Assembly: GCA_027717595.1 (NCBI GenBank)
Contig: JALLOF010000002.1
Span: 29,324 to 93,323 of the forward strand
DNA from: Nitrospinae bacterium AH_259_B05_G02_I21
Lineage (GTDB): Bacteria; JADFOP01
Reading direction: 5' to 3'
Length of the DNA stretch: 64,000 nucleotides
Both the position numbers and the translations under genes were made by a program. The notes beneath the pieces are model-generated. The model was not told the DNA's origin. It searched no databases and saw only the letters and a program-made list of their open reading frames with translations. Shown here one piece after another: positions 1 to 64,000 of this stretch (positions within the stretch are counted from its first letter, which is position 1; every line of letters begins with the position of its first letter).

Positions 1-112
1 ACTCGAATAGCTTAGCCTCGCAAGCCGGGGATGGATGAATGAGCACATGAGTCTGCAACTCAAAGGAAGCCAGGGCCTCGGCGAGAGCCCAGCTCTTGTA
101 GAGAGCCCCCAT
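1..112 (-). CDS. possible 5' end of a further minus-strand gene running off the window (partial, unassigned)
   Basis: ATG at 112..110 (minus strand) opens a frame MGALYKSWALAEALASFELQ... that stays open to position 1. It lies 44 bp downstream of the neuB-like stop. Only 37 aa are visible and no domain is recognisable. Confidence 0.2.
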   Translation of the reverse strand, partial: MGALYKSWALAEALASFELQTHVLIHPSPACEAKLFE

Positions 113-156
113 TCCCAAGTCTTTCGAGCCTTCGGTCCTAATGACCACCGGGGTGG

Positions 157-1200
157 TCACGCGAGGTCTTCCCAGTGTAAAGGTTCTTCTGCTTCCAGAT
201 TGCGCGAAGCTCGCCATCCCAGAACCTCGTCCCAGTGCTTAGGAGCTATACCGTTTCCCGGCCGGCGAACGTCGACCATCTCCTCCGTAATAATGGTCCC
301 CGCCGGAATATCTACTAAGGTAACGATGCCAACCCGGTTGGTAAGTCGATGCTCTTCCTCCGAGGACGACGGGACCTTCCGGCCATGGCCCAGGGCTGGC
401 TCGACGGCGCGAACGGTCTCAATGAGCTGACGATACTCCTCCTCGGTCAGAGAGAGGATGTGGTCTGGGCCGTCGGCCGTCTTGTCGTAGGTGAAGTGCC
501 GCTCGACCATGTTGGCCCCCAACGCCACGGCGGCTAAGGAGACCTCGGTGCCAAGGGTGTGGTCCGACCAGCCCACAGGAAGCCCGAAGGCCTCCTTCAT
601 GGTGGGAATGACCCGCAGGTTGGCCTCATGGTGCTTGGTGGGGTAGTTCGACACGCAGTGCAGCATAATGAGCCGGTCGCCCGCCCCGGCGGTGTCGATG
701 GTCTCCACCGACTCTTGAACCTCCTCAAGGGTGCACATCCCTGTGGAGAGAATGATGGGTTTGCCTGTCTGGGCCACCTCCCGGAGCAAAGGGATGTGGC
801 AGGCCAGGTCGGAGCCAATCTTGTAAATAGGAACCCCAAGCTCTTCCATGAACTCCAGGTCTTTCATGTGGCTGGGGGCCGAGTAGATGGTCACTCCTTT
901 AGAGCGGGCGTGCTCGAAAACGGCCCGCTGGAGCTCCTTGGGTGGCTCGCTCTTCTTGAAGACCTCGTACTGAGGTACGTAGCCCGTCACCTCGAGATTA
1001 AACATGGCCTTCTTTGTCGTGATGGTCTCGGCCTCAAACGTTTGAAGTTTGACTGCGTCCAGGCCGACTCGAACAGCCGCATCGATTAGCCAAACCCCTT
1101 TCTCCACAGTCTTGAAATTCCCGCCAATCTCGGCCACAAAGTAAACTGGGGTTTTATCGCCAACCCACTTGTCTCCCAGCTTCACTTGCTTCATCGTCAC
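157..1200 (-). CDS. neuB: N-acetylneuraminate / nonulosonic acid synthase (NeuB/PseI/LegI family) with C-terminal SAF domain
   Basis: 347 aa ORF. The TIM-barrel region (VYFVAEIGGNF...DAVKLQTF...SAPSHMKDLEFMEELGVPIYKIGS...MLHCVSNYPT) and the C-terminal SAF/antifreeze-like domain (VRRPGNGIAPKHWDEVLG) are typical of sialic acid synthases. Confidence 0.8.
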   Translation of the reverse strand: MTMKQVKLGDKWVGDKTPVYFVAEIGGNFKTVEKGVWLIDAAVRVGLDAVKLQTFEAETITTKKAMFNLEVTGYVPQYEVFKKSEPPKELQRAVFEHARSKGVTIYSAPSHMKDLEFMEELGVPIYKIGSDLACHIPLLREVAQTGKPIILSTGMCTLEEVQESVETIDTAGAGDRLIMLHCVSNYPTKHHEANLRVIPTMKEAFGLPVGWSDHTLGTEVSLAAVALGANMVERHFTYDKTADGPDHILSLTEEEYRQLIETVRAVEPALGHGRKVPSSSEEEHRLTNRVGIVTLVDIPAGTIITEEMVDVRRPGNGIAPKHWDEVLGWRASRNLEAEEPLHWEDLA

Positions 1201-1218
1201 AGCTTCTCCCCATCTACT

Positions 1219-2289
1219 CTATTGGCCAATAACCTCCGTCCGCTTCGTGTAGGCCTCCAGCTGGATAACCCTCCCATCCACTTCGAAGCGTCGTACCTCG
1301 GTCTTTCGCGGAAGGTGGCAGGCCTTGCAGGGTGTGAGAAGCTCCACCCCACGCCGTTGCCTGTGGATTGCCCGAGCCTCGGTGAGCCGCTCCCCATGCC
1401 ATATTTCATAGAGGGACTGGGTGTTCACGTCTCCCACGATGTGACGGCCGAGCTCATCGTTGATACAGAGGAGCACCTTCCCGTCAGAGCCGATGACGAG
1501 CCGCTGGTAGAGCACGGGGCAAGAGAACCCTTCCTCGTACTCGATATCCGTATCGAGGTGGAGGTAGTCCATCAGAGGGTTGGTAGAGACCTGATCCACG
1601 ATGGGCTCGAAGAGATCGTAGAAGGCCTGGGGGTCATCCTTGATAGCGGGCCAGACCGTCTGGACTTTGATGACCGGCTTGGCTGACCCCCGGCGCTCCT
1701 TGATTGCCTTGTAGGTGCGAATCTTCTCCACCGCCTCGTCGAACTTGGCTGGCCGGCGGATTTTCTCGTACGTCTCACCCACGCCGTCAAAGGAGATGGT
1801 TAGCCAGTCGAGGCCCGCATCAAGCATCTCCTCAAACTGGGTCGGGTTGAGACGCAGGCCGTTGGTCAGGGTGGAGACTTCCTTGATTCCCTTTTCCTTC
1901 GCGTAGCGGGTAAGCTCGACAATCTTCCGATGAAGGAACGGTTCGCCCCGGAAAGAGAGACGGATGGAGTAGGTCCCGTAGTGTGCGCACTCATCGACAA
2001 TCTTCCGAAAGAGATCGGGATCAATATTCTTGTGAGTGACCATCTTTTTGAAGTCGTCGCTGACCGTGTAGCACATGGGACAAACCATATCGCAGGCGCT
2101 GGAGAGCTCTATGTCTACGTGGTCGGGAAAGCGGCTCACCCTGCCGAGACGAGGATAGATGTGCCACCGGAACCGGTTCGTCAGGTAGCGCACGAAATGG
2201 CCCCGGCCGCGCCCCAGGTTAAACTTCAGCCACTGCAAGGGAGTGCTGAGAGTGAATTGGCCTTTGTTGATTTTCATAGAACCCCCCAA
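1219..2289 (-). CDS. radical SAM protein with C-terminal Cys-rich (SPASM/twitch-like) extension
   Basis: Cx3Cx2C motif (SSACDMVCPMC) near the N-terminus; further Cys pairs near the C-terminus (SCPV...LLCIND...TPCKACH). The start is more likely the internal MKINKGQF (~2277). Confidence 0.75.
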   Translation of the reverse strand: MGGSMKINKGQFTLSTPLQWLKFNLGRGRGHFVRYLTNRFRWHIYPRLGRVSRFPDHVDIELSSACDMVCPMCYTVSDDFKKMVTHKNIDPDLFRKIVDECAHYGTYSIRLSFRGEPFLHRKIVELTRYAKEKGIKEVSTLTNGLRLNPTQFEEMLDAGLDWLTISFDGVGETYEKIRRPAKFDEAVEKIRTYKAIKERRGSAKPVIKVQTVWPAIKDDPQAFYDLFEPIVDQVSTNPLMDYLHLDTDIEYEEGFSCPVLYQRLVIGSDGKVLLCINDELGRHIVGDVNTQSLYEIWHGERLTEARAIHRQRRGVELLTPCKACHLPRKTEVRRFEVDGRVIQLEAYTKRTEVIGQ

Positions 2290-2319
2290 ACCTTTAACAG
2301 AGTAATGAAACTTACCTCC

Positions 2320-3342
2320 TCACTCGACCGGCTTCTCGGCAAAGAGACGGAGGTTGTTGCCCCTCCCTGCCCGATTGATGACGTTTTGCAACTCGTTGAT
2401 GTTCGCCTTTACGAATTGCCTCGCCTCGGTATGGTACATTCCAAAGACTTTCCACGCTTCTTCGCCAAAAACGGAGAGAATTTTTTCCACATCGAGGCCG
2501 TGGGTTTCCTGATGCCGGGTCACAAAGCTAGCCTTTTCAACCATCTTTTGAAGCGTCGCGGGCGTGAAGTAGAGGATATGCAGTTCCCCTTGAAAGAACG
2601 GCGCGTGGACGCTCAGGAAGAGAACCTCCACGCTGTCGAAATTGGGCACATAGATGAACACCATACCTCCCAGCTTCAGTACCCTCCACACTTCGCACAA
2701 CGTTGCCATAGGCCTGGGGAGGTGTTCAAGAACATCCCACATAACCACGACATCGAAGGCCTCGGATGGGAAATTGGCGTCAAGGAGGTCACAGTTGTGA
2801 ATGTTGTCAAGCCCCAGGGCGTCCCGGGCGTACTCGCACCCGAAGCGGTTAATCTCAACCCCCGTAACGTTCCAGCCCAACGCACGGGCTGAGTCCAGGA
2901 AATGGCCGTTGGCTGAACCGACTTCGAGAAGGGTGCCAGGTGTCGGCCTATACGCAGCTATATAGCGCAGGCGCTCTCGGTACAACCGTTCCTGGCGATA
3001 TTTCGCGCTCTTGAGCAGAAGCTCCCGTGCCATGAAATTGTACCGTTCATCGTTGTAAAGCGAGGGAATCACTTGGTCTTTGACACGGGGGTTGATGTAG
3101 ATGAGGCCGCAACGCTTACAGCGGACAAAACGAAATCCATCCCTGAAGAAAAGTTCTTCCTCGTGATCCTTCGCCTCACAGAGATAACAGGGTACGTCCT
3201 CAGCTAAATCGTCCTTAAGGCACCCAGTCTGGTCGTCCACCAAGGACTCCAGCACCTGGCGACGCATGTCCCTGAGAGCATCCATCACGCCCTCGGGATG
3301 AAGTTCAGACATATCAATAGGATCCTGTTTAGTCGGCTTCAT
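2320..3342 (-). CDS. class I SAM-dependent methyltransferase with N-terminal zinc-ribbon
   Basis: N-terminal CxxC...CxxC (CYLCEAK...CKRCGLIYINPR) followed by SAM motif I (LLEVGSANGHF) and post-I/II motifs (VTGVE, FDVVVMWDVLEHL). Confidence 0.75.
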   Translation of the reverse strand: MKPTKQDPIDMSELHPEGVMDALRDMRRQVLESLVDDQTGCLKDDLAEDVPCYLCEAKDHEEELFFRDGFRFVRCKRCGLIYINPRVKDQVIPSLYNDERYNFMARELLLKSAKYRQERLYRERLRYIAAYRPTPGTLLEVGSANGHFLDSARALGWNVTGVEINRFGCEYARDALGLDNIHNCDLLDANFPSEAFDVVVMWDVLEHLPRPMATLCEVWRVLKLGGMVFIYVPNFDSVEVLFLSVHAPFFQGELHILYFTPATLQKMVEKASFVTRHQETHGLDVEKILSVFGEEAWKVFGMYHTEARQFVKANINELQNVINRAGRGNNLRLFAEKPVE

Positions 3343-5563
3343 GCATCACCTTTGCCATCGATATCAGCTTAGCTGAGAGGAGGCTCTGCAGTGTCTCGGC
3401 CACCCTGTCCGCAGCCCAACCATCGTGAGAGGCTGCATTTTTGTATCGATATTGGTCCTGACATTCCCCGAGGGCTGACCGGAGGGCTTCATCCGTCAAA
3501 AGGCGCTCCAGCGCCCCCGCTAGCCCCATTGGTGTATCCACATCCAACGCCACCCCTGCTGCTGCGTAGCTCTGAGTTTTAGGATAATAGTCCAGGTACA
3601 GGTTGATGAACGGCCTGCCCATGAGGATGGCCTCTAGGCCGATGGTGGAAGGCGCTGTGACTACCACGTCGCTCACAGCCATCCACTCGTAGAGCATCTC
3701 GTCGGTCACGACCACATCACCCATCCCTCGGGCCGCCAAGGCTCGCTCATACCAAGCTTTAGGCACCCCTGGAGGGGCCTTCAAGACCCATTGGACGGAA
3801 GGCAAGGAGTCCCGGGCCTGCAGGAGGCTCTCAAGATAGGGCCCAATGGTGGCTCGATCGACGGTGGCAAAGCCCCGTGGCGGACAAAAGAGCACCACGG
3901 GGCGCTCGGGGCTGAGGCCCCGGCGGGCTAGGATCTCTTCCTTCCGGAAGAGTTCGCCCGTGCGCCGCAGCACGTCGAAGCGAGGGCAACCCGTCACCAC
4001 CACTCGTTCGGCGGGGTAAGTGCTCCTAGTAGTGAGAAGCGTCTTGGTAGCCTCATCGAACACGGCTATCACGTCCGGCAGCAGGTCGAGGTCCCGCGGT
4101 CCATACCGCTTCATATAATCCGAATTCACTGGACCAATCTCCCCGTGCTGCAGCCCGAGGGTGGGAACCCCAGCAGCACGGCAGGCCACGATCAAGGCTC
4201 GTCCCAGAGGCCCGGTCTCATAGCTGATAGCGCAGGCTCTCGGGCGCCATGCCGCAACGAGGGCGTGGGCGGCCTCGATCCATCCGATGATCCCTGTGAG
4301 GTAGTCCTCCGCCAGGAACTGAAACCGCGGCGCCAGAGCCGGCCAGAGATCGAGGCCATCGAAGCGAAAGGCCGAGGACATGGGTGGCGAGGGACTGTTC
4401 CAGAGGGACCGCCGCGCTCGGGCCCACCGCAACCCGCAAACGATCCCTCGGAGAGTAAAGAAGCGATCCATAACCGACCAAGGGACGGTCCGCTCGGCCC
4501 ACAGCCGATGGATGGTCTCCCGCCACCCCCTGCGAACGGAGTACGGCATATCAACTGCCAGCACGGGACCCTGGCCACGGGCCAAAAGCTCTGCAATAAC
4601 TGGGTAGCAAACCGGGTCGGTCCAGGTGAAGGCTCGGGCCATCGGGTCGTAGTCCTTCCGCCAATAGCTGCTTGCCGAGCAAAAGATAATCGGCCGCCTT
4701 TTCGACCACCGGCGACGGACACGCAAGGCTGCCAACCGAGCCAGAGTGCTTCGGAGCCGAGCGGCTCCCCACATCGCCCACATCCCAACGCGCAACCGAT
4801 GGAGAAGCGAGACCAGCCGACCGAGCCAGCGGGAACGCCACGACTTCCACACATTCGGCTTCACCCTCTGGACGGGAATCCCTCTCTTCTCGCTCTCCGC
4901 ACAGAAAACCCGAGCAAAGAGCCACGGGTCTTCTAGAAGCCCAAAGAGGGGCGCCCACTCCGACGAGAACTCCTCCGGGTCGATGATGGCGCACCAATCG
5001 GGCTTCTCTCTCTCAAGGAGGGCTTCGATTTTGGAGCGAACGATCACTAGGTTTTCCAGATCCACAAAGAGGGCCGGAGCTAAAAACTCCCAAAGGGGTA
5101 TGCTCTCGTACTCTATTAACTGACCCAACGCTTGCCCTTCTTCCATGGAACGGCATGGGAGGTCATTAATCCACTCAATAGTAGCGGCTCTATAGTTGGG
5201 CAACCCTCCTTCGTTCAGACCATTATCTATAAATTCCTCACAGAATCCATGAGCCTCTAAAGAGCGCAGTCCCTCGACTCTCCAGGCCAGTGCCTGAAGT
5301 TTTCCCCTGCGACGGCCCTCCGCCACGAGCCTTGACAGCGCTTCCGGATCCTCCGCCCCCGAGACCATGAGTAACCCTCGGGAACCCCAGGAGCTCTCGG
5401 AAAGAGAGGTTCGTGCCCTGTCCTTTCCCAACGAGGAAACGACCTTGGCGCTACGACAAACCATCTCGCTCCATGACCTTTTCGTAAATGTCCTTTTCAA
5501 GCCTCCTCCCACTGACGGCCATCGAATACGGCGGCCCGTTCCCAGCCAAACTGGCCCAGGCAC
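3329..5563 (-). CDS. TagF/TagB-like CDP-glycerol glycerophosphotransferase-family protein with a large N-terminal extension (possible capsule/teichoic-like polymerase)
   Basis: The C-terminal half carries family-like motifs VLFCPPRG (cf. LYaPTwR), WVLKAPPG (cf. KpHP) and VVVTDEMLYEWMAVSDVVVTAPSTIGLEAILMGRPFINLYLDYY (cf. ITDYSS...kP...Dxe.Y). The real start is probably the internal MVSGAEDPE (~5368), which has a GAGGG SD. Confidence 0.5.
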   Translation of the reverse strand: MPGPVWLGTGRRIRWPSVGGGLKRTFTKRSWSEMVCRSAKVVSSLGKDRARTSLSESSWGSRGLLMVSGAEDPEALSRLVAEGRRRGKLQALAWRVEGLRSLEAHGFCEEFIDNGLNEGGLPNYRAATIEWINDLPCRSMEEGQALGQLIEYESIPLWEFLAPALFVDLENLVIVRSKIEALLEREKPDWCAIIDPEEFSSEWAPLFGLLEDPWLFARVFCAESEKRGIPVQRVKPNVWKSWRSRWLGRLVSLLHRLRVGMWAMWGAARLRSTLARLAALRVRRRWSKRRPIIFCSASSYWRKDYDPMARAFTWTDPVCYPVIAELLARGQGPVLAVDMPYSVRRGWRETIHRLWAERTVPWSVMDRFFTLRGIVCGLRWARARRSLWNSPSPPMSSAFRFDGLDLWPALAPRFQFLAEDYLTGIIGWIEAAHALVAAWRPRACAISYETGPLGRALIVACRAAGVPTLGLQHGEIGPVNSDYMKRYGPRDLDLLPDVIAVFDEATKTLLTTRSTYPAERVVVTGCPRFDVLRRTGELFRKEEILARRGLSPERPVVLFCPPRGFATVDRATIGPYLESLLQARDSLPSVQWVLKAPPGVPKAWYERALAARGMGDVVVTDEMLYEWMAVSDVVVTAPSTIGLEAILMGRPFINLYLDYYPKTQSYAAAGVALDVDTPMGLAGALERLLTDEALRSALGECQDQYRYKNAASHDGWAADRVAETLQSLLSAKLISMAKVMHEAD

Positions 5564-5602
5564 CCGCGCAAAGTAGAATCAGCCAAGAACTTCTCGATCG
5601 CC

Positions 5603-7471
5603 TCACGAAAGGGATTGCTGGACAACTCTCCGCTCCACGTAACCTGTCTTGCCTGGAAAAGCCAGCTTCGTTTCCAAAATGGGTAGGGTCCAAGAATGCG
5701 CCTTCGCCCCATTTGTGGGAAGGCGGTAAAGCTTAATAGAATTGTTCCATATAACCTCCTCGGAGATCTCGCGCTCTCGACGGACTCTATCCGCCGGACA
5801 AGGAAGGGCGAGGTTGGTGCAAACCTTTAAGGCTAGGTCTAACAGTTCCATCCGCTTAGCGGTGAAAGGATCGGTGTTTGGAAAAACGGCAACAGGGTTT
5901 TGGCCGGGAAGATACGTCGCCATGAAGGCCAAGCGCTCCGGTTTACGATATTGGGTCTCGGAGGTGGCATAATAAAGCGGCAAGTCCAGCAACTCTACAC
6001 GCCTGGTCTGCCCCCACCGCTTCAAGTAGATAGCATTACGGTCGTTTGTGTGGTTCCGCGCTAAGGGGAGATAGGCCTTGGTGCCATGAGCCTCCCATAG
6101 AGCCGGCCTTCGGTGGGTTACGATGGCCTTTTCGCCACGCTCCCTCAGCCAGTGGGCCGCATCCTTGTAGCCAGAGCGAACCCGGTACAGGTAGCCGATA
6201 TGGGCCCCCTGGATTAAAAAGAAGGCCGCGAGAGCCAAAGCCAAAACGAAGGACCCAAGACGCCAGCGTCGGATAGCTTCGGCCGCCGCAATTCCTCCTG
6301 AAAGGGCTACGAAGATGGAGACATACGCCACGTTTCGTGGGTATGGAAGTTTGGAGGCGAAGACGAAGTAAAACAAAAAGGGGAAACCTAAACCGAACAA
6401 TACTAACAACTCTTCCGGCCTTCGGCCCTTCCACCAACGTCGGGCCACCATTGCCGTTCCAACGACCGCTAAAGCGGAGACCACCAGCCCCTCGCCGTAG
6501 AGGAAAGGCTGGATGCCGTAGGCCGAAATCTTGCTTCGAAAACCGTAGAAGAAACCTGAAGGGGACAGACTCCTGTGGCGGACCTTCCAAAGCTGTTCAA
6601 AAAATGTCATAAAGGGTCTGTCGTCGGTAAAAAGCCAAGAGAGATTATCACCCAAGACAACCAGAAAGTATGTAAGGGACGCCTCCACAATCACCAGGCA
6701 AATCAGCGCTCCCCCCAGCAGGGGGATCATTTGCCTTGCTAACGCCCGCCATTTGCCTTGCTTCAAAAAAGCGTAGATGGCCACAAAGCCCACGACGAGC
6801 AGATATGGGACGGAGCTTGGATGGATGGCAAAGGTAGCCCCGAGGCCGAATCCCGTCACCCAACCGAGAAAGCGCTTGGAGCGACCATCGGGAAAGCGCA
6901 AACTCGAAAGATAAGCAATCAAAGTCAAACAAAATACAAACATGGCGGCAGTTTGAGCGTAACCGCTACGCGACCAAATGATGTGATAACCCGAGGCGGC
7001 CATGAAAAGGGCGGCCGCCAACGCAGCCAATTCGTCCTCCCAGAGCTGGCGAGCGAGGAGAAACATAGTCAACACCGTAGCGCTTCCAAAAAGTGCGCTC
7101 CAGTAGAGAAGTCCATTGTATCCGGCATTGGGAACAACCAAGTAGAAGGCGCTTAAAAGGGCGTGATAAAGAGGCTTGTAGTAATAATTGCTTATGGGAA
7201 AAACATGGCGCGTTTCCAAGAACTGGATCACGTCTGTCCGTGTCTCCGATGAAAAGCCCGGCCCCTCAAAGGAGCGATCACTTAGCCAGGTAAGAAGAAG
7301 GGCAGTAGTCTTGGGGGAGAAATAATAAGCCGCCTCATTGTCATACTTCAGGCCCCGAACGTCTAGCTTGTAGACCCTAAGACCTAGGCCGAGCATTACG
7401 ATGAGGGCAAGACAAAGGGTAACCCATGGTCTAAGCCCATGCCTGTGGGGCGACTGAAAGGGAGAACTCAC
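5603..7471 (-). CDS. GT-C fold polytopic membrane glycosyltransferase (ArnT/PMT_2-like, putative)
   Basis: 622 aa with more than 10 hydrophobic helices. An acidic-dyad/aromatic motif (KYDNEAAYYF) sits in the first extracytoplasmic loop, as in ArnT/PMT-type GT-C enzymes. Confidence 0.5.
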   Translation of the reverse strand: MSSPFQSPHRHGLRPWVTLCLALIVMLGLGLRVYKLDVRGLKYDNEAAYYFSPKTTALLLTWLSDRSFEGPGFSSETRTDVIQFLETRHVFPISNYYYKPLYHALLSAFYLVVPNAGYNGLLYWSALFGSATVLTMFLLARQLWEDELAALAAALFMAASGYHIIWSRSGYAQTAAMFVFCLTLIAYLSSLRFPDGRSKRFLGWVTGFGLGATFAIHPSSVPYLLVVGFVAIYAFLKQGKWRALARQMIPLLGGALICLVIVEASLTYFLVVLGDNLSWLFTDDRPFMTFFEQLWKVRHRSLSPSGFFYGFRSKISAYGIQPFLYGEGLVVSALAVVGTAMVARRWWKGRRPEELLVLFGLGFPFLFYFVFASKLPYPRNVAYVSIFVALSGGIAAAEAIRRWRLGSFVLALALAAFFLIQGAHIGYLYRVRSGYKDAAHWLRERGEKAIVTHRRPALWEAHGTKAYLPLARNHTNDRNAIYLKRWGQTRRVELLDLPLYYATSETQYRKPERLAFMATYLPGQNPVAVFPNTDPFTAKRMELLDLALKVCTNLALPCPADRVRREREISEEVIWNNSIKLYRLPTNGAKAHSWTLPILETKLAFPGKTGYVERRVVQQSLS

Positions 7472-7495
7472 CTGCTGAATTCTTTTGTGGTTGTA

Positions 7496-8614
7496 TTAGG
7501 GGATACGGTTAAACAGTACTGTGGTTTCCAGGTTGCAAGAGTGAAAGCATTCGCGGCATGCGGACAGCTCGCCTCGAAGTTGTCGATATTCCTCGGATAC
7601 CCATATTTCCTTGAGGTTTTTCTCCTGGATATTACCGATGCTTCGTCTTAGCCCCATATATGTCACGCAGGGGAAAACACTCCCAAAGCAGTCGACGAAA
7701 CAAGTCGTGTAACCTGCATAGCATTGGATGGGAAGCTCCTCACCCCTCAAAGACCGTTTCAGCAGCTTTAGATAGCTCTCGGAATTCCCGATTATGCCAT
7801 TCGAGCGCTTTATCTCCAAAAGCTCATCTATAACACGATCGAGTTTTTCAGCATCGGAGACCTTGTGACGCGCCACGTATGAACGCTCAAGCCCCCCAGG
7901 AGAATAGTCATTATGGTAGTTATGGAGTGCCTCAAAGTACACTTGGTCAACCCCCACCTTCTCCGCAAGCTCCACCATGGGGATAACCTCGTCGAGGTTG
8001 GTCTCACTGACGCACATCCCTACGGACAACGCTACATGAGGGAAGGAACTCTCCCTGAGGGCCCTAAGATTGGCTATAGCATCAGTGGCCCGTTTGAAGG
8101 AACCCTTGCTTCCCCGAAGTCTGTCATGGGTCTCTGCGTCCACGCTGTCCAAGGATATTCCAACGGATTGAATCCCCGATTTGAGGAACTCCTTGGTGGT
8201 TGGTCGGTCAAGAAAATGGCCATTAGTAAAAACAGATACAGGAAGCCCCCTTTCGTCGCTATACTTGATTATTTCAAAAAAATCCTTCCTAAGCAGAGGT
8301 TCTCCACCCATAAAACCAATACCGGTGGTACCTATGCTGACGAACTCGTCCACCACCTTAAGCATTTGAGCCGTATCGAATTCCACCCTTTTTTGTTTCT
8401 TAAAGCGCACTGCCCTTTGAGGCAAATCGCACATAAAACAGCCAGCGTCGCACCCATAAGTGAGCACGAACCCTCCTAATATGGGCCCATGGAGGGGCTT
8501 GCCAAGCTGATGGGAAAGGGGTACCCCAACGTACTTCCAAGCCTGCTGTAAAAACCACCAAAAATCCAGCCTCTGAAGTCTTACTTTAGTTACATGCCAA
8601 TAGTATTTCTTCAC
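7496..8614 (-). CDS. radical SAM/SPASM-domain protein
   Basis: Cx3Cx2C (YGCDAGCFMCD). The C-terminal cysteine cluster (CYAGYTTCFVDCFGSVFPC...CRECFHSC) is typical of SPASM auxiliary Fe-S domains. The gene is visibly AT-richer than its neighbours. Confidence 0.75.
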   Translation of the reverse strand: MKKYYWHVTKVRLQRLDFWWFLQQAWKYVGVPLSHQLGKPLHGPILGGFVLTYGCDAGCFMCDLPQRAVRFKKQKRVEFDTAQMLKVVDEFVSIGTTGIGFMGGEPLLRKDFFEIIKYSDERGLPVSVFTNGHFLDRPTTKEFLKSGIQSVGISLDSVDAETHDRLRGSKGSFKRATDAIANLRALRESSFPHVALSVGMCVSETNLDEVIPMVELAEKVGVDQVYFEALHNYHNDYSPGGLERSYVARHKVSDAEKLDRVIDELLEIKRSNGIIGNSESYLKLLKRSLRGEELPIQCYAGYTTCFVDCFGSVFPCVTYMGLRRSIGNIQEKNLKEIWVSEEYRQLRGELSACRECFHSCNLETTVLFNRIP

Positions 8615-8654
8615 ATATATTTCCTCTCACTTTTCCTTCGAGAAGCTCCTGAGC

Positions 8655-9470
8655 CTAGCCCTTTTCTGCCACCAACAACAGGCCGCTTCCCTCTTCTTCG
8701 CAAACCGAAGCGGCCCTTCCAATCCACGGGCCGTGGAGGTATTTGACCAGCCTCCTCGGCAAAAGACCCGGGCGACCAAGGATCCTCTCAATCTTAGCGC
8801 TAAGCCACCTGGAAGGAAGAAGTAACTCGAACAACCTGTGGCTTCGTTTATCAACGTAGTAGCGATGTAAAACTACATGAAGACCCACCTTCCTTAACTT
8901 TTCCTGCCACTCCTCTAACGAAAGAACATGAAGATGGGCGAATTTAGAATTTACCCACTGAGCCGACCAGCGTCCCAGCGATGCGAGTCCTAACGCCTCA
9001 AGGAAGTTCCTCACCAAAAGCCAATCCCCAAAGGCGGGATTCGGCACAGTCATAATTAGCCTGCCCCCTGGCTCCAAGACCCGGACGACCTCTCCCAACG
9101 TTTCATCCAGAGGCTCTACATGCTCAAGGACGCTGTTGGAAAAGACCGTCTTAAAAGATTCATCAAAGAAGGCCAAGGCGCTACTATCTCCCTTGACGAG
9201 ACCCCGGTAATTGGCCCTAGCCTTCGCCCGGTTAAGGTGAGAGGCAGCCAAATCGAGCCCTACTCCCACGGGTCTATCCACCAGGATTGAGGTGACCAAC
9301 CCATCACCACAGCCCAAATCCAAAAGGGGCTCTTCAAGGGTCACATCGGAGAGGGCCCGGATCTCGTGGGTCCTCCAGAGGGCGACGGCTACTGAATATT
9401 CCTCTAGAAACTTGAAGGGAACCCCATCGGCATTCACAATAATAACTCCTTTATAAGCCAAAATCAGCAT
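8655..9470 (-). CDS. class I SAM-dependent methyltransferase
   Basis: Motif I (LLDLGCGDGLVTS); motifs II/III (FDESFKTVFSNSVLEHV, VLEPGGRLIMTVPN). Confidence 0.7.
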   Translation of the reverse strand: MLILAYKGVIIVNADGVPFKFLEEYSVAVALWRTHEIRALSDVTLEEPLLDLGCGDGLVTSILVDRPVGVGLDLAASHLNRAKARANYRGLVKGDSSALAFFDESFKTVFSNSVLEHVEPLDETLGEVVRVLEPGGRLIMTVPNPAFGDWLLVRNFLEALGLASLGRWSAQWVNSKFAHLHVLSLEEWQEKLRKVGLHVVLHRYYVDKRSHRLFELLLPSRWLSAKIERILGRPGLLPRRLVKYLHGPWIGRAASVCEEEGSGLLLVAEKG

Positions 9471-9900
9471 CTCGTCAAGGCAAAGTGAAAGGCCTTATTG
9501 GAAAAGGGTACAGCATGCTCAACACCTACCACCTTCAATCCACGACTCCTAGCAGCCTCGAGAAAGTGGCCATAAGCACACCCTACTTCCAGAAGCCGCC
9601 CCTTGGCTTTCCAGCCCTCTACAGTATCCAGCACGGCTTCAAAAAAGCGGATCTTCACCGGCATGTGGTCTAAATAACCCTGATAGCCCCCCCCCTAACT
9701 TCACTCCGATTGTAAAAGTACCCGGGCCTGTACCGGCCTTGGGCAGTGTGAGGCTGTATCCGTGGGCTTACGTAAACAAGGCCGCATCCCCTGCACCAGA
9801 CTATCCGCTCCAAGCCTTTGCTAACCAAAACTCTACTGCTGTCCACACCACAGATGGAACACAGGACAGCTTCATATTTGTTAAAGATGTTAGGTGCCAT
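9464..9900 (-). pseudogene. remnant of a zinc-ribbon methyltransferase (paralog of 2320..3342): zinc-ribbon ORF 9670..9900 plus motif-I fragment 9464..9664, separated by a frameshift at a C9/G9 tract
   Basis: 9670..9900 encodes CSICG...CRGCGLVYVSPR (zinc ribbon). 9464..9664 encodes LLEVGCAYGHFLEAARSRGLKVVGVE (motifs I/post-I) and then stops. The two frames differ by +1 across the homopolymer 9687..9695. Even when fused the product would be only ~150 aa. Confidence 0.5.
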
Positions 9901-9909
9901 GAAAGGGAA

Positions 9910-10629
9910 TTACTTCACGAAGAACAGATACTTTAGCCAAGCATAAACGAATCGATAACCATCTCTCCAAATGTTTATCTTGGAATCCCCGTGCTTTCTT
10001 CGAAACTCATGGGTGGGGACCTCCACGTATCGATACCCCCTCCGTAGGGTCTTGATAATCATTTCTTCCTCAATGGTAGCCATGTTTTCCTGCAGCTCCA
10101 AGCCCAAAGCCACATCGCGCCTTATAGCCCGGAAGCCGTTTTGGCTGTCGGTTATGTGAACCTTGCAGACCCAGTTGATACCGATGGTTATGACGGCGTT
10201 TCCGGCCTGTCGCGCAAAAAGCTCTAACTTACCAAACAGCTCCTCGCTCCCTCCTAACATTCGAGAACCGCCCACATGATCCGCCTGGTCCTCCAGAATG
10301 GGACCAATGAGCTTAGGAATATCTCTTGGATCATGGGAACCATCGGCATCTATAAAGACCAATACATCGCCCGTAGCTTCTTTGACCCCGAGCCTTATAG
10401 CATCGCCCTTGCCCTTTCCATTATCCAGAGTAACCCAGACCCCGTAACTCTTAGCGATGTCTCGCGTCTTATCGGTCGAATGGCCGTCCACTACCAATAT
10501 TTCATCGGCGAACGGCTTCACCCCTTCAATAACCTCACCAACCGTTTTTTCTTCATTCTTGGTAGGAATGACAACGGAAATATTCACAGGGCTACGCACC
10601 CCTGAAACCCTCACCCTGGGGAACCCCAA
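9910..10629 (-). CDS. GT2 glycosyltransferase, dolichyl/polyprenyl-phosphate sugar synthase (DPM1-like)
   Basis: ISVVIPTKNEE...VVDGHSTD...DADGSHD, a GT-A DxD architecture typical of Dol-P-Man/Glc synthases. Confidence 0.75.
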   Translation of the reverse strand: MGFPRVRVSGVRSPVNISVVIPTKNEEKTVGEVIEGVKPFADEILVVDGHSTDKTRDIAKSYGVWVTLDNGKGKGDAIRLGVKEATGDVLVFIDADGSHDPRDIPKLIGPILEDQADHVGGSRMLGGSEELFGKLELFARQAGNAVITIGINWVCKVHITDSQNGFRAIRRDVALGLELQENMATIEEEMIIKTLRRGYRYVEVPTHEFRRKHGDSKINIWRDGYRFVYAWLKYLFFVK

Positions 10630-10700
10630 CGGCCATCACCGCCACGCTGGATGTCCCGGGAGGCGCGAGGCTCCACTTCCACAAGAAGTCTCCTCTTGAC

Positions 10701-11918
10701 CTAAGGCTCCACGGTTGAAGTGGGCACCTTGTGCCGCCCCTCTGGGCTGAGTTGAGCGCAGCCACGGAACCTTTCGTCCATGCGGCTACTGCTGGGTCCC
10801 GGCGCCCGAGGCACCTCGCGCCCTAAAAGTTCTTCATAGACGCCGGCCTCCCGGGCCTCCCAGATGGGCGCGTCGAACCGCCGGGCTTCCAGCAGTCCTT
10901 GCTTCGCACATCGGCGTGCCTCCCCGGGGTGGTCCAGAAGCCATTGAATAGCTCCTCTGAAGCCCTCTACCGTAGGAGCAACCCTGACCGCTGCTTGTCC
11001 GCCAATCTCTTGAAGGATCGGAATGTCTGATACTACGACGGGCAGACCGGCCGCCATTGCCTCAGCCACAGGCATGCAAAACCCTTCCAACAAAGTGGGC
11101 AGAGCGAAGAGGTCGGCGCGATGATAGGCACGATGAATCGCCGTATGGGGGATACGCTCGGTCAGCGCCAGTCGATCAGTCATTCCAAGACGGCGCGCAA
11201 GAGTCTCCAGGCGACCCCGCTCGGGCCCGCTACCAATGAAGTGAACTGCTACTTCCAGGGGAGCAACAGCTTCGAGCAGGCATGCCAGATTCTTTGAGGG
11301 GATGAAACGACTGACGGCCAAGATGGAGGGTGGGTCGTTTCGCGGCCACTGTTCCCCGTGCTCCGCCGTCGGAGCGAACCGGTCACATTCTATACGATTG
11401 TAAAGCAATTCGGGTCGTTGAGCGCCCATAGCCTGGGCATAACGCAGGACGTGTTCGCTAACGCAGAGTACCCGGTCAGCGCGCCGCAAGGTGTATTGTT
11501 CGAGAGCCCGCTCCACCGGCCCGAAACGGTTGCCCATCACTCGGCGCTTGTCACCAAAGTGAGTGTGGATGGATACCACAATTGGCCGTTTCCATCGCTG
11601 GGCTACGGCCACGGCTAGCGCGCCGCACCAGGACGGATCGTACGCCCTGATGACATCAGGCCGGACGGTTTTCACCACCCTGTTTAGCTCTCGCCAGACG
11701 GATGGCAGTGCCGTGGGCGACATGGCGCCAACGGGATGTACGGTGAGCCTCGCCTTGCCAAACGCCATATCCATGGGAGAAGGGTCTGATGGCTCCACCG
11801 TAAACTCGACCACATGTACCTCCTCGAAGGCATTCAGGGAGTTGTAGTAGCGATGTTTCAACTCACCCTTGGCATGATAGACCCTCAAAGGGCTAGCGAG
11901 GAAAACGCACAGCTTCAT
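10701..11918 (-). CDS. GT4 (GT-B) glycosyltransferase
   Basis: C-terminal glycos_transf_1 signature EGFCMPVAEAMAAGLPVVVSDIP; N-terminal GT4 donor-binding half. Confidence 0.8.
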   Translation of the reverse strand: MKLCVFLASPLRVYHAKGELKHRYYNSLNAFEEVHVVEFTVEPSDPSPMDMAFGKARLTVHPVGAMSPTALPSVWRELNRVVKTVRPDVIRAYDPSWCGALAVAVAQRWKRPIVVSIHTHFGDKRRVMGNRFGPVERALEQYTLRRADRVLCVSEHVLRYAQAMGAQRPELLYNRIECDRFAPTAEHGEQWPRNDPPSILAVSRFIPSKNLACLLEAVAPLEVAVHFIGSGPERGRLETLARRLGMTDRLALTERIPHTAIHRAYHRADLFALPTLLEGFCMPVAEAMAAGLPVVVSDIPILQEIGGQAAVRVAPTVEGFRGAIQWLLDHPGEARRCAKQGLLEARRFDAPIWEAREAGVYEELLGREVPRAPGPSSSRMDERFRGCAQLSPEGRHKVPTSTVEP

Positions 11919-12703
11919 TGCGCCTTACTGAAAGCTTGAGGATTTAGCACAACGGCCCCGCTCTTTCGCGGCGGGAGCAACCCAAGCCACCGGCGCACCT
12001 CATATTTCAGTCTAGGCCAAGGTTGCTGGATGGGCCCCCGAGACCACCCCACGTCGGGCCTCAATCCCACTAGTCCGACGAAGTAGCGGCGGTAAGGAAG
12101 TCCCTTTATTTCTGGTTGGTTGGGCGCAAGCGCTGCAATAGTGGGATCGGCAGCTATCTCCTCCCAGGAGGCCAGCCGGCCCTCCGGGTGCCGGAAGGCA
12201 TTTCTATAATAGGGATCGAATAAGTGCCACCGGCCATCCACATTTATGGCCGTAAGATAAAGCTTACCTTTCCTGGCCGGATCCTGCAGATAAAACCAAG
12301 TGCTGTTAAAGCCGGCATAGGTCGCTAGAGTACTCAAGACATCGTTGACTTGGTCTCCCGTGCCATAGCCCCGCACAATAATATGCCAAACGTGGTCATC
12401 CACTACTGGAAGTCCGGAGGGTTGGGGCTGGATATTTCGGACGGTCCAGTCAAAAAGAGCCATGACCCGCTCCTCATGGCTTCTTCGGCCCTCGAGAATT
12501 TCTCTTACCAGCTGCTTATAGTGCCAATGTCGAGTGATGAAACTCCCCACCTTTAGGTACAAAGGCAAGATTTTTTCCTGGAGTTCATAGTTTACCGCAA
12601 AGCGGGTGGCAACGGGTATTTGTCCGACCATAGCAGCCAAAATGGATATCAAAAAAAGGAGAACGAAGCCCCCGACGAGCGATTGTCGAGCTTTCCACCT
12701 CAT
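11915..12703 (-). CDS. membrane-anchored transglutaminase-like domain protein lacking the catalytic Cys and His (probably inactive paralog of 38624..39874)
   Basis: N-terminal TM helix. The core region GYGTGDQ...YLTAINVDGRWHLFDP aligns with GVGWCDQ...HTLLLVKHHGAWRVYDP of 38624..39874 but reads Cys->Gly/Thr and His->Tyr. The 4-bp overlap with the upstream GT4 start suggests co-translation. Confidence 0.45.
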   Translation of the reverse strand: MRWKARQSLVGGFVLLFLISILAAMVGQIPVATRFAVNYELQEKILPLYLKVGSFITRHWHYKQLVREILEGRRSHEERVMALFDWTVRNIQPQPSGLPVVDDHVWHIIVRGYGTGDQVNDVLSTLATYAGFNSTWFYLQDPARKGKLYLTAINVDGRWHLFDPYYRNAFRHPEGRLASWEEIAADPTIAALAPNQPEIKGLPYRRYFVGLVGLRPDVGWSRGPIQQPWPRLKYEVRRWLGLLPPRKSGAVVLNPQAFSKAQ

Positions 12704-12707
12704 ATAA

Positions 12708-14078
12708 TTAAGAATAATCCCTTAGCCTGGCTAAAAGCTCTGGTTCTCTTAGGAAATGGAAGACCCCAACTACGGCAAACATGAGGCAAAAGGGGATAAT
12801 CCAGTCCCTGTGGCGGAAGGCTTCTCCTATGTTGCCGCTAGTCAAAGCCAGAATTGACGGCAAGCTAATTACATACACTATCAACGGCAGAACCTGTTGG
12901 CGTCTCACCTTTAGCAAAATCCACGCTCCGTAGAGGACAAAAGGAAATAACCCGTACCAGAGGAGAATCTGAGGATAGGCCACAAGCTGACCCATGGACT
13001 TAATGGCCCAGGGGAAGGGGCTAAAGAGAAAATACCCTAACCCTTTTAGCCAGGAGCCTACCCACCCGAACCAGTAAATCTTATTCGGTCCCACATGGTA
13101 AGGAAACACGTTCCTAAAGGAGTCGTGGAAATAGAGGGAATAGCCGGCTAAATCGGACTTGACCACACCCAACTGGTAGTAGATCACCCGTTTGACGAGA
13201 AACTCCCTGACCATTGCCGCGACGGGCCCATTAGTCCAGTACAGCCAGGCCCCTCCTGCGAGGGTTGAGGCCGAGGCCAGGGCCACCTGCTTTGGATGCC
13301 TCCCCAATAACCACCCGAAAGCCACGGCGAACGCAAGGACGGCAGAGAGGTATGGGTTATAAGTCCCCAATATTGCTACTACCCCTCCGGCCGCCACAGC
13401 CCATAAAGCCCAGAACCTCCCATCACCGCAGAGGCGATAGGCGATCCAAAGCCCCACCATCAGGATGAAAATCATATGAGGCTCTTTGAGACCGGTTATT
13501 GACCAATATTGAAGGGAAGGATAGAAGGCGATAAGGCTCAAAACCAGAAGACCCGCCCTCCGGCCAAACTCGGACCTAGCCCAACGGTAAAAACCAAAGG
13601 TCGCGGCCAAACCCACACAGAGATTTAATACTTTGAGCAGAAAGAGGCTTGGGCGGGTCAATGCTATAACGACGCCGGAGAAATAGGTGTAGGCGTTAAC
13701 ACCGTGACGGAGGCTAAAGGGGACGTCCCTGTGCCCCCTCAAGTATTCGGAAAACTCTAACGCCCGCATGAAATAGAGCCCCTCGTCGCCAGACAAGAAA
13801 CCGTGGTAACCCTGGCCCTTCTTAACCAGATGTAAAGCGACGAGCAAGACCAGCCGAAAGGCCAGCGATAGACCAAGAACCCATAAGGCTACCCGTCGGT
13901 CCTCGGGAGGGGTCCAGCGGTACAATGCTAAACCTAAAAGGACCAAGGCCAAAGCCGCCAGGCTATAGGCGGGATCCAAAAGGACACATATTGTTCCCAC
14001 CCCCGCCAACACCAGCCCAAAGGCCAGCGGCATGTAATCCACCAAGCCCACCTCTTCTAGCGATAGCTTCACGGCCAA
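12708..14078 (-). CDS. GT-C fold polytopic membrane glycosyltransferase (ArnT/PMT_2-like, putative)
   Basis: 456 aa, multi-TM; first-loop motif FLSGDEGLYFMRALEF (DE-x-x-Y) is typical of polyprenyl-P-sugar dependent GT-C transferases. Confidence 0.5.
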   Translation of the reverse strand: MAVKLSLEEVGLVDYMPLAFGLVLAGVGTICVLLDPAYSLAALALVLLGLALYRWTPPEDRRVALWVLGLSLAFRLVLLVALHLVKKGQGYHGFLSGDEGLYFMRALEFSEYLRGHRDVPFSLRHGVNAYTYFSGVVIALTRPSLFLLKVLNLCVGLAATFGFYRWARSEFGRRAGLLVLSLIAFYPSLQYWSITGLKEPHMIFILMVGLWIAYRLCGDGRFWALWAVAAGGVVAILGTYNPYLSAVLAFAVAFGWLLGRHPKQVALASASTLAGGAWLYWTNGPVAAMVREFLVKRVIYYQLGVVKSDLAGYSLYFHDSFRNVFPYHVGPNKIYWFGWVGSWLKGLGYFLFSPFPWAIKSMGQLVAYPQILLWYGLFPFVLYGAWILLKVRRQQVLPLIVYVISLPSILALTSGNIGEAFRHRDWIIPFCLMFAVVGVFHFLREPELLARLRDYS

Positions 14079-15316
14079 CGCCCGTTCTGCGCCAAGGCTG
14101 AAGCAGCTGTCTTCAAGCCGTACCTAGCGTAAAGCCCCTCGTAGCGGCTCAACCCCACCTCTAGGGAGAAGTACCGAAGGGCCACCTCCCGGCACCGCTG
14201 CCTCAGGGAAGGACCCTCCTCCAGCAGGGCCAAGAGCTCCCGGGCCGCCTGGTCGTATGCCTCCTCGGTCCAGGCCGATACTATCACACCCACCCGCTCG
14301 CGGCGCACCAGGTCCTCCGTATCTCCTACTCCAGGATTAATAACAACAGGTAGCCCACAGGCCAGGGACTCCCCCATCTTGGTAGGGCAGGAGGCCCGCT
14401 TCGAAGAGACCGGTTTGATGAAAAATATCGAGGCATGGGCCTCCTGAGCGTTTTCAGGGACGGTTTCATAGGGAACTTCGCGCACCAGGAAAGCCGACTC
14501 ATCTATTCCTAGAGTCGATGCAACCCCATATATGGTCTCGGGTGGGCTTGGGGTGAGGAAGGTAAATCTGGCGTCGGGCCTAAGGCCGCGAAGAGCCTTG
14601 AAGAAGGATAGCATCTCGTCCAGCATGTACCAAGTGCCCACAGAGCCTAGGTAAAGGAGGTTCGGCCCTTCCGACCCCATCTCCGGTCCCTCGTTAGGCC
14701 TAAAGCGGTCGCAATCCACACAGGTGGGTATCACGTGAACAGGGGGAAGTTCATAACCACTCTTTTGGGCCCAATCCATCAGCACCGCTCGGCCGGCCTC
14801 TGAGAGGGAAACGATCTGGTCGGCCTCGGCAAGAAGCCGTCCCTCCATGAGCTTGGCAGCCCGGTATAGAATCCCTCCTTGTAGCCATAGGCCCCCCTCA
14901 ACCCGCTCGTCAGCGAAGAAACCCCGCATGTCGAAGATGAAAGGGACGCCACAGAGCCGCTTCAACAACCACGCCATGGTAGCGGCGACGTAACTTCTGG
15001 CATGGACCACTTGAAGGCGGTCCTCCCGGACCAGACGACTCGCCACCACGACGCCTCGGACCATGTCGTAAAGGGTGGCTGGAAGAGAAGGATGCTGATG
15101 GTACCGTAACGGGTACCAGCGAAGCCCCGCATCCTTGAGACTCTGCTCGAGCCTTTCCCGTCGCTTTAGGTCCGATAAGCGGCTTGGTTTCTCGAAAGAA
15201 AGGAGGCTCAATTGAAGGCCACGGCGTGCGAGGCCTGTTAGATACGGAACAACTTGAGACTGGCCCAAAGGGTCTAGGGCCCCGTCATAGCTAATATAAA
15301 GACTTCTTACTCCCAC
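14069..15316 (-). CDS. GT4 (GT-B) glycosyltransferase
   Basis: C-terminal KMGESLACGLPVVINPGVGD and the E-x7-E region; GT4 fold throughout. Confidence 0.8.
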   Translation of the reverse strand: MGVRSLYISYDGALDPLGQSQVVPYLTGLARRGLQLSLLSFEKPSRLSDLKRRERLEQSLKDAGLRWYPLRYHQHPSLPATLYDMVRGVVVASRLVREDRLQVVHARSYVAATMAWLLKRLCGVPFIFDMRGFFADERVEGGLWLQGGILYRAAKLMEGRLLAEADQIVSLSEAGRAVLMDWAQKSGYELPPVHVIPTCVDCDRFRPNEGPEMGSEGPNLLYLGSVGTWYMLDEMLSFFKALRGLRPDARFTFLTPSPPETIYGVASTLGIDESAFLVREVPYETVPENAQEAHASIFFIKPVSSKRASCPTKMGESLACGLPVVINPGVGDTEDLVRRERVGVIVSAWTEEAYDQAARELLALLEEGPSLRQRCREVALRYFSLEVGLSRYEGLYARYGLKTAASALAQNGRWP

Positions 15317-15392
15317 CGCTCAGATGTTAACGAAGGTCAGCTCGAAATACTGTTTCCTAGTGGGCGCTGGCTACACAAATGAACCGAATTCT

Positions 15393-17336
15393 TCAGGAAG
15401 GCTTCCTGATTTGGCCAAGCCACCGTTTGAGCGCTTGACATCCGTAAACAAAGCCGACGATTACACAAATATAGGCCAGAGGCGTTACCACACCCCGATG
15501 GCGAACGTTCTTTGCGGCAATCACGGCATAAAGGGAAAAGGTATAAAGGAGGTATGCTACCACAAGGCGGTGCTCTAATTGTTTCTGCCTGACTAAAATC
15601 CAGAAGCCTACAGCCAGCAGGGCATAGCCGTAAAGGTTGAGCGCAATGGGGTAGCGATACACGTAGCCACTGGAAGGATTGACTAGGAAGATGGGATCGA
15701 ATAGGCCGAAGTTAGGCTCGATGATGAAGCGCACCCCTCGTTTTACGAACCCCGAGGCCAAAAGGCTTAAAACCTGAAACGGTTCTTGCACAAGGACAAC
15801 GAGAGAGCGCAGAACATCCACGAAAGGGTTAAAACCCATAGCCACGAGTGCCTGATTCTCCGGCCCTCCATAAGGGCCCTCGAAGGTTACCGCCGCCTCG
15901 GCTGTGCCGAAGGTAAAGGCTCCATATAGCTGCCAGTTGTAGAGGCAGCCAAGCAGATAGATGGCGACGAAGCCCGCTAGGTAGCCGGCCGCTGCACCCA
16001 TCGCTCCGCGCAGTCCAAAGCGTCCTCGGCCCCAACATAGGAACACCAGGACTACCACCAGTGGAAAAAAAATAACCTCATTGCGCACGGCATAAGCAAC
16101 CCCCAGCATGCCACCCAATCCCAGGGCCACAAACAGGCGGCGGATGGCCTCTGTGCGGACCGCCCATACAACCAGCACCAAGTGAACCATCATGAAGGGG
16201 ATAAAAAGGGCCTCCATCCCGACAACGGCCGAAAGAAATGTGAGATTCATGCTGAGCACTGAAAGAAGCGCAGCACCTAGGGCCACGGTAGGTCCAGCGA
16301 GCCAGCGGCCTATAAGGAACGCACAAACGGGAACCACCGCCCCGAAAATGGCCTGGACAAATGCAACAGCCAGATAGTTGTTCAGGCCGAAGAGCCGATA
16401 GATAAAGCCAAGGAAGTGCCAGTAACCGAGCCCGCCCATGTAAAGGGCGCTACCCTTCGGGATGTTTTGGCCCTGGGCGATCATAGCGGCATAGCGCCCA
16501 TATGCTTGGCCGTCGTCGCTGGCCAGAAGAAAATCAGCACCAGTAAGGTGGACAATCCGCCAGGCAAAGGCAAGGCGCACGAAAAGAGCCAGGATGAAAA
16601 TGCCTCCCGCTACCAATGCCGGTCTCTCGACGACAAGCCGGGTGAGCCACTCACCTGTAACTCTCAAATTGGCCCACCTCAGGCGATCTCTCGTCGCCCA
16701 CCCGGCCAACCCACCGGCGGCCATAACACCCACCAATGGCCATAAGCCGACGAAGGCTAGAAGCAAAGCAGAGCCGCCCGCCGCAGCCCAGAGGAAGGGT
16801 GCCACGATGGCCCTAACCCAGTTGGACTCCATAGCGCTTCTTCGTGTAAGGCACCCTGCAGCGTATGCCACCGTCCCCAAGATAACCGCACCGTAGGCCA
16901 TTGCATACCATCCGAAAATTCGTCGCGCCTCGCGGAAGGGATGTTCAATAGCCGCGCCGTGGAAGAGTTCTGCTAACAACCCCACAAGCTGTGCCGCAAG
17001 CCCTACGATCACTACAAAACCCACCATGGCCCAGACTGATTTTCGAAGCATCCACGCCAGGGCCACCCCATAGAGCAAAAGGATAGCCACGCTCGGCAAC
17101 GGCATTATCAGGTGTACAGTATGTGTAGGCGCATACTTAGGGTAGACGGTGCTGAAATGGAACCGACCATCGAGACCCAAAGCGGTGACGGCCACTAAAG
17201 CGAGAACTGCCGCGGCAGTGAGTATCCAGACCCTCCCCTGGACCGCCGGGCTAGTTAGGCTTAGCTCGTCACCCATGTCCGTCTTGCCGCCCATCATCTG
17301 GCTCCTGAGGCGTTGCAAATAATACCAGCTCGTCAT
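15393..17336 (-). CDS. large polytopic membrane protein, GT-C-like glycosyltransferase (putative)
   Basis: 647 aa with more than 12 hydrophobic helices; loop motif LASDDGQAYGRYAAMIAQG (acidic dyad plus aromatic). The start is probably an internal Met. Confidence 0.45.
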   Translation of the reverse strand: MTSWYYLQRLRSQMMGGKTDMGDELSLTSPAVQGRVWILTAAAVLALVAVTALGLDGRFHFSTVYPKYAPTHTVHLIMPLPSVAILLLYGVALAWMLRKSVWAMVGFVVIVGLAAQLVGLLAELFHGAAIEHPFREARRIFGWYAMAYGAVILGTVAYAAGCLTRRSAMESNWVRAIVAPFLWAAAGGSALLLAFVGLWPLVGVMAAGGLAGWATRDRLRWANLRVTGEWLTRLVVERPALVAGGIFILALFVRLAFAWRIVHLTGADFLLASDDGQAYGRYAAMIAQGQNIPKGSALYMGGLGYWHFLGFIYRLFGLNNYLAVAFVQAIFGAVVPVCAFLIGRWLAGPTVALGAALLSVLSMNLTFLSAVVGMEALFIPFMMVHLVLVVWAVRTEAIRRLFVALGLGGMLGVAYAVRNEVIFFPLVVVLVFLCWGRGRFGLRGAMGAAAGYLAGFVAIYLLGCLYNWQLYGAFTFGTAEAAVTFEGPYGGPENQALVAMGFNPFVDVLRSLVVLVQEPFQVLSLLASGFVKRGVRFIIEPNFGLFDPIFLVNPSSGYVYRYPIALNLYGYALLAVGFWILVRQKQLEHRLVVAYLLYTFSLYAVIAAKNVRHRGVVTPLAYICVIVGFVYGCQALKRWLGQIRKPS

Positions 17337-18333
17337 ACCTGCCTACCCATCTCCCTACCAGTTGGGCACACCGCACGCCCTCCTGAATAAAGATATCAGC
17401 GAGCCGATTTCTCCTCATGCGGTGAGCGACGGCCTGTCTGAGGTCGAGGGCATCTATCTCGACAACCTCCTGTCCGTAGACGTGTACTACTCGATAGCCG
17501 GCCTTTGTTAGGGCCCGCCGTATAGCCGTCTCGCTGAACTGATAGAGATGCATAGAAGGACTATCAGTTTGAAAAAGAACCTCCAAAGGCCAGGTCAGCT
17601 TGTTGGCAGAAAGCCAGTGGGCCCAGTAGGTGAGGCGGTGGATTAGGCCGTCGACATTGGGCACTATCACGACGAGGAGGCCATTCGCCGCCAATCGGCT
17701 CTGGAGGCGACGCAGATTGTCAAATGGGTTGGGAAGGTGCTCTAATACGTTCGCCAAGAGGATGATGTCGTACAGGCCCGGGAGCTCTTCGGCCGAGGCG
17801 ACATCCCCCTCACGCACGTTAAGGCCGCGTTTGTCGCGGGCGATGGCCACCACCTCCTTTGACGGCTCCAAGCCCAAAACCTCAAAACCGGCCTTTGCTG
17901 CCACCTCCAGAAACCACCCAAAGGAGCAGCCGATATCGAGGACTCGCCCTGTCTGGAGAAATCGCTGGATTTCCTTCACCAGCCGGGTGAATGTCCGGCG
18001 CCGAAAGGGCCCATAATACTCCTCGAAGAGGCCCAGCTCAATCGGGTCATAGTAACGCTCAGGGAAGGAGGCACCCTTCTTGACCTGAAAGGAAACTAGG
18101 CGACAGGTCAAGCACTGATCGGCGTGCCCTCGATCTAGTGCCGCCACGGTCCGGTGCCGCACACCGTCGCATACAGGACAACTGGACGAGTCCTGGTGGG
18201 CCTGCAAAGTCTGCTGTTGAGCAAACCGCCGTCCCATCCCATCACCTGTTAAATCCAGCAGCAGCAATCCAGCCAAAAACCCCCAAATTCTTGAACTCCT
18301 CCACCACAACGCGGCCAAAGCCGACCTTTTCAA
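17269..18333 (-). CDS. class I SAM-dependent methyltransferase with N-terminal zinc-ribbon
   Basis: CPVCDG...CLTCRLVSF zinc ribbon; motif I VLDIGCSFGWF; VLGLEPS; IILLANVLEHL. The real start is probably near 18237 (MGRRF...). Confidence 0.7.
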   Translation of the reverse strand: MKRSALAALWWRSSRIWGFLAGLLLLDLTGDGMGRRFAQQQTLQAHQDSSSCPVCDGVRHRTVAALDRGHADQCLTCRLVSFQVKKGASFPERYYDPIELGLFEEYYGPFRRRTFTRLVKEIQRFLQTGRVLDIGCSFGWFLEVAAKAGFEVLGLEPSKEVVAIARDKRGLNVREGDVASAEELPGLYDIILLANVLEHLPNPFDNLRRLQSRLAANGLLVVIVPNVDGLIHRLTYWAHWLSANKLTWPLEVLFQTDSPSMHLYQFSETAIRRALTKAGYRVVHVYGQEVVEIDALDLRQAVAHRMRRNRLADIFIQEGVRCAQLVGRWVGRYDELVLFATPQEPDDGRQDGHG

Positions 18334-19636
18334 ACACCTCGCGCAGCTCCTTAGTCCGGTAGAGCTTGTAATAGCCCTCTTCGTTAAAATAGGACTCGAT
18401 CCTGGGCCCTAACAGGCGTACAGTCTCGAGCAAAGCCTTCCACGCCCACCCGTCATCTGGAACTATGGCTATGGTTACGCGAGCAACCCGCTTCATCTCC
18501 TTGACCACACTAACTGGGTCTTCAAAATGCTCCAGCGTCCCAGCGTTCCAGCACAAATCGAATTTCTTATCCTCGAACGGCATCTGCAGAATCGATTCCT
18601 GATGAACGGTTATGGGTGCGCTGGCGAGTTCGGCCTGGCGTTTCGCTAAGGCAATAGCGTCGGGAGATATGTCAAGCGCAGCGATGCTATCCCCACGCTT
18701 TTTGTGCAACATGATGGACGCCAGGGCCGAGCCACATCCCGCCTCAAGGATCCTGCCCGGCTCGGTGTGCTTCATTGCAAATTTGACAAAGTTCCTAACC
18801 CAATAGTGTTTCCTGAAAAGCAGGAGAAACTTTCCAAAGAGAGTCTGTCTCTGGACAACCCAGTGGGGACCCCAGTCCCTGGTCCGGCTTGCGGCCCCCC
18901 CGGAGACATTTTCCATGGAGGATTTCGCGAACGAGCGCCGATGGATGAAAAGGTGCAGGACTGTCTGGAGGTACTGGCGGCTCATGCGGGCAATGGACAG
19001 CTTGCTTACCCCGCTTTCTCGACCATACCAGCGCACTGGAATCTGGACCATGGAAAAACCGAGCAGGTGGGCCTTTATGGGCAGCTCCACGGTGATGTTG
19101 AAGTAGTCGGACTCGACGGGCTCGATGGCCCGAATAGCTCGCATGCTGTACGCTTTGAAAGCGTTGGTAATATCGTTGGACTTCACACCAAAGAGCCATT
19201 TAATGCCCCAGTTTGCCAGCCTGTTGACAATGAGTTTCAAGTGAGGGTAGTCCTTGTGCGAGCCACCCGGGATGAAGCGGGAGCCGTAGACGACATCGTA
19301 TCCCTCGTGAATTTTACGGGCCATGGCGACGACATCTTCGGAGTCGTCGGAGTGATCGCCCATTACGAAACATATGGCGTCGCCCGTCGACGCCTCAATA
19401 CCCGCCCGCAGGGCTTTCCCGAAACCCGGTTCGCTCGCCCTGTGAACGGCTCTGACCTCAGGGTACTGCGCGGTCAACTCCTCCATAATAACCCTTGTTC
19501 CGTCGGTACTGTTGTCCTGAATCACGATTACTTCATAGAAAATATCCACACGCTTGAAGGCCTCGATTAGCTCCTCCACCACTTGGCGGATAGTGTCTTC
19601 TTCGTTGTGAGCCGGGATAATTATGGAAAATTTCAT
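18242..19636 (-). CDS. bifunctional fusion: N-terminal DPM1-like GT2 + C-terminal SAM methyltransferase
   Basis: N-terminus FSIIIPAHNEEDTI...DNSTDGT...MGDHSDD (GT2); C-terminus ILEAGCGSALASIM...ALDISPDAIALA...WNAGTLEHF (methyltransferase motifs I-III). Confidence 0.75.
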   Translation of the reverse strand: MKFSIIIPAHNEEDTIRQVVEELIEAFKRVDIFYEVIVIQDNSTDGTRVIMEELTAQYPEVRAVHRASEPGFGKALRAGIEASTGDAICFVMGDHSDDSEDVVAMARKIHEGYDVVYGSRFIPGGSHKDYPHLKLIVNRLANWGIKWLFGVKSNDITNAFKAYSMRAIRAIEPVESDYFNITVELPIKAHLLGFSMVQIPVRWYGRESGVSKLSIARMSRQYLQTVLHLFIHRRSFAKSSMENVSGGAASRTRDWGPHWVVQRQTLFGKFLLLFRKHYWVRNFVKFAMKHTEPGRILEAGCGSALASIMLHKKRGDSIAALDISPDAIALAKRQAELASAPITVHQESILQMPFEDKKFDLCWNAGTLEHFEDPVSVVKEMKRVARVTIAIVPDDGWAWKALLETVRLLGPRIESYFNEEGYYKLYRTKELREVFEKVGFGRVVVEEFKNLGVFGWIAAAGFNR

Positions 19637-19800
19637 GACAAACTAGATTCTCAGACCTTTAGGCGTTGGGGATTGTATTAAGGAAGCTTTGGCCTCCAAG
19701 GGAGGGGGCCCGCCTTCCACTTCAGCCTGGTTCACCCTTAGAGACTGCGAGGCTATCACTTTTTCCTCTTCGCACTGATAGCGTCCGTTCAATGACACTT

Positions 19801-20793
19801 TCACCCTTTGGCCGTACCGCGAGATGGAGAGAATCTAGATAAAAATCGATCGCGCCAAAGCCAGTGGAAGAGGCCGGAGAACATGGCGCTATCCACCGTG
19901 AACAAAACCAAAGCGACCCCTCCGACAAGCAAAGGGTTTAGCACCTTCAACCACCTACGGGTCTCGCTTTTTAACCAGACGTTTTTGGCGGCCCTAATAA
20001 CGTAAAAGAGGGGCAACCCCAAGAACCACGTTTTTTTATGAATGAAGCCCAAGACCGTCACTGGGGCCAATAGGACGTATAGGCGAAGGACCGGTAAGTG
20101 CCAGTCTCTTGCCAAGCCCGCAATGAGGTCGTGGCGAGAGTAAAGCGCGTACTTGCGGAAGGTCTTGCCGAAGCTTGAGGGAATCTCCCACTGAACCATC
20201 GCTCTTGGGGCGTAGGCAATTTTGTAACGGCCCGCCTTCCTTATTCTGCCCATGAAAATCCTGTCCTCGCCAGCCCTAAGGTCGGGAAAGCCGCCGACCT
20301 CCTTCCAGACCTTCCTCTTCATCAGACTGGAGGCGATGAAGTGGGTCCTGGTAGGAATTCCCTCCACCAGGGATTTTGGCTTGACATGGGCGTATGCCGC
20401 ACATCTTAGATAGAAGCTACTAGTCACCGGCTCAAAGGCCCCATAGACCACGTCTACCTCTGGGTCCTTCTCCATGGGCTCTAGGAGCCTTTTCATCCAG
20501 TCTGGGTGATGTCGGACACCGGCGTCGGTAAAAGCGAGAATTTCGCATTCCGTGGCCTCTGCCGCCAGGTTCCTGCCCGTCCCAGGAAACGCGTGATCCG
20601 CTAGGACCACGGTCAACGGTAAGCCACGCTCTTTCCACACCATTAACCGCTCCACCGTCCCGTCCGTAGAGCCACCGTCGGTGACCACAATCTCTGCAGG
20701 GGATAGGGTCTGCGCAAGGAGGCTCTCCATGAGCTGATCAATGGCCGCGCCCTCGTTCTTGACCGGGATGATGACGGCGACCTTACAATCCAT
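19801..20793 (-). CDS. GT2 glycosyltransferase with C-terminal membrane anchor
   Basis: VAVIIPVKNEGAAI...TDGGSTDGT...FTDAG (GT-A), then C-terminal hydrophobic helices. The start is taken at MDCKV (20793); the listed longer ORF is an upstream read-through. Confidence 0.7.
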   Translation of the reverse strand: MDCKVAVIIPVKNEGAAIDQLMESLLAQTLSPAEIVVTDGGSTDGTVERLMVWKERGLPLTVVLADHAFPGTGRNLAAEATECEILAFTDAGVRHHPDWMKRLLEPMEKDPEVDVVYGAFEPVTSSFYLRCAAYAHVKPKSLVEGIPTRTHFIASSLMKRKVWKEVGGFPDLRAGEDRIFMGRIRKAGRYKIAYAPRAMVQWEIPSSFGKTFRKYALYSRHDLIAGLARDWHLPVLRLYVLLAPVTVLGFIHKKTWFLGLPLFYVIRAAKNVWLKSETRRWLKVLNPLLVGGVALVLFTVDSAMFSGLFHWLWRDRFLSRFSPSRGTAKG

Positions 20794-22267
20794 CAGATGA
20801 GAACGCCTCTTGAGACGGGGGTGACGCCAGCCATCCTCGAACCATAGCGAAGGCCTCACGGAGCTCACGCTTTTCCACCACGATCGCTGCCCAGAGGCCC
20901 AAGAGGGCCAGGGGTACCACAATGGTGAAGACCGATCCTCCGGGCATGAGGGCCATCGCAACCAATACCGCCAAGGACCAGCTCAGAGCCTGGCGGTTTT
21001 TGGACTCCAGGCGCAGTCCCAAAACTTTGACGTGATAGGCGTAATTAAACGCAGCAAAGACCACATAGCTGACCAGGTAAGCTCCCACTAACCCTAATAT
21101 TCCGAAGCGGGGCATGAACAACCAGAAGACCGCAACCCACATAAGGTTCTGACACACCGCGAAGCTTATATATGCCCGCAGCGCCCCCAGGGCCAGCAGT
21201 GAGCCGTTTAAGATATAGGCGACGAGAAAAAAGCCGTCGCCCAAAAGCTGGAGAGGAAAGAGGCGTGTAGCCGGCAGGAATTCGCTGGAATAAACCAGGT
21301 AGACGATAGGCTGGCGAAAGGCCATCAAACCCGCAACGATAGGGATGAAGCAGAGGAGGCTGAACCGAACCGCCCTGTTGATCTCCGCTACTCGCTCGGT
21401 ATTGTCGACCGCCTGGCACATGGCGGGATAGTAGTGGCCCCACAACCCGTTGGTCAACAGCACCAAATAGAGGTTGTGAATAGCATAAACCACCTGGTAG
21501 TATCCGTTGGCTTCTAGCCCCAGGTCCCGGACCACGAGGGAACGCATATAAAGCAAGGCCAATAGCCCCATTACACCACCGGCAAATCCCGCCGCCCCAT
21601 ACGAGAGCAAGCCTTTTACCTCCCGCGTGACGAGTCGGAGACGAAACAGGGGACGGAAAGGGATCCGCCGGTGGAGGTACCAGAGGTTGACCCCCGCCCC
21701 CCAGCAAGCGACAACCACCAGGGAGATGAAGGCGCCCCGGACTCCCAGAAAGGCGATGAGGAGCACGAAGGGGACCAGCCCTCCCACCGCCGTCATGATG
21801 GCCACCCGGGTATAGGTGCCGTATTCGAGGAAGCCGTAGAATAGGGGTCCCCCTAAGCCGGAGGCCAGCACCATGAGCGGGATGGCGAGGGCCACCAGAG
21901 CTACCCATGGAGCGTACGCGACCGAAGCGAAGAGGAAGTGGGACAGCGGCCGAACGGCGACGAGCACCCCCGCCACCAAAATAACCGCCAGACCAATCTG
22001 GAGGGTGATAGAGCTGTGGATGACGTCGCCCAATCGGCTCTCCTCGCCCGTGCTCTGGTACTGCGACACGTACCTGATAATGCCCGTGCCCATCGAAAGG
22101 GTCGCCACGGTGGTTGCTAGGCTGAGGAACATGGTCGCCTGGGCCAGGAGGCCTACGCCGTCGGGTCCAAGCATGAAGGCTGCGTACTTGCCCCGCACCA
22201 ATGCCACTACAATGTTGACGAGGGAGAATGTCCCGATGACTGCCGCGGCGGTGGCTAAGCGTCGCAT
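20783..22267 (-). CDS. wzx: MOP-superfamily polysaccharide/oligosaccharide flippase (Wzx-like)
   Basis: 494 aa with ~12-14 TM helices. The N-terminal pattern (FSLVNIVVALVRGKYAAFMLGPDGVGLL) is typical of polysaccharide biosynthesis (Wzx/MATE-like) exporters. Confidence 0.65.
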   Translation of the reverse strand: MRRLATAAAVIGTFSLVNIVVALVRGKYAAFMLGPDGVGLLAQATMFLSLATTVATLSMGTGIIRYVSQYQSTGEESRLGDVIHSSITLQIGLAVILVAGVLVAVRPLSHFLFASVAYAPWVALVALAIPLMVLASGLGGPLFYGFLEYGTYTRVAIMTAVGGLVPFVLLIAFLGVRGAFISLVVVACWGAGVNLWYLHRRIPFRPLFRLRLVTREVKGLLSYGAAGFAGGVMGLLALLYMRSLVVRDLGLEANGYYQVVYAIHNLYLVLLTNGLWGHYYPAMCQAVDNTERVAEINRAVRFSLLCFIPIVAGLMAFRQPIVYLVYSSEFLPATRLFPLQLLGDGFFLVAYILNGSLLALGALRAYISFAVCQNLMWVAVFWLFMPRFGILGLVGAYLVSYVVFAAFNYAYHVKVLGLRLESKNRQALSWSLAVLVAMALMPGGSVFTIVVPLALLGLWAAIVVEKRELREAFAMVRGWLASPPSQEAFSSDGL

Positions 22268-22374
22268 GGGACTCCATCGCCGTTAGGCCAACCTCTACAG
22301 GGCTTCCGTAAAATCAAGAGCACGGTCAGCATTCCGGTTTTCCCAAAGGCGATTTTGGGTAACGAGGAGATACC

Positions 22375-22390
22375 TCTTCCCATGGGAAGA
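22375..22390. promoter_or_regulatory. 16-bp perfect palindrome TCTTCCCATGGGAAGA in the wzx upstream region (candidate operator)
   Basis: Read directly: tcttccca|tgggaaga is its own reverse complement. It lies ~110 bp upstream of the wzx start in a 236-bp intergenic gap. Confidence 0.35.
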
Positions 22391-22503
22391 AGGAAATCCC
22401 TGGGTTGACGATGCGTTTTTCGTCATGCCACCAGGCCACCCCCATCATAAAACGCAAGGCGATGTTTTCATCGGGCTGGTTTCGGCCTCCCCTCTCTGCT
22501 TGT

Positions 22504-23901
22504 CTAGACGGTGGTCGAGCGATAGAGGGTAGAGAAGAAACGCTCGCAAATTCGATACTCGATGCGCTGGGCCATCTCCTTCGAGTAGTGCTCTAAGGCA
22601 TAGGCCCGAGCTTTCGCCCCGAGTGACTTTCCGAACTCCGGATCCTCAAGGAGTCGCACGACAGCCCGAGCCATTGCCGCGGCGTCACGGAACGGTACAA
22701 CCAGGCCCCGTTCATCGCAGCCCAACAACTCGCTGTGCCAATCGTGATCGTAGGCCACAATGGGCGTGGCCGAAAGCGCTGCCTCGCTCAGAGCGACACC
22801 CATATGGGCGACCACAATCACATCCGCTGTAACAAACAGATCAAGGAGCTCTTCCTGTGACCGCCAGCCAAGAAACCGAACCGACTCCTCCAGCCCGCGG
22901 GCGTGGGCCTCTCGTTCGAGCTGTGGGCGAAGTTCTCCCTGGCCCACCATCAGGAGCACTGCTCTGGGATAATCGGCTATTACGTGTGTCATCATTGCCA
23001 GAAGGTCACCCGGATACTTTACAGGATGCAAGCGCCCCACACTGAGCAGGATAGGCCGACCCTCGAGGCCCAAAGTGGCTTGGAGATTTTTCCGTTCACC
23101 GGGATCGACCCTATGTAAACTGCTCGGATAGAACCGATAGGCGAAGCTCTTTTCAAGAGAAGCCCCGTGGGCCAGGGCGTAATCCTTGTAATGTTCCCAG
23201 TTGCCAATGACCAAATCAGCGCTGCCAAAGAGGAAGCGCTCCACCAGCCGTTCCACCATGGGCCATCGAAAGGGCGGAAAGGCCACCCGACCGACGCTCC
23301 GAGCCGAGGCGTCATAGTTCTGAACAACATGGATGCCAAAGGGAACTCCCGCCAAACGGGCGACGAACCACCCAAGGCATCCCAGAAGGTGTGGGTCCTG
23401 TGCTATGACCAAGCCGACGTGCTCTTGGCGACACACATCCACGAGGCGGCGGGCCAACCGCACCGCAGCCCACCATCCATTGATGGTAGAAAGTCCAATC
23501 TGCTCCAGCCAGCTAGGAGGGTGCTGACTCACTTGTATGACAGAAACTTGGTCACTGAATGTCCGCTGCTGTTCCGTCCCAGGTTGGGGAACGAAGGCGA
23601 CCTGCAGGGTCCGCAGAAAGAATGGGTTGGGATTGGGAGCAATATGCTCTTCCACCTGATAGCGGTCCACAACCTCAAGGTTCATCGGTTCCAATCGCAG
23701 CAAGGTTCGCTGCCGAGGGTTAGCCACGTGCTGCCTCCGAAGCGGAGCGGTGACCCCGACGATCAATGCCGCCAGCCCGCTTACTAACCAGGTTCCCACC
23801 GTCAGCAGCCGATCGGCCAAAGCGACCCATAACGGACGGTGCCTAGCTTTTCTAGTCATTTCCAAGGGATGCACTCCTTGGGCCGTTTTCCTGGAGACCA
23901 C
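22504..23901 (-). CDS. GT4 (GT-B) glycosyltransferase with N-terminal membrane anchor
   Basis: N-terminal TM (LLTVGTWLVSGLAALIVGV); C-terminal glycos_transf_1 region (RFLGWRSQEELLDLF...PIVAYD). Confidence 0.75.
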   Translation of the reverse strand: MVSRKTAQGVHPLEMTRKARHRPLWVALADRLLTVGTWLVSGLAALIVGVTAPLRRQHVANPRQRTLLRLEPMNLEVVDRYQVEEHIAPNPNPFFLRTLQVAFVPQPGTEQQRTFSDQVSVIQVSQHPPSWLEQIGLSTINGWWAAVRLARRLVDVCRQEHVGLVIAQDPHLLGCLGWFVARLAGVPFGIHVVQNYDASARSVGRVAFPPFRWPMVERLVERFLFGSADLVIGNWEHYKDYALAHGASLEKSFAYRFYPSSLHRVDPGERKNLQATLGLEGRPILLSVGRLHPVKYPGDLLAMMTHVIADYPRAVLLMVGQGELRPQLEREAHARGLEESVRFLGWRSQEELLDLFVTADVIVVAHMGVALSEAALSATPIVAYDHDWHSELLGCDERGLVVPFRDAAAMARAVVRLLEDPEFGKSLGAKARAYALEHYSKEMAQRIEYRICERFFSTLYRSTTV

Positions 23902-24271
23902 TAATGCTCCAAGTCCCCGTTGAAGAACTGGGTGGGTCGGCGAAGGACAGCATTTCTAACAAAGGTCACCATTCTGTGCCTTAGGTGCCCCCCGTAAGTG
24001 AAGGGCCACCTGCAAACCCGCACAATAGGCCTGAGCGTCAGCTGCGGGTAGATTCACCGCCACAACCTCGGTCACCAAGAGCAAGAGGTACACGGCGAGG
24101 AATCCTTTGCCGCTCCCAAGCTCCAGCTGCCGCTCCACCTTTGAAATGGGTAGTTCGATCCACAATAGCCAATTACAGGGTCCACAGCCTGTAATGAGGC
24201 CACGGCTGAGCCACAGGTGTAGTCCTGGCACAACGCCCTATGAGAGTCTCCAACCAGCCGGCAAGGATCCA

Positions 24272-25246
24272 TCACCACACCGCCTCCGGCTCCTGCGCCG
24301 CCATAGCCTCCAGAGGCATCCAACGAAACACATCCGGGTAGCTGGACCAGCACGATACGTGAGCTTCCACCTCTCGGCGAAAAGCAGGCAGGTCGTAGTC
24401 ATGAAAATGGAGCAGGCCCACCCGGGGGGCATGATGTGCCAGTTGAGCCAGGGCCGTCATCTTGGGGACCACCCGCAATGGGCTGACTGTGGCACCGACC
24501 AAATTCGGGAGCGAGACGAGATGGGTCGCAGGGGGCACGCGGACTGGGAGGCCGGGAGGGGGTGGCTGGGCGAGGGTGGTACCGCCAAAAGTGTTCCGCC
24601 CATCGAACCTGAGACTACAATCTATGACCACGCCATTCGCCTCTAACGTCTTAACGACCACAGGGGGAAGAAACCACCAACCCGCCGTGTAGGCCGTAAC
24701 CTTGAATCCCTTCTCAGCAAACCAGGCCAACTCCTCGAGCATCTGTGCCCGCACCACGGCCTCTCTTCCCAAGAGGGTGCGCGGGCCTATGGGTACTAGA
24801 TCGGGCTCCCACAACGCCCGCATAGGGCCGGCGGAGAAACGTTCCCGCTCTGCCACCATCGCTCTGTCGTCCACAGAAATGGTATCGAAGAAGTGACCGT
24901 GGTAGGCTAGGTCTGCCTCATCCGCTATTCTCTTCACCCGACCGGCGAAGGTTGTCTCTTCGGTCCCTACGGTCGCCATCAACCGGGCTGTCTGAGGACA
25001 GCGGGGAGTGGTCACCCCAACCACCGCTCGCACACCCGCAGTTCGTCGGAACCACCCGACTAAGGCCAGCAGCGCCTCAAAAGTGGTTTCCTGGGCGACG
25101 GCCTCGGCGTGAACACAAAAATTGAGGTCCACCGGACCCATCCCTGGCGAGAAGACCGGGGGTCTCAGTCGGCGCCATAGCTCCAAAAGGGCATGCACCA
25201 CCCGCTGGCGAGTCGAGCGGGGCGTGGCCAGCAATGCTCGGTTCAT
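24272..25246 (-). CDS. hypothetical protein (no confident family assignment)
   Basis: 324 aa ORF co-oriented with the operon and with a coding-like composition; no motif I can name with confidence. Confidence 0.4.
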   Translation of the reverse strand: MNRALLATPRSTRQRVVHALLELWRRLRPPVFSPGMGPVDLNFCVHAEAVAQETTFEALLALVGWFRRTAGVRAVVGVTTPRCPQTARLMATVGTEETTFAGRVKRIADEADLAYHGHFFDTISVDDRAMVAERERFSAGPMRALWEPDLVPIGPRTLLGREAVVRAQMLEELAWFAEKGFKVTAYTAGWWFLPPVVVKTLEANGVVIDCSLRFDGRNTFGGTTLAQPPPPGLPVRVPPATHLVSLPNLVGATVSPLRVVPKMTALAQLAHHAPRVGLLHFHDYDLPAFRREVEAHVSCWSSYPDVFRWMPLEAMAAQEPEAVW

Positions 25247-25267
25247 CCGCCCGACAGCCCTTTCAAG

Positions 25268-25859
25268 CTACCGGACCTCCACGAGGCGCTTGATGTTTTT
25301 GTAAGTCTTCGGGCAGAAGAGACCCACCGTCCTCGTAAGCCGATGGAAATCCTCGGGGTCGTGGCCGTTGATGAAAACGACGATGCCGTCTAAGGAGCTC
25401 TGGACGATCGGCTCAATATATCGCTCAAGCATCATTCCATTGGAAAAGGTTTTCACGATCATCCGCTTGTGAACGGCTGCGTCCTTGACCATGCAGAAGA
25501 GGTCTTTATTGAGCAACGGCTCCCCGGAGCCGATGACATTGATGCAAATAGTTCGGTCGAAACGATCGAAAGTGTACTTGAAGGTTTCAAAGTTGATATC
25601 CTCGGTCGTCCGTTGATTCCAATCGAAATCATCAGGGGATGATGTGGAATTGGATCGGACACATGGAGCAGGCAAGATCGCATCTACTGGTGGTGACGAT
25701 GGAGAGAGTCACCGGTCGGTGTGCAACCACTTTACCCCGTCGTGCAAATCTCGCGTGGAGACAATTAATCTTCTAATCTTCTAACCCCAAGTAAAGGGCC
25801 ACCGCCAGGCGCCAGCCACCAGCCACCCCCCAGACATCGCGGGCCGTGAGCACTTTCAT
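25268..25859 (-). pseudogene. degraded partial duplicate of the radical SAM gene 31466..32548 (N-terminal ~195 codons, multiple frameshifts/stops)
   Basis: DNA and protein similarity to 31960..32548 is visible from the start codon (…atcgcgggccgtgagcactttcat vs …atcgctggccgtgagcattttcat). The Cx3Cx2C region reads TTSRCDLACSMCP but is interrupted by stops and frame changes. The in-frame fragment 25268..25675 matches EDIDFETFKRTVDRFDR...NIIGAGEPLLNK of the intact gene. Confidence 0.65.
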
Positions 25860-26002
25860 AGTATCGGCGAAACCATCTTTTGCAAGCCGAGCAACCAAAC
25901 CGTCATGGCCCACACAGCTTCCAGCGAGGGATTGCCCGGGAAAACCAGGGCAACAAGAGTGAGAAACCATGCGGAGGGAAACCGGCCAAGAACTTCATAT
26001 TG

Positions 26003-26923
26003 TTAACACCGCCGTCCCTGAAGGGCCACCAAATCGGCCCCGAGAAGCTGAAGCTCCTCCAGGCCAGCTTCCTGAAACCAGGAAAAGACCTCGGGATAGG
26101 TATGATAGCTCTGGTATATCGACGAGTAGAAGTCGAATGTCTCGAGCACCCGGCGGCGCCAGTTTGGGTACATAGCAATGGGAAATAAGTACAACGTGAT
26201 TCCGCGAATCATCGGAATCTGATGGAGGTAGTAAATGGGCACGGCTAAGTGGCACAATGCGTACAAAAGACGTGGTGGCAAGCGAGAGGTCCACTGGCGG
26301 TACTTCTCCAACACGTAATTTGGCGGCCAACGGTACACACCTACAGCAATCCTGCCACCCCGCTTGAGCAACAGTGGCAACTCCAGGAAGGCCCGGTGAG
26401 GGTCGGGGGTGTGTTGGAGGACATAAATACTGAAGAGGCTATCAAAGGTCGAAGGAGCAAACGGCATCTGGAACACGCTCGCCTGCAGAAGGTGAACGTT
26501 TGGGCGACGACCGATGGCCTCAAAAGCAACATCCACCGAAGAACTGATATCGAATCCCACCACGGTCCCTCCAGCATCGTTGACCAATTTGGAGAAGCGC
26601 CCTGCTCCACACCCGACGTCTAGAACGAGCTGGCCCTTGAGGTCCTCCGGCAAAAACCCTGTGTTGCTACTGAACCGTTCCAAGGTTTCTTCGGCCCCAT
26701 CCTCCATGATCGTCCGCCTGTACTCTTTCCATAACAGGCTAAAATTGCTCGCGTAGGGGTCCACATCGACGAAACGGGGAATGTATTGGGTAATTGGATA
26801 AGCATGGTCTCCGCAGAATAGCGAACCCCTTTTCACCTCCTCACCATCCCACTCTAAAGCATCTAATCGGAACGGCTTCTTGCATTGGGGACAGACTAAG
26901 TAGTCCAGCAATCCGACCTTCAT
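26003..26923 (-). CDS. SAM-dependent methyltransferase with N-terminal Trm112-like zinc-ribbon
   Basis: YLVCPQCKKPF...LFCGDHAYPI (Trm112-like ribbon); motif I VLDVGCGAGRF; VVGFDIS; SIYVLQHTPDP. Confidence 0.75.
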   Translation of the reverse strand: MKVGLLDYLVCPQCKKPFRLDALEWDGEEVKRGSLFCGDHAYPITQYIPRFVDVDPYASNFSLLWKEYRRTIMEDGAEETLERFSSNTGFLPEDLKGQLVLDVGCGAGRFSKLVNDAGGTVVGFDISSSVDVAFEAIGRRPNVHLLQASVFQMPFAPSTFDSLFSIYVLQHTPDPHRAFLELPLLLKRGGRIAVGVYRWPPNYVLEKYRQWTSRLPPRLLYALCHLAVPIYYLHQIPMIRGITLYLFPIAMYPNWRRRVLETFDFYSSIYQSYHTYPEVFSWFQEAGLEELQLLGADLVALQGRRC

Positions 26924-27055
26924 CCCCTACCCCTTCGTGCACTCAACGCGAGAAGCCTGAGCCCTCAGCTTAGCCTGTCGAGCAGTCCCAGTAAGACACC
27001 GACCGCCTTTAAGATATCGCTTATTATTTATCGAGCGGACTCAAAAGTCCATCAG

Positions 27056-28600
27056 TTACCCGGTGTAACTAGCTACATCTTTCAAGTCTATGACGATTGG
27101 ATCTTCGATCGGCTGGAGGCGATCATACTTGCCAAGACCCCATGTGCCGTCCGGTACGCGCGCCAGACGGAGCCCCCTATTAAGGTTTATTTTGTCCACG
27201 TTTTTATCATAATTAAGACGGTAGTGTATGGAACGGCGAATGTGGCGGAAAACATTTTTAGCATCGTAACGCAGTACCAGAAGCCACTTCATGATGCGAT
27301 GGGCATTAGGGCTCAAGCTTGAATCGTTGTAGGTTCCTGCCTTAATGCTAATTATTTTCCTGGCCAGCTTCCTCTCCTCGGCGGTAAACTCGGGAGTTTC
27401 GTAAGCTACCTCGTCATACTTGTCTCCGATGGAGGACATGGAATATGAATCGGAAAGGGTGTTGACGTCGTCGTTGTTAAGCACCCAGTCCGCTAGGGGT
27501 GTTCCCGTCATGTGTGTCGCCGTGGAATAAGCAAGCACATCGAAGCCCATTTTTTGAGCCTTTTCGAAGGAAGTGACAGTTTTCTTCAGCGTGTCGCCGG
27601 GGAGTCCTATGATCATGTACCCAAAAATCTCCCAATCATACTTCCGCATCTTCTTCACACTTTCGATTATTTCCTCCATCGTCTCGCCCTTGTTAATCTG
27701 GGCGTACACTTCCTCGTCTAAGGATTCCACTCCGACCCAAATACGCTTGCATTTGGCACGATACATCTTTTCCAAAAGATCCTCAGGCGCCCTGTCAGCC
27801 CTGAACCCTTGTATAACCCAGGGCAGGTCTATGTTTTCTTCAATAAGAAGATCGCAGAATTCAACTATCCGCCTTGGCCTCATATTGAACGAAGCATCAA
27901 CAATATGGAAAAGGCTAATATTGTACTTCTCCTTGGCCATTTTAAGTTCTTCGATTATATTCTCCGGGCTGCGGGCCCTCCATTTCTTCACAGGCATAAA
28001 ACAGAATGAGCAGCTGTAAGGACAGCCACGGCTTGTATTAATTGGATACACATCCATTCCCTGACCGCCGTAAATTTCATAGTCAGGGAAGAGTAACTTA
28101 TCAACATTTTTATCGTTCACCCTTGCCATGTTCTCCACAAGGCGGTCTCCATCCCACCACACCAAACCAGCTATCCCTTCCAACTCCTTTTTACCGTTTT
28201 TCCTTTCTAGGGCGTCAACCAATTCGACCATGGTCACCTCGCCCTCTCCTAGAACAGCAAAGTCTGCGCCCGTCATATCCTCCAACGATTTAGCACCTAG
28301 TCCCAGTATCTCGGGGCCACCTACCACAATTTTCCCGCTGTAATATTTCCTGAGCTTTTCAATATACTCTTTGGCTGATTTATACGTTATGTTATAGACA
28401 GGGAACCCTATGAGACCGGGGTTATAACCACCCACAGCTTTTTTAATCCGCTCATCGACAGGACCTGTCCTGATGTTTACCGTATCAAGCAAGCTGACCT
28501 GGTGGCCGGCCGCCCTCAGATGGGCCGAAAGATAACCTAATCCCAGGTTAATACCGGTACTCTCCGTGGCACCAAAAAGATCAACCAATAATATTTTCAT
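27056..28600 (-). CDS. B12-binding (cobalamin) radical SAM protein (class B radical SAM, putative C-/P-methyltransferase-type)
   Basis: N-terminal B12-binding Rossmann-like domain (MKILLVDL...), radical SAM Cx3Cx2C (TSRGCPYSCSFCFM), 514 aa. Visibly AT-richer than its flanks. Confidence 0.8.
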   Translation of the reverse strand: MKILLVDLFGATESTGINLGLGYLSAHLRAAGHQVSLLDTVNIRTGPVDERIKKAVGGYNPGLIGFPVYNITYKSAKEYIEKLRKYYSGKIVVGGPEILGLGAKSLEDMTGADFAVLGEGEVTMVELVDALERKNGKKELEGIAGLVWWDGDRLVENMARVNDKNVDKLLFPDYEIYGGQGMDVYPINTSRGCPYSCSFCFMPVKKWRARSPENIIEELKMAKEKYNISLFHIVDASFNMRPRRIVEFCDLLIEENIDLPWVIQGFRADRAPEDLLEKMYRAKCKRIWVGVESLDEEVYAQINKGETMEEIIESVKKMRKYDWEIFGYMIIGLPGDTLKKTVTSFEKAQKMGFDVLAYSTATHMTGTPLADWVLNNDDVNTLSDSYSMSSIGDKYDEVAYETPEFTAEERKLARKIISIKAGTYNDSSLSPNAHRIMKWLLVLRYDAKNVFRHIRRSIHYRLNYDKNVDKINLNRGLRLARVPDGTWGLGKYDRLQPIEDPIVIDLKDVASYTG

Positions 28601-28632
28601 CTCGACTGCCTCCCTTAGCAGTGGACGACCTT

Positions 28633-28668
28633 ATTACACCAAGCCACCCTATTACACCAAGCCACCCT
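28633..28668. repeat. 18-bp perfect tandem direct repeat x2 (ATTACACCAAGCCACCCT) in the upstream region of the B12-radical SAM gene
   Basis: Read directly at 28633..28650 and 28651..28668, 33-68 bp upstream of the minus-strand gene start (28600). Confidence 0.5.
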
Positions 28669-28930
28669 ACCCGTGTCAAGGTGTCCCCTTTCAAGCGGGG
28701 GCCAGTATGAACCTGAGGAGTCTGATAGGGCCGCAAAAATCTTCCATTGCCGCTGGCTTGAGCCTGAACATTGTCCGACGGGCTACTGCTATCCTAAAGA
28801 GCTGGCACGCATCTATTTAAACCAATTGAAACAGTGGATTTGGATTAAAGAACCAACCTGGGATTCATTCCCTCCAGCGACTCATCTACTTGAGAAGGAT
28901 TTTTCCCTATGCACTTTAAAAGCCCATCGA

Positions 28931-30127
28931 CTAAGATGGGCTCGCGTCCGCAGGTGAGTAGTACCCTGGCCTCGAGTTGAATGCCGCGGTTCGAACCCGC
29001 TGCACCCGCTCTCGCAATCCGCTCGAGTATGTTTTAACGGTCCGTTTGAACGCCTCGAAATCCCCGGGCGCCGGAACTCGCCTGAGCAGGAAGGGATCAG
29101 AACCCCGTACGTTTACTCCGCAGTCGTTAGTAATAGCCCCCTTGTACCCTAGCTGCTGTGCAAGTGAGATTAACAGCGAAGAATGCTCCCCGAAAGGCCA
29201 GCAGATGTATTTGCATGGTCGATCGAGGTATTCTTCGAGGAGGGCTTTCGAGCGCACCAATTCCTCGACGACTCTTCGGAGATACACCTCATGGTCCTCG
29301 TAGAAACCCGCTTGCCCGTGCTCTTTTCGATACTCTTCGACAATGCGCCAAAGCTTCGATTCCAATTCCGCCTGCACCTCAGTGGAGGTTCCAGGGCATG
29401 AGTTCGTCGCGAATTCCACCAAGCGTTCTACCAAGCGTTCATCATCAATGTAACGTCTGGCAACAAGGGCGGAGCGCCAGGGGTGGAGGGGTAATCCAGA
29501 CCTGAGATCGCCTCTTGTAGAGGCAACGGCTTCCCAGGGCGGGGTCGAATCGAGCAGGAAGCCAGTGATCGTCTCATCATAGAAACATGGACTGTGGGTA
29601 TGAGTGTGGGAATAGATATCGATGAGCCCGCTCTTCACCATCTGTTTAACTTCTGACCAGTTTACGTGACCCCCACCGAAGCGCCCGCCTGAATACGCCC
29701 TAGCGTTTGCAACCTCATGGGTCGGGATGGAAGGAAGCTGGTCGAGGGTAACACGCCCTTCCCAGACATCATAAAGATTAGGTCTAGTCTCTCCTTCTCC
29801 CGCCTCCACCCGTTCTGTGATGAGGCATAGGGCGGCCTTCAACCCATACTTCTTCAGGATGGGATAAGCGTAGACCCAGTTATCCAGATAACCGTCGTCA
29901 AAGGTGATGACTACTGACGGCGAAGGAGGAGGACGGCGACCGTAAAGAAATCGTATGAGTTCAGAGATATGAAGAGTGTAGTAGCCCTTTTCGGCTAGAT
30001 ACCGCATCTGCTCCTCAAAGACCTCAGGGCTCATAGAGAAGCTCCGCCCACCGGTTTCGAAGTTCACGTGATGATAAGCAAGTATCGGGGTTCTGCTAAA
30101 AGCAAACAATAGATATCTCCTTGCCAC
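28931..30127 (-). CDS. polysaccharide deacetylase (CE4/NodB family)
   Basis: NodB motif 1 VITFDDGYLDNW; 398 aa with a CE4-like core and a C-terminal extension. Confidence 0.75.
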   Translation of the reverse strand: MARRYLLFAFSRTPILAYHHVNFETGGRSFSMSPEVFEEQMRYLAEKGYYTLHISELIRFLYGRRPPPSPSVVITFDDGYLDNWVYAYPILKKYGLKAALCLITERVEAGEGETRPNLYDVWEGRVTLDQLPSIPTHEVANARAYSGGRFGGGHVNWSEVKQMVKSGLIDIYSHTHTHSPCFYDETITGFLLDSTPPWEAVASTRGDLRSGLPLHPWRSALVARRYIDDERLVERLVEFATNSCPGTSTEVQAELESKLWRIVEEYRKEHGQAGFYEDHEVYLRRVVEELVRSKALLEEYLDRPCKYICWPFGEHSSLLISLAQQLGYKGAITNDCGVNVRGSDPFLLRRVPAPGDFEAFKRTVKTYSSGLRERVQRVRTAAFNSRPGYYSPADASPS

Positions 30128-30183
30128 GGGAGGCCTTTTTATTCATATCTCCATTGTGGTTTCATATTTTATTCCGATTCCAC

Positions 30184-31533
30184 CTAAGCGGCTAGCCGGT
30201 CGAGTAATTCCGCCAGAGCCGCGGTCGCAGCCTGCCGAGTGTAGTGGTTAACCACGGCGCCGTCCCCACCGTAAGGTAGGCGTCCTGTATGCTCGATGGC
30301 CGTTACCCATTTCAGGAGACAATCTTTGACCTCCGCGACAGAAGTCGTCAGCACGCCAGCACCGCTGGCGCGGATCAGCCGGCTCATCTCGCCTTCCATC
30401 GCATGCAGAAGCAGGATGGGTCGCCGGGCCCCCAGGTACTCGAAGAGCTTGGACGTGTGACAGCCCTCCCCGCGGGGCCCTGTCCATGGAACGGAGAGGA
30501 GCGCGGTGGTGGCCTGCTGGAGACCCAATGCCTCCTGATGGGAGACCGGTGCGCAGCGCTCTACACAGGCCGAAACACCGTATTCGGTCGCCAGGGCCTC
30601 GACATCGACCATCTCGAAACCCTCCATCAGATAAAATCGGCAGCGGACCTGCTCCGGCCGCAGGCGGCCCCCAGCGAGAAGCTCGGCCAGGGCCTGAAAG
30701 AGGACCGAGGGGTCCTGATGGCGGGGATGAAGCCTTCCCGTGTAAAGGAGCTCGAGCCGCTTGTGGCGAGTCGGCCCTGACGAGACCGGGTAGTCGGTCG
30801 GGTCGAACCCGTGAGGGATGACCATCACGCGGTCTGCCAGGTCTGGGTGAGAGCGGGCAAGGCCCTCCGCCCAGGTCTCGGACAGCGTCACGATGGCATC
30901 AGCATCGGACAGCACCCGTCCCTCTAGCCACCGAAGGGAGCGCCGCTTCCAAGTGGACCAGTCCCGGTAGTGGTCGTCGCTCCAGGGGTCCCGCAGGTCG
31001 GCGATCCATGGGACGCCAGCTTCCCGGGCGAGTCGGCGGGCGATGAGGTGGGCCGACTCGGGCGGAGAGGTAGAATAAACGGCCTCCACAGGCTCTTCGG
31101 CCAACAGCCGCCGACCAGCGGCCAGGGCGGGCTTGATCCACCCACGTTGATCGTCGGGAAACGTCAAGAGTTCCCGCACCGCCCGCCGGAGCCCCGACAC
31201 CGACCGAAGGGGGCCCTCCCCCACCCTCCCCGACACCTGAGGGATCAACGGCCGAGAGCGCCTGAAGAAGGCAAGGCAATCCCGCTCCCCCGTGGCGACG
31301 ACGCGGACGCCGACTCCCAGGGAATCTCGAACCGTGGGGGTGAGCACCACTGGATGCCAGCCGTGATCTGGCAGGTACTGGGCGAATTTCGACACCCGGA
31401 GGCCCCCCACGCCGTCCGCGTGGGTCCAGTGGTAGGTCACCACGAGCACGGACCGGGTAGTTGGCTCACCAAGGGTTAACGCCATAATTCTCTGGACAGA
31501 CCTTGCATGGGTCGAAAAGGACGCTTTTGTCAT
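30184..31533 (-). CDS. GT-B glycosyltransferase (GT4-like)
   Basis: N-terminal VLVVTYHW...GGLRVSKFAQYL (GT4 N-domain); C-terminal LYTGRLHPRHQD...SKLFEYLGARRPILL (glycos_transf_1-like). Confidence 0.65.
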   Translation of the reverse strand: MTKASFSTHARSVQRIMALTLGEPTTRSVLVVTYHWTHADGVGGLRVSKFAQYLPDHGWHPVVLTPTVRDSLGVGVRVVATGERDCLAFFRRSRPLIPQVSGRVGEGPLRSVSGLRRAVRELLTFPDDQRGWIKPALAAGRRLLAEEPVEAVYSTSPPESAHLIARRLAREAGVPWIADLRDPWSDDHYRDWSTWKRRSLRWLEGRVLSDADAIVTLSETWAEGLARSHPDLADRVMVIPHGFDPTDYPVSSGPTRHKRLELLYTGRLHPRHQDPSVLFQALAELLAGGRLRPEQVRCRFYLMEGFEMVDVEALATEYGVSACVERCAPVSHQEALGLQQATTALLSVPWTGPRGEGCHTSKLFEYLGARRPILLLHAMEGEMSRLIRASGAGVLTTSVAEVKDCLLKWVTAIEHTGRLPYGGDGAVVNHYTRQAATAALAELLDRLAA

Positions 31534-32548
31534 CCGTCAGGAAACGGGCCCGGCGGTTCTGAAAGAAAGTACTGTTCCAGACCTCAGCATCAGTAATCTT
31601 GCCGTTGCCTTCCATGTTGAGAAGCATGATGGAGCAGCTCGAGAAATTCTGCGCCCCGTCCACCCGCAGCTGGTCGAAGTGGCAGGAACACTGCTTGGTC
31701 GTCTGGGCAGGGTCGAGGAGGGTAGGCAAGACGACTTTGCCCTGCATGTTGGAGGGGACAACTGTCCGCAGGAACTCGACCATATCGGTGTCCTGGACGA
31801 AGAGGCTCCGCTCCTCGGCACGGAAACCATCGAAAGGAGCCGAGAGAAAGTTGCACAAGAAGACCTGGTCCACCCCAACCTCGTCGGCAACCCGGAGGAA
31901 CTCGGGAATCAGAGGCCAGTTCTGCTGATCAATAATGAAGGATGCTTTGATTTTGACGGGTGAGCCAAGGGCGTTGCGAGCCTCAACAAGACGTTTGACG
32001 TTTTTGTAAATCTTCGGGTAGAGAAGACCAGGCATGCCCGTGATTCGGTTAAACTCTTCGGAGTTGTGGGCGTTGATGGAAACGGTGATGCCGTCCAGGT
32101 GGCTGCGAACGATGGGCTCAATATAGCGCTCAAGCGTCGTTCCATTGGAGAAGGTTTTCACAACCATCTTCTTATGCACGGCGGCGTACTTGGCTATTCG
32201 GAAGAGGTTTTTATTCAGTAACGGCTCTCCCGCCCCGATGATGTTGACGTAGATAGCCCGGTCGAAACGATCGACGGTACGCTTGAACGTCTCGAAGTCG
32301 ATATCTTCGGCCATTTGCTGATTCCACTCGTAATCAACAGGGATGACGCTGGAGTGCGTTGGACACATGGTACAGGTGAGGTTGCACCGGCCAGTGGCAA
32401 CGATGGAGAGGGTCACCGGTTGGTGTGCAACCACCTTGCCCCTCCGAGCAAGCTTAGCGTGGAGGAAGTTTACCTTCTGTCTCCAGGTGAAGGGTCGCCG
32501 CCATACACTAGCCACTTCGCGGAGATCGCTGGCCGTGAGCATTTTCAT
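31466..32548 (-). CDS. radical SAM protein with C-terminal SPASM-like Cys cluster
   Basis: Cx3Cx2C (ATGRCNLTCTMCP); C-terminal CSCHFDQ...SSCS...CKVCPEN. This is the intact paralog of the pseudogene at 25268..25859. Confidence 0.75.
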   Translation of the reverse strand: MKMLTASDLREVASVWRRPFTWRQKVNFLHAKLARRGKVVAHQPVTLSIVATGRCNLTCTMCPTHSSVIPVDYEWNQQMAEDIDFETFKRTVDRFDRAIYVNIIGAGEPLLNKNLFRIAKYAAVHKKMVVKTFSNGTTLERYIEPIVRSHLDGITVSINAHNSEEFNRITGMPGLLYPKIYKNVKRLVEARNALGSPVKIKASFIIDQQNWPLIPEFLRVADEVGVDQVFLCNFLSAPFDGFRAEERSLFVQDTDMVEFLRTVVPSNMQGKVVLPTLLDPAQTTKQCSCHFDQLRVDGAQNFSSCSIMLLNMEGNGKITDAEVWNSTFFQNRRARFLTDDKSVLFDPCKVCPENYGVNPW

Positions 32549-34488
32549 AGCTTCGACTCTCCCTCCCGATCAATGAAAATCCGAAACCAAAGCTCCAGGT
32601 TGACCCAGGACCAAATGGTAAAGTCCAGATTGGCCTGACCAGAGCAGTGGGCTTGGAAGGCCGCTTGGCTCCGGCCCGGGTCGAGATAGCCCCTCTGGCT
32701 CAGCACCTTGGGGGCCAAGAGTTCAGCAATTCGCTGGCGAAGGTCGCTGCGAAACCAAGGCCCCATAGGGGTAACGAAGCCCATCTTATCAGGCCTCGCC
32801 AGCACCGTCTCTGGAACCACGCCGCGGCATGCCTCGCGCAAGATGCGCTTGGTGTATCCCTTTTGGATTTTTTGCTCAGGCGGCAGGCTGAAAAGAAACT
32901 CCACCAACCGATAGTCCATAAAGGGAGATCGGGCCTCCACTGAGTGGGCCATGCCGTTCCTATCCTCGATGCGAAGCAGCGAGGGCAATGGGGATATGGT
33001 AAACCCTCGGTAAAGGGCGTCGTTGAGGCAAGAAGAAAAGCGCCTCGGCGTCGGAGCAGTCGGTCTCATGCGGTCGGCAAAATTTCGGCTTAGATAGGGA
33101 GGTTGGCCACTAAGCTTCCGGGCCTTCCTCCTGGGCAACCAATGAGAAGCCAGAAGCCTTAGGGCTTGCCCTAGGGCCGGATAGACCGCCCCGCCCGTAA
33201 CCCGCCTGAAGTCCACCAGCTCCCGCAATAAAGTCACCCAACGTCCCGTCCTTATCGAGTCGGCGAAGAAGGCTGGATAGTATTTGTGGTAGCCCGCCAA
33301 GCCCTCGTCTCCCCCCTGGCCTGTCAGAATTACCTTGAAACCCTTCTGGTGGGCCGCCTCCATCACGAACCACTGAGCGTAAATGGAAAGCCCCGCGTAA
33401 GGTTCGTCCTGATGCCAGATGACCCGCTCTATGTTCTCAAAAAGGGAATCCCCCGAGGGAAAGACGAAGGTGGGGGAAACCGAAACCTCATCCAACACCC
33501 GATGGATGTACGGGCGCTCATCGTAGGCTGGCTCCTCGAAGCAAGAGGAGAAGGTGGCAACCCCCCCCTTGCAGGTTACCTGATCCGCCAGGCAGGTGAT
33601 GGCCGAAGAGTCCAATCCGCCGCTTAAGCTGATGGCCACAGGCACATCGCTCCTGAGCCTCAAAGCCACCGCCGAGCGCAGCAAATCGAGAAACTCCTCG
33701 GCTAGCCCGGTATCGCTTCGGCCCCGGCTCGCCACCTCCCGGGGCTCCAAATCCCAGTAGCGGTGCTCCCGAAGTCCCTCGGGTCCAACCTCCAAAACAT
33801 GGGCCGGCCTCACCTGGGTGATACCACGGAAGAAGGTCCGCTCCGAGAGGTCCACGTAGCCATAGCCCCTGGCCAGGTAGTCATATATAGCCTGGTCGTC
33901 GGGCTGGGGGCTAACCTGCGGATCAGCCAGAAGGGCTTTTATTTCAGAGGCGAAAAGGAGGCGGTTGCCTACCTCGGTATAGTAGAGGGGCTTGACCCCA
34001 AATCGGTCTCTGGAGAGGAGCAGCTTCCGCCGATGACCGTCCCATAGGCCGAGGGCCCACATGCCGTTGAACCTGCGGAAGCAGTCAAGACCCCACTGGC
34101 GGTAGGCCGCCAAGAGAACCTCGGTGTCGCTTGTGGAGCGGAAGCGATGGCCCAAGGCTTCCAGCTCCTGGCGAAGCTCGATGTAGTTATATATTTCGCC
34201 GTTATAGACCACCCAGCAGACGCCGTTTCGGCAGGGCATAGGCTGGTGGCCGCTTTCCGTAAGGTCTATGATAGCTAGCCGTCGGTGACCTAGTCCCAGG
34301 CTGTATCCCCTTTCCGGTGGCCATTCCTCACCGGGCCGCCAGGACCAATGCTGACCATTCCTGGGATGAACCATCCAATAGCCCTCACCGTCGGGACCTC
34401 GGTGAATGATCCCCGATGTCATCCGCCTAAGGAGGGAGAAATCGACTGGCTCTCCACCCAGTTCCCAAATGCCGGTAATACCGCACAC
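32545..34488 (-). CDS. asnB: asparagine synthase (glutamine-hydrolysing) family amidotransferase (AsnB/PseA-like)
   Basis: N-terminal MCGITGIW (class II GATase Cys2); synthetase domain with SGGLDSS PP-loop; 647 aa. The 4-bp overlap with the downstream radical SAM start suggests translational coupling. Confidence 0.85.
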   Translation of the reverse strand: MCGITGIWELGGEPVDFSLLRRMTSGIIHRGPDGEGYWMVHPRNGQHWSWRPGEEWPPERGYSLGLGHRRLAIIDLTESGHQPMPCRNGVCWVVYNGEIYNYIELRQELEALGHRFRSTSDTEVLLAAYRQWGLDCFRRFNGMWALGLWDGHRRKLLLSRDRFGVKPLYYTEVGNRLLFASEIKALLADPQVSPQPDDQAIYDYLARGYGYVDLSERTFFRGITQVRPAHVLEVGPEGLREHRYWDLEPREVASRGRSDTGLAEEFLDLLRSAVALRLRSDVPVAISLSGGLDSSAITCLADQVTCKGGVATFSSCFEEPAYDERPYIHRVLDEVSVSPTFVFPSGDSLFENIERVIWHQDEPYAGLSIYAQWFVMEAAHQKGFKVILTGQGGDEGLAGYHKYYPAFFADSIRTGRWVTLLRELVDFRRVTGGAVYPALGQALRLLASHWLPRRKARKLSGQPPYLSRNFADRMRPTAPTPRRFSSCLNDALYRGFTISPLPSLLRIEDRNGMAHSVEARSPFMDYRLVEFLFSLPPEQKIQKGYTKRILREACRGVVPETVLARPDKMGFVTPMGPWFRSDLRQRIAELLAPKVLSQRGYLDPGRSQAAFQAHCSGQANLDFTIWSWVNLELWFRIFIDREGESKL

Positions 34489-34524
34489 AGCCCGTCTTGC
34501 CCTCCTCTACAGCTACACCCCGCC

Positions 34525-35106
34525 TTATGACAGTCTGAAGACTTGCTCCTCGGGAATCCCCAAGGCCTTGATTTTACCTATAATCTCATCTTCGTGCCGA
34601 AAGGAGGTCACCACCACCCGGTCGAAATCTAGCTCCTTCAGCCTCTGGGAGGGCAAAATATCAAAGCCAAAGAACGACTCCCCCGCTCTATGGTCATCCA
34701 CCACGCCAGCCAAGGAGAGGTCCGTCTCGTGCAGGGATATGTATGCCACCTCGGCCACCTCGCCGGCCCCGTAAAAGGCCAACGAGCTTACCCCCTCCCT
34801 TCTGAGGGTGTGAAAGGCGGTGGCGATTTGCCCGCGGGCGTTGGAATAATACTTAAAGGAATGCTGGAGGTATTCGTAAGTAAGACGGGATTTTTCCATC
34901 AGTCCTGCGGGGGTTAAAAGGTAGCGGATGTCATTGGCGCTTGCCCGGTGAATCTTGACAAATCCCTTGTGGACGAACCGCTTCAGGTAGGCATTGGTCA
35001 AGCCAAGGGCGATACCCAGCTTCTTTGCGAGCGAGCGCTGGGTGAGCTTGACGCCGCTTTCAATCTCGGTCAGCAGCTGGAGGGTGCGTAAGAGGTCCTT
35101 TTCCAT
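34525..35106 (-). CDS. winged-helix transcriptional regulator with C-terminal Rossmann-like (Rex-like architecture) domain
   Basis: N-terminal wHTH (LTQRSLAKKLGIALGLTNAYLKRFVHKGFVKI); C-terminal glycine-rich FYGAGEVAEVAY. It is the first gene of the long minus-strand block and is preceded by a 700-bp non-coding region. Confidence 0.55.
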   Translation of the reverse strand: MEKDLLRTLQLLTEIESGVKLTQRSLAKKLGIALGLTNAYLKRFVHKGFVKIHRASANDIRYLLTPAGLMEKSRLTYEYLQHSFKYYSNARGQIATAFHTLRREGVSSLAFYGAGEVAEVAYISLHETDLSLAGVVDDHRAGESFFGFDILPSQRLKELDFDRVVVTSFRHEDEIIGKIKALGIPEEQVFRLS

Positions 35107-35305
35107 CGACCCTAGTGCTTGAGCCCTCTAGTGTGTCCCGAATGGAAGGAAAAACACCACGGATGAGAGGGTTAGGCTACGGCTTAAAGGTACGGCTCCG
35201 CCCCGTGGGTTACATTCGTATGTAACCGATAGGGGGATTGCTGGTGTGGGCTGGTCTCCGGCCACTAAAGACGAGGACTACAATATCCTCGACGGGCGGA
35301 GAAAC

Positions 35306-35346
35306 TTGAACGTCCCTAAATTGGCAAGGGCGTTCAATTATTGAAC
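35306..35346. promoter_or_regulatory. nested inverted repeats TTGAACG-N18-CGTTCAA-tta-TTGAAC upstream of the regulator gene (candidate operator)
   Basis: Read directly: TTGAACG 35306..35312, CGTTCAA 35331..35337, TTGAAC 35341..35346. GTTCAA-N3-TTGAAC is a perfect inverted repeat. It lies ~200-240 bp upstream of the regulator start (35106). Confidence 0.35.
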
Positions 35347-35807
35347 AATAATAGCTTTCCAGGAAAAGGTGTCAAGGGAAAAATGCAAAATCGGCTTCAT
35401 TCCCAACCGTTTGCAGGTGGATTATCCAACTGCGGAGTTCAAATAAGGCTCGGAACCCATTTATTCCGGGATTATTCCTTCCCTAAGAAAGTTGACCTCG
35501 TCATGTCCTTGCTCAGGTGACCCACCATCCATCTCTTTGCGCCCAAGACGCACGACGTCGTTCAGGATCGCCCCGTCAGGACGAGGTGGGGCTGCCCACT
35601 CACAAGCTCAGTGTGGGAACACCAGGAATAACTCTCGGGTTCACCCCCCTAGGCCGCCCTGCGCAAGCCATTCCTCGCAGGTCACCCCTCTCACCAGCGG
35701 TGACAATCGGAGCAGTGGGCGTACAGTTCACCAGCCAAGGCATGGGTGGCTAGCAGGCGACTAAGAAGGTTGCTAGGATAGTCCTTCTCACTGCCTAACT
35801 AACCCTG

Positions 35808-36425
35808 TTACAACCCCTTGCCCCGGAGCGCAGTGCGAAGGGTCTGGAGTAATAGATTCAGATCGTATCGAAGCCGTTGTCCTGGGCTCATGGTAGCGGC
35901 CTTACGGACATATTCGGCATCCAGACGCATGTTCTCATGCCGACTGGCACTCCGTCCCTTGTAGGCCTGGGTCAGTCCCGCCCATCCCGCCTTCACCCGT
36001 CGCTTACTGTCGGCCCCCTCGGACAACTCCAGTTCATATTCCCACGGTGGGACGGGCCGTGGCCCTACGAGCCGCATCTCCCCTCGCAAAACGTTGAAGA
36101 GTTGAGGAAGCTCATCGAGATACCACTTTAGCAAGAAGCGTCCTACTCGGGTGGCGTTAGGATTATCCTCGTAGGTGGTATACCGTTTACCGGGCTTGTC
36201 GTACTCATCGGGATGGCGATGGGCCAAAACAGTCCGAAACTTGAACATTCCAAAGCGCTCCCCTTGCGAGATGCGGGTCGTCGTCCAGATCGCTGGGCCC
36301 CTTGCCGCCGGATCGAAGAGACCCTCCACCTTGATGGCCAAAGCGATGACCCCTAGTAAGGGCGACAGGCAGAGCAAAATTGCACCTGCGGTAAGTTTAT
36401 CGACCGCTGTATTTATCCATGACAT
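35808..36425 (-). CDS. small monotopic phosphoglycosyl transferase (PglC/WbaP C-terminal 'bacterial sugar transferase' family)
   Basis: N-terminal re-entrant helix (AILLCLSPLLGVIALAIKV), RFLLKWYLDELPQLFNVLRGEMRLVGPRP catalytic motifs (DE dyad, PRP), 205 aa. Confidence 0.8.
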   Translation of the reverse strand: MSWINTAVDKLTAGAILLCLSPLLGVIALAIKVEGLFDPAARGPAIWTTTRISQGERFGMFKFRTVLAHRHPDEYDKPGKRYTTYEDNPNATRVGRFLLKWYLDELPQLFNVLRGEMRLVGPRPVPPWEYELELSEGADSKRRVKAGWAGLTQAYKGRSASRHENMRLDAEYVRKAATMSPGQRLRYDLNLLLQTLRTALRGKGL

Positions 36426-36518
36426 TGGTCCATCCAGCTTACGACCACATCAGGGGTTGCCAGCAGAAGGGTAAGGAGTGTCGTTAAGATAGCTCGTCTC
36501 ATCGTTTAACAAACCCTG

Positions 36519-37133
36519 TTATAACCCCTCGCCCCGCAGCACCGTTTGGAGGGTGCGAAGTGTCACTCGCAGGTCATACCGGAGCCGTTGCCACGAGCTC
36601 ATATTAGCAACCCGACGGACGTACCAGGCATCCAAGCGCCTGCTCTTGTACTCGCTGCCTGTGGCTCCCTTGGAAGACTGGGCAAGCCCTGCCCAACCAG
36701 CCTTTACAAGTCGTTTTGTGTCGGCCCCTAAAGACAACTCTCTTTCGTAATACCACGGTTGGACGGGCCGAGGCCCCACGAGTCGCATCTCCCCACGCAA
36801 GATGTTAAGGAGTTGAGGAAATTCATCGAGATACCATTTCAACAAGAAGCGTCCAACCCGCGTGGAATGGGGGTTGGTTTGGTATGTGTAGGCTTCGTCG
36901 ATTTTTTCGTAGCCATCGGGATGGCGATTGGCCTTAAGTGTCCGAAGCTTGAACATACCAAAGCGCTCCCCCTGTGAGATACGGGTTACAGTCCAGATGA
37001 CCGGGCCCCTTGCCGCCGGATCGAAAAGACCCTCCACCTTGATGGCCAAGGCGATGACCCCTAGCAAGGGCGACAGGCAGAGCAAAATTGCTCCTGCGAT
37101 GAGTTTATCTGCCGCTGTATTTATCCACGACAT
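36519..37133 (-). CDS. small monotopic phosphoglycosyl transferase, tandem paralog of 35808..36425
   Basis: Same motifs (RFLLKWYLDEFPQLLNILRGEMRLVGPRP). Roughly three-quarters identical to the neighbour by eye, with near-identical 5' DNA. Confidence 0.8.
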   Translation of the reverse strand: MSWINTAADKLIAGAILLCLSPLLGVIALAIKVEGLFDPAARGPVIWTVTRISQGERFGMFKLRTLKANRHPDGYEKIDEAYTYQTNPHSTRVGRFLLKWYLDEFPQLLNILRGEMRLVGPRPVQPWYYERELSLGADTKRLVKAGWAGLAQSSKGATGSEYKSRRLDAWYVRRVANMSSWQRLRYDLRVTLRTLQTVLRGEGL

Positions 37134-37597
37134 CGGTATATCCAGCCTACGTCCAAAGAAGGAGCAACCGACAAGAGGACCAGGTGGTGTATTATACGAG
37201 CGGATTTGGGTCTGTTCACACCCGCTACACTACCAGCCTCAAGGTACTCCTTCAATCTGAATGGACACTGAGGCAAAGTTCTGAGGATCGCGGCGACCCG
37301 AGAGGCATCTCTTTGATTATGCAACCTTTTGGAAATCACCAATGACGAATTCTCCAGAGGGGAGTTTCTCCTACCCCCATTATTTTGCTTTGAGGATACC
37401 TCACAATCACATTGAACACATCTCCAGTTATCGCGATGTGAATGAGAAACATAGAGTGATGGGACCAGGAATGCGGCTTTGGAGCCGTTGGTTGGTGGAG
37501 AGACCGGCTGCAGAACAAACCCGGCTGATTTTATCTCATTTTGCTCCGTCCTCGGATTGTGTCAGACCTCATAGCGCCGGCCCGTTATTCTATTCCT

Positions 37598-38605
37598 TTA
37601 ACGCCATTCCATTGCGAGAACCTTCATGACTGATGGGGTGGGGTCGTGCGGCAGCTCGGGAGTCAGAGCCTTGGCCTCGGCAGTCCTGCCCGCCTTCCAG
37701 TAGGCCCACGCTAGATACCTGCGGAGTCGCCACGAGACCGCCTCGGTCTGATTCCGGTCCGTGATTGACGCTGCTTTGGTCAAGGCCGGCTCCAATGTGG
37801 AGATGGCCCGCTCAGGCCTTCCCGCCCAAATGTTCAGCAGGGCCCGGTAGAAGAGCGCGTCTCCAGCATTCGTAAAACGACCTACCTCCTTCACAAGGCG
37901 TTCAGCCTCCACCATATCTTGCCGCTTCGCCGCAATGAGCATCAGCCCTAGGTAGGCACGGTGATCGGCGGGATCCGAGGAGAGGTATTGCTTCAAGATG
38001 ACCTCCGCCCGACGGATGTCACCCTCGTTGAGCAGGAGAAACCCCTTGTAGATGAGCATATCAATCCAGAACTTGCCGGGTTCTAGGCCGAAGGGCCATC
38101 TCAGGAGCCGGTGGACCGTTTCGAACTCCTGTAGGGCAAGAGAATAATCGCCTCTTTCAAGCGCGAAGGTGCCCAACTGGTAGTGAGCCTCAATATGGTC
38201 CGGCGCCTTGCGAAGAACCTCACGAAAATGGTGCTCACGTTTTTCCAACAGCCCCATCACTCGGTAGACTTCAGCCAGCCCCACATGGGCCTGGGTAAGT
38301 GTGGGGTCAATCTCCAGGGCCTTGAGGAAGAGGGGCTCCGCTCGGACCGGGTTCTTTTGGAAGTGTGAGATTCGGTAGCCTTCTTCATAGAGCCTGTGGG
38401 CTTCTTCGCGGCGACTGCAGCCAACCAGCAGCGGTGCAGCTACTAGGGTGATGGCCACAAGGCCCACTAAACACTGTTGGACACTAAGCGGTATGCGGAA
38501 AAGGCTTGACGTCATGGGGACACCTTGGGAGGGGTCCTGAGGTCCCCGGCCGGCAACACTTCGGCGGCTGGTGTCCGCAAATGGTGCCATCATGCGCATT
38601 GCCAC
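37598..38605 (-). CDS. TPR-repeat lipoprotein
   Basis: Signal/lipobox-like LLVGCS near the N-terminus (probable start at MTSSLFR); multiple TPR-like repeats (AHYQLGTFALERGDY, ALQEFETV...). Confidence 0.6.
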   Translation of the reverse strand: MAMRMMAPFADTSRRSVAGRGPQDPSQGVPMTSSLFRIPLSVQQCLVGLVAITLVAAPLLVGCSRREEAHRLYEEGYRISHFQKNPVRAEPLFLKALEIDPTLTQAHVGLAEVYRVMGLLEKREHHFREVLRKAPDHIEAHYQLGTFALERGDYSLALQEFETVHRLLRWPFGLEPGKFWIDMLIYKGFLLLNEGDIRRAEVILKQYLSSDPADHRAYLGLMLIAAKRQDMVEAERLVKEVGRFTNAGDALFYRALLNIWAGRPERAISTLEPALTKAASITDRNQTEAVSWRLRRYLAWAYWKAGRTAEAKALTPELPHDPTPSVMKVLAMEWR

Positions 38606-38623
38606 CCACAGAGGAATAGTATC

Positions 38624-39874
38624 CTATTGGTCATTTGAAGTTAAAGAGGGGTTTCGAGCTTGCATCATGGCGGATATCCGCTCGGGGGCATCTGAATATA
38701 GAGGGCTTGCAAGACTATAATACTTTATTGCTTCGACTTCGTCTCTAAGAAACTCCGCTGCTCGTCCTAGATAATAATGTGCAACCGGCTTCCATCCCGA
38801 AGAAGGGTTGTTATCTATGAATTCCGAAAGTAATCGGCGTCCACGATTGGAGTCCCCTTGCTTGACCTCCAAGATGCCCCAGAAGAGCCGGGCACGCGGG
38901 GCCATCTCACTCCGCGGATAATTTTGGACAATCTCCACGTAAGCCTTCCTTGCCAAACGAACGCGTCCGTATAAGTGATAGTTTCTAGCTTTGTAAAACC
39001 AGAGGAGATCAGGCCGCTCTCGCACTGCGAACCGCCGGGGCCGAGTTACCGACCCATCGATTTCGGTTAGGCTAGCCAACGTTGGCCCTAACCGAGCGAG
39101 GTAGTAGTCCTGAACGCTATTGGCCAAACCTGCCCCAAACCAACTAATCCCCAAACGAATACCTTGATTGACTAGCCTTCGAGAGATACTTGCGTTCTTC
39201 TTATCCAGCAAGGATTCCCAAACCTCAGGTGCCTTGGATCCCTCAGCCGGAAACATCGACCTATACCAAGCAATGCGGTTCTCCCGTATGTCTTTTTCAA
39301 TCTGTTGCAGCCGAGGCTGTTGATCGATAATGGAAGAATCTCGTGAAAGTTCTGTCAAAGTAACAGGTAACATAGAAGGGCTTCTGCGAAATGCAAAACC
39401 CAACAAAGGATCATAGACTCTCCAGGCACCATGGTGTTTCACCAATAAAAGGGTGTGGGGTGAGGATCCAATATCGTTGCGCATCATGGCCATTTTTGCA
39501 GCGACCCCTTTTTTGGCTAAGAGGGTAGCCGTCGTCCAGTCTGCTTGGTCGCACCACCCGACACCCCGGACCAAGTCATTCCAAGAAGTCTTGTCGATGA
39601 TTTCCTCTCCAGGTATCGGAGAGAGTTGTTCATGCACATATTTCATCACTCGCTTTGCTGCTACGGCTGCACTGTCATCCTTCCCGACTAACCGATCTGT
39701 GATCCACTGATAGCTGATTTCCCGGTACAGATAGGATCGAATCCCCGCACGAAATTCCAAGATAGCCATCAGGCCTAACACTCCCAAAAGGGCTCCAACG
39801 AATATTAGCACAGTCACCAGAAGTGTCAGCCGACGTAGTCTAGACGAAGTTGCGATCGGATTATTCAACATCAA
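38624..39874 (-). CDS. membrane-anchored transglutaminase-like (Cys-His-Asp) domain protein with C-terminal TPR-like region
   Basis: N-terminal TM; GVGWCDQADW (Cys), HTLLLVKHHGAWRVYDP (His/Asp); C-terminal helical repeats. Visibly AT-richer than the flanks. Confidence 0.6.
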   Translation of the reverse strand: MMLNNPIATSSRLRRLTLLVTVLIFVGALLGVLGLMAILEFRAGIRSYLYREISYQWITDRLVGKDDSAAVAAKRVMKYVHEQLSPIPGEEIIDKTSWNDLVRGVGWCDQADWTTATLLAKKGVAAKMAMMRNDIGSSPHTLLLVKHHGAWRVYDPLLGFAFRRSPSMLPVTLTELSRDSSIIDQQPRLQQIEKDIRENRIAWYRSMFPAEGSKAPEVWESLLDKKNASISRRLVNQGIRLGISWFGAGLANSVQDYYLARLGPTLASLTEIDGSVTRPRRFAVRERPDLLWFYKARNYHLYGRVRLARKAYVEIVQNYPRSEMAPRARLFWGILEVKQGDSNRGRRLLSEFIDNNPSSGWKPVAHYYLGRAAEFLRDEVEAIKYYSLASPLYSDAPERISAMMQARNPSLTSNDQ

Positions 39875-40194
39875 GCTCCTATAGGCCTTGGATACTCAAA
39901 ATTGTGTCCTCCACGGTCCTTCAACCAATCTCCGCGTAACCAAGAACACCAAAGTCCCCTTTTTCTACTCTTTCCCGCCTCCTTCTTCCTCTTTGCGGCC
40001 CTCTCATGCGCCCTGTGCGACAGATAGAGCCTGTAAGAGGGCGAGGAGTTCCTTCTCAACTCCCTCGATATGGTGCTCTTGGCACGTCCCAACGCCTCGG
40101 CAATCTCTCCCAGGCCGTCTCCTGATGCCCTCATCTCCGTTATCCTGTCCCTCTCCTCAAGACTCAGATGCCTGTATCTTCTCTCCATGAACAC
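39871..40194 (-). mobile_element. IS30-family transposase N-terminal (HTH) remnant, truncated
   Basis: RHLSLEERDRITEMRASGDGLGEIAEALGRAKSTISRELRRN matches the conserved N-terminal HTH of IS30 transposases. The ORF ends after 107 aa and no DDE catalytic domain follows. Confidence 0.6.
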
Positions 40195-40460
40195 TCAGAG
40201 TACCAGCCTCCCGGCCGCTTCCCCAAGTGTTGCACTTCCTCATTGAATCCACGATATCAAATACTAGAGGGAAAAGAAACCTTGTTGTAGACAACTCCTT
40301 CTTAAATAAGGCTTCAGGCCGAGGCCTATGGTAACGCATCAATAACCACTAACCATGCATAAGCAACCATCGTGATGACGGACGGTTGCCTAACGACAAA
40401 GGCAACTATAGCGTCTTTGGTTGGTCATTGGACCGCTCAAGGAACAACCCTGCTTTCCGA

Positions 40461-40490
40461 TTGACATGCTCTCAAGCTCTTTTGTATGAT
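40461..40490 (+). promoter_or_regulatory. sigma70-like promoter candidate (TTGACA-N18-TATGAT) for the first SDR gene
   Basis: TTGACA at 40461..40466 and TATGAT at 40485..40490; GGGAGA SD and the ATG at 40528 follow. Confidence 0.4.
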
Positions 40491-40527
40491 TGCCGCCCCA
40501 CAATCTCGCAAATCAGGGAGAACCTGC

Positions 40528-41568
40528 ATGAAGATTCTCGTAACCGGAGGAGCGGGTTTCATTGGCGTGAACACGGCTAAGGGCCTGCTAGAGGCAAAGC
40601 ACGATGTGGTAGTGCTGGACAACTGCTCGCGGCTTGGGGCTGAGGAGAACCTCGCCTGGCTCCAGGACCTCGGGGCGGTGGCCATTCACCGGGTCGATCT
40701 GCGCCACTGGGAGGCCCTACAGGCCGTCTTTGCCGAGCACGACGACCTGGCCGGGGTCATTCACCTTGCCGGGCAGGTGGCCGTGACTTCGAGCGTGGCT
40801 GACCCCCGCGAGGACTTCGAGTCCAACGCCCTCGGCACCTTCAACGTGCTAGAAGCCCTCCGGCTCCTCGACGGCGGCCAAGGCAGGCGCTTTTGCCTCT
40901 ACTCCTCAACCAACAAGGTCTATGGGACCCTGGATAGTATGGCGGTGAAGAAAGGGAAACACCGGTACGCTTACCGCGACCATCCCTTGGGCGTTGATGA
41001 GTCCGCCCCGCTTGACTTCCACTCTCCATACGGCTGCTCCAAGGGGGCGGCCGACCAGTATGTACGGGACTACGCCCGAGTGTTCGGCGTGCCAACGGTG
41101 GTGCTGCGCCAATCGTGCATCTATGGACCGCGCCAGTTTGGTGTTGAGGACCAAGGCTGGGTCGCTTGGTTCACCATCGCGGCGGTCTTGGGTAAGCCCA
41201 TCACCATCTTCGGCGATGGCAAGCAAGTGCGTGACGTTCTCCACGTAGACGATCTGGTGAAGCTCTTTCTCCGCTGCATTGAGGCAATACCCGCCTGCGC
41301 TGGCCGCATTTTCAACGTGGGCGGGGGCCCGGACCACACCCTTTCACTCCTAGAGCTCATTTCCCTGCTGGAGAAACGATTGGGAACCTCGATGCCCCTC
41401 ACCTTTGTCGACTGGCGTCCGGGCGACCAGCGTATCTATGTGAGCGACATTCGCCGGGCCCAGAAGGAGCTCGACTGGAAACCAACCATCGGAGTTTCGG
41501 AAGGCATCGAGCACTTGTGTTGCTGGGTCGTCGAGAACCAGCGCCTCCTAGAACAGCTCCTATCATGA
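40528..41568 (+). CDS. NAD-dependent sugar epimerase/dehydratase (extended SDR; CDP-tyvelose/paratose 2-epimerase-like)
   Basis: MKILVTGGAGFIGVN (GxxGxxG Rossmann), YxxxK region (SPYGCSKGAADQY), 346 aa. Start taken at the ATG at 40528, preceded by an SD. Confidence 0.8.
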   Translation: MKILVTGGAGFIGVNTAKGLLEAKHDVVVLDNCSRLGAEENLAWLQDLGAVAIHRVDLRHWEALQAVFAEHDDLAGVIHLAGQVAVTSSVADPREDFESNALGTFNVLEALRLLDGGQGRRFCLYSSTNKVYGTLDSMAVKKGKHRYAYRDHPLGVDESAPLDFHSPYGCSKGAADQYVRDYARVFGVPTVVLRQSCIYGPRQFGVEDQGWVAWFTIAAVLGKPITIFGDGKQVRDVLHVDDLVKLFLRCIEAIPACAGRIFNVGGGPDHTLSLLELISLLEKRLGTSMPLTFVDWRPGDQRIYVSDIRRAQKELDWKPTIGVSEGIEHLCCWVVENQRLLEQLLS

Positions 41569-41700
41569 CGGAGTGGTACCCCTGGCAACCCCTTTCCCAA
41601 TCACAATAGTTCTCGACCCCTGCTGCTGTTCTTCCCTCTGCTGGCAATCTACATCGGCGTGGTCCTTGAGGCGCCCGACTTGTACCCAACCGCTTCAAAC

Positions 41701-41738
41701 TTCCTGTAAAAGTAACTTCCTGTAAAAGTAACTTCCTG
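41701..41738. repeat. 16-bp tandem direct repeat (TTCCTGTAAAAGTAAC) x2 plus a partial third copy in the intergenic region between the two SDR genes
   Basis: Read directly: 41701..41716, 41717..41732, then ttcctg 41733..41738. Confidence 0.5.
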
Positions 41739-41890
41739 CGCAGTGCCATTTTTTTCGCCCTCCTGCCCTTCCGTTACGGCTTTCAGTATGTCCTCGTGAA
41801 TGCGGCTTATCTCTGGCCAGCTACCAGGGAGAAGCGGGCCCTGTTCAAAATACTCGAAGAGTTGCTAAACGAACCCGAGCCACTTCACCG

Positions 41891-41918
41891 TTGACTCACA
41901 AAGTGAGACCGCTACAAT
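41891..41918 (+). promoter_or_regulatory. sigma70-like promoter candidate TTGACT-N16-TACAAT with embedded palindrome CTCAC-aaa-GTGAG
   Basis: TTGACT 41891..41896, TACAAT 41913..41918; inverted repeat 41895..41907 inside the spacer; SD GAAGGAGGA 41936..41944; ATG 41953. Confidence 0.45.
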
Positions 41919-41952
41919 AGGCCGGGTTCCAACCTGAAGGAGGAAGCTATCC

Positions 41953-43089
41953 ATGGCATCCACCATCCTTGTTACCGGTGGAGCAGGTTTTATCGGCTCC
42001 CATCTTGTTGATGGCCTCCTGGAGCGCGGCGAGGCTGTTCGGGTTCTTGACATACTCGATCCCCAGGTTCACCCCAGCGGCTCCCTGCCCTCCTACATTC
42101 AGGGCCATGTGGATACCGGTCGTGTCGAGCTCCATGTGGGGGATGTGCGGGACCGTCCCACCTGGCGGAAGGCCCTGGATGGCGTTCGAGTAGTTGTTCA
42201 TCTCGCGGCAGCCGTCGGCGTGGGCCAAAGCATGTACGAAGTGGCCCGGTATGTAGAGATCAATACTCAAGGCACGGCAATCCTGCTTGACATTCTCGCG
42301 AACGAGGCCCACAGGGTGGAAAAGCTTATCGTGGCAAGCTCCATGTCTATCTACGGCGAGGGCTCCTCTACTTGCCCTGAGTGTGGGCCGTTCGTTCCAG
42401 AAATAAGGGAAGAAAAACAGTTACAGAAGGGTGACTATGAGGTCCATTGCCCTTCATGCGGTTCGTTGGCCAATCCCGCCCCAACGCCTGAGACAAAGCC
42501 TCCTGTGCCTACTTCCGTATACGCTGTCTCCAAAAGGGATCAGGAAGAGTTGTGCCTCACCATCGGTCGTGCTTATGATATCCCGACGGTGGCACTCCGT
42601 TATTTCAACGTATATGGACCCCGTCAGGCCCTAACGAACCCTTATGCTGGAGTGGCGGCCATATTTTCCTCACGTCTCCTCAATAACAACTCTCCTCTAA
42701 TCTTCGAGGACGGCGACCAGACTCGGGACTTCATCCACATCTCCGATATAGTACAGGCCAACCTTCTGGCCATGGATTGCTCCGAAGCAGCTGGCCAGGC
42801 ACTCAACATAGGAACCGGTCGACCAACGAGCGTCGCCCAGCTCGCAGGCCACATAGCCCAAGCCTTAGGTTCTGACATCGCCCCAACCGTTGTCGGTAAA
42901 TATCGCTCCGGCGACATCCGTCACTGCGTTGCCGATATCAGTCGAGCTAGGGAGGTGCTCGGCTTTGAGCCCCGCGTGCCCCTAGCCAATGGCGTCTCCG
43001 ACCTCGTGGACTGGGTTAGACAACAGGAGGCCGAAGACCGGGTCGATATCGCCGCCCGCGAGTTAGAGCAGAAGGGGCTTACCCGATAA
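41953..43089 (+). CDS. NAD-dependent sugar epimerase/dehydratase (extended SDR) with a zinc-ribbon insertion
   Basis: ILVTGGAGFIGSHL Rossmann; SVYAVSKRDQE (YxxxK); unusual insert CPECGPF...HCPSCGS (CxxC...CxxC) between the catalytic Ser region and the YxxxK. Confidence 0.8.
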   Translation: MASTILVTGGAGFIGSHLVDGLLERGEAVRVLDILDPQVHPSGSLPSYIQGHVDTGRVELHVGDVRDRPTWRKALDGVRVVVHLAAAVGVGQSMYEVARYVEINTQGTAILLDILANEAHRVEKLIVASSMSIYGEGSSTCPECGPFVPEIREEKQLQKGDYEVHCPSCGSLANPAPTPETKPPVPTSVYAVSKRDQEELCLTIGRAYDIPTVALRYFNVYGPRQALTNPYAGVAAIFSSRLLNNNSPLIFEDGDQTRDFIHISDIVQANLLAMDCSEAAGQALNIGTGRPTSVAQLAGHIAQALGSDIAPTVVGKYRSGDIRHCVADISRAREVLGFEPRVPLANGVSDLVDWVRQQEAEDRVDIAARELEQKGLTR

Positions 43090-43091
43090 AG

Positions 43092-45560
43092 GTGAGGAGG
43101 ACCGCCTCGTCAATGGCGTACGCCACCAGATATCGCGCCCTCTTTTTCTTCCTGGCGCTGCTCGTCTTGATAGCGCTGCCGTCCCGCCCCGTGGGCGTGG
43201 CCGACGGGCTGCCGGCCGACCACCCCCTCGACCTGTGGATCGTGCTGGTGCTTGTCGGGGGGTTTTTCGTCCTTCCCTGGCGGATCGAGCGGCACCGGGC
43301 CACGCGGCTGGCTCTGGCCCTGCTCGCCGTGGCATTAGGCAAGCTCGCTCTGGCCACCACCAGCCTCCCCCACGGCCTCGTGGCCCGCTACTACGCCAAC
43401 GCCGAGCTCAAGGGACCACCTGAGGCCTCCATAAAGTACCGCCTGGACGGAGCCACACGAATAGACCGCTCCCTCGATTTCGCATCCGTGGGTTTCGCCT
43501 GGGGTGCCACGCCCTTCCCCCTCTGGTTCTTCAACGACTCCCGCCGCTTCAACTTCTACAAGCCAGAGGAGCCCGACCGACGGCACCTGCCCTTCAGCGT
43601 GCGGTGGGACGGCTTCATCAGGGCCCCCACGACGGAGCCCTTCACCTGGAGGCTCCTCGCCGAGCAGGAGGCGAGCTTAAGCCTCCTCGGCCAGCCCATC
43701 GTCTCAACGACCGAGGGCGCACCAGAGGCCGCCGTCGCCCTCACGCCCGGCTGGCATCCCATAAGCGTAACCTACGCATACAGAGGCCAGGGCCCCCGGA
43801 GCCTGAGGCTTGAATGGGAAGGAAACGGCGCCTTTCGTCCCGTCCCTCCTTCAGCCCTGCTTCCCTTCCGTCCCTCGCCCGCCCAAGACCGATGGGACGA
43901 GCTTATCGTGATGCCCGGATGGATTCTCTTTTTCCTCCAGTTTCTAGTGGTAGGCTGGATTTTGTTAGAGGGTTTGTGGGGAGAGCCGAGCGAGAAGTTC
44001 CTTGCCGAGCGGACGGCCGTCTACCTGATGGTTGTAGTGATGGTCGCCGTCGGGACCATCTCGCTCTCTAAGCGGGGCCGGGCGCCGGAGTGGAACTTCT
44101 TAAACGGAGGAGACGACCCCCTCACCTACGAGACGGCAGCCAGACAGATTCTGCTAGAGAAAGACCTTCTAAACCGAATGATACCGAATAAACCCTTTTA
44201 CTTCATGGTGGGTTACCGCTACTTCCTGGCTGGAGCCCATGCCGTACTCGGCGAAAGCAAGGCCATGATCGTCCTGACACACTACATTCTGCTGGCAGTG
44301 GCCTGCGCCCTGCTCTACGGCTTGATTCGTTGCCTGGCTCCTCCCGGACCAGCCTTCTTTGCTTCCGCCCTTCTCTTTGCCGGCCAGGCCCACGGAACAG
44401 TCTACCGCTGGGCTACCGAGCTCTTCCCGACCATACTGGGCCTCGTCCTCATCGGGGCAGTCCTGCTCGGCCTCTCTCGCTGGGAAAAGAAACCCACTCT
44501 CTGGGGCGCAGCGGGAATCGGCGCCCTGGCAGGCCTCGCCACCATTGTGAGACCCAACATCTTGGCTTTCCTTCCCTTCGCCATCCTGTGGATGGTACTG
44601 GCACCACCCCTCCCTAGGGCTAAGCGGTGGCAAGGGGCGGCGGTTGCCCTTCTGGCAATGACCTTAACCATTGCACCGGTGACCTGGCGCAACTGGCATG
44701 TCTCAGGCCGCTTTGTCCTCCTCGTAGAGAGCGGTCCCACCATGCTTCTGCAGGGCAATAGCCCCCCACCCTCTGTGGACCTCTCGAGGGCTGTGACTTC
44801 GAGGAGCCTTAAGATTACATTGCGGCGAAGCCCCATTGGGCGGCCTGAGAAACACGAGAAGGCGCTGAGGGATCTATTCTATGACCCTACGGAGGAGAAG
44901 TTCCACCAGACAGTCATTAGAGAAGATACGCGTGAGATACGGGGGATGGTCAACAAGGTAATCCACATGGTTGATGTGGAGGTGTTAGACCCAGATCCTT
45001 CCTACGAGCAGTGGAACCTAAAACACCAAACCCGAGTTGTCCTGGAGTACCTCCGCCAGCAGCCTTGGGCCTTCCTTAAAGGGCTCGGTTGCAAGCTCCT
45101 CACAACCCTCGGAATCAGAAGCCCTTTCGTTCCCTCCCTCCTCCTGCTACACATAGGCTATATCGTTGGGGCCTTTCTTCTCTGGCGGGCAGATGTTGCT
45201 AGACGGCTGTCTATCCTACTACATAGCTTCGTTCTGTCCCAATGGTCGGTCCTGGTCATTTTAAAGCCCGGACCTCACTTGCCCAAAACCCAGTTGCCCA
45301 CCTTTATTGTGGCCTTTTCCTTTGCCGCCCTTCTTATCGTCTCGTGGATGTACGCCGCCGTCGAAGGCCACCCTCCACCAGGGTTCCTGCCACGAGGCCA
45401 GAGGTGGGGCCCCATTACACGCTTCCTCGGCGGAGCGGCAGCCCTGGGGTTGCTGGCAGCGATTACCTACCCACCACGCCTGCCTTTTCTTATCCCCTTG
45501 CTATTCGGGGTCATCTGGATGCTTCGCCGGAATCAACGCCCCCAGCTTCTTTCTCCATGA
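43092..45560 (+). CDS. PA14-like domain / GT-C fold membrane glycosyltransferase fusion protein (paralog 1 of 3)
   Basis: N-terminal TM helices; then the PA14-like pattern GLVARYYAN...FSVRWDGFIRAPTTEPFTWRL...SLSLLGQPIV...HPISVTYAY...LRLEW; then ~13 TM with the loop motif NGGDDPLTYETAARQ and a large second periplasmic loop. The ATG at 43113 (MAYATRYR), preceded by GAGGAGG, is the likelier start. Confidence 0.6.
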   Translation: MRRTASSMAYATRYRALFFFLALLVLIALPSRPVGVADGLPADHPLDLWIVLVLVGGFFVLPWRIERHRATRLALALLAVALGKLALATTSLPHGLVARYYANAELKGPPEASIKYRLDGATRIDRSLDFASVGFAWGATPFPLWFFNDSRRFNFYKPEEPDRRHLPFSVRWDGFIRAPTTEPFTWRLLAEQEASLSLLGQPIVSTTEGAPEAAVALTPGWHPISVTYAYRGQGPRSLRLEWEGNGAFRPVPPSALLPFRPSPAQDRWDELIVMPGWILFFLQFLVVGWILLEGLWGEPSEKFLAERTAVYLMVVVMVAVGTISLSKRGRAPEWNFLNGGDDPLTYETAARQILLEKDLLNRMIPNKPFYFMVGYRYFLAGAHAVLGESKAMIVLTHYILLAVACALLYGLIRCLAPPGPAFFASALLFAGQAHGTVYRWATELFPTILGLVLIGAVLLGLSRWEKKPTLWGAAGIGALAGLATIVRPNILAFLPFAILWMVLAPPLPRAKRWQGAAVALLAMTLTIAPVTWRNWHVSGRFVLLVESGPTMLLQGNSPPPSVDLSRAVTSRSLKITLRRSPIGRPEKHEKALRDLFYDPTEEKFHQTVIREDTREIRGMVNKVIHMVDVEVLDPDPSYEQWNLKHQTRVVLEYLRQQPWAFLKGLGCKLLTTLGIRSPFVPSLLLLHIGYIVGAFLLWRADVARRLSILLHSFVLSQWSVLVILKPGPHLPKTQLPTFIVAFSFAALLIVSWMYAAVEGHPPPGFLPRGQRWGPITRFLGGAAALGLLAAITYPPRLPFLIPLLFGVIWMLRRNQRPQLLSP

Positions 45561-45700
45561 CGGTTTCTAATGCCTGTCCCCGAGGGGACCAAGGTGGCCG
45601 AAGAGGGGTACTAGTATGATGACCGTTTTCTTGCTGGTGCCCTCGCGCGACGACCCCTCGAGGTATAGGGGCAACGGTGCAAGAGGAGAGATCCTCAAGG

Positions 45701-45992
45701 CGCCTCAGGGCCTGGCGAGACCTCAGCCCTCGCAAGAGCCTTGAGATTAATTCGTCGACCCGCCATGATCGATTCGGCCAAGAGACACCCGAGGCCCACA
45801 AAAACGATGGTCGTGAAGGTAGTGGCGTGGAGTGCAAAGGCTGCCGAGAGGGCCTGGGCACGGGGCAATCCATAAAGGAGAAACCCGCCCATGGCAGCGG
45901 CGTGGAAGGTCCCGACGAATCCGGGTGCCGAGGGCAGGGCGACCCCAAGGACTAGCAAGATCTGAAGGACGATGGCCGCCGAGAGCGGGAGG
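45701..45992. repeat. ~290-bp imperfect direct repeat: displaced copy of the 3' end of the flippase-like gene 51093..52145 (partner repeat 51099..51390)
   Basis: DNA identity of roughly 90% by eye over ~290 bp. The fragment translates to ...APGFVGTFHAAAMGG.LLYGLPRAQALSAAFALHAT.FTTIVFVGLGCLLAES..GRR..LKALARAEVSPGPEA, matching the C-terminus of the intact gene. Confidence 0.6.
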
Positions 45993-46172
45993 TGGCCTGA
46001 GATGCAACCATGGGTCGCTCCGAAAAATCAACTAAGAATGGCATTGACCCAGGCTTTAAGAAAGTAACGTTTAAGACAAGAAAGGCTTGGGGCCTTAGTC
46101 GCAAGGCAGGTTTCTCAGAACCGAAGGGTTATCTCATCCAAAATGCCCCTTATGAGCTAAGTCGCAGATCTA

Positions 46173-46487
46173 TTATGATTTCACTTTTGGAAATCTACTA
46201 AGTAACGATTTTGCAAAGCTCAGGCTCCCTGAGGCACCTTCCGTTGCTTCCAGCTTTATCAATCTTCGCTCTACTTGCTCGTGACAAGCCCAGCATAGCG
46301 TGATTAGGTTATCGATGTGGTCGGACCCGCCTTGGGATCGCTTAACTAGGTGATGGACGGTCAAGTTCCTCGGGCTTCGGCAGTAGGGATTCCGACACCG
46401 CCAGCGGTCACGTTGAAAGACTTTGGTCCGCAACCGTGCGAAGGCCTCCTTCTTTAGCCGCACTCGTCTCTTCTTCCACAGGCTCAT
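46173..46487 (-). CDS. HNH endonuclease
   Basis: CRNPYCRSPRNLTVHHLVKRSQGGSDHIDNLITLCWACH (HNH motif with flanking Cys pairs), 104 aa. Confidence 0.75.
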   Translation of the reverse strand: MSLWKKRRVRLKKEAFARLRTKVFQRDRWRCRNPYCRSPRNLTVHHLVKRSQGGSDHIDNLITLCWACHEQVERRLIKLEATEGASGSLSFAKSLLSRFPKVKS

Positions 46488-47016
46488 AGGTTGCTAAGAA
46501 CTCCGCCGCGATCATCTCGGCCTGATAGCCTCGACTCTCCGAGCCCGTCATCAGGCCAGCTAACTCAAGGGCCCTCTCAAACACCTCCCGTTGGGCCTGA
46601 TAGAAATAGACGGTGAAGGGCTTGGCCGCCTCTTCGTCCTTATTGCCTCGAATTAGCGTCTGAAGCTCCTGGGTAGTGAGCTGCTCGGCCCTGGCTAGCC
46701 ATACCGTCAAGTCCTCAGGTGTGGCTACCCTTACCACTTCCTTCATCTTGGTCCATCCGATTCGGCGCAGTTTCTTGGGGGGAATATTGAGTTCATTAAC
46801 CTTCTCCCAGATGGCTATCAGGTAAAAGGCCTTGCGGACACCGAACTCCAGGGTCTCTTGAAGGTAATCCTCAAAATGATCGTAACCGAGTTTTAGGTAA
46901 TGCTGGTGGTGGAAGATTTCTCTAAGCAGGCCCCCTAGCTCGTAGTAACACTCATCCAGCCGGGCCTTGAGCCGTACAATCCTATGGTGGATCTTCAAAT
47001 GCTCTGTTCGGGCCAC
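46408..47016 (-). CDS. hypothetical phage-associated protein
   Basis: 202 aa ORF co-oriented with the HNH and nuclease genes; no assignable motif. Confidence 0.4.
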   Translation of the reverse strand: MARTEHLKIHHRIVRLKARLDECYYELGGLLREIFHHQHYLKLGYDHFEDYLQETLEFGVRKAFYLIAIWEKVNELNIPPKKLRRIGWTKMKEVVRVATPEDLTVWLARAEQLTTQELQTLIRGNKDEEAAKPFTVYFYQAQREVFERALELAGLMTGSESRGYQAEMIAAEFLATYEPVEEETSAAKEGGLRTVADQSLST

Positions 47017-47055
47017 TGCAATTAATTGCAGCCGAGGCGCTGGTGAGTGAAGGAA

Positions 47056-47958
47056 CTATTCAAGATCAGGCTCCTGTCCGTTTTGCAACCTCTCCAGGGT
47101 CCGCTTGAGCTTTCCGTATATCGTCTGGGCCCTGGCTTTGCGAGTGATTTGAGCCTTCCGTCGGATGCCCGGAACGGCGGTACCGTCTTTCTTGGTGTAG
47201 CCACTGTGGGCCTCCAGGATCTCCCCGATGGCCTCGCCGGTGAGAAGCTGGATGGCCGCGAGGAGTTCATCAATCATTTTCCGGTACTCCCGAAGCCCGT
47301 AGCCCTTGGGCTCCCTGTCTTCCTTCTCAGGCTGGCCGTCTTTGGCTTGCCTATCCCCCTCCTCCTGACTCCTGTAACGGTCGATCCACTGTTTTAGGAG
47401 CGCCTGGGGCAAGAGCTGACGAATGGCATTTCGCTGGGCCTTACTGACAGCCTTGACATCAGCAAAGGAATCAATCTGGAGCTGCCCCGAGGGCAGACGC
47501 CGCATAAGCGCCTGGCGAGACCGCCCGACCCGAACACTTCCGGTCTTGATGTCCTTGGCCTCGACCGTCACCACGACATGGGTCTCCGTCTCCTGCTCCT
47601 CTAAAATCCGGCACTGAATGCCCCCGTACGCTCGGCTTGCCTCCTGGATGCCGATCCAGCTTAGCCCCACGATAGGACGACCACCGGAGTTCATCTCGTA
47701 GACGAACTCGTCAAGGTACATCCCTTCTAGTGTAGCCACAATCTGGGCCTCGTCCCGCTGGTCCATGAGCTGGTAGACATCTTGGGGTTCTTCTTCAGCG
47801 CTCTCTTTAGTCTTTGGCGGCTCTTCTTCTTTGACAGCGGTGATTTCTGGTACAGAAATGCCTTCCATGGGACTTTCGGTGTTTTTCATCGTTTCTCCCT
47901 CCCTTATAATCCACCATCCATGACTAAGATCTAACGACTCCTCCAAAGTCCTTCTCAC
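47056..47958 (-). CDS. hypothetical phage-associated protein (possible single-strand annealing/recombination protein; speculative)
   Basis: 300 aa with acidic N- and C-terminal regions (start probably MKNTESP at ~47889). It sits immediately downstream of the Cas4-like exonuclease, as in phage exo/SSAP pairs. No motif-level support. Confidence 0.35.
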   Translation of the reverse strand: MRRTLEESLDLSHGWWIIREGETMKNTESPMEGISVPEITAVKEEEPPKTKESAEEEPQDVYQLMDQRDEAQIVATLEGMYLDEFVYEMNSGGRPIVGLSWIGIQEASRAYGGIQCRILEEQETETHVVVTVEAKDIKTGSVRVGRSRQALMRRLPSGQLQIDSFADVKAVSKAQRNAIRQLLPQALLKQWIDRYRSQEEGDRQAKDGQPEKEDREPKGYGLREYRKMIDELLAAIQLLTGEAIGEILEAHSGYTKKDGTAVPGIRRKAQITRKARAQTIYGKLKRTLERLQNGQEPDLE

Positions 47959-48748
47959 ACTCCTCCCAGTAGCCGCAATGGCGGCGGGTGCAAAGATAGT
48001 TCTGGCGGTTGGGGGTAAAGATCAGGGCCTCAATCTGTCTCGCCACCAAGCCAATGAGGTTCTTATAGTAGGCCAGGTGCGAGGATGTGACTCGGAATGG
48101 GATCTGGACAAGCTTGGTGTTCTTGGTACGGACAAGATAATCCACGACACATCCCTCTTCGGCTCGTTCCTGGGTTGCCCGGTAGGCTAGGGCATAAGCC
48201 ACCATCTGGTCTTGATGTGCTGGGGCCAAAGCAGGGGCATTCTCCACCTTGGCCGGGCTCCGCTTGACCACCTTTGTGTCCCGAATGATGCTACCTCGCT
48301 CGACCACGTCGGGTACGACAACAAAACGATAGGCGAAGTTGGGCATATCTAGCTCCACTCTCTTCTGAACGGCTGTGGGCTGAACCGTAGGAGCCACATC
48401 ACCTTGGTAGAGGGATAGGACCCGGGCCCCGTCGTCTTTCACTTGACTAGGTTTCTCCTCGGGCCCCCAAAGGGTTTCACTCTTTCGGGCCTCGAAGTCG
48501 GTGGAGAAGGCATCGAGAACTTCGTCCAGGGCCAGATCTTGATGACTCTCGATCTTTTGCCGGTAGTTGTGGGTAATGCCGGAATCGACAGCGCTGCCCA
48601 ATGTGGCCGCACCCGAGGGGGGCCTCTTGAGCCCACGGACATATCGGTAGTACCACTGGGCCGGACAGCGCAGGAACATGTTGACCTGCGTTGGGCTTAG
48701 ATGGGGCTTGGATTCAGTGTTTCGGTTCGATAGTTTATTGTTTTTCAT
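47924..48748 (-). CDS. PD-(D/E)xK nuclease with C-terminal Cys cluster (Cas4-like / phage exonuclease family)
   Basis: D...E.K-type core (VVVPDVVERGSIIRDTKV); N-terminal Cys (RCPAQWYY) and C-terminal cluster YLCTRRHCGYWEEC, typical of Cas4/RecB-family Fe-S nucleases. Confidence 0.6.
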   Translation of the reverse strand: MKNNKLSNRNTESKPHLSPTQVNMFLRCPAQWYYRYVRGLKRPPSGAATLGSAVDSGITHNYRQKIESHQDLALDEVLDAFSTDFEARKSETLWGPEEKPSQVKDDGARVLSLYQGDVAPTVQPTAVQKRVELDMPNFAYRFVVVPDVVERGSIIRDTKVVKRSPAKVENAPALAPAHQDQMVAYALAYRATQERAEEGCVVDYLVRTKNTKLVQIPFRVTSSHLAYYKNLIGLVARQIEALIFTPNRQNYLCTRRHCGYWEECEKDFGGVVRS

Positions 48749-48831
48749 GATTTAAAACCTCTATTTCCTCTATCAGCGGGCACGAAATCTCGGGCCCCAA
48801 GGGAGTTTCTTGTAGGCGAATCCTCCCAATT

Positions 48832-49302
48832 ATGGTATTTTGCGAAGCTGAATGGATTATCGTTAGAATAGCCTATTCTGTTTATATTGTCAAGTCCAAT
48901 ATGGAGCTTCCGATGATGAAAAATCTACCACAAAATTTGGGCCAAAGGATCCGTCAATTTCGCGCAGAAAGAGGGCTCTCGCAGTCGAAGATGGCTCGAC
49001 GAATAGACGTCGCAGTCCAGCAGTATAATCGATATGAGCTAGGAAAAACAAAGATTCCTATCGATATCCTCGTGAGAGTAGCTGATATACTAGAGATAAG
49101 CACGGACGTCTTGTTGGGTCGCCAAGAGGCACGGAAAGATGGGGGGCTTTTGGAGGAGAACGTCTTCTATGATTTAGTTGAAAAAATCAAATCTTATCGT
49201 CTCGTAGACTACAAGAAGGAAGAGCGAGAAATTTTGAGAAGTGCAGCCAAGATGCTGGCGGACCGTCTAGAGGAGAAAAAGAAAAAGCGGAAGAAAAACT
49301 GA
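48832..49302 (+). CDS. XRE-family helix-turn-helix transcriptional regulator
   Basis: LGQRIRQFRAERGLSQSKMARRIDVAVQQYNRYELGKTKIPIDILVRVADILEIS is a canonical HTH_XRE; lysine-rich C-terminus. Confidence 0.7.
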   Translation: MVFCEAEWIIVRIAYSVYIVKSNMELPMMKNLPQNLGQRIRQFRAERGLSQSKMARRIDVAVQQYNRYELGKTKIPIDILVRVADILEISTDVLLGRQEARKDGGLLEENVFYDLVEKIKSYRLVDYKKEEREILRSAAKMLADRLEEKKKKRKKN

Positions 49303-49606
49303 TGATGTTGAGGGGATACCCAAGTTGATCATCGAGCGAGTGGAACAGCGGAAAACCCGTCCTCGGAGGAGGAGATAGAAGAGCACTTACACAAGAACCA
49401 TAGAATTTGATCAGGATCGGCGGAGGAATGGTTGCCGGCCGAGCTCTTCTAGAGCAAGGAGTCCCGAGAGAGGGCGAAAGTGAATTGTTGTAAAAGTACC
49501 GAAGCCTCGCGCCTCAAGTAGTGTTATGGAGAGAAATGTCTGAAGGACCTATCGCGCTACCTGGTACATTGATGTCTTACGGCACTAGCTATTAGCTTCA
49601 GGGTAG

Positions 49607-50278
49607 CTAGGCCCTGTTCAAAGATATATTCAACCCAATTTCCTCTATCAAATCCAACGCCTCGTCAGAGAGGTCAGATAGGTCAATTTTTGGCTTCTGT
49701 TGGCTATGAATAGGGCCGCCGTCTAGATCTTCAAGTTTGTCCAACACTTGGAAAAGTTTAGGAACGGCATTCGCGGGGATTTCGCCACTCATCAGCCTCT
49801 CAAGGATCTCAAGGGCGATTTTGCCCTTCTGATTGGTGGAAACCTCAAGGGCAGAGTCTGCAAGGGTAAAGGGCAAAGGCGCTTGGGATCCATACGCGTT
49901 AGTGGCCTTGAGGATTTCCACACAAGCCCGGAGGCGAATCTGTTCGCTGGAGGACCGGGCGAGATCTTTCAAGCCCTGAATAGCCTCGGGGACCAGACTT
50001 CGCAGCTGTCCCACGGCGGCTTGGAACTGCGATCGTTTGGCCCGTTCCAACTCCTCCTGAAAGGCGGGGATTTTGAGCCACTCATGCAGGGTGGAGCGGC
50101 TGACGCCGGCGTTCTTGCTCGCGGCTTCGATGGTGGGGCTCTCAAGAAGAGAAACAATTGCCCGCTGTTGGCGCGGAGTCAGTTTTCCATTGCTGCTCAT
50201 CGGTCTAACTCCTTTCAAAATGGTTGGGTTTATATGGTCTTTCCCTATTCCCCTGCTCCCACAGAACAACAGAGTCAC
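49607..50278 (-). CDS. HTH DNA-binding protein (phage regulatory / terminase-small-subunit-like, uncertain)
   Basis: LTPRQQRAIVSLLESPTIEAASKNAGVSRSTLHEWLK resembles an HTH module; the start is probably MSSNGKL (~50200). Confidence 0.45.
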   Translation of the reverse strand: MTLLFCGSRGIGKDHINPTILKGVRPMSSNGKLTPRQQRAIVSLLESPTIEAASKNAGVSRSTLHEWLKIPAFQEELERAKRSQFQAAVGQLRSLVPEAIQGLKDLARSSSEQIRLRACVEILKATNAYGSQAPLPFTLADSALEVSTNQKGKIALEILERLMSGEIPANAVPKLFQVLDKLEDLDGGPIHSQQKPKIDLSDLSDEALDLIEEIGLNISLNRA

Positions 50279-50508
50279 TCCCTCTTTGCAAGGGTAAAAT
50301 TGAAAAGGGAAGCGTAGGCATATAAGAGATGTTGGATTAGCTTACAAGTCCAGTAAAATAAGCCCCTTGCAGTCCCTACTAGGTGGCTTCTAGTGCCCTC
50401 ATGAGGGAATTGGACAAGGAGAACCTTCCAGCGGGAAATCAGACTCCCATAACATATTGATTATATGGTCATCATGGCGCTATTGTGCCATTGTATAGCT
50501 CTAAAAAG

Positions 50509-50533
50509 TGTCCGAAAATGTCCGATTTTGTCC
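50509..50533. repeat. three TGTCC motifs at exact 10-bp spacing (TGTCCGAAAA TGTCCGATTT TGTCC) in the non-coding part of the element
   Basis: Read directly: TGTCC at 50509, 50519 and 50529. Helical-turn periodicity suggests a protein-binding array (iteron/operator-like). Confidence 0.3.
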
Positions 50534-51092
50534 AGGACTAGCAATGGACGATACAGGTGGGAATAGCTGTACAAAATCAAGGGGATACCCAATATCTTCT
50601 TGATTGGAGAACAAATTCACTAGATTAATCCCCAGCATTCAAATGAGGAGAGGAACCATGATACTATCTAGCGGAGAAAGGTATCTGACGGACGGCTTTG
50701 TTGTGCAGAAGGAGTTAACGGCTATGCGGCTCTATCCGCCCATCGTCAACATGCTGTTCGGAGGCAGGCTTCAATACATGGCTGTACTTAGCGTAGAAGG
50801 GGCTTAATGCGCTCGGGTCCCCGCAAGGCTTCGATGCACGCCGACGATCCTTAGTGCCTCTTGCCTCTAGTCGTTTTAGCAAGGCTCTGTGAAAAACGGT
50901 TTAACAGGTATGCCCTCCTCCACAAACGTGTAAAACGCATAGCCCCGGGGGCCCAGCCATCGCCTCCAGGCCGATTGCTCCCCGCCCCACTCGATCATGA
51001 CAAGCCCAACACAATGTTAGGAAACTCTCCCTCTGATCCTCTCCCTCTGAGAGCGCCCCCCTAGGAGAGCTTCACTAAAGGAAAGGAAACGG

Positions 51093-52145
51093 TCAATTCG
51101 CCTCAGGGCCCGGCGAAACCTCAGCCCTCGCAAGAGCCTTGAGCCTAAGGCGTCGGCCAATCACCACCGACTCGGCCAAGAGACACCCGAGGCCCACAAA
51201 AACGATGGTCGTGAAGATAGTGGCGTGGAGTGCAAAGGCTGCGGAGAGGGCCTGGGCACGGGGTAATCCATAAAGGAGAAGCCCGCCCATGGCAGCGGCG
51301 TGGAAGGTCCCGACGAATCCAGGTGCCGAGGGCAGGACGACCCCAAGGACTATCAGGACCTGTAGGGTGATGACAGCCGAGGGCGGGAGGGTCATGTCAA
51401 AAGCCTTGAACAAGCAGAGGTTGGTAGCCAAAAAAATCCCCCAGATGGCCAGGGTCAAGGCGATGAAGGGTGGCAGGTCTCTACCAGTAGGTACACCCCG
51501 CAAGCCACCTACGAAAGCCTCCCCCCACCCAACCATTTTATCCACCCATGGGGTGGGAAGAAAGGTGAAGGCCCGGCGTAGGAAAGCCAGGGCACGTTCT
51601 GGGCTCCGAGCCAGCCCCCACAGGACCAGCCCACATACCACGGTGACGAGACCAAAGAGCCCCGCACCGATTTGTAGGGAAGCCTTCAAGGCGGGACCTG
51701 TCAGGGACGGCACAAACCATCCAAGAGCCAAGATCATCAGCGGCAGAAAAGAAAGGGCGTCAACAAGCCGCTCCATCACTATAGTGGCGAAGACGCTGCT
51801 AACCGGAACGTGGCCTCCCTCCCCTGCCACGACGGCCCGCACCACCTCGCCCGCCCGGACTGGAAGTAGCATATTGCCAAGGAACCCAATCCCCGTTGCT
51901 CGGATGCAAAGGCCAAGGCTCAAAGGATGAACCGGCTTTAAAAGATAGGTCCACCGCCAGGCGCGAAGGCCAATGACGGCTGCACTTAGGAGCGCTATTA
52001 GCCCAACCCACTCCAGTTTTACTTGAGCGAAGGCTAGGCGGACCTCGTGCCATCCAACCCCTCGAAGGACCCAGCCCAGCAGAAGGAGGCTCACTGCAAA
52101 TCCAGCAATGATGTAACTTCGCTTCACTCGCTGCCTCTCGACCAA
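51093..52145 (-). CDS. flippase-like / lysylphosphatidylglycerol-synthase-TM-region family membrane protein (UPF0104-like)
   Basis: 350 aa, ~8 TM; N-terminus RSYIIAGFAVSLLLLGWVLRGVGWHEV...LLSAAVIGLRAWRWTYLL is typical of this family, which is often partnered with GT2 enzymes. Its 3' ~290 bp is one of the direct repeats. Confidence 0.6.
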   Translation of the reverse strand: MVERQRVKRSYIIAGFAVSLLLLGWVLRGVGWHEVRLAFAQVKLEWVGLIALLSAAVIGLRAWRWTYLLKPVHPLSLGLCIRATGIGFLGNMLLPVRAGEVVRAVVAGEGGHVPVSSVFATIVMERLVDALSFLPLMILALGWFVPSLTGPALKASLQIGAGLFGLVTVVCGLVLWGLARSPERALAFLRRAFTFLPTPWVDKMVGWGEAFVGGLRGVPTGRDLPPFIALTLAIWGIFLATNLCLFKAFDMTLPPSAVITLQVLIVLGVVLPSAPGFVGTFHAAAMGGLLLYGLPRAQALSAAFALHATIFTTIVFVGLGCLLAESVVIGRRLRLKALARAEVSPGPEAN

Positions 52146-52428
52146 TCAAAGACCTCATATTGTACTGAACGAACTCCGTCAAGACAACGGTCCGACCACC
52201 GGGGGACGATCACCGCTGCACCTCTCCAAGCGACGGCCAGCGGGCGGGGCACTTCACAATTCCATATACTCTGCCTCAAGTGCCCCCGCATGGTTGCATC
52301 CGCCGCTTCAAGTGATACCATGGAAGCTAACTGTCCCCTCCCCGGGGACCCTGTTCGCACAAGCCCCCCCTTTTGGAAGCACGGGGCGGTGGCCTGAACA
52401 CGCCTCCTACACGTGCCGAGGGAGGACA

Positions 52429-53463
52429 ATGAGCCAGGAGACCCTGCTAGTCGTCGGCGGCGCCGGGTACATCGGCTCGCACTGTACGACTCTTTTGTTG
52501 GAGCACGGCTATAACGCCTTGGTCCTCGACGACCTCTCCACGGGCCACCGGGAGGCGGTCCCTGAGGAGGCTTCCCTCATAATCGGGGACCTCGGCGACG
52601 CCGCTCTACTGAACAACATATTTGAGCGGCACGATATTTCGGCTGTTTTCCACTTCGCCGCGCTCGCCATCGTCTCCGAATCGCCCCGCCAGCCATTGAC
52701 CTACTACGAAAACAACGTCGCCAAGACCGCCGTCTTGCTCCAGGCCATGGCGAGCCACGAGGTTCCTTGCTTCATCTTCTCCTCAACGGCGGCGGTCTAC
52801 GGAGAGCCGAGCGCCGACGTGCTGACCGAGGATCATCCGACTAGTCCGGTCAATCCGTACGGCCGCTCCAAGTTGATGGTTGAGGCGATGCTGTCCGACG
52901 CCGCCGAAGCCCTGGCGCTTCGCTACGCTTCGCTGCGCTATTTCAATGCCGCCGGCACCGACCCTTCAGGGCGGTGGGGTGAAGACCACCGCCCGGAGAC
53001 TCATCTCATCCCCCGAATCTTGTTGGGTACGCTGGCCCACCAAGGTGTGGCCATCCACCCGGCGGCCGATGTCCCGCCCTGGATCGAGGTCTACGGCACG
53101 GACTACGACACACCCGACGGGACATGCGTCCGCGACTTCATTCACGTCACCGACCTCGCCGAGGCCCACCTCCTGGCCCTCCGCCACCTCCGGCAGGAGG
53201 GGGAGAGCCTGGTCTGCAACCTGGGCTCTGAGACGGGCTTTTCCGTTCGCCAGGTCATCGAGGCGGCCGCCCGTGTGACGGGGACATCCCTGCCCGTCCA
53301 GGAAAAGCCACGACGTCCCAACGAGCCCTCCCGGCTGGTCGCCAGCGCGGCGTTCTCTCGTCGCCTCCTGGGGTGGAATCCCCGCTTCAGCGACCTGGAG
53401 ACCATCATTCAAACGTCATGGGAGTGGCACAAAGCACACCCCCGAGGGTACGCCCAGTCATAG
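52429..53463 (+). CDS. galE: UDP-glucose 4-epimerase
   Basis: LLVVGGAGYIGSH; SSTAAVYGEP; NPYGRSKLMVE (YxxxK); FNAAGTDPSGRWGED; VRDFIHVTDLAEAHL; C-terminal WEWHKAHPRGY. Clearly GalE-like. ATG at 52429 with a GGGAGGA SD. Confidence 0.85.
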   Translation: MSQETLLVVGGAGYIGSHCTTLLLEHGYNALVLDDLSTGHREAVPEEASLIIGDLGDAALLNNIFERHDISAVFHFAALAIVSESPRQPLTYYENNVAKTAVLLQAMASHEVPCFIFSSTAAVYGEPSADVLTEDHPTSPVNPYGRSKLMVEAMLSDAAEALALRYASLRYFNAAGTDPSGRWGEDHRPETHLIPRILLGTLAHQGVAIHPAADVPPWIEVYGTDYDTPDGTCVRDFIHVTDLAEAHLLALRHLRQEGESLVCNLGSETGFSVRQVIEAAARVTGTSLPVQEKPRRPNEPSRLVASAAFSRRLLGWNPRFSDLETIIQTSWEWHKAHPRGYAQS

Positions 53464-53586
53464 AGCCGCATAGAGAAGAACCGCAAGAGGCTCGGTACGC
53501 CCAAAGACGGTTGAGCATGTGAAGGGAGAGCGGGCTTGTGGGGTTAGGCGCCTTCCGCCCACGCCTGAACGGCTCGCACAACCCGG

Positions 53587-54654
53587 TCAACTTCCTCTTC
53601 CGTGAGCTCCGGGAACATGGGAAGGCTCAACACCTCGCGGGCTGCCCGATCGCTTTCCGGGAAGGCCCTTTCCATGTAGCCCCCCCCCTGCAAAAGCCTC
53701 CTGGGCCGGGAGCGACACGGGATAGTGTATTGCCGCTCCGATGCCCTGGTCGGCCAGATGGCGCTTCAGGTCGTCGCGTCGGGCCGCCCCGATGGTGTAC
53801 TGATGGTATACGTGATGGGACCCCGGGGCCTCCGTCGGGCACACCACGCCTGAGACCTTCTCGAGGCCAGCCGTGTAGGCTGCGGCGTGGCGACGGCGAG
53901 CATCGTTCCACCCCTCCAGGTGAGGGAGCTTGACCCGAAGGACGGCGGCCTGGAGAGTGTCCAGGCGGCTATTGTATCCCACCACCCTGTGCAGATAGCG
54001 CTCGGACGCCCCGTGAACGCGAAGCTGGCGGACCAGCTCGGCCAGGGCCGCATCGTCCGTGACCACCATCCCCCCGTCGCCGTAGGCCCCGAGGTTCTTC
54101 GTCGGAAAGAAGCTGAAACAACCGACATCCCCCAAAGATCCGACGACGCGCCCCTGGGAGCGGGCACCGAAGGCCTGTGCGGCATCCTCGATGACGGCCA
54201 AGCCGTGTCGAGCCGCCAGCGCGCTAATCGCCTCCATGGGGGCAGGATGGCCGAACAGGTGGACGGGAATAATGGCTTTGGTCCTCGAGGTGACGGCCGC
54301 TGCCGCCGCACCGGGGTCTAGGGCGTAAGCCTGCGGGTCAACATCCACAAAGACGGGCATGGCGCCACAGTAGATGACAACCTCCGCCGTTGCGATGAAA
54401 GTGAAGGCGGGCACGAGGACTTCATCGCCCGGACCGACGCCGAGAGCCAGCAGGGCCAAGTGGAGGGCGTCCGTGCCTGAGGCCACCCCGACGGCGTGGC
54501 TGGCTCCGCAAAAGGCGGCGACCTCCTCCTCCAGGGCCTCTACCTCGCGGCCCAAGACGAACTGGCCGCTCTCGATGACCCGTCGGATGGCTTCATCCAT
54601 CGCCTCGCGCAAGAAGGCGTATTGGCGCGTCAGGTCGAAAACCGGGATGGACAT
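53587..54654 (-). CDS. DegT/DnrJ/EryC1/StrS-family PLP-dependent sugar aminotransferase; 3' end frameshifted at a G9 homopolymer
   Basis: MSIPVFDL...SGQFVLGREVEALE...GTDALHLAL...FSFFPTKNLGAYGDGG...HYPVSLPAQEAF. After the G9 tract (53680..53688) the frame gives a non-homologous tail. The alternative frame encodes the conserved ...GYMERAFPESDRAAREVLSLPMFPELTEEEVDRVVRAVQAWAEGA* ending at 53544. Confidence 0.8.
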   Translation of the reverse strand: MSIPVFDLTRQYAFLREAMDEAIRRVIESGQFVLGREVEALEEEVAAFCGASHAVGVASGTDALHLALLALGVGPGDEVLVPAFTFIATAEVVIYCGAMPVFVDVDPQAYALDPGAAAAAVTSRTKAIIPVHLFGHPAPMEAISALAARHGLAVIEDAAQAFGARSQGRVVGSLGDVGCFSFFPTKNLGAYGDGGMVVTDDAALAELVRQLRVHGASERYLHRVVGYNSRLDTLQAAVLRVKLPHLEGWNDARRRHAAAYTAGLEKVSGVVCPTEAPGSHHVYHQYTIGAARRDDLKRHLADQGIGAAIHYPVSLPAQEAFAGGGLHGKGLPGKRSGSPRGVEPSHVPGAHGRGS

Positions 54655-54894
54655 CGCTTCCTCGGTGAGGGATGGCAAGGGGCCGTAAGGCCAGCGGCCA
54701 TTAAACCACCCCGGCCGGACACGGCGCAAGAGGGATGTGGAGGGGCACCAACTTCTTTCCAGCCATTTCCATCTGACTCGGACCATGGATGACGAACCGA
54801 TCGCTCCTCCTCGCGCCTTTCATCGTTGACTCCCACCGCGAAGCCGCTACAATTGCCTCGGCTGCACCTGGCTTAGAGGGATAACGGAGCTCCC

Positions 54895-57363
54895 GTGCCC
54901 ACGACGTCCGCCACCAGATACCGGGTCGTCTTTTTTCTCCTGGCGCTGCTCGTCCTGATAGCGCTGCCGTCCCGCCCCGTGGGCGTGGCCGATGGCTTGC
55001 CTGCCGACCACCCCCTCGACCTGTGGCTTGTGCTGGTGCTGGTCGGGGGATTTTTCGTCCTTCCCTGGCGGATCGAGCGGCACCGGGCCCCGCGGCTGGC
55101 CCTGGCCTTGCTCGCCGTGGCTATCGTCAAGCTCGCTCTGGCCACCACCAGCCTCCCCCACGGCCTGGCGGCCCGCTACTTCGCCAACGCCGCCTTCGAG
55201 GGGCCCCCCGAGGCCTCCCTCGAGTACCGCCTGCCCGGGGCCACCCGCCTCGACTCCACCATCGCCTTCGCCCCCGTGGGCTTCGCCTGGGGCGAAAAAC
55301 CTTTCCCCCTTTGGTTCTTCAACGACTCCCGCCGATTTAATTTCTACAAGCCCGGGGAGCCCAACCGCCGACGTCTGCCCTTCAGCGTGCGCTGGGACGG
55401 CTTCATAAGAGCCCCTTCTGCCGAGCCCCTTACCTGGAGGCTTGAGACCGACCAAGAGGCAACTCTAAGCCTCCTTGGCCAACCCATCGTCTCAACGACC
55501 GAGGGCCCGCCCGAGGCCTCAGTTACCCTCAGCCCAGGCTGGCACCCCATTAGCGTAACCTACGCATACAAAGGCCAGGGTGCGCGGAACCTGGAGCTCG
55601 AGTGGGAACGAAACGGCTCTTTTCGGCCCGTCCCTCCATCAGCCCTGATGCCCTTCCGGCCCTCGCCTCTTCAAGAGCGGTGGGACCAGCTGGTGGTTAC
55701 GCCCGGCTGGGTGCTCTTCGTCCTGCAATTTCTCGTCGTGGGATGGATCTTGTTGGAGGGTTTGTGGGGAGAGTCGAAGGAGCGGTTCCTAACTGAGCAG
55801 GCGGCCGTCTACTTGATGGTGGTAGTGCTGGTGGGTTTCGGGACCGTCTCGCTCGCCAAGCGGGGCCGATCATCGGATTGGAACTTCCTAAACGGAGGAG
55901 ACGACCCTCTTACCTACGAAACAGCCGCCAGGCAAATACTCATAGAACGAGATCCGCTAAACAGAATGATACCGAACAAGCCCTTTTACTATATGGTGGG
56001 TTACCGTTACTTCCTGGCTGGAACCCATGCTTTACTCGGCGAGAGCAAGGCGATGGTCGTCCTGACACACTACATTCTGCTGGCAGTGGCCTGCGCCCTG
56101 CTTTACTACCTGATACGAATCCTGGCTCCTCCCGGGCCGGCCTTATTTGCAGCCGCCCTTCTCTTTTCTGGTCAGGCTCATGGAACAGTCTACCGGTGGG
56201 CCACCGAGCTCTTCCCAACCATGCTAGGCCTCGCCCTAACCGGGGCAATGCTCCTAGCGCTGGCCCACTGGGAGCGGCAACCCACTCTCTGGGGTGCAGC
56301 AGGAAGCGGTGTCCTAGCGGGCCTAGCAACCATTGTACGGCCCAACTTCCTCGTGTTCCTCCCCTTCGCCATCCTGTGGATGGGGATAGCATTACCCCAT
56401 CCAAGGGCCAAACGGTGGCAAGGGGCGGCGGTTGCCCTTCTGGCAATGACCTTCACCATTGCACCGGTGACCTGGCGAAACTGGCACGTTTCGGAACGCT
56501 TCGTGCTCCTCGTTAATAGCGGCCCCACCATGCTACTGCAGGGAAACAATCCTCCGCCAACGGTGGACCTCTCGAGGACTGTGACATCGAGGAGTCTCAA
56601 GATTTCGCTACGCCAAAGCCCATCCGGGGAGCTTAAGAAACACACAAAGGTGCTGAGGGATCTATTCAATGACCCCTTGGCGGAGAAGACTCAAACGGGG
56701 GCCATTCGAAGAGATACGCTCGAGATTCAGGGGATGGTCAACAAGGTTATCCACTTAGTTGACGTGGAGGTAATAGACCCATATCCTTTATATCAGCAGT
56801 GGAACTTGGCCCCCCAAACCCGAGAGGTCCTGGAGTACCTCCGCCAGCAACCAGGAAATTTCATCAAGGGACTTGGCCGCAAGGCTCTCCAAACACTGGG
56901 ATTCGCCTATCCGTTCGCCCCAGCCCTTCTGCTGCTCCACCTCGCCTATCTCCTAGGAGCCGTTCTACTTTGGCGGGCCGGAGTGGCTCGACGCCTGGCC
57001 ATTCTGCTCCATGCCTTCGTTCTGTCGCAATGGTTGGTTCTCGTCATCGTGAAGCCCGGACCCCACTTGCCCAAAACCCAACTGCCAACGTTCTTCGTCG
57101 CCTTCGGGTTCGCAGCCCTCCTGATCGTCTCATGGACGGCCGCCGCCATCGAAGGCCGCCCCCCACCGAGCATAGTGCCAAGACGAAAGAAGTGGTCCCC
57201 ACGTGCGCGCATCCTCGGCGGGGCGGCAGCGATGGGGCTCCTTGGCGCGCTCACCTACCTTCCGCGCCTGCCTCTGCTCATCGCATTGCTCGCCGGAGCG
57301 GTCTGGAGCCTGCGGCACACACCACACCACACGGCTCTCGGCGCTTCAGCCTCCCCACCGTAA
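54895..57363 (+). CDS. PA14-like domain / GT-C fold membrane glycosyltransferase fusion protein (paralog 2 of 3)
   Basis: Same architecture as 43092..45560 (GLAARYFAN...FSVRWDGFIRAPSAEPLTWRL...; NGGDDPLTYETAARQ; multi-TM). GTG start at 54895 with a GGAG SD 5 nt upstream. Confidence 0.6.
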   Translation: MPTTSATRYRVVFFLLALLVLIALPSRPVGVADGLPADHPLDLWLVLVLVGGFFVLPWRIERHRAPRLALALLAVAIVKLALATTSLPHGLAARYFANAAFEGPPEASLEYRLPGATRLDSTIAFAPVGFAWGEKPFPLWFFNDSRRFNFYKPGEPNRRRLPFSVRWDGFIRAPSAEPLTWRLETDQEATLSLLGQPIVSTTEGPPEASVTLSPGWHPISVTYAYKGQGARNLELEWERNGSFRPVPPSALMPFRPSPLQERWDQLVVTPGWVLFVLQFLVVGWILLEGLWGESKERFLTEQAAVYLMVVVLVGFGTVSLAKRGRSSDWNFLNGGDDPLTYETAARQILIERDPLNRMIPNKPFYYMVGYRYFLAGTHALLGESKAMVVLTHYILLAVACALLYYLIRILAPPGPALFAAALLFSGQAHGTVYRWATELFPTMLGLALTGAMLLALAHWERQPTLWGAAGSGVLAGLATIVRPNFLVFLPFAILWMGIALPHPRAKRWQGAAVALLAMTFTIAPVTWRNWHVSERFVLLVNSGPTMLLQGNNPPPTVDLSRTVTSRSLKISLRQSPSGELKKHTKVLRDLFNDPLAEKTQTGAIRRDTLEIQGMVNKVIHLVDVEVIDPYPLYQQWNLAPQTREVLEYLRQQPGNFIKGLGRKALQTLGFAYPFAPALLLLHLAYLLGAVLLWRAGVARRLAILLHAFVLSQWLVLVIVKPGPHLPKTQLPTFFVAFGFAALLIVSWTAAAIEGRPPPSIVPRRKKWSPRARILGGAAAMGLLGALTYLPRLPLLIALLAGAVWSLRHTPHHTALGASASPP

Positions 57364-57457
57364 GGATTCTTCGGACCATCCGTCGCAAAGCAAGAGCGAA
57401 TGGGCCTGCGCCTCAACGATTTCGGACGTCTCGCCTGATATGCTATCCTTGTGGCCC

Positions 57458-59710
57458 ATGGCCCCCGCCACGCGATACCGGGTTGTCTTTTTTCTCCTGG
57501 CGCTGCTCGTTTTGATTGCGCTGCCGGCTCGTCCGGTGGGCGTGGCCGACGGGCTGCCGGCCGACCATCCCCTCGACCTCTGGATCGTGCTGGTGCTGGT
57601 CGGGGGGTTTTTCGTCCTTCCCTGGCGGATCGAGCGGCACCGGGCCCCGCGGCTGGCCCTGGCCCTGCTCGCCGTGGCTATCGTCCAGCTCGCCGTCGCC
57701 ACCACCAGCCTCCCCCACGGGCTGGCGGCCCGCTACTACGCCAACGCCGACTTCCAAGGCTCCCCCGAGGCCTCCATCGAGTACCGCCTGGCCGGGGCCA
57801 CCCGCATCGACCCCACCATTGCCTTCGCCCCCGTGGGCTTCGCCTGGGACGCCAAGCCCTTCCCCCTCTGGTTCTTCAACGATTCCCGCCGCTACAACTT
57901 CTACCGGCCCGATGAGCCCGACCGCCGCCACCTCCCCTTCAGCGTGCGGTGGGACGGCTTCATCCGCGCCCCCTCGAGCGAGCCTCTAGCCTGGCGGCTG
58001 GTGACCGAGCAGGAGGCGACCCTCGAGCTGTTCGGCCAACCCATCGCCTCGACCAGAGACGGGCCCTCCAAGGTCACGATCGCCCTCTCCCCCGGCTGGC
58101 ACCCCATCAGCCTCACCTACGTCTACCGGGGAGCCGGCCCCAAGAGCTTGCGCCTCGAATGGAACGACAACGGTCCCTTCCACCCCGTTCCTTCCTCGGC
58201 GCTGATGCCCTACCACACCTCCCCGCAGGCGGACCGGTGGGACGGGGCGACGGCTGGGGCGGCGCAGGTGCTCTTTGTCCTGCAATTTCTCGCCGTTGTG
58301 TGGGTCATGGCCTCGGGGCTGTGGGGTGAATCGAAGAAGCGGTTCCTGACAGAGCGGACGGCGGTCTACGCTCTGGTTGTCGTCATGGTCGCCTTCGGAA
58401 CCCTCTCGCTCGGAAAGCGAGGACGCTCGCCCCACTTGAACGTCTTAAACGGCGGCGACGACCCCCTCGTCTACGAGACCGCCGCAAGACAAATCCTGCT
58501 CGATCGAGACCCTCTCAACCGGATGCCCTCGACCCAGCCCTTTTACTTCACTGCCGGCTACCGTTACGTGCTCGCTACGGCCCACGCCCTCATGGGCCCC
58601 TCAAAGGCCATGGTCGTCCTGCTCCAGTATTGCTTCCTCGCCATCGCCTGCGCCCTGCTCTACTACCTAGCCAGGCGGCTCGCCCCGCCGGGTGTGGCGC
58701 TGCTCGCAGCGGCCCTTCTCTTCGCCGGCCAGGGGCGCGGAGCCCTCTACCGCTGGCCGACCGACCTCTTCCCCGCCGTTGCGGGCATTCTCATCGTAGC
58801 AGCCCTTCTCTTACAACTGACCGCCTGTTGGGAGCGGCCCTCCTGGCAGCGGGCGGCGGGAGCAGGCGTCCTCTTTGGCCTGGCCTGCATGGTCCGCTCG
58901 AATATCCTCGCCTTCGGCCCCATCGCCTTCCTCTGGCTCGCCTTGAGCCGAGCCCTCCCTCCGCGCCGGGCCGCCGCCACCGCCTGTGCCTTCGCCATCG
59001 CCGGGGCGCTCACCATCGCCCCCACGACGCTGCGCAACTGGCACGTCTCCGGGGAGTTCGTGCTCCTGAACAAGGGGGGAAGCATCAACTTCTGGCAGGG
59101 CAACCAACCCCCCGGGGACCTTGACCTCTCCCGGGTCGGAAAGTCCCCGCTCTATAGGCGCCTGGGCTTCGGGCACCGAACTCAGGAGGTCTTGGAATAC
59201 GCGCGCCAACGACCGGTGGCGTTCCTTGGAGGGCTGGGCAGCAAAGCGCTCCTCCTCATGGGCCTGCCGCCGCACTTCTCACTCAGCCTCCTCGCCCTGC
59301 ACATAAGCTATCTCATCGGAGCAAGCCTCCATTGGCGCTGGGGGCGAGACCGATGGCTGGCGGTGCTCCTCCACGGCTTTGTCGCCAGCCAATGGGCGCT
59401 CTTGATTCTCCTGAAGCCTTGGCCCCACGAGCCAAAAAACCAGCTCCCCACCTTCCTCGTCGCATTCGCCTTCGCAGCCCTGTTCCTCGCGTCGATGGCC
59501 GTCTACGCACTCGGGGGCCGGTCCCCACTGTCCCGTCCAGGGATGGCGACGACCCCCTCACCCATTCCCAGGCTCGCCTCCGGGGTCGCAGCGGCAGCAT
59601 TCCTTGCCGCCATTACCTACACCCCCCGCCTCCCTCTGCTCATCCCCTTGCTCATTTGGGTCGCCTGGAGGCTTCGGCGAGCCCCAAGCCCCCTTGCTCT
59701 TTCCCCTTGA
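57458..59710 (+). CDS. PA14-like domain / GT-C fold membrane glycosyltransferase fusion protein (paralog 3 of 3, shorter second periplasmic loop)
   Basis: MAPATRYRVVFFLLALL... aligns with the other two N-termini. PA14-like block GLAARYYANADFQGSPEASIEYRL...FSVRWDGFIRAPSSEPLAWRL; NGGDDPLVYETAARQ. The listed ORF start at 57203 is an out-of-context upstream extension overlapping paralog 2. Confidence 0.6.
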   Translation: MAPATRYRVVFFLLALLVLIALPARPVGVADGLPADHPLDLWIVLVLVGGFFVLPWRIERHRAPRLALALLAVAIVQLAVATTSLPHGLAARYYANADFQGSPEASIEYRLAGATRIDPTIAFAPVGFAWDAKPFPLWFFNDSRRYNFYRPDEPDRRHLPFSVRWDGFIRAPSSEPLAWRLVTEQEATLELFGQPIASTRDGPSKVTIALSPGWHPISLTYVYRGAGPKSLRLEWNDNGPFHPVPSSALMPYHTSPQADRWDGATAGAAQVLFVLQFLAVVWVMASGLWGESKKRFLTERTAVYALVVVMVAFGTLSLGKRGRSPHLNVLNGGDDPLVYETAARQILLDRDPLNRMPSTQPFYFTAGYRYVLATAHALMGPSKAMVVLLQYCFLAIACALLYYLARRLAPPGVALLAAALLFAGQGRGALYRWPTDLFPAVAGILIVAALLLQLTACWERPSWQRAAGAGVLFGLACMVRSNILAFGPIAFLWLALSRALPPRRAAATACAFAIAGALTIAPTTLRNWHVSGEFVLLNKGGSINFWQGNQPPGDLDLSRVGKSPLYRRLGFGHRTQEVLEYARQRPVAFLGGLGSKALLLMGLPPHFSLSLLALHISYLIGASLHWRWGRDRWLAVLLHGFVASQWALLILLKPWPHEPKNQLPTFLVAFAFAALFLASMAVYALGGRSPLSRPGMATTPSPIPRLASGVAAAAFLAAITYTPRLPLLIPLLIWVAWRLRRAPSPLALSP

Positions 59711-59788
59711 CCCTGGTGGCCGATCTTTTATGATGGCCGTTGGAAGGCGGTGTGACGCGAGAGGAACCCATTACCAGAATCGCCCACG

Positions 59789-60493
59789 GTGGAGGCTCTC
59801 GAAGCGATGAAGCTCTCCGTTATCGTCCCCGCATACAACGAGCGGCCGTTCATTGAAGAGATCCTTCGCCGCGTCGAGGCCGTACCCTTCGACAAGGAGA
59901 TCATCGTCGTAGATGACGGCTCCACCGACGGGACACGAGAGGTCCTGGAGAAGCTTGAGGCGGAGGGCGGAATCACGGTCCTCTACCATCCGCGAAACCG
60001 CGGAAAGGGCGCCGCCATCCGAACGGCCCTGCCCCACGTCAGCGGCGAGCTTGTCATCATCCAGGACGCCGACCTCGAGTACGACCCCGACGACTACCCA
60101 GACCTCATCGCGCCATTCGAGAAAGGCCTGTGCGACGTCGTCTACGGAACCCGGCTGGTGCGAGGCAAGGCCCAGCGGGTTCACCTCTTCTGGCACTACG
60201 TCGGCAACCGGTTCCTCACCCTCGTCACCAATCTTCTCTTCAACGCCACCCTCTCGGATATGGAGACCGGCTACAAGGTCTTCAAGACGGACCTCCTCAA
60301 GAGTCTCAAGCTCCAGGCCAACCGCTTCGACATCGAACCGGAACTGACGGCCAAGGTGCTGAAGCGCCGCTGCCGAGTCTTCGAGGTGCCCATCGCCTAC
60401 TACGGGCGCAATTACGACGAGGGAAAGAAAATCACCTGGCGTGACGGACTGGTGGCACTGTGGACGCTCCTGAAATATCGTCTGCGTGACTGA
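59789..60493 (+). CDS. GT2 glycosyltransferase, polyprenyl-phosphate sugar synthase (DPM1/GtrB-like)
   Basis: LSVIVPAYNERPFI...VVDDGSTDGT...IQDADLEYDP (GT-A, DxD), 234 aa, immediately downstream of the tandem PA14/GT-C genes. Confidence 0.75.
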   Translation: MEALEAMKLSVIVPAYNERPFIEEILRRVEAVPFDKEIIVVDDGSTDGTREVLEKLEAEGGITVLYHPRNRGKGAAIRTALPHVSGELVIIQDADLEYDPDDYPDLIAPFEKGLCDVVYGTRLVRGKAQRVHLFWHYVGNRFLTLVTNLLFNATLSDMETGYKVFKTDLLKSLKLQANRFDIEPELTAKVLKRRCRVFEVPIAYYGRNYDEGKKITWRDGLVALWTLLKYRLRD

Positions 60494-60672
60494 GACCCCA
60501 CGGCTGGCTTATCCCAACCGCTCCAATTTCAATCTTTTTCCTTGACCTTGCTCCCAAAGGTTGTTAATGTAAGGAGGTAGAGTCCTTACGAGCGTGCCAA
60601 TTACTGACTTTAAATTCAACGCGAGTTCGACCGACACTCGGTAGGTATCGCAAAAAAGAGGATGGGCAACGG

Positions 60673-61632
60673 ATGGCGGGCCCTGAGGCTCAACCGACCC
60701 CTCAGGATATGAAATCCATCTGGGCCATCGGCGGCGGTAAGGGAGGTACGGGCAAAAGCTTCATGACGGCCAGCCTGGGCATCCAACTTGCCCAGCTCGG
60801 CCGAAGGACCATTATCGTCGACGCCGACCTGGGGGCGGCCAATCTCCACACGTGCCTCGGGGTCAAATCGCCCAAAGTCACGCTGGCCGACTTTCTGTCC
60901 CGGACCGTCTCTTCCCTGGAAGACCTTCTGCTGGACACATCCGTCGAGGGCCTACAATTCATCAGCGCCGCCAGGGACTCATTTGAGCTCGCCAACCCTG
61001 CGTTCCAACAAAAGCAGCGCATGATCAACCACATCAAGAGACTGCCCGCCGAGTTCATCATCGTCGACATCGGCGGGGGGTCGGGCTTCAACGCCGTCGA
61101 CTTCTTCCTTTGCGCCACTACCGGGATCATGCTCGCCAACCCAGAGCCCACGAGCGTGGAGAACACCTACCGGTTCCTCAAGAGCGCCATCCTGCGTAAG
61201 CTCTACCGGGTGGCCGACGGACGCCAGCTGAAAGAAACCATCAGAGAGGCCCTGGCCCAGGCGGACGGGCAAGAAATCAAGACCATTCAAGACCTTATCC
61301 ATCAGGTCAGGCCGTACAACGGGGTGGTTGCCGAACGCCTGGAGGAGGCGCTCCGGGACTTCCGCCCGTTCCTAATCCTCAATCAAGCCCGCCGCAAAGA
61401 CGACGTCGATCTGGGCCGCTCCATCGAGGACATCGCACGGAAGTACCTCGGGGTGGAGGTACGCTACGTCGGCGCCGTTCCTTACGACGAGAAGGTCCAC
61501 TACGCGGTCAAACAATTCAAGCCCCTCCTTATCGAGTATCCGTCCAGCCAGGCGGCAGCCTCCATTGAGGCCATCACCCGGACGCTTCTAGGTATGACCG
61601 AGTCGAGAGCCGTCGCGGCCCAGGAGAGCTGA
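60673..61632 (+). CDS. MinD/ParA-family P-loop ATPase
   Basis: Deviant Walker A AIGGGKGGTGKS (start probably MKSIWAIGG at ~60709); Walker B-like IIVDADLG; ParA/MinD-like length. Confidence 0.7.
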   Translation: MAGPEAQPTPQDMKSIWAIGGGKGGTGKSFMTASLGIQLAQLGRRTIIVDADLGAANLHTCLGVKSPKVTLADFLSRTVSSLEDLLLDTSVEGLQFISAARDSFELANPAFQQKQRMINHIKRLPAEFIIVDIGGGSGFNAVDFFLCATTGIMLANPEPTSVENTYRFLKSAILRKLYRVADGRQLKETIREALAQADGQEIKTIQDLIHQVRPYNGVVAERLEEALRDFRPFLILNQARRKDDVDLGRSIEDIARKYLGVEVRYVGAVPYDEKVHYAVKQFKPLLIEYPSSQAAASIEAITRTLLGMTESRAVAAQES

Positions 61633-62177
61633 TGAAGCCGGTTGACGAACTCACACTGTACGAGTTGCTGAACGTCGAGCCGTGGGCCAGCTCGGGGGAG
61701 ATTCGGAAAGCCTACCACATGGGTCTGGCCACCTACGGGCCCAACTCCATCGCCGCCCACAACATCGTGGATGAGGATGAGCGGACGAACATGCGCCGGC
61801 GGCTGGATGCAACCTACCGCACCCTGATGGACCCGGAGGGGCGGGCCACGTACGACCGATCCCTAAGCGGTCATGCAGAAGAACCAGCGCCAGCAGCTCC
61901 CGCAGATACTACGGTGGGCAAAAGCGCCGCTGGTAAGGGGCCACGGAGCTTCCGCGGCCCGGATCTCAAGCGCTACCGCGAGGCGCTCGGCATCAGCCTG
62001 AAGAGCATCTCCTACGATACGAAGATCAAGGTCTCCCACCTCGAAGCCATCGAGACCGAGAATCTCGCTGACCTGCCCGGGCCCTTCTTTCTCCGAGGAT
62101 TTCTCAAGGCCTACGCCTCTTGCCTAAAGCTCGACCCCGACGAATTGACGAGAGAATACCTACAGTCCTCCACCTAG
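61632..62177 (+). CDS. J-domain-like (HPD-less) / RodZ-like HTH protein
   Basis: N-terminus LYELLNVEPWASSGEIRKAYH...RATYD resembles a J domain but reads YGPN where HPD is expected. The C-terminus LKRYREALGISLKSISYDTKIKVSHLEAIE resembles the RodZ/XRE-type HTH. The start shares the last base of the upstream stop. Confidence 0.4.
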   Translation: MKPVDELTLYELLNVEPWASSGEIRKAYHMGLATYGPNSIAAHNIVDEDERTNMRRRLDATYRTLMDPEGRATYDRSLSGHAEEPAPAAPADTTVGKSAAGKGPRSFRGPDLKRYREALGISLKSISYDTKIKVSHLEAIETENLADLPGPFFLRGFLKAYASCLKLDPDELTREYLQSST

Positions 62178-62385
62178 GACGCGCTCGTCCATCATTCCCT
62201 CCACTAAGCGCTTACCCGTTGCCCCACTAGGCATTGCGGGGCCTTTAGAGAATTGATTCGGATAGCAGAGGCGGGCGGGATGGATTCGCCTCGGTGGAAA
62301 AAGGGCGTGAATCAAATATATTGAATAGATACTGCCTGAGATACCGGGGCCTTGCCGGGGAACTGCTGAGATAGGGCTTTAATTG

Positions 62386-62712
62386 CTAAGCGACCTTGTC
62401 GAGGGACTTTTTTATCGTTCCTTTGGGCTGGGCGCCGACAATCTGCTCTTGGACCTCTCCGTTCTTAAAGATTAGCAGGGTCGGGATGCCTCGGATGGAA
62501 AATCGGGACGCGATTTTCGGGTTATCGTCTACATTGAGTTTGCCGACCCTGAGCTTGCCTGCGTACTCCTCAGCCAAATCTTCGATAACGGGTGCGATAG
62601 CCTTGCACGGCGCACACCACTCGGCCCAGAAATCGACCATTGAGGGCAGATCGTCCTGGGCGAGAAACTCGTCAAAGGTCTCGTCCGTCAAATCGCGAAT
62701 ATTGCCGCTCAT
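62386..62712 (-). CDS. trxA: thioredoxin
   Basis: 108 aa with the active site WCAPC (FWAEWCAPCKAIAPV) and a thioredoxin fold length. Confidence 0.85.
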   Translation of the reverse strand: MSGNIRDLTDETFDEFLAQDDLPSMVDFWAEWCAPCKAIAPVIEDLAEEYAGKLRVGKLNVDDNPKIASRFSIRGIPTLLIFKNGEVQEQIVGAQPKGTIKKSLDKVA

Positions 62713-62960
62713 TGCTGTAACGCTCCCTGGAGATCAACGGGCCTCGCTTGGCGTGGCCCGCCGACCGAGGCTTCACTTTGGCCTCCCCTTTCTATCAGCT
62801 TCAATCCCGCTTTGTCAAGGGACGACCAACGCCTTTGAGAGATACTCGTCTCTCGCGACACGCTGTGATGGGCGAGGGCTCGGAGCATACGACAGCCCTC
62901 CCGGACTCGCATGGCCATAACCTCTGATGCTTTGAAACTCAAGGGCTTACGCCCCTGGAC

Positions 62961-62989
62961 TTGCTTTTCGCTCGTCGGTCGCGTATCAT
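62961..62989 (+). promoter_or_regulatory. sigma70-like promoter candidate TTGCTT-N17-TATCAT for the fbp-like gene
   Basis: TTGCTT 62961..62966, TATCAT 62984..62989; SD AAGGAGG 63138..63144; ATG 63152. Confidence 0.4.
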
Positions 62990-63151
62990 GGGTGGTGTTC
63001 CCATTCCACAGGCTTTCAGGAATGGCGCAACCCATAACGCACCAATCCATCGGCCCAGGCAGGCTACGGTTTCCGGCTCCCCCGAGCAGCTGGCGGATGG
63101 CTGGCCGGCCCCTGGCCTCAGCCTGCCCTCACAACCTAAGGAGGCATCGCA

Positions 63152-64000
63152 ATGGCGGAAGGCAAAACCACCCTCAGCGTCATTAAAGCCGATGTCGGGA
63201 GCATCGGCGGCCACATAAAGCCCTCCCAGCGATTGCTTGACCGGGTGGCCGAGTTCATCGAGCAAGAGGGCCGAGGCCTGTTAACGGACTCCTTCATCTC
63301 CCACACGGGCGACGACATCGCCATCCTCATGGCCCACAACCGGGGCACGGACGACGAGGACATCCACAGGCTCGCCTGGGACGCCTTTTTGGCAGGCACC
63401 GAGACGGCCAAGGAGCAGGGCCTCTACGGGGCGGGCCAGGACCTGCTGAAAGACGCCTTCAGCGGCAACATCAAGGGAATGGGCCCTGCCGTGGCGGAAT
63501 TGGAGTTCGTCGAGCGGCCCAACGAGCCGTTCTTGTTCTTCGCCGCCGACAAGACCGACCCGGGCGCCTACAACCTCCCGCTTTACCTTGCCTTCGCCGA
63601 CCCCATGCACAACACGGGCCTGATGCTTTCGCCCTCGATGAGCGAGGGCTTTCAGTTCACCATCATGGACGTGACCCACACCGAGGGCGACCGCATCATC
63701 GAGCTGAACGCCCCCGAGGACCTCTACGACATTACGGCGCTGCTGCGCGACAACGAGCGTTTCGTGGTCGAGAGCATACATTCGCGCACCAACATGGAGG
63801 AGTGCGTCTCGGTCGCCACGAGTCGGCTCAGCCTCATCGCCGGCCGCTACACTGGAAAGGACGACCCGGTGATGCTCATCCGCACCCAAGGGGCCTTTCC
63901 CGCAACCGGTGAGATACTCAGCCCCTTCCGCCTCGGCCACTACGTGGCCGGCTACATGCGGGGCAGCCACACCGGGCCGCTTATGCCGGTGAAGCAAAAC
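63152..64000 (+). CDS. fbp: fructose-1,6-bisphosphate aldolase/phosphatase (class V FBPase, archaeal-type bifunctional), 3'-partial
   Basis: Not in the supplied ORF track because it runs off the window. It translates to MAEGKTTLSVIKADVGSIGGHIKPSQRLLDRVAEFIEQEG...DDIAILMAHNRGTDDEDIHRLAWDAF..., which matches the characteristic N-terminus of class V FBP aldolase/phosphatase. Confidence 0.8.
   Translation, partial: MAEGKTTLSVIKADVGSIGGHIKPSQRLLDRVAEFIEQEGRGLLTDSFISHTGDDIAILMAHNRGTDDEDIHRLAWDAFLAGTETAKEQGLYGAGQDLLKDAFSGNIKGMGPAVAELEFVERPNEPFLFFAADKTDPGAYNLPLYLAFADPMHNTGLMLSPSMSEGFQFTIMDVTHTEGDRIIELNAPEDLYDITALLRDNERFVVESIHSRTNMEECVSVATSRLSLIAGRYTGKDDPVMLIRTQGAFPATGEILSPFRLGHYVAGYMRGSHTGPLMPVKQN

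Follow-up and report, generated by a model that had tools for sequence, protein, structure and literature searches.

PA14-bearing GT-C membrane proteins encoded in a Nitrospinae genome, two of them with an insert derived from ribosomal protein L30

Introduction

GT-C enzymes that carry carbohydrate-binding modules other than PA14 are established; the mycobacterial GT-C arabinosyltransferases EmbA/B/C and AftD, for example, carry such modules in the periplasm. ArnT (GT83), a member of the PMT_2 Pfam family whose first periplasmic loop bears acidic residues, belongs to the ArnB/ArnC/ArnT lipid A aminoarabinose pathway. In the PMTs (GT39, Pmt1/2/4), a lectin-like module, MIR, lies on the luminal or periplasmic side in the TM7–TM8 loop, which faces the lumen in the GT-C/PMT clan and in Pmt1/2 (6P25) hosts an inserted stretch, residues 312–531 (PMC7801869). 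PA14 domains occur in RsgI anti-sigma sensors, the MpIBP adhesin, Flo/Epa adhesins, and anthrax protective antigen (PA); the lectin-type members bind carbohydrate at a Ca2+-dependent DcisD site.

We analyzed a window of 64,000 nucleotides from Nitrospinae bacterium AH_259_B05_G02_I21 (contig JALLOF010000002.1, positions 29,324 to 93,323) encoding three paralogous proteins, P1, P2, and P3, with a PA14 domain and a GT-C core. They resemble ArnT in the acidic residues of the first loop predicted to be periplasmic and in their PMT_2 similarity, which in P2 and P3 exceeds the gathering score, and the nearby genes for a DegT-type aminotransferase and an ArnC-similar GT2 enzyme recall the aminoarabinose pathway. 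Unlike ArnT, however, they begin with four additional TM helices, have a PA14 domain, and are devoid of the C-terminal periplasmic domain; their family profile did not match ArnT in PDB sequences at E values up to 1. The GT2 enzyme, 234 aa in length, scored 65 bits against the ArnC equivalog cut-off of 529 bits, and no ArnA-type formyltransferase/decarboxylase was seen here. This enzyme also resembles PpgS, which likewise has a GT-C partner.

The window proteins resemble the PMTs in having a lectin-like module predicted on the luminal/periplasmic side, but this module is PA14, not a beta-trefoil, and it is N-terminal to the core. The loop that holds MIR in the PMTs is occupied in P1 and P2 by a ribosomal-protein fold. 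With EmbA/B/C and AftD they share a GT-C core combined with a carbohydrate-binding domain, here predicted to be periplasmic, whereas the binding modules of the mycobacterial enzymes are of another type and C-terminal, and phylum and envelope differ. The known PA14 proteins are matched by sequence profile, but in the window proteins the domain has TM helices of a membrane enzyme on both sides. The closest counterpart of the insert in P1 and P2 is uL30 (rpmD), of which it has the predicted fold; in contrast to uL30, it is neither a separate protein of 60 aa nor encoded in the S5-L30-L15 operon, and it is predicted to be extracytoplasmic.

Paralogs and their family

P1 (43092..45560, plus strand) and P2 (54895..57363, plus strand) each consist of 822 aa with three TM helices, a PA14 domain, 13 further TM helices including the GT-C core, and an L30 insert; P3 (57458..59710, plus strand) has 750 aa, with PA14 and GT-C but without the insert. 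A sequence-only reading of this DNA had proposed three paralogous ORFs of about 820 aa sharing one architecture. Their positions were confirmed, including the P3 start: the program-called ORF opens at 57203, but homologs begin with MAPATRYR, which corresponds to 57458. The length holds for P1 and P2 and not for P3, and the common architecture holds for the TM, PA14, and GT-C parts, the captured L30 being limited to P1 and P2. An alternative ATG for P1 is present at 43113. P1 and P2 are 77% identical, and P3 shares 63–64% identity with either.

P2 is identical to MDA2915406.1 and partly identical to MDA2932678.1 from a second assembly. Exact look-ups in sequence records gave no independent match for P1 with either start and no match for P0092; a 101-aa database fragment is identical to the P1 C-terminus.

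An exhaustive search revealed more than 100 cluster representatives (50% identity) with the same continuous PA14 + GT-C architecture. The search gave 84 representatives at E < 1e-30 and 356 at E < 1e-10, most of which align continuously from query residue ~20 to ~565. The family clusters number in the hundreds, are metagenomic, and include Nitrospinota, Tectimicrobiota, Chloroflexota, and Myxococcota. Among species-representative genomes, which do not include the source lineage, only two distant loci were found, in Chloroflexota and Polyangia. Some database proteins are already tagged PF07691+PF13231 (PA14+PMT_2), and the JGI annotation of distant relatives is 'ArnT-like'. The NCBI label 'glycosyltransferase family 39 protein' is the records' own annotation, and GT39 membership is not established by it. 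On this point the earlier reading, which pointed to no described family with PA14 in a GT-C transferase, falls short: the fusion is not a rarity. No publication on PA14 joined to GT-C was found in a literature search, in which the term 'PA14' was dominated by the Pseudomonas strain name, and no characterised family member was found. The paralogs belong to a widespread but uncharacterised GT-C family.

PA14 domain

The PA14 domain occupies residues 92–262 of P1 (43365..43877, plus strand), where it is predicted to be periplasmic, and, by alignment, residues 87–257 of P2 (55153..55665, plus strand) and 85–255 of P3 (57710..58222, plus strand). The domains of P1 and P2 are 78% identical (dN/dS 0.20). 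In a single-sequence Pfam search, none of the three window proteins reached the PF07691 gathering score of 24 bits (P1, 11.4 bits, E 0.28). The family profile, however, matched PA14 domains in PDB at 1.5e-14 (6qdi) and 8.5e-13 and anthrax protective antigen at 1.8e-6, and PF07691 matched 15 of 68 relatives with a best E value of 1.4e-12. The AF2 secondary structure contains a beta-rich block at residues 96–250, after the three TM helices, with a PA14 beta-sandwich/barrel fold. The PA14-like block between TM helices seen in the sequence-only reading is thus supported at the family level.

GT-C core and topology

The AF2 model (pLDDT 84.5, pTM 0.86) consists of three TM helices, the beta-rich block, and 13 TM-length helices in a multi-spanning GT-C membrane fold; the 13-helix part comprises one leading TM helix and a 12-TM GT-C core. 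PMT_2 (PF13231; gathering score, 26.1 bits) was matched at 27.1 bits by P2, 33.4 by P3, and 24.3 by P1, and in 45 of the 68 relatives at E <= 1e-3. After helix 306–328 (core TM1), the first periplasmic loop of the core contains the motif GGDD (residues 339–342 of P1; 44106..44117, plus strand), a candidate catalytic acidic pair. G339, G340, D341, and D342 are all conserved in close homologs; D342 is kept by all of the 68 diverse relatives and G340 by nearly all, and R487, R533, N534, and H383 are invariant or nearly so among them. The ~13-TM domain with an acidic loop motif noticed earlier is therefore borne out by the helix count, the conservation of GGDD, and, for P2 and P3, PMT_2 matches above the gathering score. 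Neither a lack of PA14 or GT-C matches nor a lack of the corresponding folds, each of which would have spoken against that reading, was encountered.

A long loop, residues 539–680, separates helices 8 and 9 of the 13 in the model. This second large loop had been described for all three proteins; it is present but differs among the paralogs, about half of it being a 65-aa L30 insert in P1 and P2 and none of it in P3. The GGDD loop and the insert are six TM helices apart in the AF2 model, and short K/R-rich loops alternate in line with the positive-inside rule; helix counting together with this rule therefore places the insert on the same side as GGDD and PA14. PA14, the catalytic loop, and the L30 insert are thus all predicted on the periplasmic side. 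Of the proposed periplasmic PA14 on a GT-C fold, both domain identities were confirmed, while the side follows from this topology prediction.

Neighboring genes

The gene downstream of P3 (59789..60493, plus strand) encodes the 234-aa GT2 enzyme (PF00535, E 3e-36), a candidate polyprenyl-phosphate-sugar synthase for a lipid-linked donor. In NCBIfam it most resembles AglJ, Dol-P-hexose transferase, PpgS, and ArnC, without reaching the equivalog cut-off of any of them; these similarities are of the polyprenyl-phosphate-sugar synthase type and agree with the earlier reading of the enzyme as DPM1/GtrB-like. It also lies directly downstream of the sole GT-C gene at a related locus, L010, where the order DegT, one GT-C, GT2, ParA is the same as here.

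Further candidate pathway genes were found around the paralogs. A DegT/PseC/ArnB-type sugar aminotransferase (53587..54786, minus strand; PF01041, E 1e-116, with NCBIfam similarities) is syntenic in L010. A GalE-type UDP-hexose 4-epimerase (52294..53463, plus strand) scored 395.8 bits on TIGR01179 (cut-off, 262.3), and a flippase-like membrane protein of the LPG_synthase_TM/TIGR00374 type (51093..52145, minus strand) matched PF03706 at E 7e-46 and TIGR00374 at 52 bits (cut-off, 43.2); the gene of the TIGR00374 protein directly adjoins a P1-like gene at locus L009. Two SDR-family NDP-sugar dehydratase/epimerase genes (40486..41568 and 41953..43089, plus strand) precede P1, the second ending 3 nt ahead of the P1 start.

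Identity and origin of the L30 insert

P1 and P2 exceed P3 by 72 aa, of which 65 aa are a whole in-frame copy of the rpmD ORF in the loop after core TM7, at residues 567–631 of P1 (44790..44984, plus strand) and, in a more diverged copy, at residues 562–626 of P2 (56578..56772, plus strand). The P1 insert scored 42.1 bits on PF00327 (gathering score, 23) and 49.8 bits on TIGR01308 (cut-off, 44.65), with the match spanning the full model length. The P2 insert remained below both cut-offs (12.2 bits on PF00327; 25.7 bits on TIGR01308, E 6.5e-6), as did that of P0108, the 5'-truncated metagenomic gene at L009, with regard to the L30 family cut-offs. The P1 insert shares 75–77% of its residues with genuine Nitrospinota L30; 62-aa L30 proteins were matched at E 5.5e-20, with 77% identity across 98% of its length, and the alignment spans L30 from Met1, here Val from GTG, to the C-terminus. 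PDB uL30 was matched by the insert sequence at 1.4e-10. Modelled with AF2 separately from the full-length protein (pLDDT 79), the insert has an L30 alpha/beta fold, with TM-scores of 0.74–0.81 to uL30 chains including 1bxy. The insert derives from an rpmD/L30 gene; convergence was rejected as its explanation.

The genuine rpmD of the lineage (L30 protein, MDA2916182.1) is located in an S5-L30-L15-SecY operon, and its DNA is 76% identical to the insert, which is not a free ~60-aa protein between rpsE and rplO but a segment inside an 822-aa membrane protein. The copied piece begins a few bases ahead of the start codon and includes the last sense codons but not the stop codon. The 5 nt ahead of the start codon resemble the spacer of the own lineage (GGGCT), and the first codons of the insert (TSRS) resemble L30 of the P0036 type (ASRQ) and not of the own-lineage type (SEKR); both the lineage's own rpmD and that of a relative are candidate donors.

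Only P1, P2, and P0108 bear the insert among the relatives examined; sister genes without it are P3 in the window and P0002 at a syntenic locus. In JGI metagenomes, a degenerate DNA pattern based on the insert's rewritten loop gave no further insert-bearing genes, and a protein-based scan of these metagenomes yielded genuine rpmD only (e.g., L013, in S5-L30-L15 context). Captured L30 domains, or PF00327 in such a role, were not found in the literature.

Change and selection in the insert

The GLGL motif, invariant in 14 genuine L30 proteins, is not kept in the inserts. In its place P1 has DLFYDP, P2 has DLFNDP, and P0108 has FFNDP, the stretch being 4 aa longer; the derived change from GLGL-KK to DLF(Y/N)DPxxEK (FFNDP in P0108) is common to all copies. 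The rewritten loop is acidic, represents a derived expansion of 12 nt, and was modelled with pLDDT < 50 in the full-length protein (residues 597–612). The net charge is +2/+3 in the P1/P2 inserts and +6 in P0108 versus +7/+8 in genuine L30.

The three copies have diverged but all remain open reading frames. P1 and P2 differ by 32% within the insert; synonymous divergence is ~0.65 between them and ~1.0 from rpmD, without a frameshift or stop codon in the insert. The dN/dS values between insert copies are 0.27–0.35, with Fisher p values against neutrality of 0.0018, 0.00015, and 0.009 in the three pairwise comparisons. For P1 versus P2, dN/dS is 0.35 (p = 0.0018) in the insert and 0.15 in the GT-C core. 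The insert is thus under purifying selection. Since the fold is kept, GLGL and charge are lost, and purifying selection acts, the segment appears to be a retained module, a structural or ligand-contacting part of the TM7–TM8 loop, and not a ribosomal protein.

Discussion

The gene content points to a donor pathway in which the SDR dehydratase/epimerases and the DegT aminotransferase would produce, on the cytoplasmic side, a modified NDP-sugar that is probably an amino sugar. The 234-aa GT2 enzyme would put this sugar onto polyprenyl phosphate, and the flippase-like TIGR00374 protein would carry the lipid-linked sugar across the membrane. The GT-C paralogs, via the GGDD loop, would then pass it to an acceptor, presumably an envelope glycan or glycoconjugate, which the PA14 domain may help to hold or select; as the earlier reading suggested, the domain may measure the acceptor and the paralogs may have diversified in specificity. 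The rpmD ORF would have entered the loop between core TM7 and TM8, in frame, in the ancestor from which both P1 and P2 descend. The joint explanation—periplasm-facing PA14/GT-C transferases, the pathway as proposed, and a retained L30 module in P1 and P2—is in our view evenly balanced between right and wrong. For the L30 part, the full sequence of events, namely capture, transfer to the periplasmic side, erasure of the rRNA-binding motif, neutralisation of charge, and present work as a part of the substrate-facing loop, is plausible and falls just short of an even chance; the L30 module may act as an acceptor-contacting lid together with the PA14 domain.

The L30 segment could instead be a neutral passenger that landed by accident, in frame, in a surface loop open to additions; as a small self-folding domain it would be tolerated without adding anything to enzyme function. 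We consider this a serious possibility, though clearly below an even chance. It agrees with the restriction of the insert to P1, P2, and a single truncated relative, whereas P3 and more than 100 family representatives work without it, with the drift of the copies in P2 and P0108 to scores under the L30 family cut-offs, and with the low confidence of the modelled loop. The insert dN/dS, about twice that of the GT-C core, is expected also if the segment merely stays folded; constraint from fold-keeping alone and function give the same dN/dS signal here and cannot be told apart by it. Against a neutral passenger stand dN/dS significantly below 1 in all three comparisons, a frame left open over the observed synonymous divergence, and a loop replacement and charge loss common to the copies.

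Whether the proteins are transferases at all may be asked, because PIG-U/GAB1 are non-catalytic GT-C folds; the window proteins would then be PA14-based envelope sensors or anchors on a GT-C-like scaffold. We regard this as improbable given the invariance or near-invariance of D342, R487, R533, N534, and H383 in the 68 diverse relatives and the conservation of a donor-synthase-type GT2 as neighbor. Still less credible is a cytoplasmic L30 module that binds RNA or the ribosome and couples the enzyme to translation: its derivation from an rRNA-binding protein and the kept fold would suit such a role, but the predicted topology puts the loop with GGDD and PA14, solved GT-C enzymes have the homologous TM7–TM8 loop on the luminal side (PMC7801869), GLGL is destroyed, and net charge is down by 5–6 units in P1 and P2. 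An assembly artefact, that is, a chimera or mis-join of rpmD reads into a glycosyltransferase gene, as single-cell or metagenome assemblies and the missing exact record of P1 might suggest, is effectively refuted by the occurrence of the insert in both P1 and P2, on one contig, with a 32% difference in this segment, by its presence in the second assembly (MDA2932678.1) and an unrelated Logan contig, by the 76% DNA identity to rpmD where a chimera should be near-identical, and by the derived 12-nt expansion.

The unusual part of this locus is the L30 capture. The PA14–GT-C family offers a defined target for learning how a transferase of lipid-linked sugars is guided by a lectin domain of its own. 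With the L30 capture, nature has provided an experiment on the insertion and exaptation of a domain, controls included, because donor and recipient are identifiable, the junctions lie at ORF boundaries, insert-less sisters exist, and the path of change is clear. Accessory domains are found repeatedly in the TM7–TM8 loop of GT-C enzymes (MIR, DUF1736, and now L30). If the retained-module reading is true, P1 and P2 would provide a dated, near-intact natural case in which an enzyme outside the cytoplasm has recruited a core protein of translation.

Paralogous PA14–GT-C Genes

The three long open reading frames were located where the sequence-only reading had placed them: P1 (43092..45560, 822 aa), P2 (54895..57363, 822 aa), and P3 (57458..59710, 750 aa). 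P1 may alternatively start at the ATG at 43113. The start of P3 was set at 57458, as MAPATRYR opens all homologs in the alignment; the mechanical ORF runs from 57203, and its 85-codon open-frame extension (57203..57457), overlapping the end of P2 and supported by no homolog, was rejected as an ORF-listing artefact. P1 and P2 shared 77% identity, and P3 had 63–64% identity with either. P2 and P3 were identical to MDA2915406.1 and MDA2915407.1, respectively (both "Nitrospinae bacterium AH_259_B05_G02_I21"), and also matched partial proteins from "Nitrospinae bacterium AH-259-F20" without a difference, which assigns the window to this lineage of Nitrospinota.

The first ~170 codons of the paralogs (43092..43600, 54895..55400, and 57458..57960), which run from the N-terminal TM helices to midway through PA14, had 85–95% DNA identity. 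Third-position identity reached 92% in these 5' ends vs. 40–60% further downstream, and P1/P2 dS was 0.25 vs. ~0.65 elsewhere; this pattern looks like gene conversion among the three genes. The closest relative lacking the insert described below, P0002 (metagenomic locus L010, 1681..3933), was a mosaic: its middle part was P1/P2-like (74% identity to P1) and its C-terminal tail (LLIPLLIWVAWRLRRSP...LSP) matched P3, which suggests recombination among paralog lineages.

Domain Composition and Predicted Topology

The sequence-only observation was confirmed, and the core of its interpretation, a PA14 domain joined to a GT-C glycosyltransferase, stands; overall, we regard the domain assignments as highly probable. 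PF07691 gave 11.4 bits (E 0.28) on P1 alone, and none of the three proteins was significant singly. A profile of 21 family members, however, matched solved PA14 domains over profile positions 92–251, with E-values of 1.5e-14 (6qdi), 8.5e-13 (6qe7, RsgI3), and 1.8e-6 (anthrax protective antigen), and PF07691 directly matched 15 of 68 distant relatives (best E 1.4e-12). Together with the beta-rich block of the model (residues 96–250), these matches make the PA14 assignment sound, for what is a divergent subfamily.

Against the PMT_2 gathering score of 26.1 bits, P3 reached 33.4, P2 27.1, and P1 24.3, just below. In the model of P1 (31 homologs; mean pLDDT 84.5, pTM 0.86), an N-terminal helix bundle (2–28, 45–60, 67–90) precedes the PA14 block, followed by an extra TM helix (263–295), core TM1 (306–328), a predicted catalytic loop carrying GGDD (339–342), core TM2–TM7 (390–413, 418–430, 446–466, 470–486, 488–502, 509–538), a long loop (539–680), and core TM8–TM12 (681–699, 704–724, 731–758, 774–791, 794–813). 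GGDD, which follows TM1 in the model, sits where a GT-C enzyme should have its first extracytoplasmic loop. D342, R487, G387, G95, and P658 were invariant in 68 relatives 21–31% identical to P1, and H383, R533, and N534 were near-invariant. Short K/R-rich connectors—RIERHR (~64–69), RWEKK (~465–469), PRAKR (~510–514), and WRADVARR (~699–706)—alternate in line with the positive-inside rule; with the helix order, this makes it likely that PA14, the GGDD loop, and the 539–680 loop all lie on the periplasmic side. In the GT-C/PMT clan, the TM7–TM8 loop is luminal and catalytically important, and in Pmt1/2 (6P25) it carries an inserted stretch, residues 312–531 (PMC7801869).

Distribution of the Fusion

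When 1.84 billion cluster representatives were searched exhaustively with phmmer, 1940 matched at E up to 1e-3, of which 356 reached 1e-10 and 84 reached 1e-30. Among the matches listed, more than 100 of 150 (proteins of 640–760 aa) aligned in a single stretch from query position ~20 to ~565, which takes in PA14 together with the TM helices before it and the GT-C core after it. Precomputed annotation already tags some database proteins with PF07691+PF13231, under names including "ArnT-like glycosyltransferase" and "GT39 family protein"; among the named sources are Nitrospinota, Tectimicrobiota, Chloroflexota, and Polyangia. The fusion is thus both genuine and widespread. No description of it was found: full-text literature searches turned up no paper combining "PA14 domain" with "GT-C" (in a looser PA14/ArnT/PMT_2 query, hits to the Pseudomonas strain of that name predominated). 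It is well established that GT-C enzymes can carry periplasmic carbohydrate-binding modules of other types, as PMTs (MIR), Emb, and AftD do, so the concept has precedent. PA14–GT-C is an uncharacterised yet common family, partly present in existing annotation, and is moderately novel. In another lineage (locus L012, 373..5949), a PA14–PMT_2 gene (P0013) was followed by two more PMT/PMT_2 GT-C genes in tandem; GT-C paralog arrays therefore recur around this family.

Genomic Context

The GT2 directly downstream of P3 (234 aa; PF00535, E 3e-36) resembles a donor synthase, as had been proposed: its best similarities were to AglJ, Dol-P-hexose transferase, PpgS, and ArnC—polyprenyl-phosphate-sugar synthases—all below equivalog cut-offs. 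Genes for a DegT/PseC/ArnB-type aminotransferase, a true GalE-type epimerase (395.8 bits vs. a cut-off of 262.3), and a TIGR00374 flippase-like membrane protein lay 5' of P2. Two SDR dehydratase/epimerase genes preceded P1, the second stopping 3 nt short of its start. The SDR at 41953..43089 aligned to the Epimerase model as two separate segments (residues ~5–137 and ~175–360), implying a ~40-aa insertion in the middle of this Rossmann-fold enzyme. Further upstream, a polysaccharide-biosynthesis region (27056..39874, minus strand) encoded two Bac_transf sugar transferases, an AsnB-like (asparagine-synthase-like) amidotransferase, a GT4, a polysaccharide deacetylase, two radical-SAM enzymes (one B12-binding), and a TPR protein resembling PEP-CTERM PrsT. 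The related locus L010 had the order DegT, a single GT-C gene in place of P2 and P3 (P0002, 750 aa, without the insert), GT2, ParA-like, and DnaJ/HTH. In the proposed pathway, a modified NDP-sugar would be made, transferred onto polyprenyl phosphate by the GT2, flipped, and transferred in the periplasm by the GT-C paralogs; the gene content backs this scheme without proving it, and we consider it reasonably probable.

A ~5.1 kb block of lower G+C (0.51–0.54) between P1 and the flippase-like gene (45992..51089) was missing from the related contig L009, where P1-like and flippase-like genes adjoin. Its genes included one for a Cas4-like PD-(D/E)XK nuclease (47924..48748, minus strand) and one for an HTH protein similar to regulators of defence systems (48832..49302), besides several ORFs without a family match. 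The block is possibly an insertion of a mobile or defence-related kind.

An L30-Derived Segment in P1 and P2

The sequence-only reading overlooked a ribosomal protein L30-derived segment in P1 and P2. In the family alignment, residues 567–631 of P1 (65 aa) were present only in these two proteins and absent from P3 and nine other close homologs. Residues 573–630 matched Ribosomal_L30 across the whole model, above both curated cut-offs (PF00327, 42.1 bits vs. 23; TIGR01308, 49.8 vs. 44.65); the match of P2 was weaker. Searched against 5.8 billion proteins, the insert matched only genuine L30 proteins of 60–77 aa, the best from Nitrospinota (75–77% identity over 97–98% of the length, E 5.5e-20). 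It also matched PDB uL30 chains (E 1.4e-10), and its AlphaFold2 model (pLDDT 79) had TM-scores of 0.74–0.81 with uL30 structures. An L30 origin is practically certain. The alignment spans the L30 start codon (GTG, read as Val) through the C-terminal VEV(I/L)D, excluding the stop codon; the 3–5 nt 5' of the GTG resemble the rpsE–rpmD spacer. At the 3' junction lies an "ID" dipeptide, which also ends a genuine L30 type, P0036 (...VEVID-stop), and occurs at the same site in insert-less relatives (DLSR-IDTDPLY); this would fit a microhomology join. The genuine L30 of the lineage (MDA2916182.1) has its gene in a normal S5-L30-L15-SecY operon, so the insert is an extra copy.

No L30 match was found in 67 diverse other family members, and the best-scoring stretches among the listed exhaustive-search matches end at query ~560–567, just before the insert. 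Scans of JGI metagenomes revealed no further insert-bearing genes. The only other one found, P0108 (Logan SRR29093009, contig L009, 2349..3209), encodes 286 aa, a C-terminal remnant corresponding to P1 residues 542–822; it starts inside the contig, downstream of unrelated genes including a methyltransferase, and is either a truncated pseudogene or a rearrangement product. It was P2-like in the insert and P1-like at the C-terminus.

By its sequence, the insert is apparently no longer a ribosomal protein. All 14 genuine L30 proteins compared have GLGL; in its place, all three copies have DLF(Y/N)DPxxEK, 4 aa longer, which in P0108 reads FFNDPLAEK. Net charge is +7/+8 in genuine L30 vs. +2 (P1), +3 (P2), and +6 (P0108). 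The best reading, to which we give perhaps an even chance, is a retained and re-purposed loop module. Its main rival, possible though we would not favour it, is a tolerated passenger required only to stay folded. Decay was rejected: all three reading frames are open, and pairwise dN/dS (0.35, 0.27, and 0.30) was significantly below neutrality (Fisher p = 0.0018, 0.00015, and 0.009), compared with 0.15–0.27 for P1/P2 outside the insert. An artefact was dismissed given the divergence of the P1 and P2 copies (32% of residues differ), the reproduction of P2 in a second assembly, the third copy in a 5'-truncated gene on an unrelated contig, and the distance from the lineage's rpmD (DNA identity only 76%, dS ~1.0).

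The surprising element is that a whole rpmD ORF was captured in frame and kept in the predicted periplasmic TM7–TM8 loop of two paralogs.

Follow-up and report, generated by a model that had tools for sequence, protein, structure and literature searches.

A 5.1-kb element that is phage derived and horizontally acquired lies within the 64-kb stretch of DNA from a Nitrospinae genome analyzed here (the window), its insertion point coinciding exactly with the stop codon of a gene encoding a flippase-like membrane protein. The reading frame of the gene is still full length, and a second, displaced copy of its last 298 nt now sits at the opposite end of the element. Our leading explanation, which we put forward as a good possibility somewhat short of probable, is that an integrase-less, satellite-like element inserted in Campbell fashion via its own copy of the 3' end of the gene.

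Insertion at the stop codon of a flippase-like gene

The product of the target gene matched Pfam PF03706 (LPG_synthase_TM) over the entire profile (E=7e-46, positions 1-302 of 302) and was a 100% match to an NCBI "flippase-like domain-containing protein" of Nitrospinae bacterium AH_259_B05_G02_I21. Its 3' end is present twice, as direct repeats (Table 1). When positions 45695-45992 were compared with positions 51093-51390, they aligned without gaps over 298 nt, in the same orientation and with 89.6-90% identity (BLASTN, E=9e-112), including perfectly identical blocks of 45, 39, and 26 nt. The similarity stopped at the TGA codon on the minus strand (51093-51095 in the right copy and 45695-45697 in the left copy). 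The repeats of about 290 bp and about 90% identity starting at the stop codon, described in an earlier sequence-only reading, are therefore real at the nucleotide level and a few bases longer than given there.

In the orientation of the gene, the right repeat is an attL-like junction. The left repeat codes for an 87-codon ORF (45695..45958, minus strand); next to it come the native intergenic region and a convergent GT-C gene. Past the stop codon, the identity to the host intergenic region was 41-48% for the right copy and 60-66% for the left copy. The same arrangement, 100% identical, was found in a second NCBI record (JALLOI010000038.1, L001), which may not be an independent data set.

The empty site that the sequence-only reading had suggested looking for in related genomes was found. 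In L002, a related metagenome contig from a lineage only 85% identical to that of the window, the flippase-like gene (83% amino acid identity) directly meets the convergent GT-C gene. Upstream of the repeat, L002 aligned with the right copy; within the repeat it matched both copies, and beyond the stop codon it matched the left one. The repeat boundaries are exactly the insertion boundaries set by this empty site. Since the flippase gene runs straight into the GT-C gene in L002, the 5,100 bp between the repeats represent an insertion. As had been noticed, the insert is AT richer than its surroundings (GC content of 0.522 versus 0.595 and 0.638 in the flanks). The view of a phage-derived insertion at the 3' end of a gene, with a replacement 3' end, thus held, the gene being intact. 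The statement that the insertion separates one GT-C paralog from the second and third is only loosely true, as flippase, galE, and DegT genes also lie between them.

No integrase, tRNA, or Rfam family was found in the element, and no integrase was found in the 64-kb window. Within the same population, no excised circle was recovered, nor any attP-bearing free form or polymorphic empty site.

Table 1. Features of the element and its target gene (positions in the window)
Feature	Position	Strand	Details
Intact target gene	51093..52145	-	LPG_synthase_TM "flippase-like" membrane protein; ORF of 350 aa, NCBI call of 344 aa
Right direct repeat	51093..51390	-	Last 298 nt of the intact flippase-like gene, stop codon included
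Left direct repeat	45695..45992	-	Displaced 3' fragment of the flippase-like gene
58-nt spacer, backbone end to displaced fragment	45993..46050	-	Absent from relatives
Conserved backbone	46051..50584	-	BLASTN versus relatives
HNH endonuclease, 104 aa	46173..46487	-	Pfam HNH, E=4e-12
196-202-aa protein, function unassigned (phrog_17202)	46408..47016	-	PHROG, E=3e-22
Candidate Rad52-like single-strand annealing protein, 277 aa	47056..47889	-	Gene order and fold match
PD-(D/E)XK (Cas4/RecB-like) exonuclease, 274 aa	47924..48748	-	Pfam PDDEXK_1, E=4e-19; PHROG "exonuclease"
XRE/CI-type repressor	48832..49302	+	Pfam HTH_3, E=1e-13; NCBI call of 129 aa, 48913..49302
Small-terminase-like HTH protein, 197 aa	49607..50200	-	PHROG terminase small subunit families, best E=4e-10
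Three GGACA boxes in 10-nt phase (GGACAAAATCGGACATTTTCGGACA)	50509..50533	-	Terminase-side backbone end
Variable spacer, 508 nt, target stop codon to backbone	50585..51092	-	
Degenerate relic of the C terminus of a second, divergent HNH gene (…SFLTLCWACHDRVGRGAIGLEA…)	50944..51045	-	

Genes of the element

All genes of the element have phage homologs. The gene content proposed earlier (HNH endonuclease, Cas4-like nuclease, XRE and second HTH regulators, and hypothetical proteins) was confirmed by Pfam and PHROG searches. The HNH endonuclease gene, also present in L004, L005, L007, L009, and L059, is followed by a terminator-like hairpin at 46082-46096. The XRE repressor gene is divergent from the exonuclease operon, with promoter-like sites on both strands at 48840-48893. 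In PHROG, the repressor matched phrog_8 "transcriptional regulator" (E=1e-22) as well as phrog_3 and phrog_4 "transcriptional repressor" (about 1e-13); its score against the NCBIfam RstR family, 64 bits, was under the cutoff. The small-terminase-like protein had a fold match to the prophage protein 2ao9 (probability of 1.0; TM score of 0.52-0.62).

The 277-aa protein had no sequence match in Pfam or the PDB. Its gene lies directly downstream of the exonuclease gene in about 30 distant loci out of 43, some of them on viral contigs of 24-43 kb. The top Foldseek fold match of its structure model was human RAD52 (8rjw_E; probability of 0.99, E=1e-3), a weak score obtained with a model of mediocre quality (core pLDDT of 70-89, mean pLDDT of 59). 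Gene order and predicted fold make it a candidate Rad52-like annealing protein. The phrog_17202 protein had no Pfam match. Homologs with 27-31% identity are found in 80-110-kb phages, in operons shared with RecA-like and RuvC-like genes; judging by these neighbors, it is probably linked to recombination.

A family of relatives beside unrelated genes

The element belongs to a small set of elements of about 5-8 kb from environmental metagenomes and MAGs (L004, L005, L059, L007/L006/L008, L013, L009, and L057/58), whose backbones share 72-94% nucleotide identity. By BLASTN, the backbone of the window element was 90% identical to that of L005, 93.7% to that of L004 (over 46051-49377), 84% to that of L059, and 72-74% to those of L007 and L013. 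The family core consists of the small-terminase-like HTH protein, the XRE repressor, the PD-(D/E)XK exonuclease, the Rad52-like candidate, the phrog_17202 protein of about 200 aa, and the HNH endonuclease. At least five differently placed relatives carry the same gene set (L004, L005, L007/L006, L013, L059, and L057), and the reading frames are intact in 4 of at least 5 genomic contexts. L009 has internal deletions, and in L013 the gene for the ~200-aa protein aligns as two overlapping pieces. Accessory toxin-antitoxin cargo is present in L004 and L006/7.

No integrase, recombinase, or transposase was found in the relatives by inspection of gene tables and Pfam searches. Because differently placed relatives keep the gene set without any integrase, its lack looks native to the family, and because no member has integrase or virion genes, the family is satellite-like. 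The earlier statement that no integrase remains is thus right about the absence, but the implied loss is not supported. The elements lie beside different genes: a flippase gene in the window and L059, a gene for a 150-aa multiheme cytochrome in L007, an epimerase gene in L013, and a polysaccharide deacetylase gene in L057. The target 3' ends share no core of 11 nt or longer, which speaks against the "site-specific" integration of the sequence-only reading. The L004 element is 94% identical to that of the window, whereas the adjoining epimerase fragment is only 77% identical to its counterpart. That the elements resemble one another more closely than the host genes do indicates that the unit moved recently, which argues for horizontal spread of the family.

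A nearly end-to-end view was available for two members, the window element and L007. L007 has imperfect repeats of at least 342 nt, its left copy being cut by the contig end, and they too end at the stop codon of the target gene. In L059, the DNA after the flippase stop codon is of the host intergenic type for about 70 nt, and no displaced fragment was found within 480 nt of the HNH gene, where an IS3 is present instead. L004 and L005 lie among scrambled gene fragments, not clean duplications.

Backbone homology to L004 and L005 ends at 46051. At the other end, the 508-nt spacer has no homolog in the relatives except for the HNH relic, and about 800 bp beside the intact flippase-like gene are noncoding. 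The relic, found only in the window element, matched the HNH endonucleases of the window, L005, and L009 in tblastx/tblastn comparisons (E=5e-9 to 3e-10), as well as those of L007 (E=4e-8) and L059 (5e-6). The phased GGACA boxes occur once in the 64-kb window, versus 0 expected, and at the same relative position in L005, L013, L057/58, and L059. They form a conserved island amid otherwise unrelated spacers and are presumably a protein-binding site (pac, ori, or operator).

Mosaic identity of the repeats

The mismatches between the two copies in the window are clumped (Fisher's test, P=4e-7). The center had 6 mismatches in 181 nt (about 3%), versus a 15% divergence from the ortholog, while 10 mismatches in 39 nt (about 26%) were found at the 5' edge and 12 in a 28-nt patch. 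The divergence of the edge and the patch, 26-43%, matches the level seen against the ortholog of another species. In L007, the first 257 nt of the repeats were 94-97% identical and the last 85 nt 58% identical. The mosaic pattern of the window repeats points to homologous exchange, being what would be expected if a fixed block of homology had gone through such exchange, or gap repair, again and again. Gene conversion between the repeats after integration would leave an identical mosaic, whichever enzyme inserted the element. With an outgroup, 20 changes were specific to the left copy and 11 to the right copy (about 0.5 expected), and the pN/pS between the copies was relaxed, at 0.68. These two results do not locate the crossover and are equally compatible with an in situ duplication that diverged later.

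Possible routes of insertion

The repeats are arranged as one reciprocal (Campbell-type) crossover would leave them if a circular element with its own copy of the gene's 3' end recombined with the chromosomal gene. We infer that this crossover was homology driven, with no dedicated site-specific integrase. The circular element would bring its own copy of the flippase-like 3' end as a targeting arm, and the crossover could be performed by its exonuclease and annealing protein and/or host RecA, possibly with an HNH cut priming an "ends-in" reaction. The XRE repressor would silence the element, and the terminase-like protein, the HNH nuclease, and the phased GGACA boxes may serve packaging by a helper phage. 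Unrelated neighbors of near-identical backbones count for a homology-driven process, as does the adjacency of the exonuclease to the 277-aa protein with its RAD52 fold match; the analogous repeats of L007, ending at the stop codon, count for a Campbell-type event. Against this reading are the lack of any recovered circle, free form, or polymorphic empty site, the weak basis of the RAD52 match, the visibility of both junctions only in the window and L007, the missing displaced fragment in L059, and the scrambled surroundings of L004 and L005. The homology limit exactly at the stop codon also counts against a purely homology-driven system, which gains nothing thereby; by analogy with the integrase-driven e14/icd case, such a limit would be predicted from selection on the replacement 3' end.

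It is conceivable, if rather doubtful, that a site-specific element without its own integrase, a parasite of the CIME-like or satellite-like kind, was mobilized in trans. A recombinase supplied by a helper prophage or by the host would then read a core inside the 298-nt attL/attR, and the element would carry the attP of the helper, including the replacement 3' end. In favor of this are an architecture identical to that of e14/phage 21 in icd/icdC (PMC13626634) and the end of homology at the stop codon in the window and L007. The integrase-less H47 island with its extensive imperfect repeats is a documented precedent (PMC3191183), the terminase-like and HNH genes hint that a helper phage is needed, and any of the 45-, 39-, and 26-nt identity blocks could hold the core. 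However, integrase is absent from the 64-kb window and all related loci, no attP-like copy of the repeat center was found in IMG/VR, and the unrelated targets without a shared core would each need a different helper integrase. Moreover, homology reaching 220-260 nt upstream of the core would not be required, yet this stretch is the best-conserved part of the repeat. We consider it unlikely that the element is the remainder of a complete temperate phage that used its own integrase to enter at the 3' end of the gene and later lost this integrase and its structural genes by deletion, leaving the immunity and recombination region between intact att repeats. The phage homologs of all genes, the distant exonuclease/annealing pairs in 24-43-kb viral contigs, and the signs of decay (the second-HNH relic, the ~800 noncoding bp beside the intact gene, and the internal deletions of L009) fit such a history, but independent decay would not converge on one compact gene set with 72-94% nucleotide identity in at least five contexts. 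Both ends are kept, including the conserved GGACA landmark, and the greater similarity of the elements than of the host genes indicates recent movement as a unit.

It is quite improbable that the duplication arose in situ at insertion, for example by staggered breaks, replication-fork copying of the 298 nt, or capture of an identical fragment from the same host, with the element never carrying a gene fragment and the copies diverging afterwards, the displaced one as a pseudogene. The 20 left-specific versus 11 right-specific changes would suit a neutral and a constrained copy, and so would the relaxed pN/pS of 0.68, but uniform decay would not yield a divergence of 26-43% at the edge or patch versus 3% in the center, and the L007 repeats are likewise uneven (58% versus 94-97%). 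Although the repeats differ by about 10%, the genes of the element are intact, and relatives with a divergence of just 6-10% are already found at other sites. It is hardly credible that the repeat is an assembly chimera or a segmental duplication unconnected with the insert. Paralogs abound in the region (three GT-C genes and several epimerase genes) and contigs break at repeats; however, the repeat boundaries match those of the empty-site insertion exactly, an assembler would not collapse or misjoin copies that are 10% divergent, and the structure recurs in the second record and, in analogous form, in L007.

Comparison with known systems

Like PICI, cfPICI, P4-like, and PLE satellites, the element is compact, phage derived, and devoid of virion genes. 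Its XRE master-repressor-like, small-terminase-like, and HNH genes suggest hijacking of helper packaging, and the toxin-antitoxin cargo of L004 and L006/7 is a further likeness. The described satellite families are usually about 10-18 kb, and to our knowledge all encode an integrase. The window element, in contrast, is 5.1 kb long, lacks an integrase and a recognizable primase or replicase, and has the candidate exonuclease/annealing-protein pair instead. In this pair, a PD-(D/E)XK exonuclease is directly followed by a Rad52-like annealing candidate, as in Lambda Red/RecET, and the pairing is kept across many phage contigs. Lambda Red/RecET-type modules serve the replication, repair, and recombination of phage genomes, and we know of none that integrates a chromosomal island. 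The role proposed here for the pair is island integration, and the annealing activity of the 277-aa protein is a prediction.

The microcin H47 island is likewise small, without its own recombinase, and bounded by long imperfect direct repeats, between which recombination occurs at several identity segments (PMC3191183; PMC5426353). The H47 island is documented to move with the help of factors acting in trans, also in cells deficient in recombination (PMC3191183). Unlike the window element, with its phage recombination and packaging genes, the H47 island carries a microcin system, its repeats do not duplicate the 3' end of a gene, and its mobility was shown experimentally, whereas that of our element is predicted from sequence.

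The closest architecture is that of e14 and phage 21 in Escherichia coli icd, for which PMC13626634 (citing Hill et al. 1989) describes a replacement 3' end and a displaced icdC pseudogene. There too, insertion occurs in the 3' end of a protein-coding gene, a slightly different substitute end keeps the gene functional, and the original end is displaced to the other side, creating imperfect direct repeats. The use of a protein-coding target rather than a tRNA, stressed in the sequence-only reading, is thus correct and not new in itself. However, e14 and phage 21 have their own integrase and excisionase and a defined core, the duplication in the window is longer (298 nt; at least 342 nt in L007) and mosaic, and the sisters of the window element use unrelated genes. 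What is new here is the combination of a missing integrase with shifting targets, in an architecture that itself resembles e14/icd.

An insertion at the stop codon of a flippase-like gene

The two repeats flanking the element aligned without gaps over 298 nt in the same orientation, with an identity of 89.6 to 90% (BLASTN, E=9e-112). The sequence-only reading had described direct repeats of ~290 bp, about 90% identical by eye, whose similarity began essentially at a stop codon; both points were borne out at the nucleotide level, the homology stopping at the stop codon of the flippase-like membrane-protein gene. The DNA between the repeats had been called AT-richer, and indeed the GC content of these 5,100 bp was 0.522, lower than the 0.595 and 0.638 of the two flanks. 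The window contained no tRNA, tmRNA or Rfam family, and the element ends carried no terminal inverted or direct repeats apart from the gene duplication. The sequence comes from a single-cell or MAG genome of the Nitrospinae. A second NCBI record, JALLOI010000038.1, which may not be an independent data set, was identical (100%) to the window across 45254-55005.

The same reading had proposed looking for an empty site in related genomes, and one was found in a Logan contig (L002). It carries an ortholog of the flippase-like gene (83% amino acid and 85% nucleotide identity), and ~135 nt further on a GT-C gene begins with its 3' end, in convergent orientation, with no element in between; the identity of this lineage to the window is only 85%. 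In a three-way alignment, L002 followed the right copy upstream of the repeat and both copies within it. Past the stop codon, it matched only the left copy and the left flank: its identity over alignment columns 380 to 560 was 63% to the left flank and 49% to the right flank, and over the ~70 nt that immediately follow the stop codon it was 60 to 66% and 41 to 48%, respectively. Therefore, the ancestral order was flippase → ← GT-C. A second locus with a 68% ortholog (L003) likewise lacked the element. Together, these comparisons dispose of a simple segmental duplication, which had been named as a finding that would overturn the insertion, and of an assembly artefact. The alignment indicates that a 5.1-kb block entered precisely at the flippase-like stop codon and that the original 3' end was displaced to its far side. 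The boundaries of the insertion are exact, and its topology is of the Campbell type.

Features of the element and its surroundings (genes of the element are listed in their order on the minus strand, starting from the intact flippase-like gene)
Feature	Position	Strand	Remarks
Flippase-like gene, intact	51093..52145	-	344/350 aa; Pfam PF03706 LPG_synthase_TM, E=7e-46, full profile coverage
Right repeat copy	51093-51390	-	3' end of the intact flippase-like gene
HNH relic	50944-51045	-	Degenerate HNH C terminus (…LTLCWACH…), ~50 nt past the intact flippase-like stop codon
Spacer			508 nt, between the flippase-like stop codon and the backbone
Three GGACA boxes	50509-50533	-	10-nt phase; single occurrence in the window, 0 expected
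HTH protein			197 aa; small-terminase PHROGs, E=4e-10
XRE/CI-type repressor			Transcribed divergently
PD-(D/E)XK exonuclease			Pfam PDDEXK_1, E=4e-19
277-aa protein			No family match
~200-aa protein			phrog_17202, function unknown
HNH nuclease			104 aa
Left repeat copy	45695-45992		87-codon ORF fragment mirroring the final 87 residues of the flippase-like protein
GT-C/PMT_2-like paralog 1	43092-45560	+	822 aa
GT-C/PMT_2-like paralog 2	54895-57363
GT-C/PMT_2-like paralog 3	57203-59710
IS30-type HTH (HTH_38)	39871-40194	-	Transposase N-terminal remnant
Upstream element, 48 nt	41884-41931		Upstream of the epimerase gene at 41953
Upstream element, 48 nt	54819-54866		Upstream of paralog 2

The surrounding locus showed several further features. 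The flippase-like gene (51093-52127) was itself a mosaic relative to L002 586-1620, the identity falling from 99% over the initial 100 nt to 67% at 401-500 and returning to 97% at 501-600; this pattern suggests recombination between lineages within the polysaccharide locus. The GT-C paralogs were 73 to 90% identical over sampled 300-nt blocks and less similar elsewhere, and the ORFs of paralogs 2 and 3 overlapped by ~160 nt. Residues 573 to 627 of paralog 1, a membrane glycosyltransferase-like protein, matched Pfam Ribosomal_L30 (E=8e-11; 42 bits, the cutoff being 23) through the stretch …DTREIRGMVNKVIHMVDVEV…. Paralog 2, despite its similarity in this stretch, and paralog 3 gave no Ribosomal_L30 match at E<0.001. 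The two copies of the 48-nt upstream element were 73% identical. Overlapping the IS30-type remnant, a 278-nt stretch (39970-40247) was 92% identical to positions 5748-6025 of another contig, L060, which also has a terminase-like homolog and Transposase_mut fragments.

Gene content of the element

Phage-like genes had been noticed between the repeats (HNH, a Cas4-like nuclease, XRE and HTH regulators), and Pfam and PHROG matches confirmed them. A predicted model of the 197-aa HTH protein (pLDDT 70) had its best fold match in the prophage protein 2ao9 (probability 1.0, TM 0.52 to 0.62), which is regarded as a small-terminase-like ring. No capsid or tail genes were matched in the element. A defense-system identity was rejected, as PADLOC matched only generic HNH, Cas4 and HTH domains.

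The element also carries a recombination-type gene set. The 277-aa protein had no sequence-profile match. Its conserved core reads …KA[IV]SKAQRNAIRQLLPQ…, and the predicted fold is β-β-α-β-β-β…α. The top PDB fold match of its model, which is of mediocre quality, was human RAD52 (probability 0.99, E=1e-3, low TM). The order in which its gene directly follows the exonuclease gene recurs in about 30 of 43 loci that are more distant, among them viral contigs of 24 to 43 kb; this adjacency of an exonuclease gene and a putative annealing gene is that of a Red/RecET-like module. We regard the 277-aa protein as a probable Rad52-like annealing protein. Cultured phages gave no match to it, and IMG/VR had no close relatives, only ones of 35 to 58% identity in 24- to 43-kb contigs. 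Homologs of the ~200-aa protein (27 to 31% identity) are found in large cultured phages, in operons with RecA-like and RuvC-like genes.

Related elements stand behind different genes

Related loci were recovered through homologs of the 277-aa and terminase-like proteins. The closest were L005 (90% nucleotide identity to window 50584-46051) and L004 (93.7% to 49377-46051), followed by L059 (84% to the window element) and by L007/L006/L008, L013 and L009 (72 to 75%). The XRE repressor, the exonuclease, the 277-aa homolog, the ~200-aa protein and the HNH nuclease were all kept in L004, L005, L007 and L059; L009 starts partway through the element, and L013 stops before the HNH gene. The terminase-like gene and the GGACA landmark were also kept in several relatives. 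The boxes were found at L005 1145, L013 3331, L057 9678, L058 7126 and L059 542, with a two-box version in L007; apart from this conserved island, the spacers on the terminase side of the elements were unrelated. The boxes are probably a protein-binding site, a putative pac, origin or operator. Accessory cargo varied, with HicAB in L004 and PIN/FitA plus a DUF2204 nucleotidyltransferase in L006/7.

The genes preceding these elements differed. L059 lies downstream of a flippase-like gene, L007 of a 150-aa multihaem cytochrome gene, L013 of an epimerase gene, and L057/58 of a polysaccharide deacetylase gene; L004 and L005 lie among epimerase, galE and GT-C gene fragments. No 11-mer or longer was shared near the stop codons of the four target kinds. 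The L004 element was 94% identical to that of the window, whereas its adjacent epimerase fragment was only 77% identical to the window gene; therefore, the unit moved between diverged hosts.

Both junctions were visible in two members only. The second is L007, an 8.3-kb contig with both ends inside repeats and the same architecture as the window: a cytochrome copy up to its stop codon, the element, and a second copy. Its repeats were 94 to 97% identical over 257 nt, falling to 58% over the final 85 nt. No direct repeats were found in L004, L005, L006 and L013, whose contigs end inside or near the element. In L059, the stop codon was followed by host-type intergenic DNA, and no displaced fragment was present near its HNH gene.

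L009 1-1344 is an example of a decaying copy; it was 92% identical to the L007 backbone, with two internal deletions of ~90 nt each and a different flank. The closest relatives of the window element are surrounded by scrambled polysaccharide-gene fragments (L005 1-1093 and L004 4562-5068), comprising a galE with a ~500-nt internal deletion, a decayed piece from the interior of a GT-C gene and an anti-oriented N-terminal epimerase fragment of 170 aa. Such elements may promote rearrangement in surface-polysaccharide loci or collect in loci prone to it. Against HNH proteins of the family, the HNH relic in the window's spacer had an identity of 50 to 56% for the window, L005 and L009 and of 38 to 41% for L007 and L059; it has no counterpart in the related elements. 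It points to another family member having once occupied, or recombined at, the flippase-like site.

The repeats are mosaic

Mismatches between the two repeat copies in the window were strongly clumped. There were 10 in the 5'-most 39 nt, 6 in the following 181 nt (the center), 12 in a 28-nt patch and 4 in the final 50 nt (center versus remainder, Fisher p=4e-7). In the comparison with the L002 ortholog, the mismatches were spread much more evenly, with 15% in the center. At the edges, the copies differed from each other as much as from the gene of another species, while in the center they were ~4.5 times closer than in the ortholog comparison. The longest identity blocks (45, 39 and 26 nt) were internal, the 5' edge being the most divergent part. 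Polarity with L002 as the outgroup was mixed (20 versus 11 sites); L002 is distant and the fragment may have drifted as a pseudogene, both of which confound the signal. The dN/dS (pN/pS) of 0.68 between the copies is uninformative.

Repeated homologous exchange inside a fixed homology block would give such a mosaic. Candidate processes are integration and excision at differing points, ends-in gap repair, and gene conversion between the integrated repeats. The mosaic does not single out any enzyme.

No integrase in the element or its relatives

The absence of integrase and virion genes had been noted, and it stood. No tyrosine or serine recombinase or transposase was found among its ORFs with Pfam, PHROG and NCBIfam, and no integrase was found in the related loci or in the window flanks, whose genes encode TPR proteins, the IS30-type HTH remnant, glycosyltransferases and a ParA-like ATPase. 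The small ORFs of the window's own spacer had no Pfam match. When the spacers of the relatives were searched with the proteins of the window element and its flanks, a query set holding no integrase, the only match was the HNH relic in the window's own spacer. A search for attP in viruses, made with a degenerate 38-mer taken from the center of the repeat, had 0 matches in IMG/VR.

How the element may have integrated

The model that we tentatively favor, at a little under an even chance, is as follows. The element would carry a copy of the target's 3' end and circularize, and one crossover with the chromosomal gene would insert it while keeping the gene whole. This homologous crossover would be driven by the element's exonuclease and annealing protein, by RecA, or by both, perhaps after a cut by the HNH nuclease; the terminase-like protein, the HNH nuclease and the GGACA boxes would serve packaging by a helper phage. 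The model is weakened by the small number of members (two) with both junctions in view, by L059 with its host-type intergenic DNA and no displaced fragment near its HNH gene, by the scrambled surroundings of L004 and L005, and by an empty site from a lineage of only 85% identity. That these elements represent a phage satellite or mini-island of an undescribed kind that needs no integrase, using a few hundred bases of a host-gene 3' end as an exchangeable homing arm, integrating by their own exonuclease and Rad52-like protein at an HNH break and regenerating their target, is a conjecture that we consider less likely than not. Swapping of the arm would retarget the element and would explain the near-identical backbones behind flippase, cytochrome, epimerase and deacetylase genes.

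The main rival is a site-specific recombinase supplied in trans by a helper or the host, which we consider unlikely. It has a precedent in e14/icd and agrees with homology that ends exactly at the stop codon, but near-identical backbones with unrelated targets and the long homology upstream argue against it; a pure integrase model would also leave the mosaic unexplained, as no homology upstream of a core is needed. A decayed prophage seems quite improbable. Duplication in situ is more doubtful still, because uniform decay after duplication does not yield a clumped mosaic, and an artefact or unrelated duplication is scarcely credible.

Phages, satellites and islands are nearly always explained as integrating through a dedicated integrase, a transposase or hijacked XerCD. 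If this family, which spreads between diverged hosts, instead uses an exonuclease/annealing pair of its own and finds its site through a stretch of sequence borrowed from a host gene, this would be a different route to lysogeny-like integration, and a naturally reprogrammable one. Island and satellite finders based on integrases would then overlook such elements, and the elements would also matter for the evolution of surface-polysaccharide loci, where they and scrambled gene fragments occur. Should an integrase acting in trans prove responsible, the locus would remain a clean new e14/icd-type example of a replacement 3' end, from a poorly studied phylum.

Comparison with known systems

In IMEX of the CTX/TLC type, integration occurs at the ~28-bp chromosomal dif, leaving dif-like flanking repeats. 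This Xer-based reading was rejected because the repeats here are a 298-nt gene 3' end and are not dif-like; the NCBIfam matches to RstR and XafT covered only a generic HTH domain and were below the cutoff. To our knowledge, described phage satellites all encode integrases. Like PICI, cfPICI, P4-like and PLE satellites, the window element has an XRE repressor and a TerS-like gene and no virion genes; unlike them, it lacks the integrase that is their core gene.

Elements of the e14/icd type are expected to encode a tyrosine or serine recombinase, usually beside an att site, and to cross over at a fixed point, within a short core of identity that lies where the duplication is nearest the promoter. 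Insertion of e14 and phage 21 into icd uses a protein-coding target with a replacement 3' end (PMC13626634). The window shares this architecture, with repeats (attL/attR) that duplicate the target 3' end, an intact gene at one end and a fragment at the other, and an uninterrupted site in relatives (L002, and L003 without the element); therefore, a protein-coding target with a replacement 3' end was already known. The window element differs in encoding no tyrosine or serine recombinase. The integrase-less H47 island moves by unidentified trans factors, through several identity segments, in recombination-deficient cells (PMC3191183, PMC5426353), and both the window element and L007 resemble it in lacking a recombinase of their own and in being bounded on either side by extensive imperfect direct repeats. 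The mosaic repeats and the recurrence of one backbone in different contexts are indirect signs of excision and integration. What appears to be new is the combination: a phage-derived, integrase-less unit of 5 to 8 kb with a conserved set of exonuclease, Rad52-like, ~200-aa and HNH proteins plus a terminase-like gene, with the 3' end of the preceding gene, whatever that gene is, duplicated as long mosaic repeats, and with signs of spread between diverged hosts.
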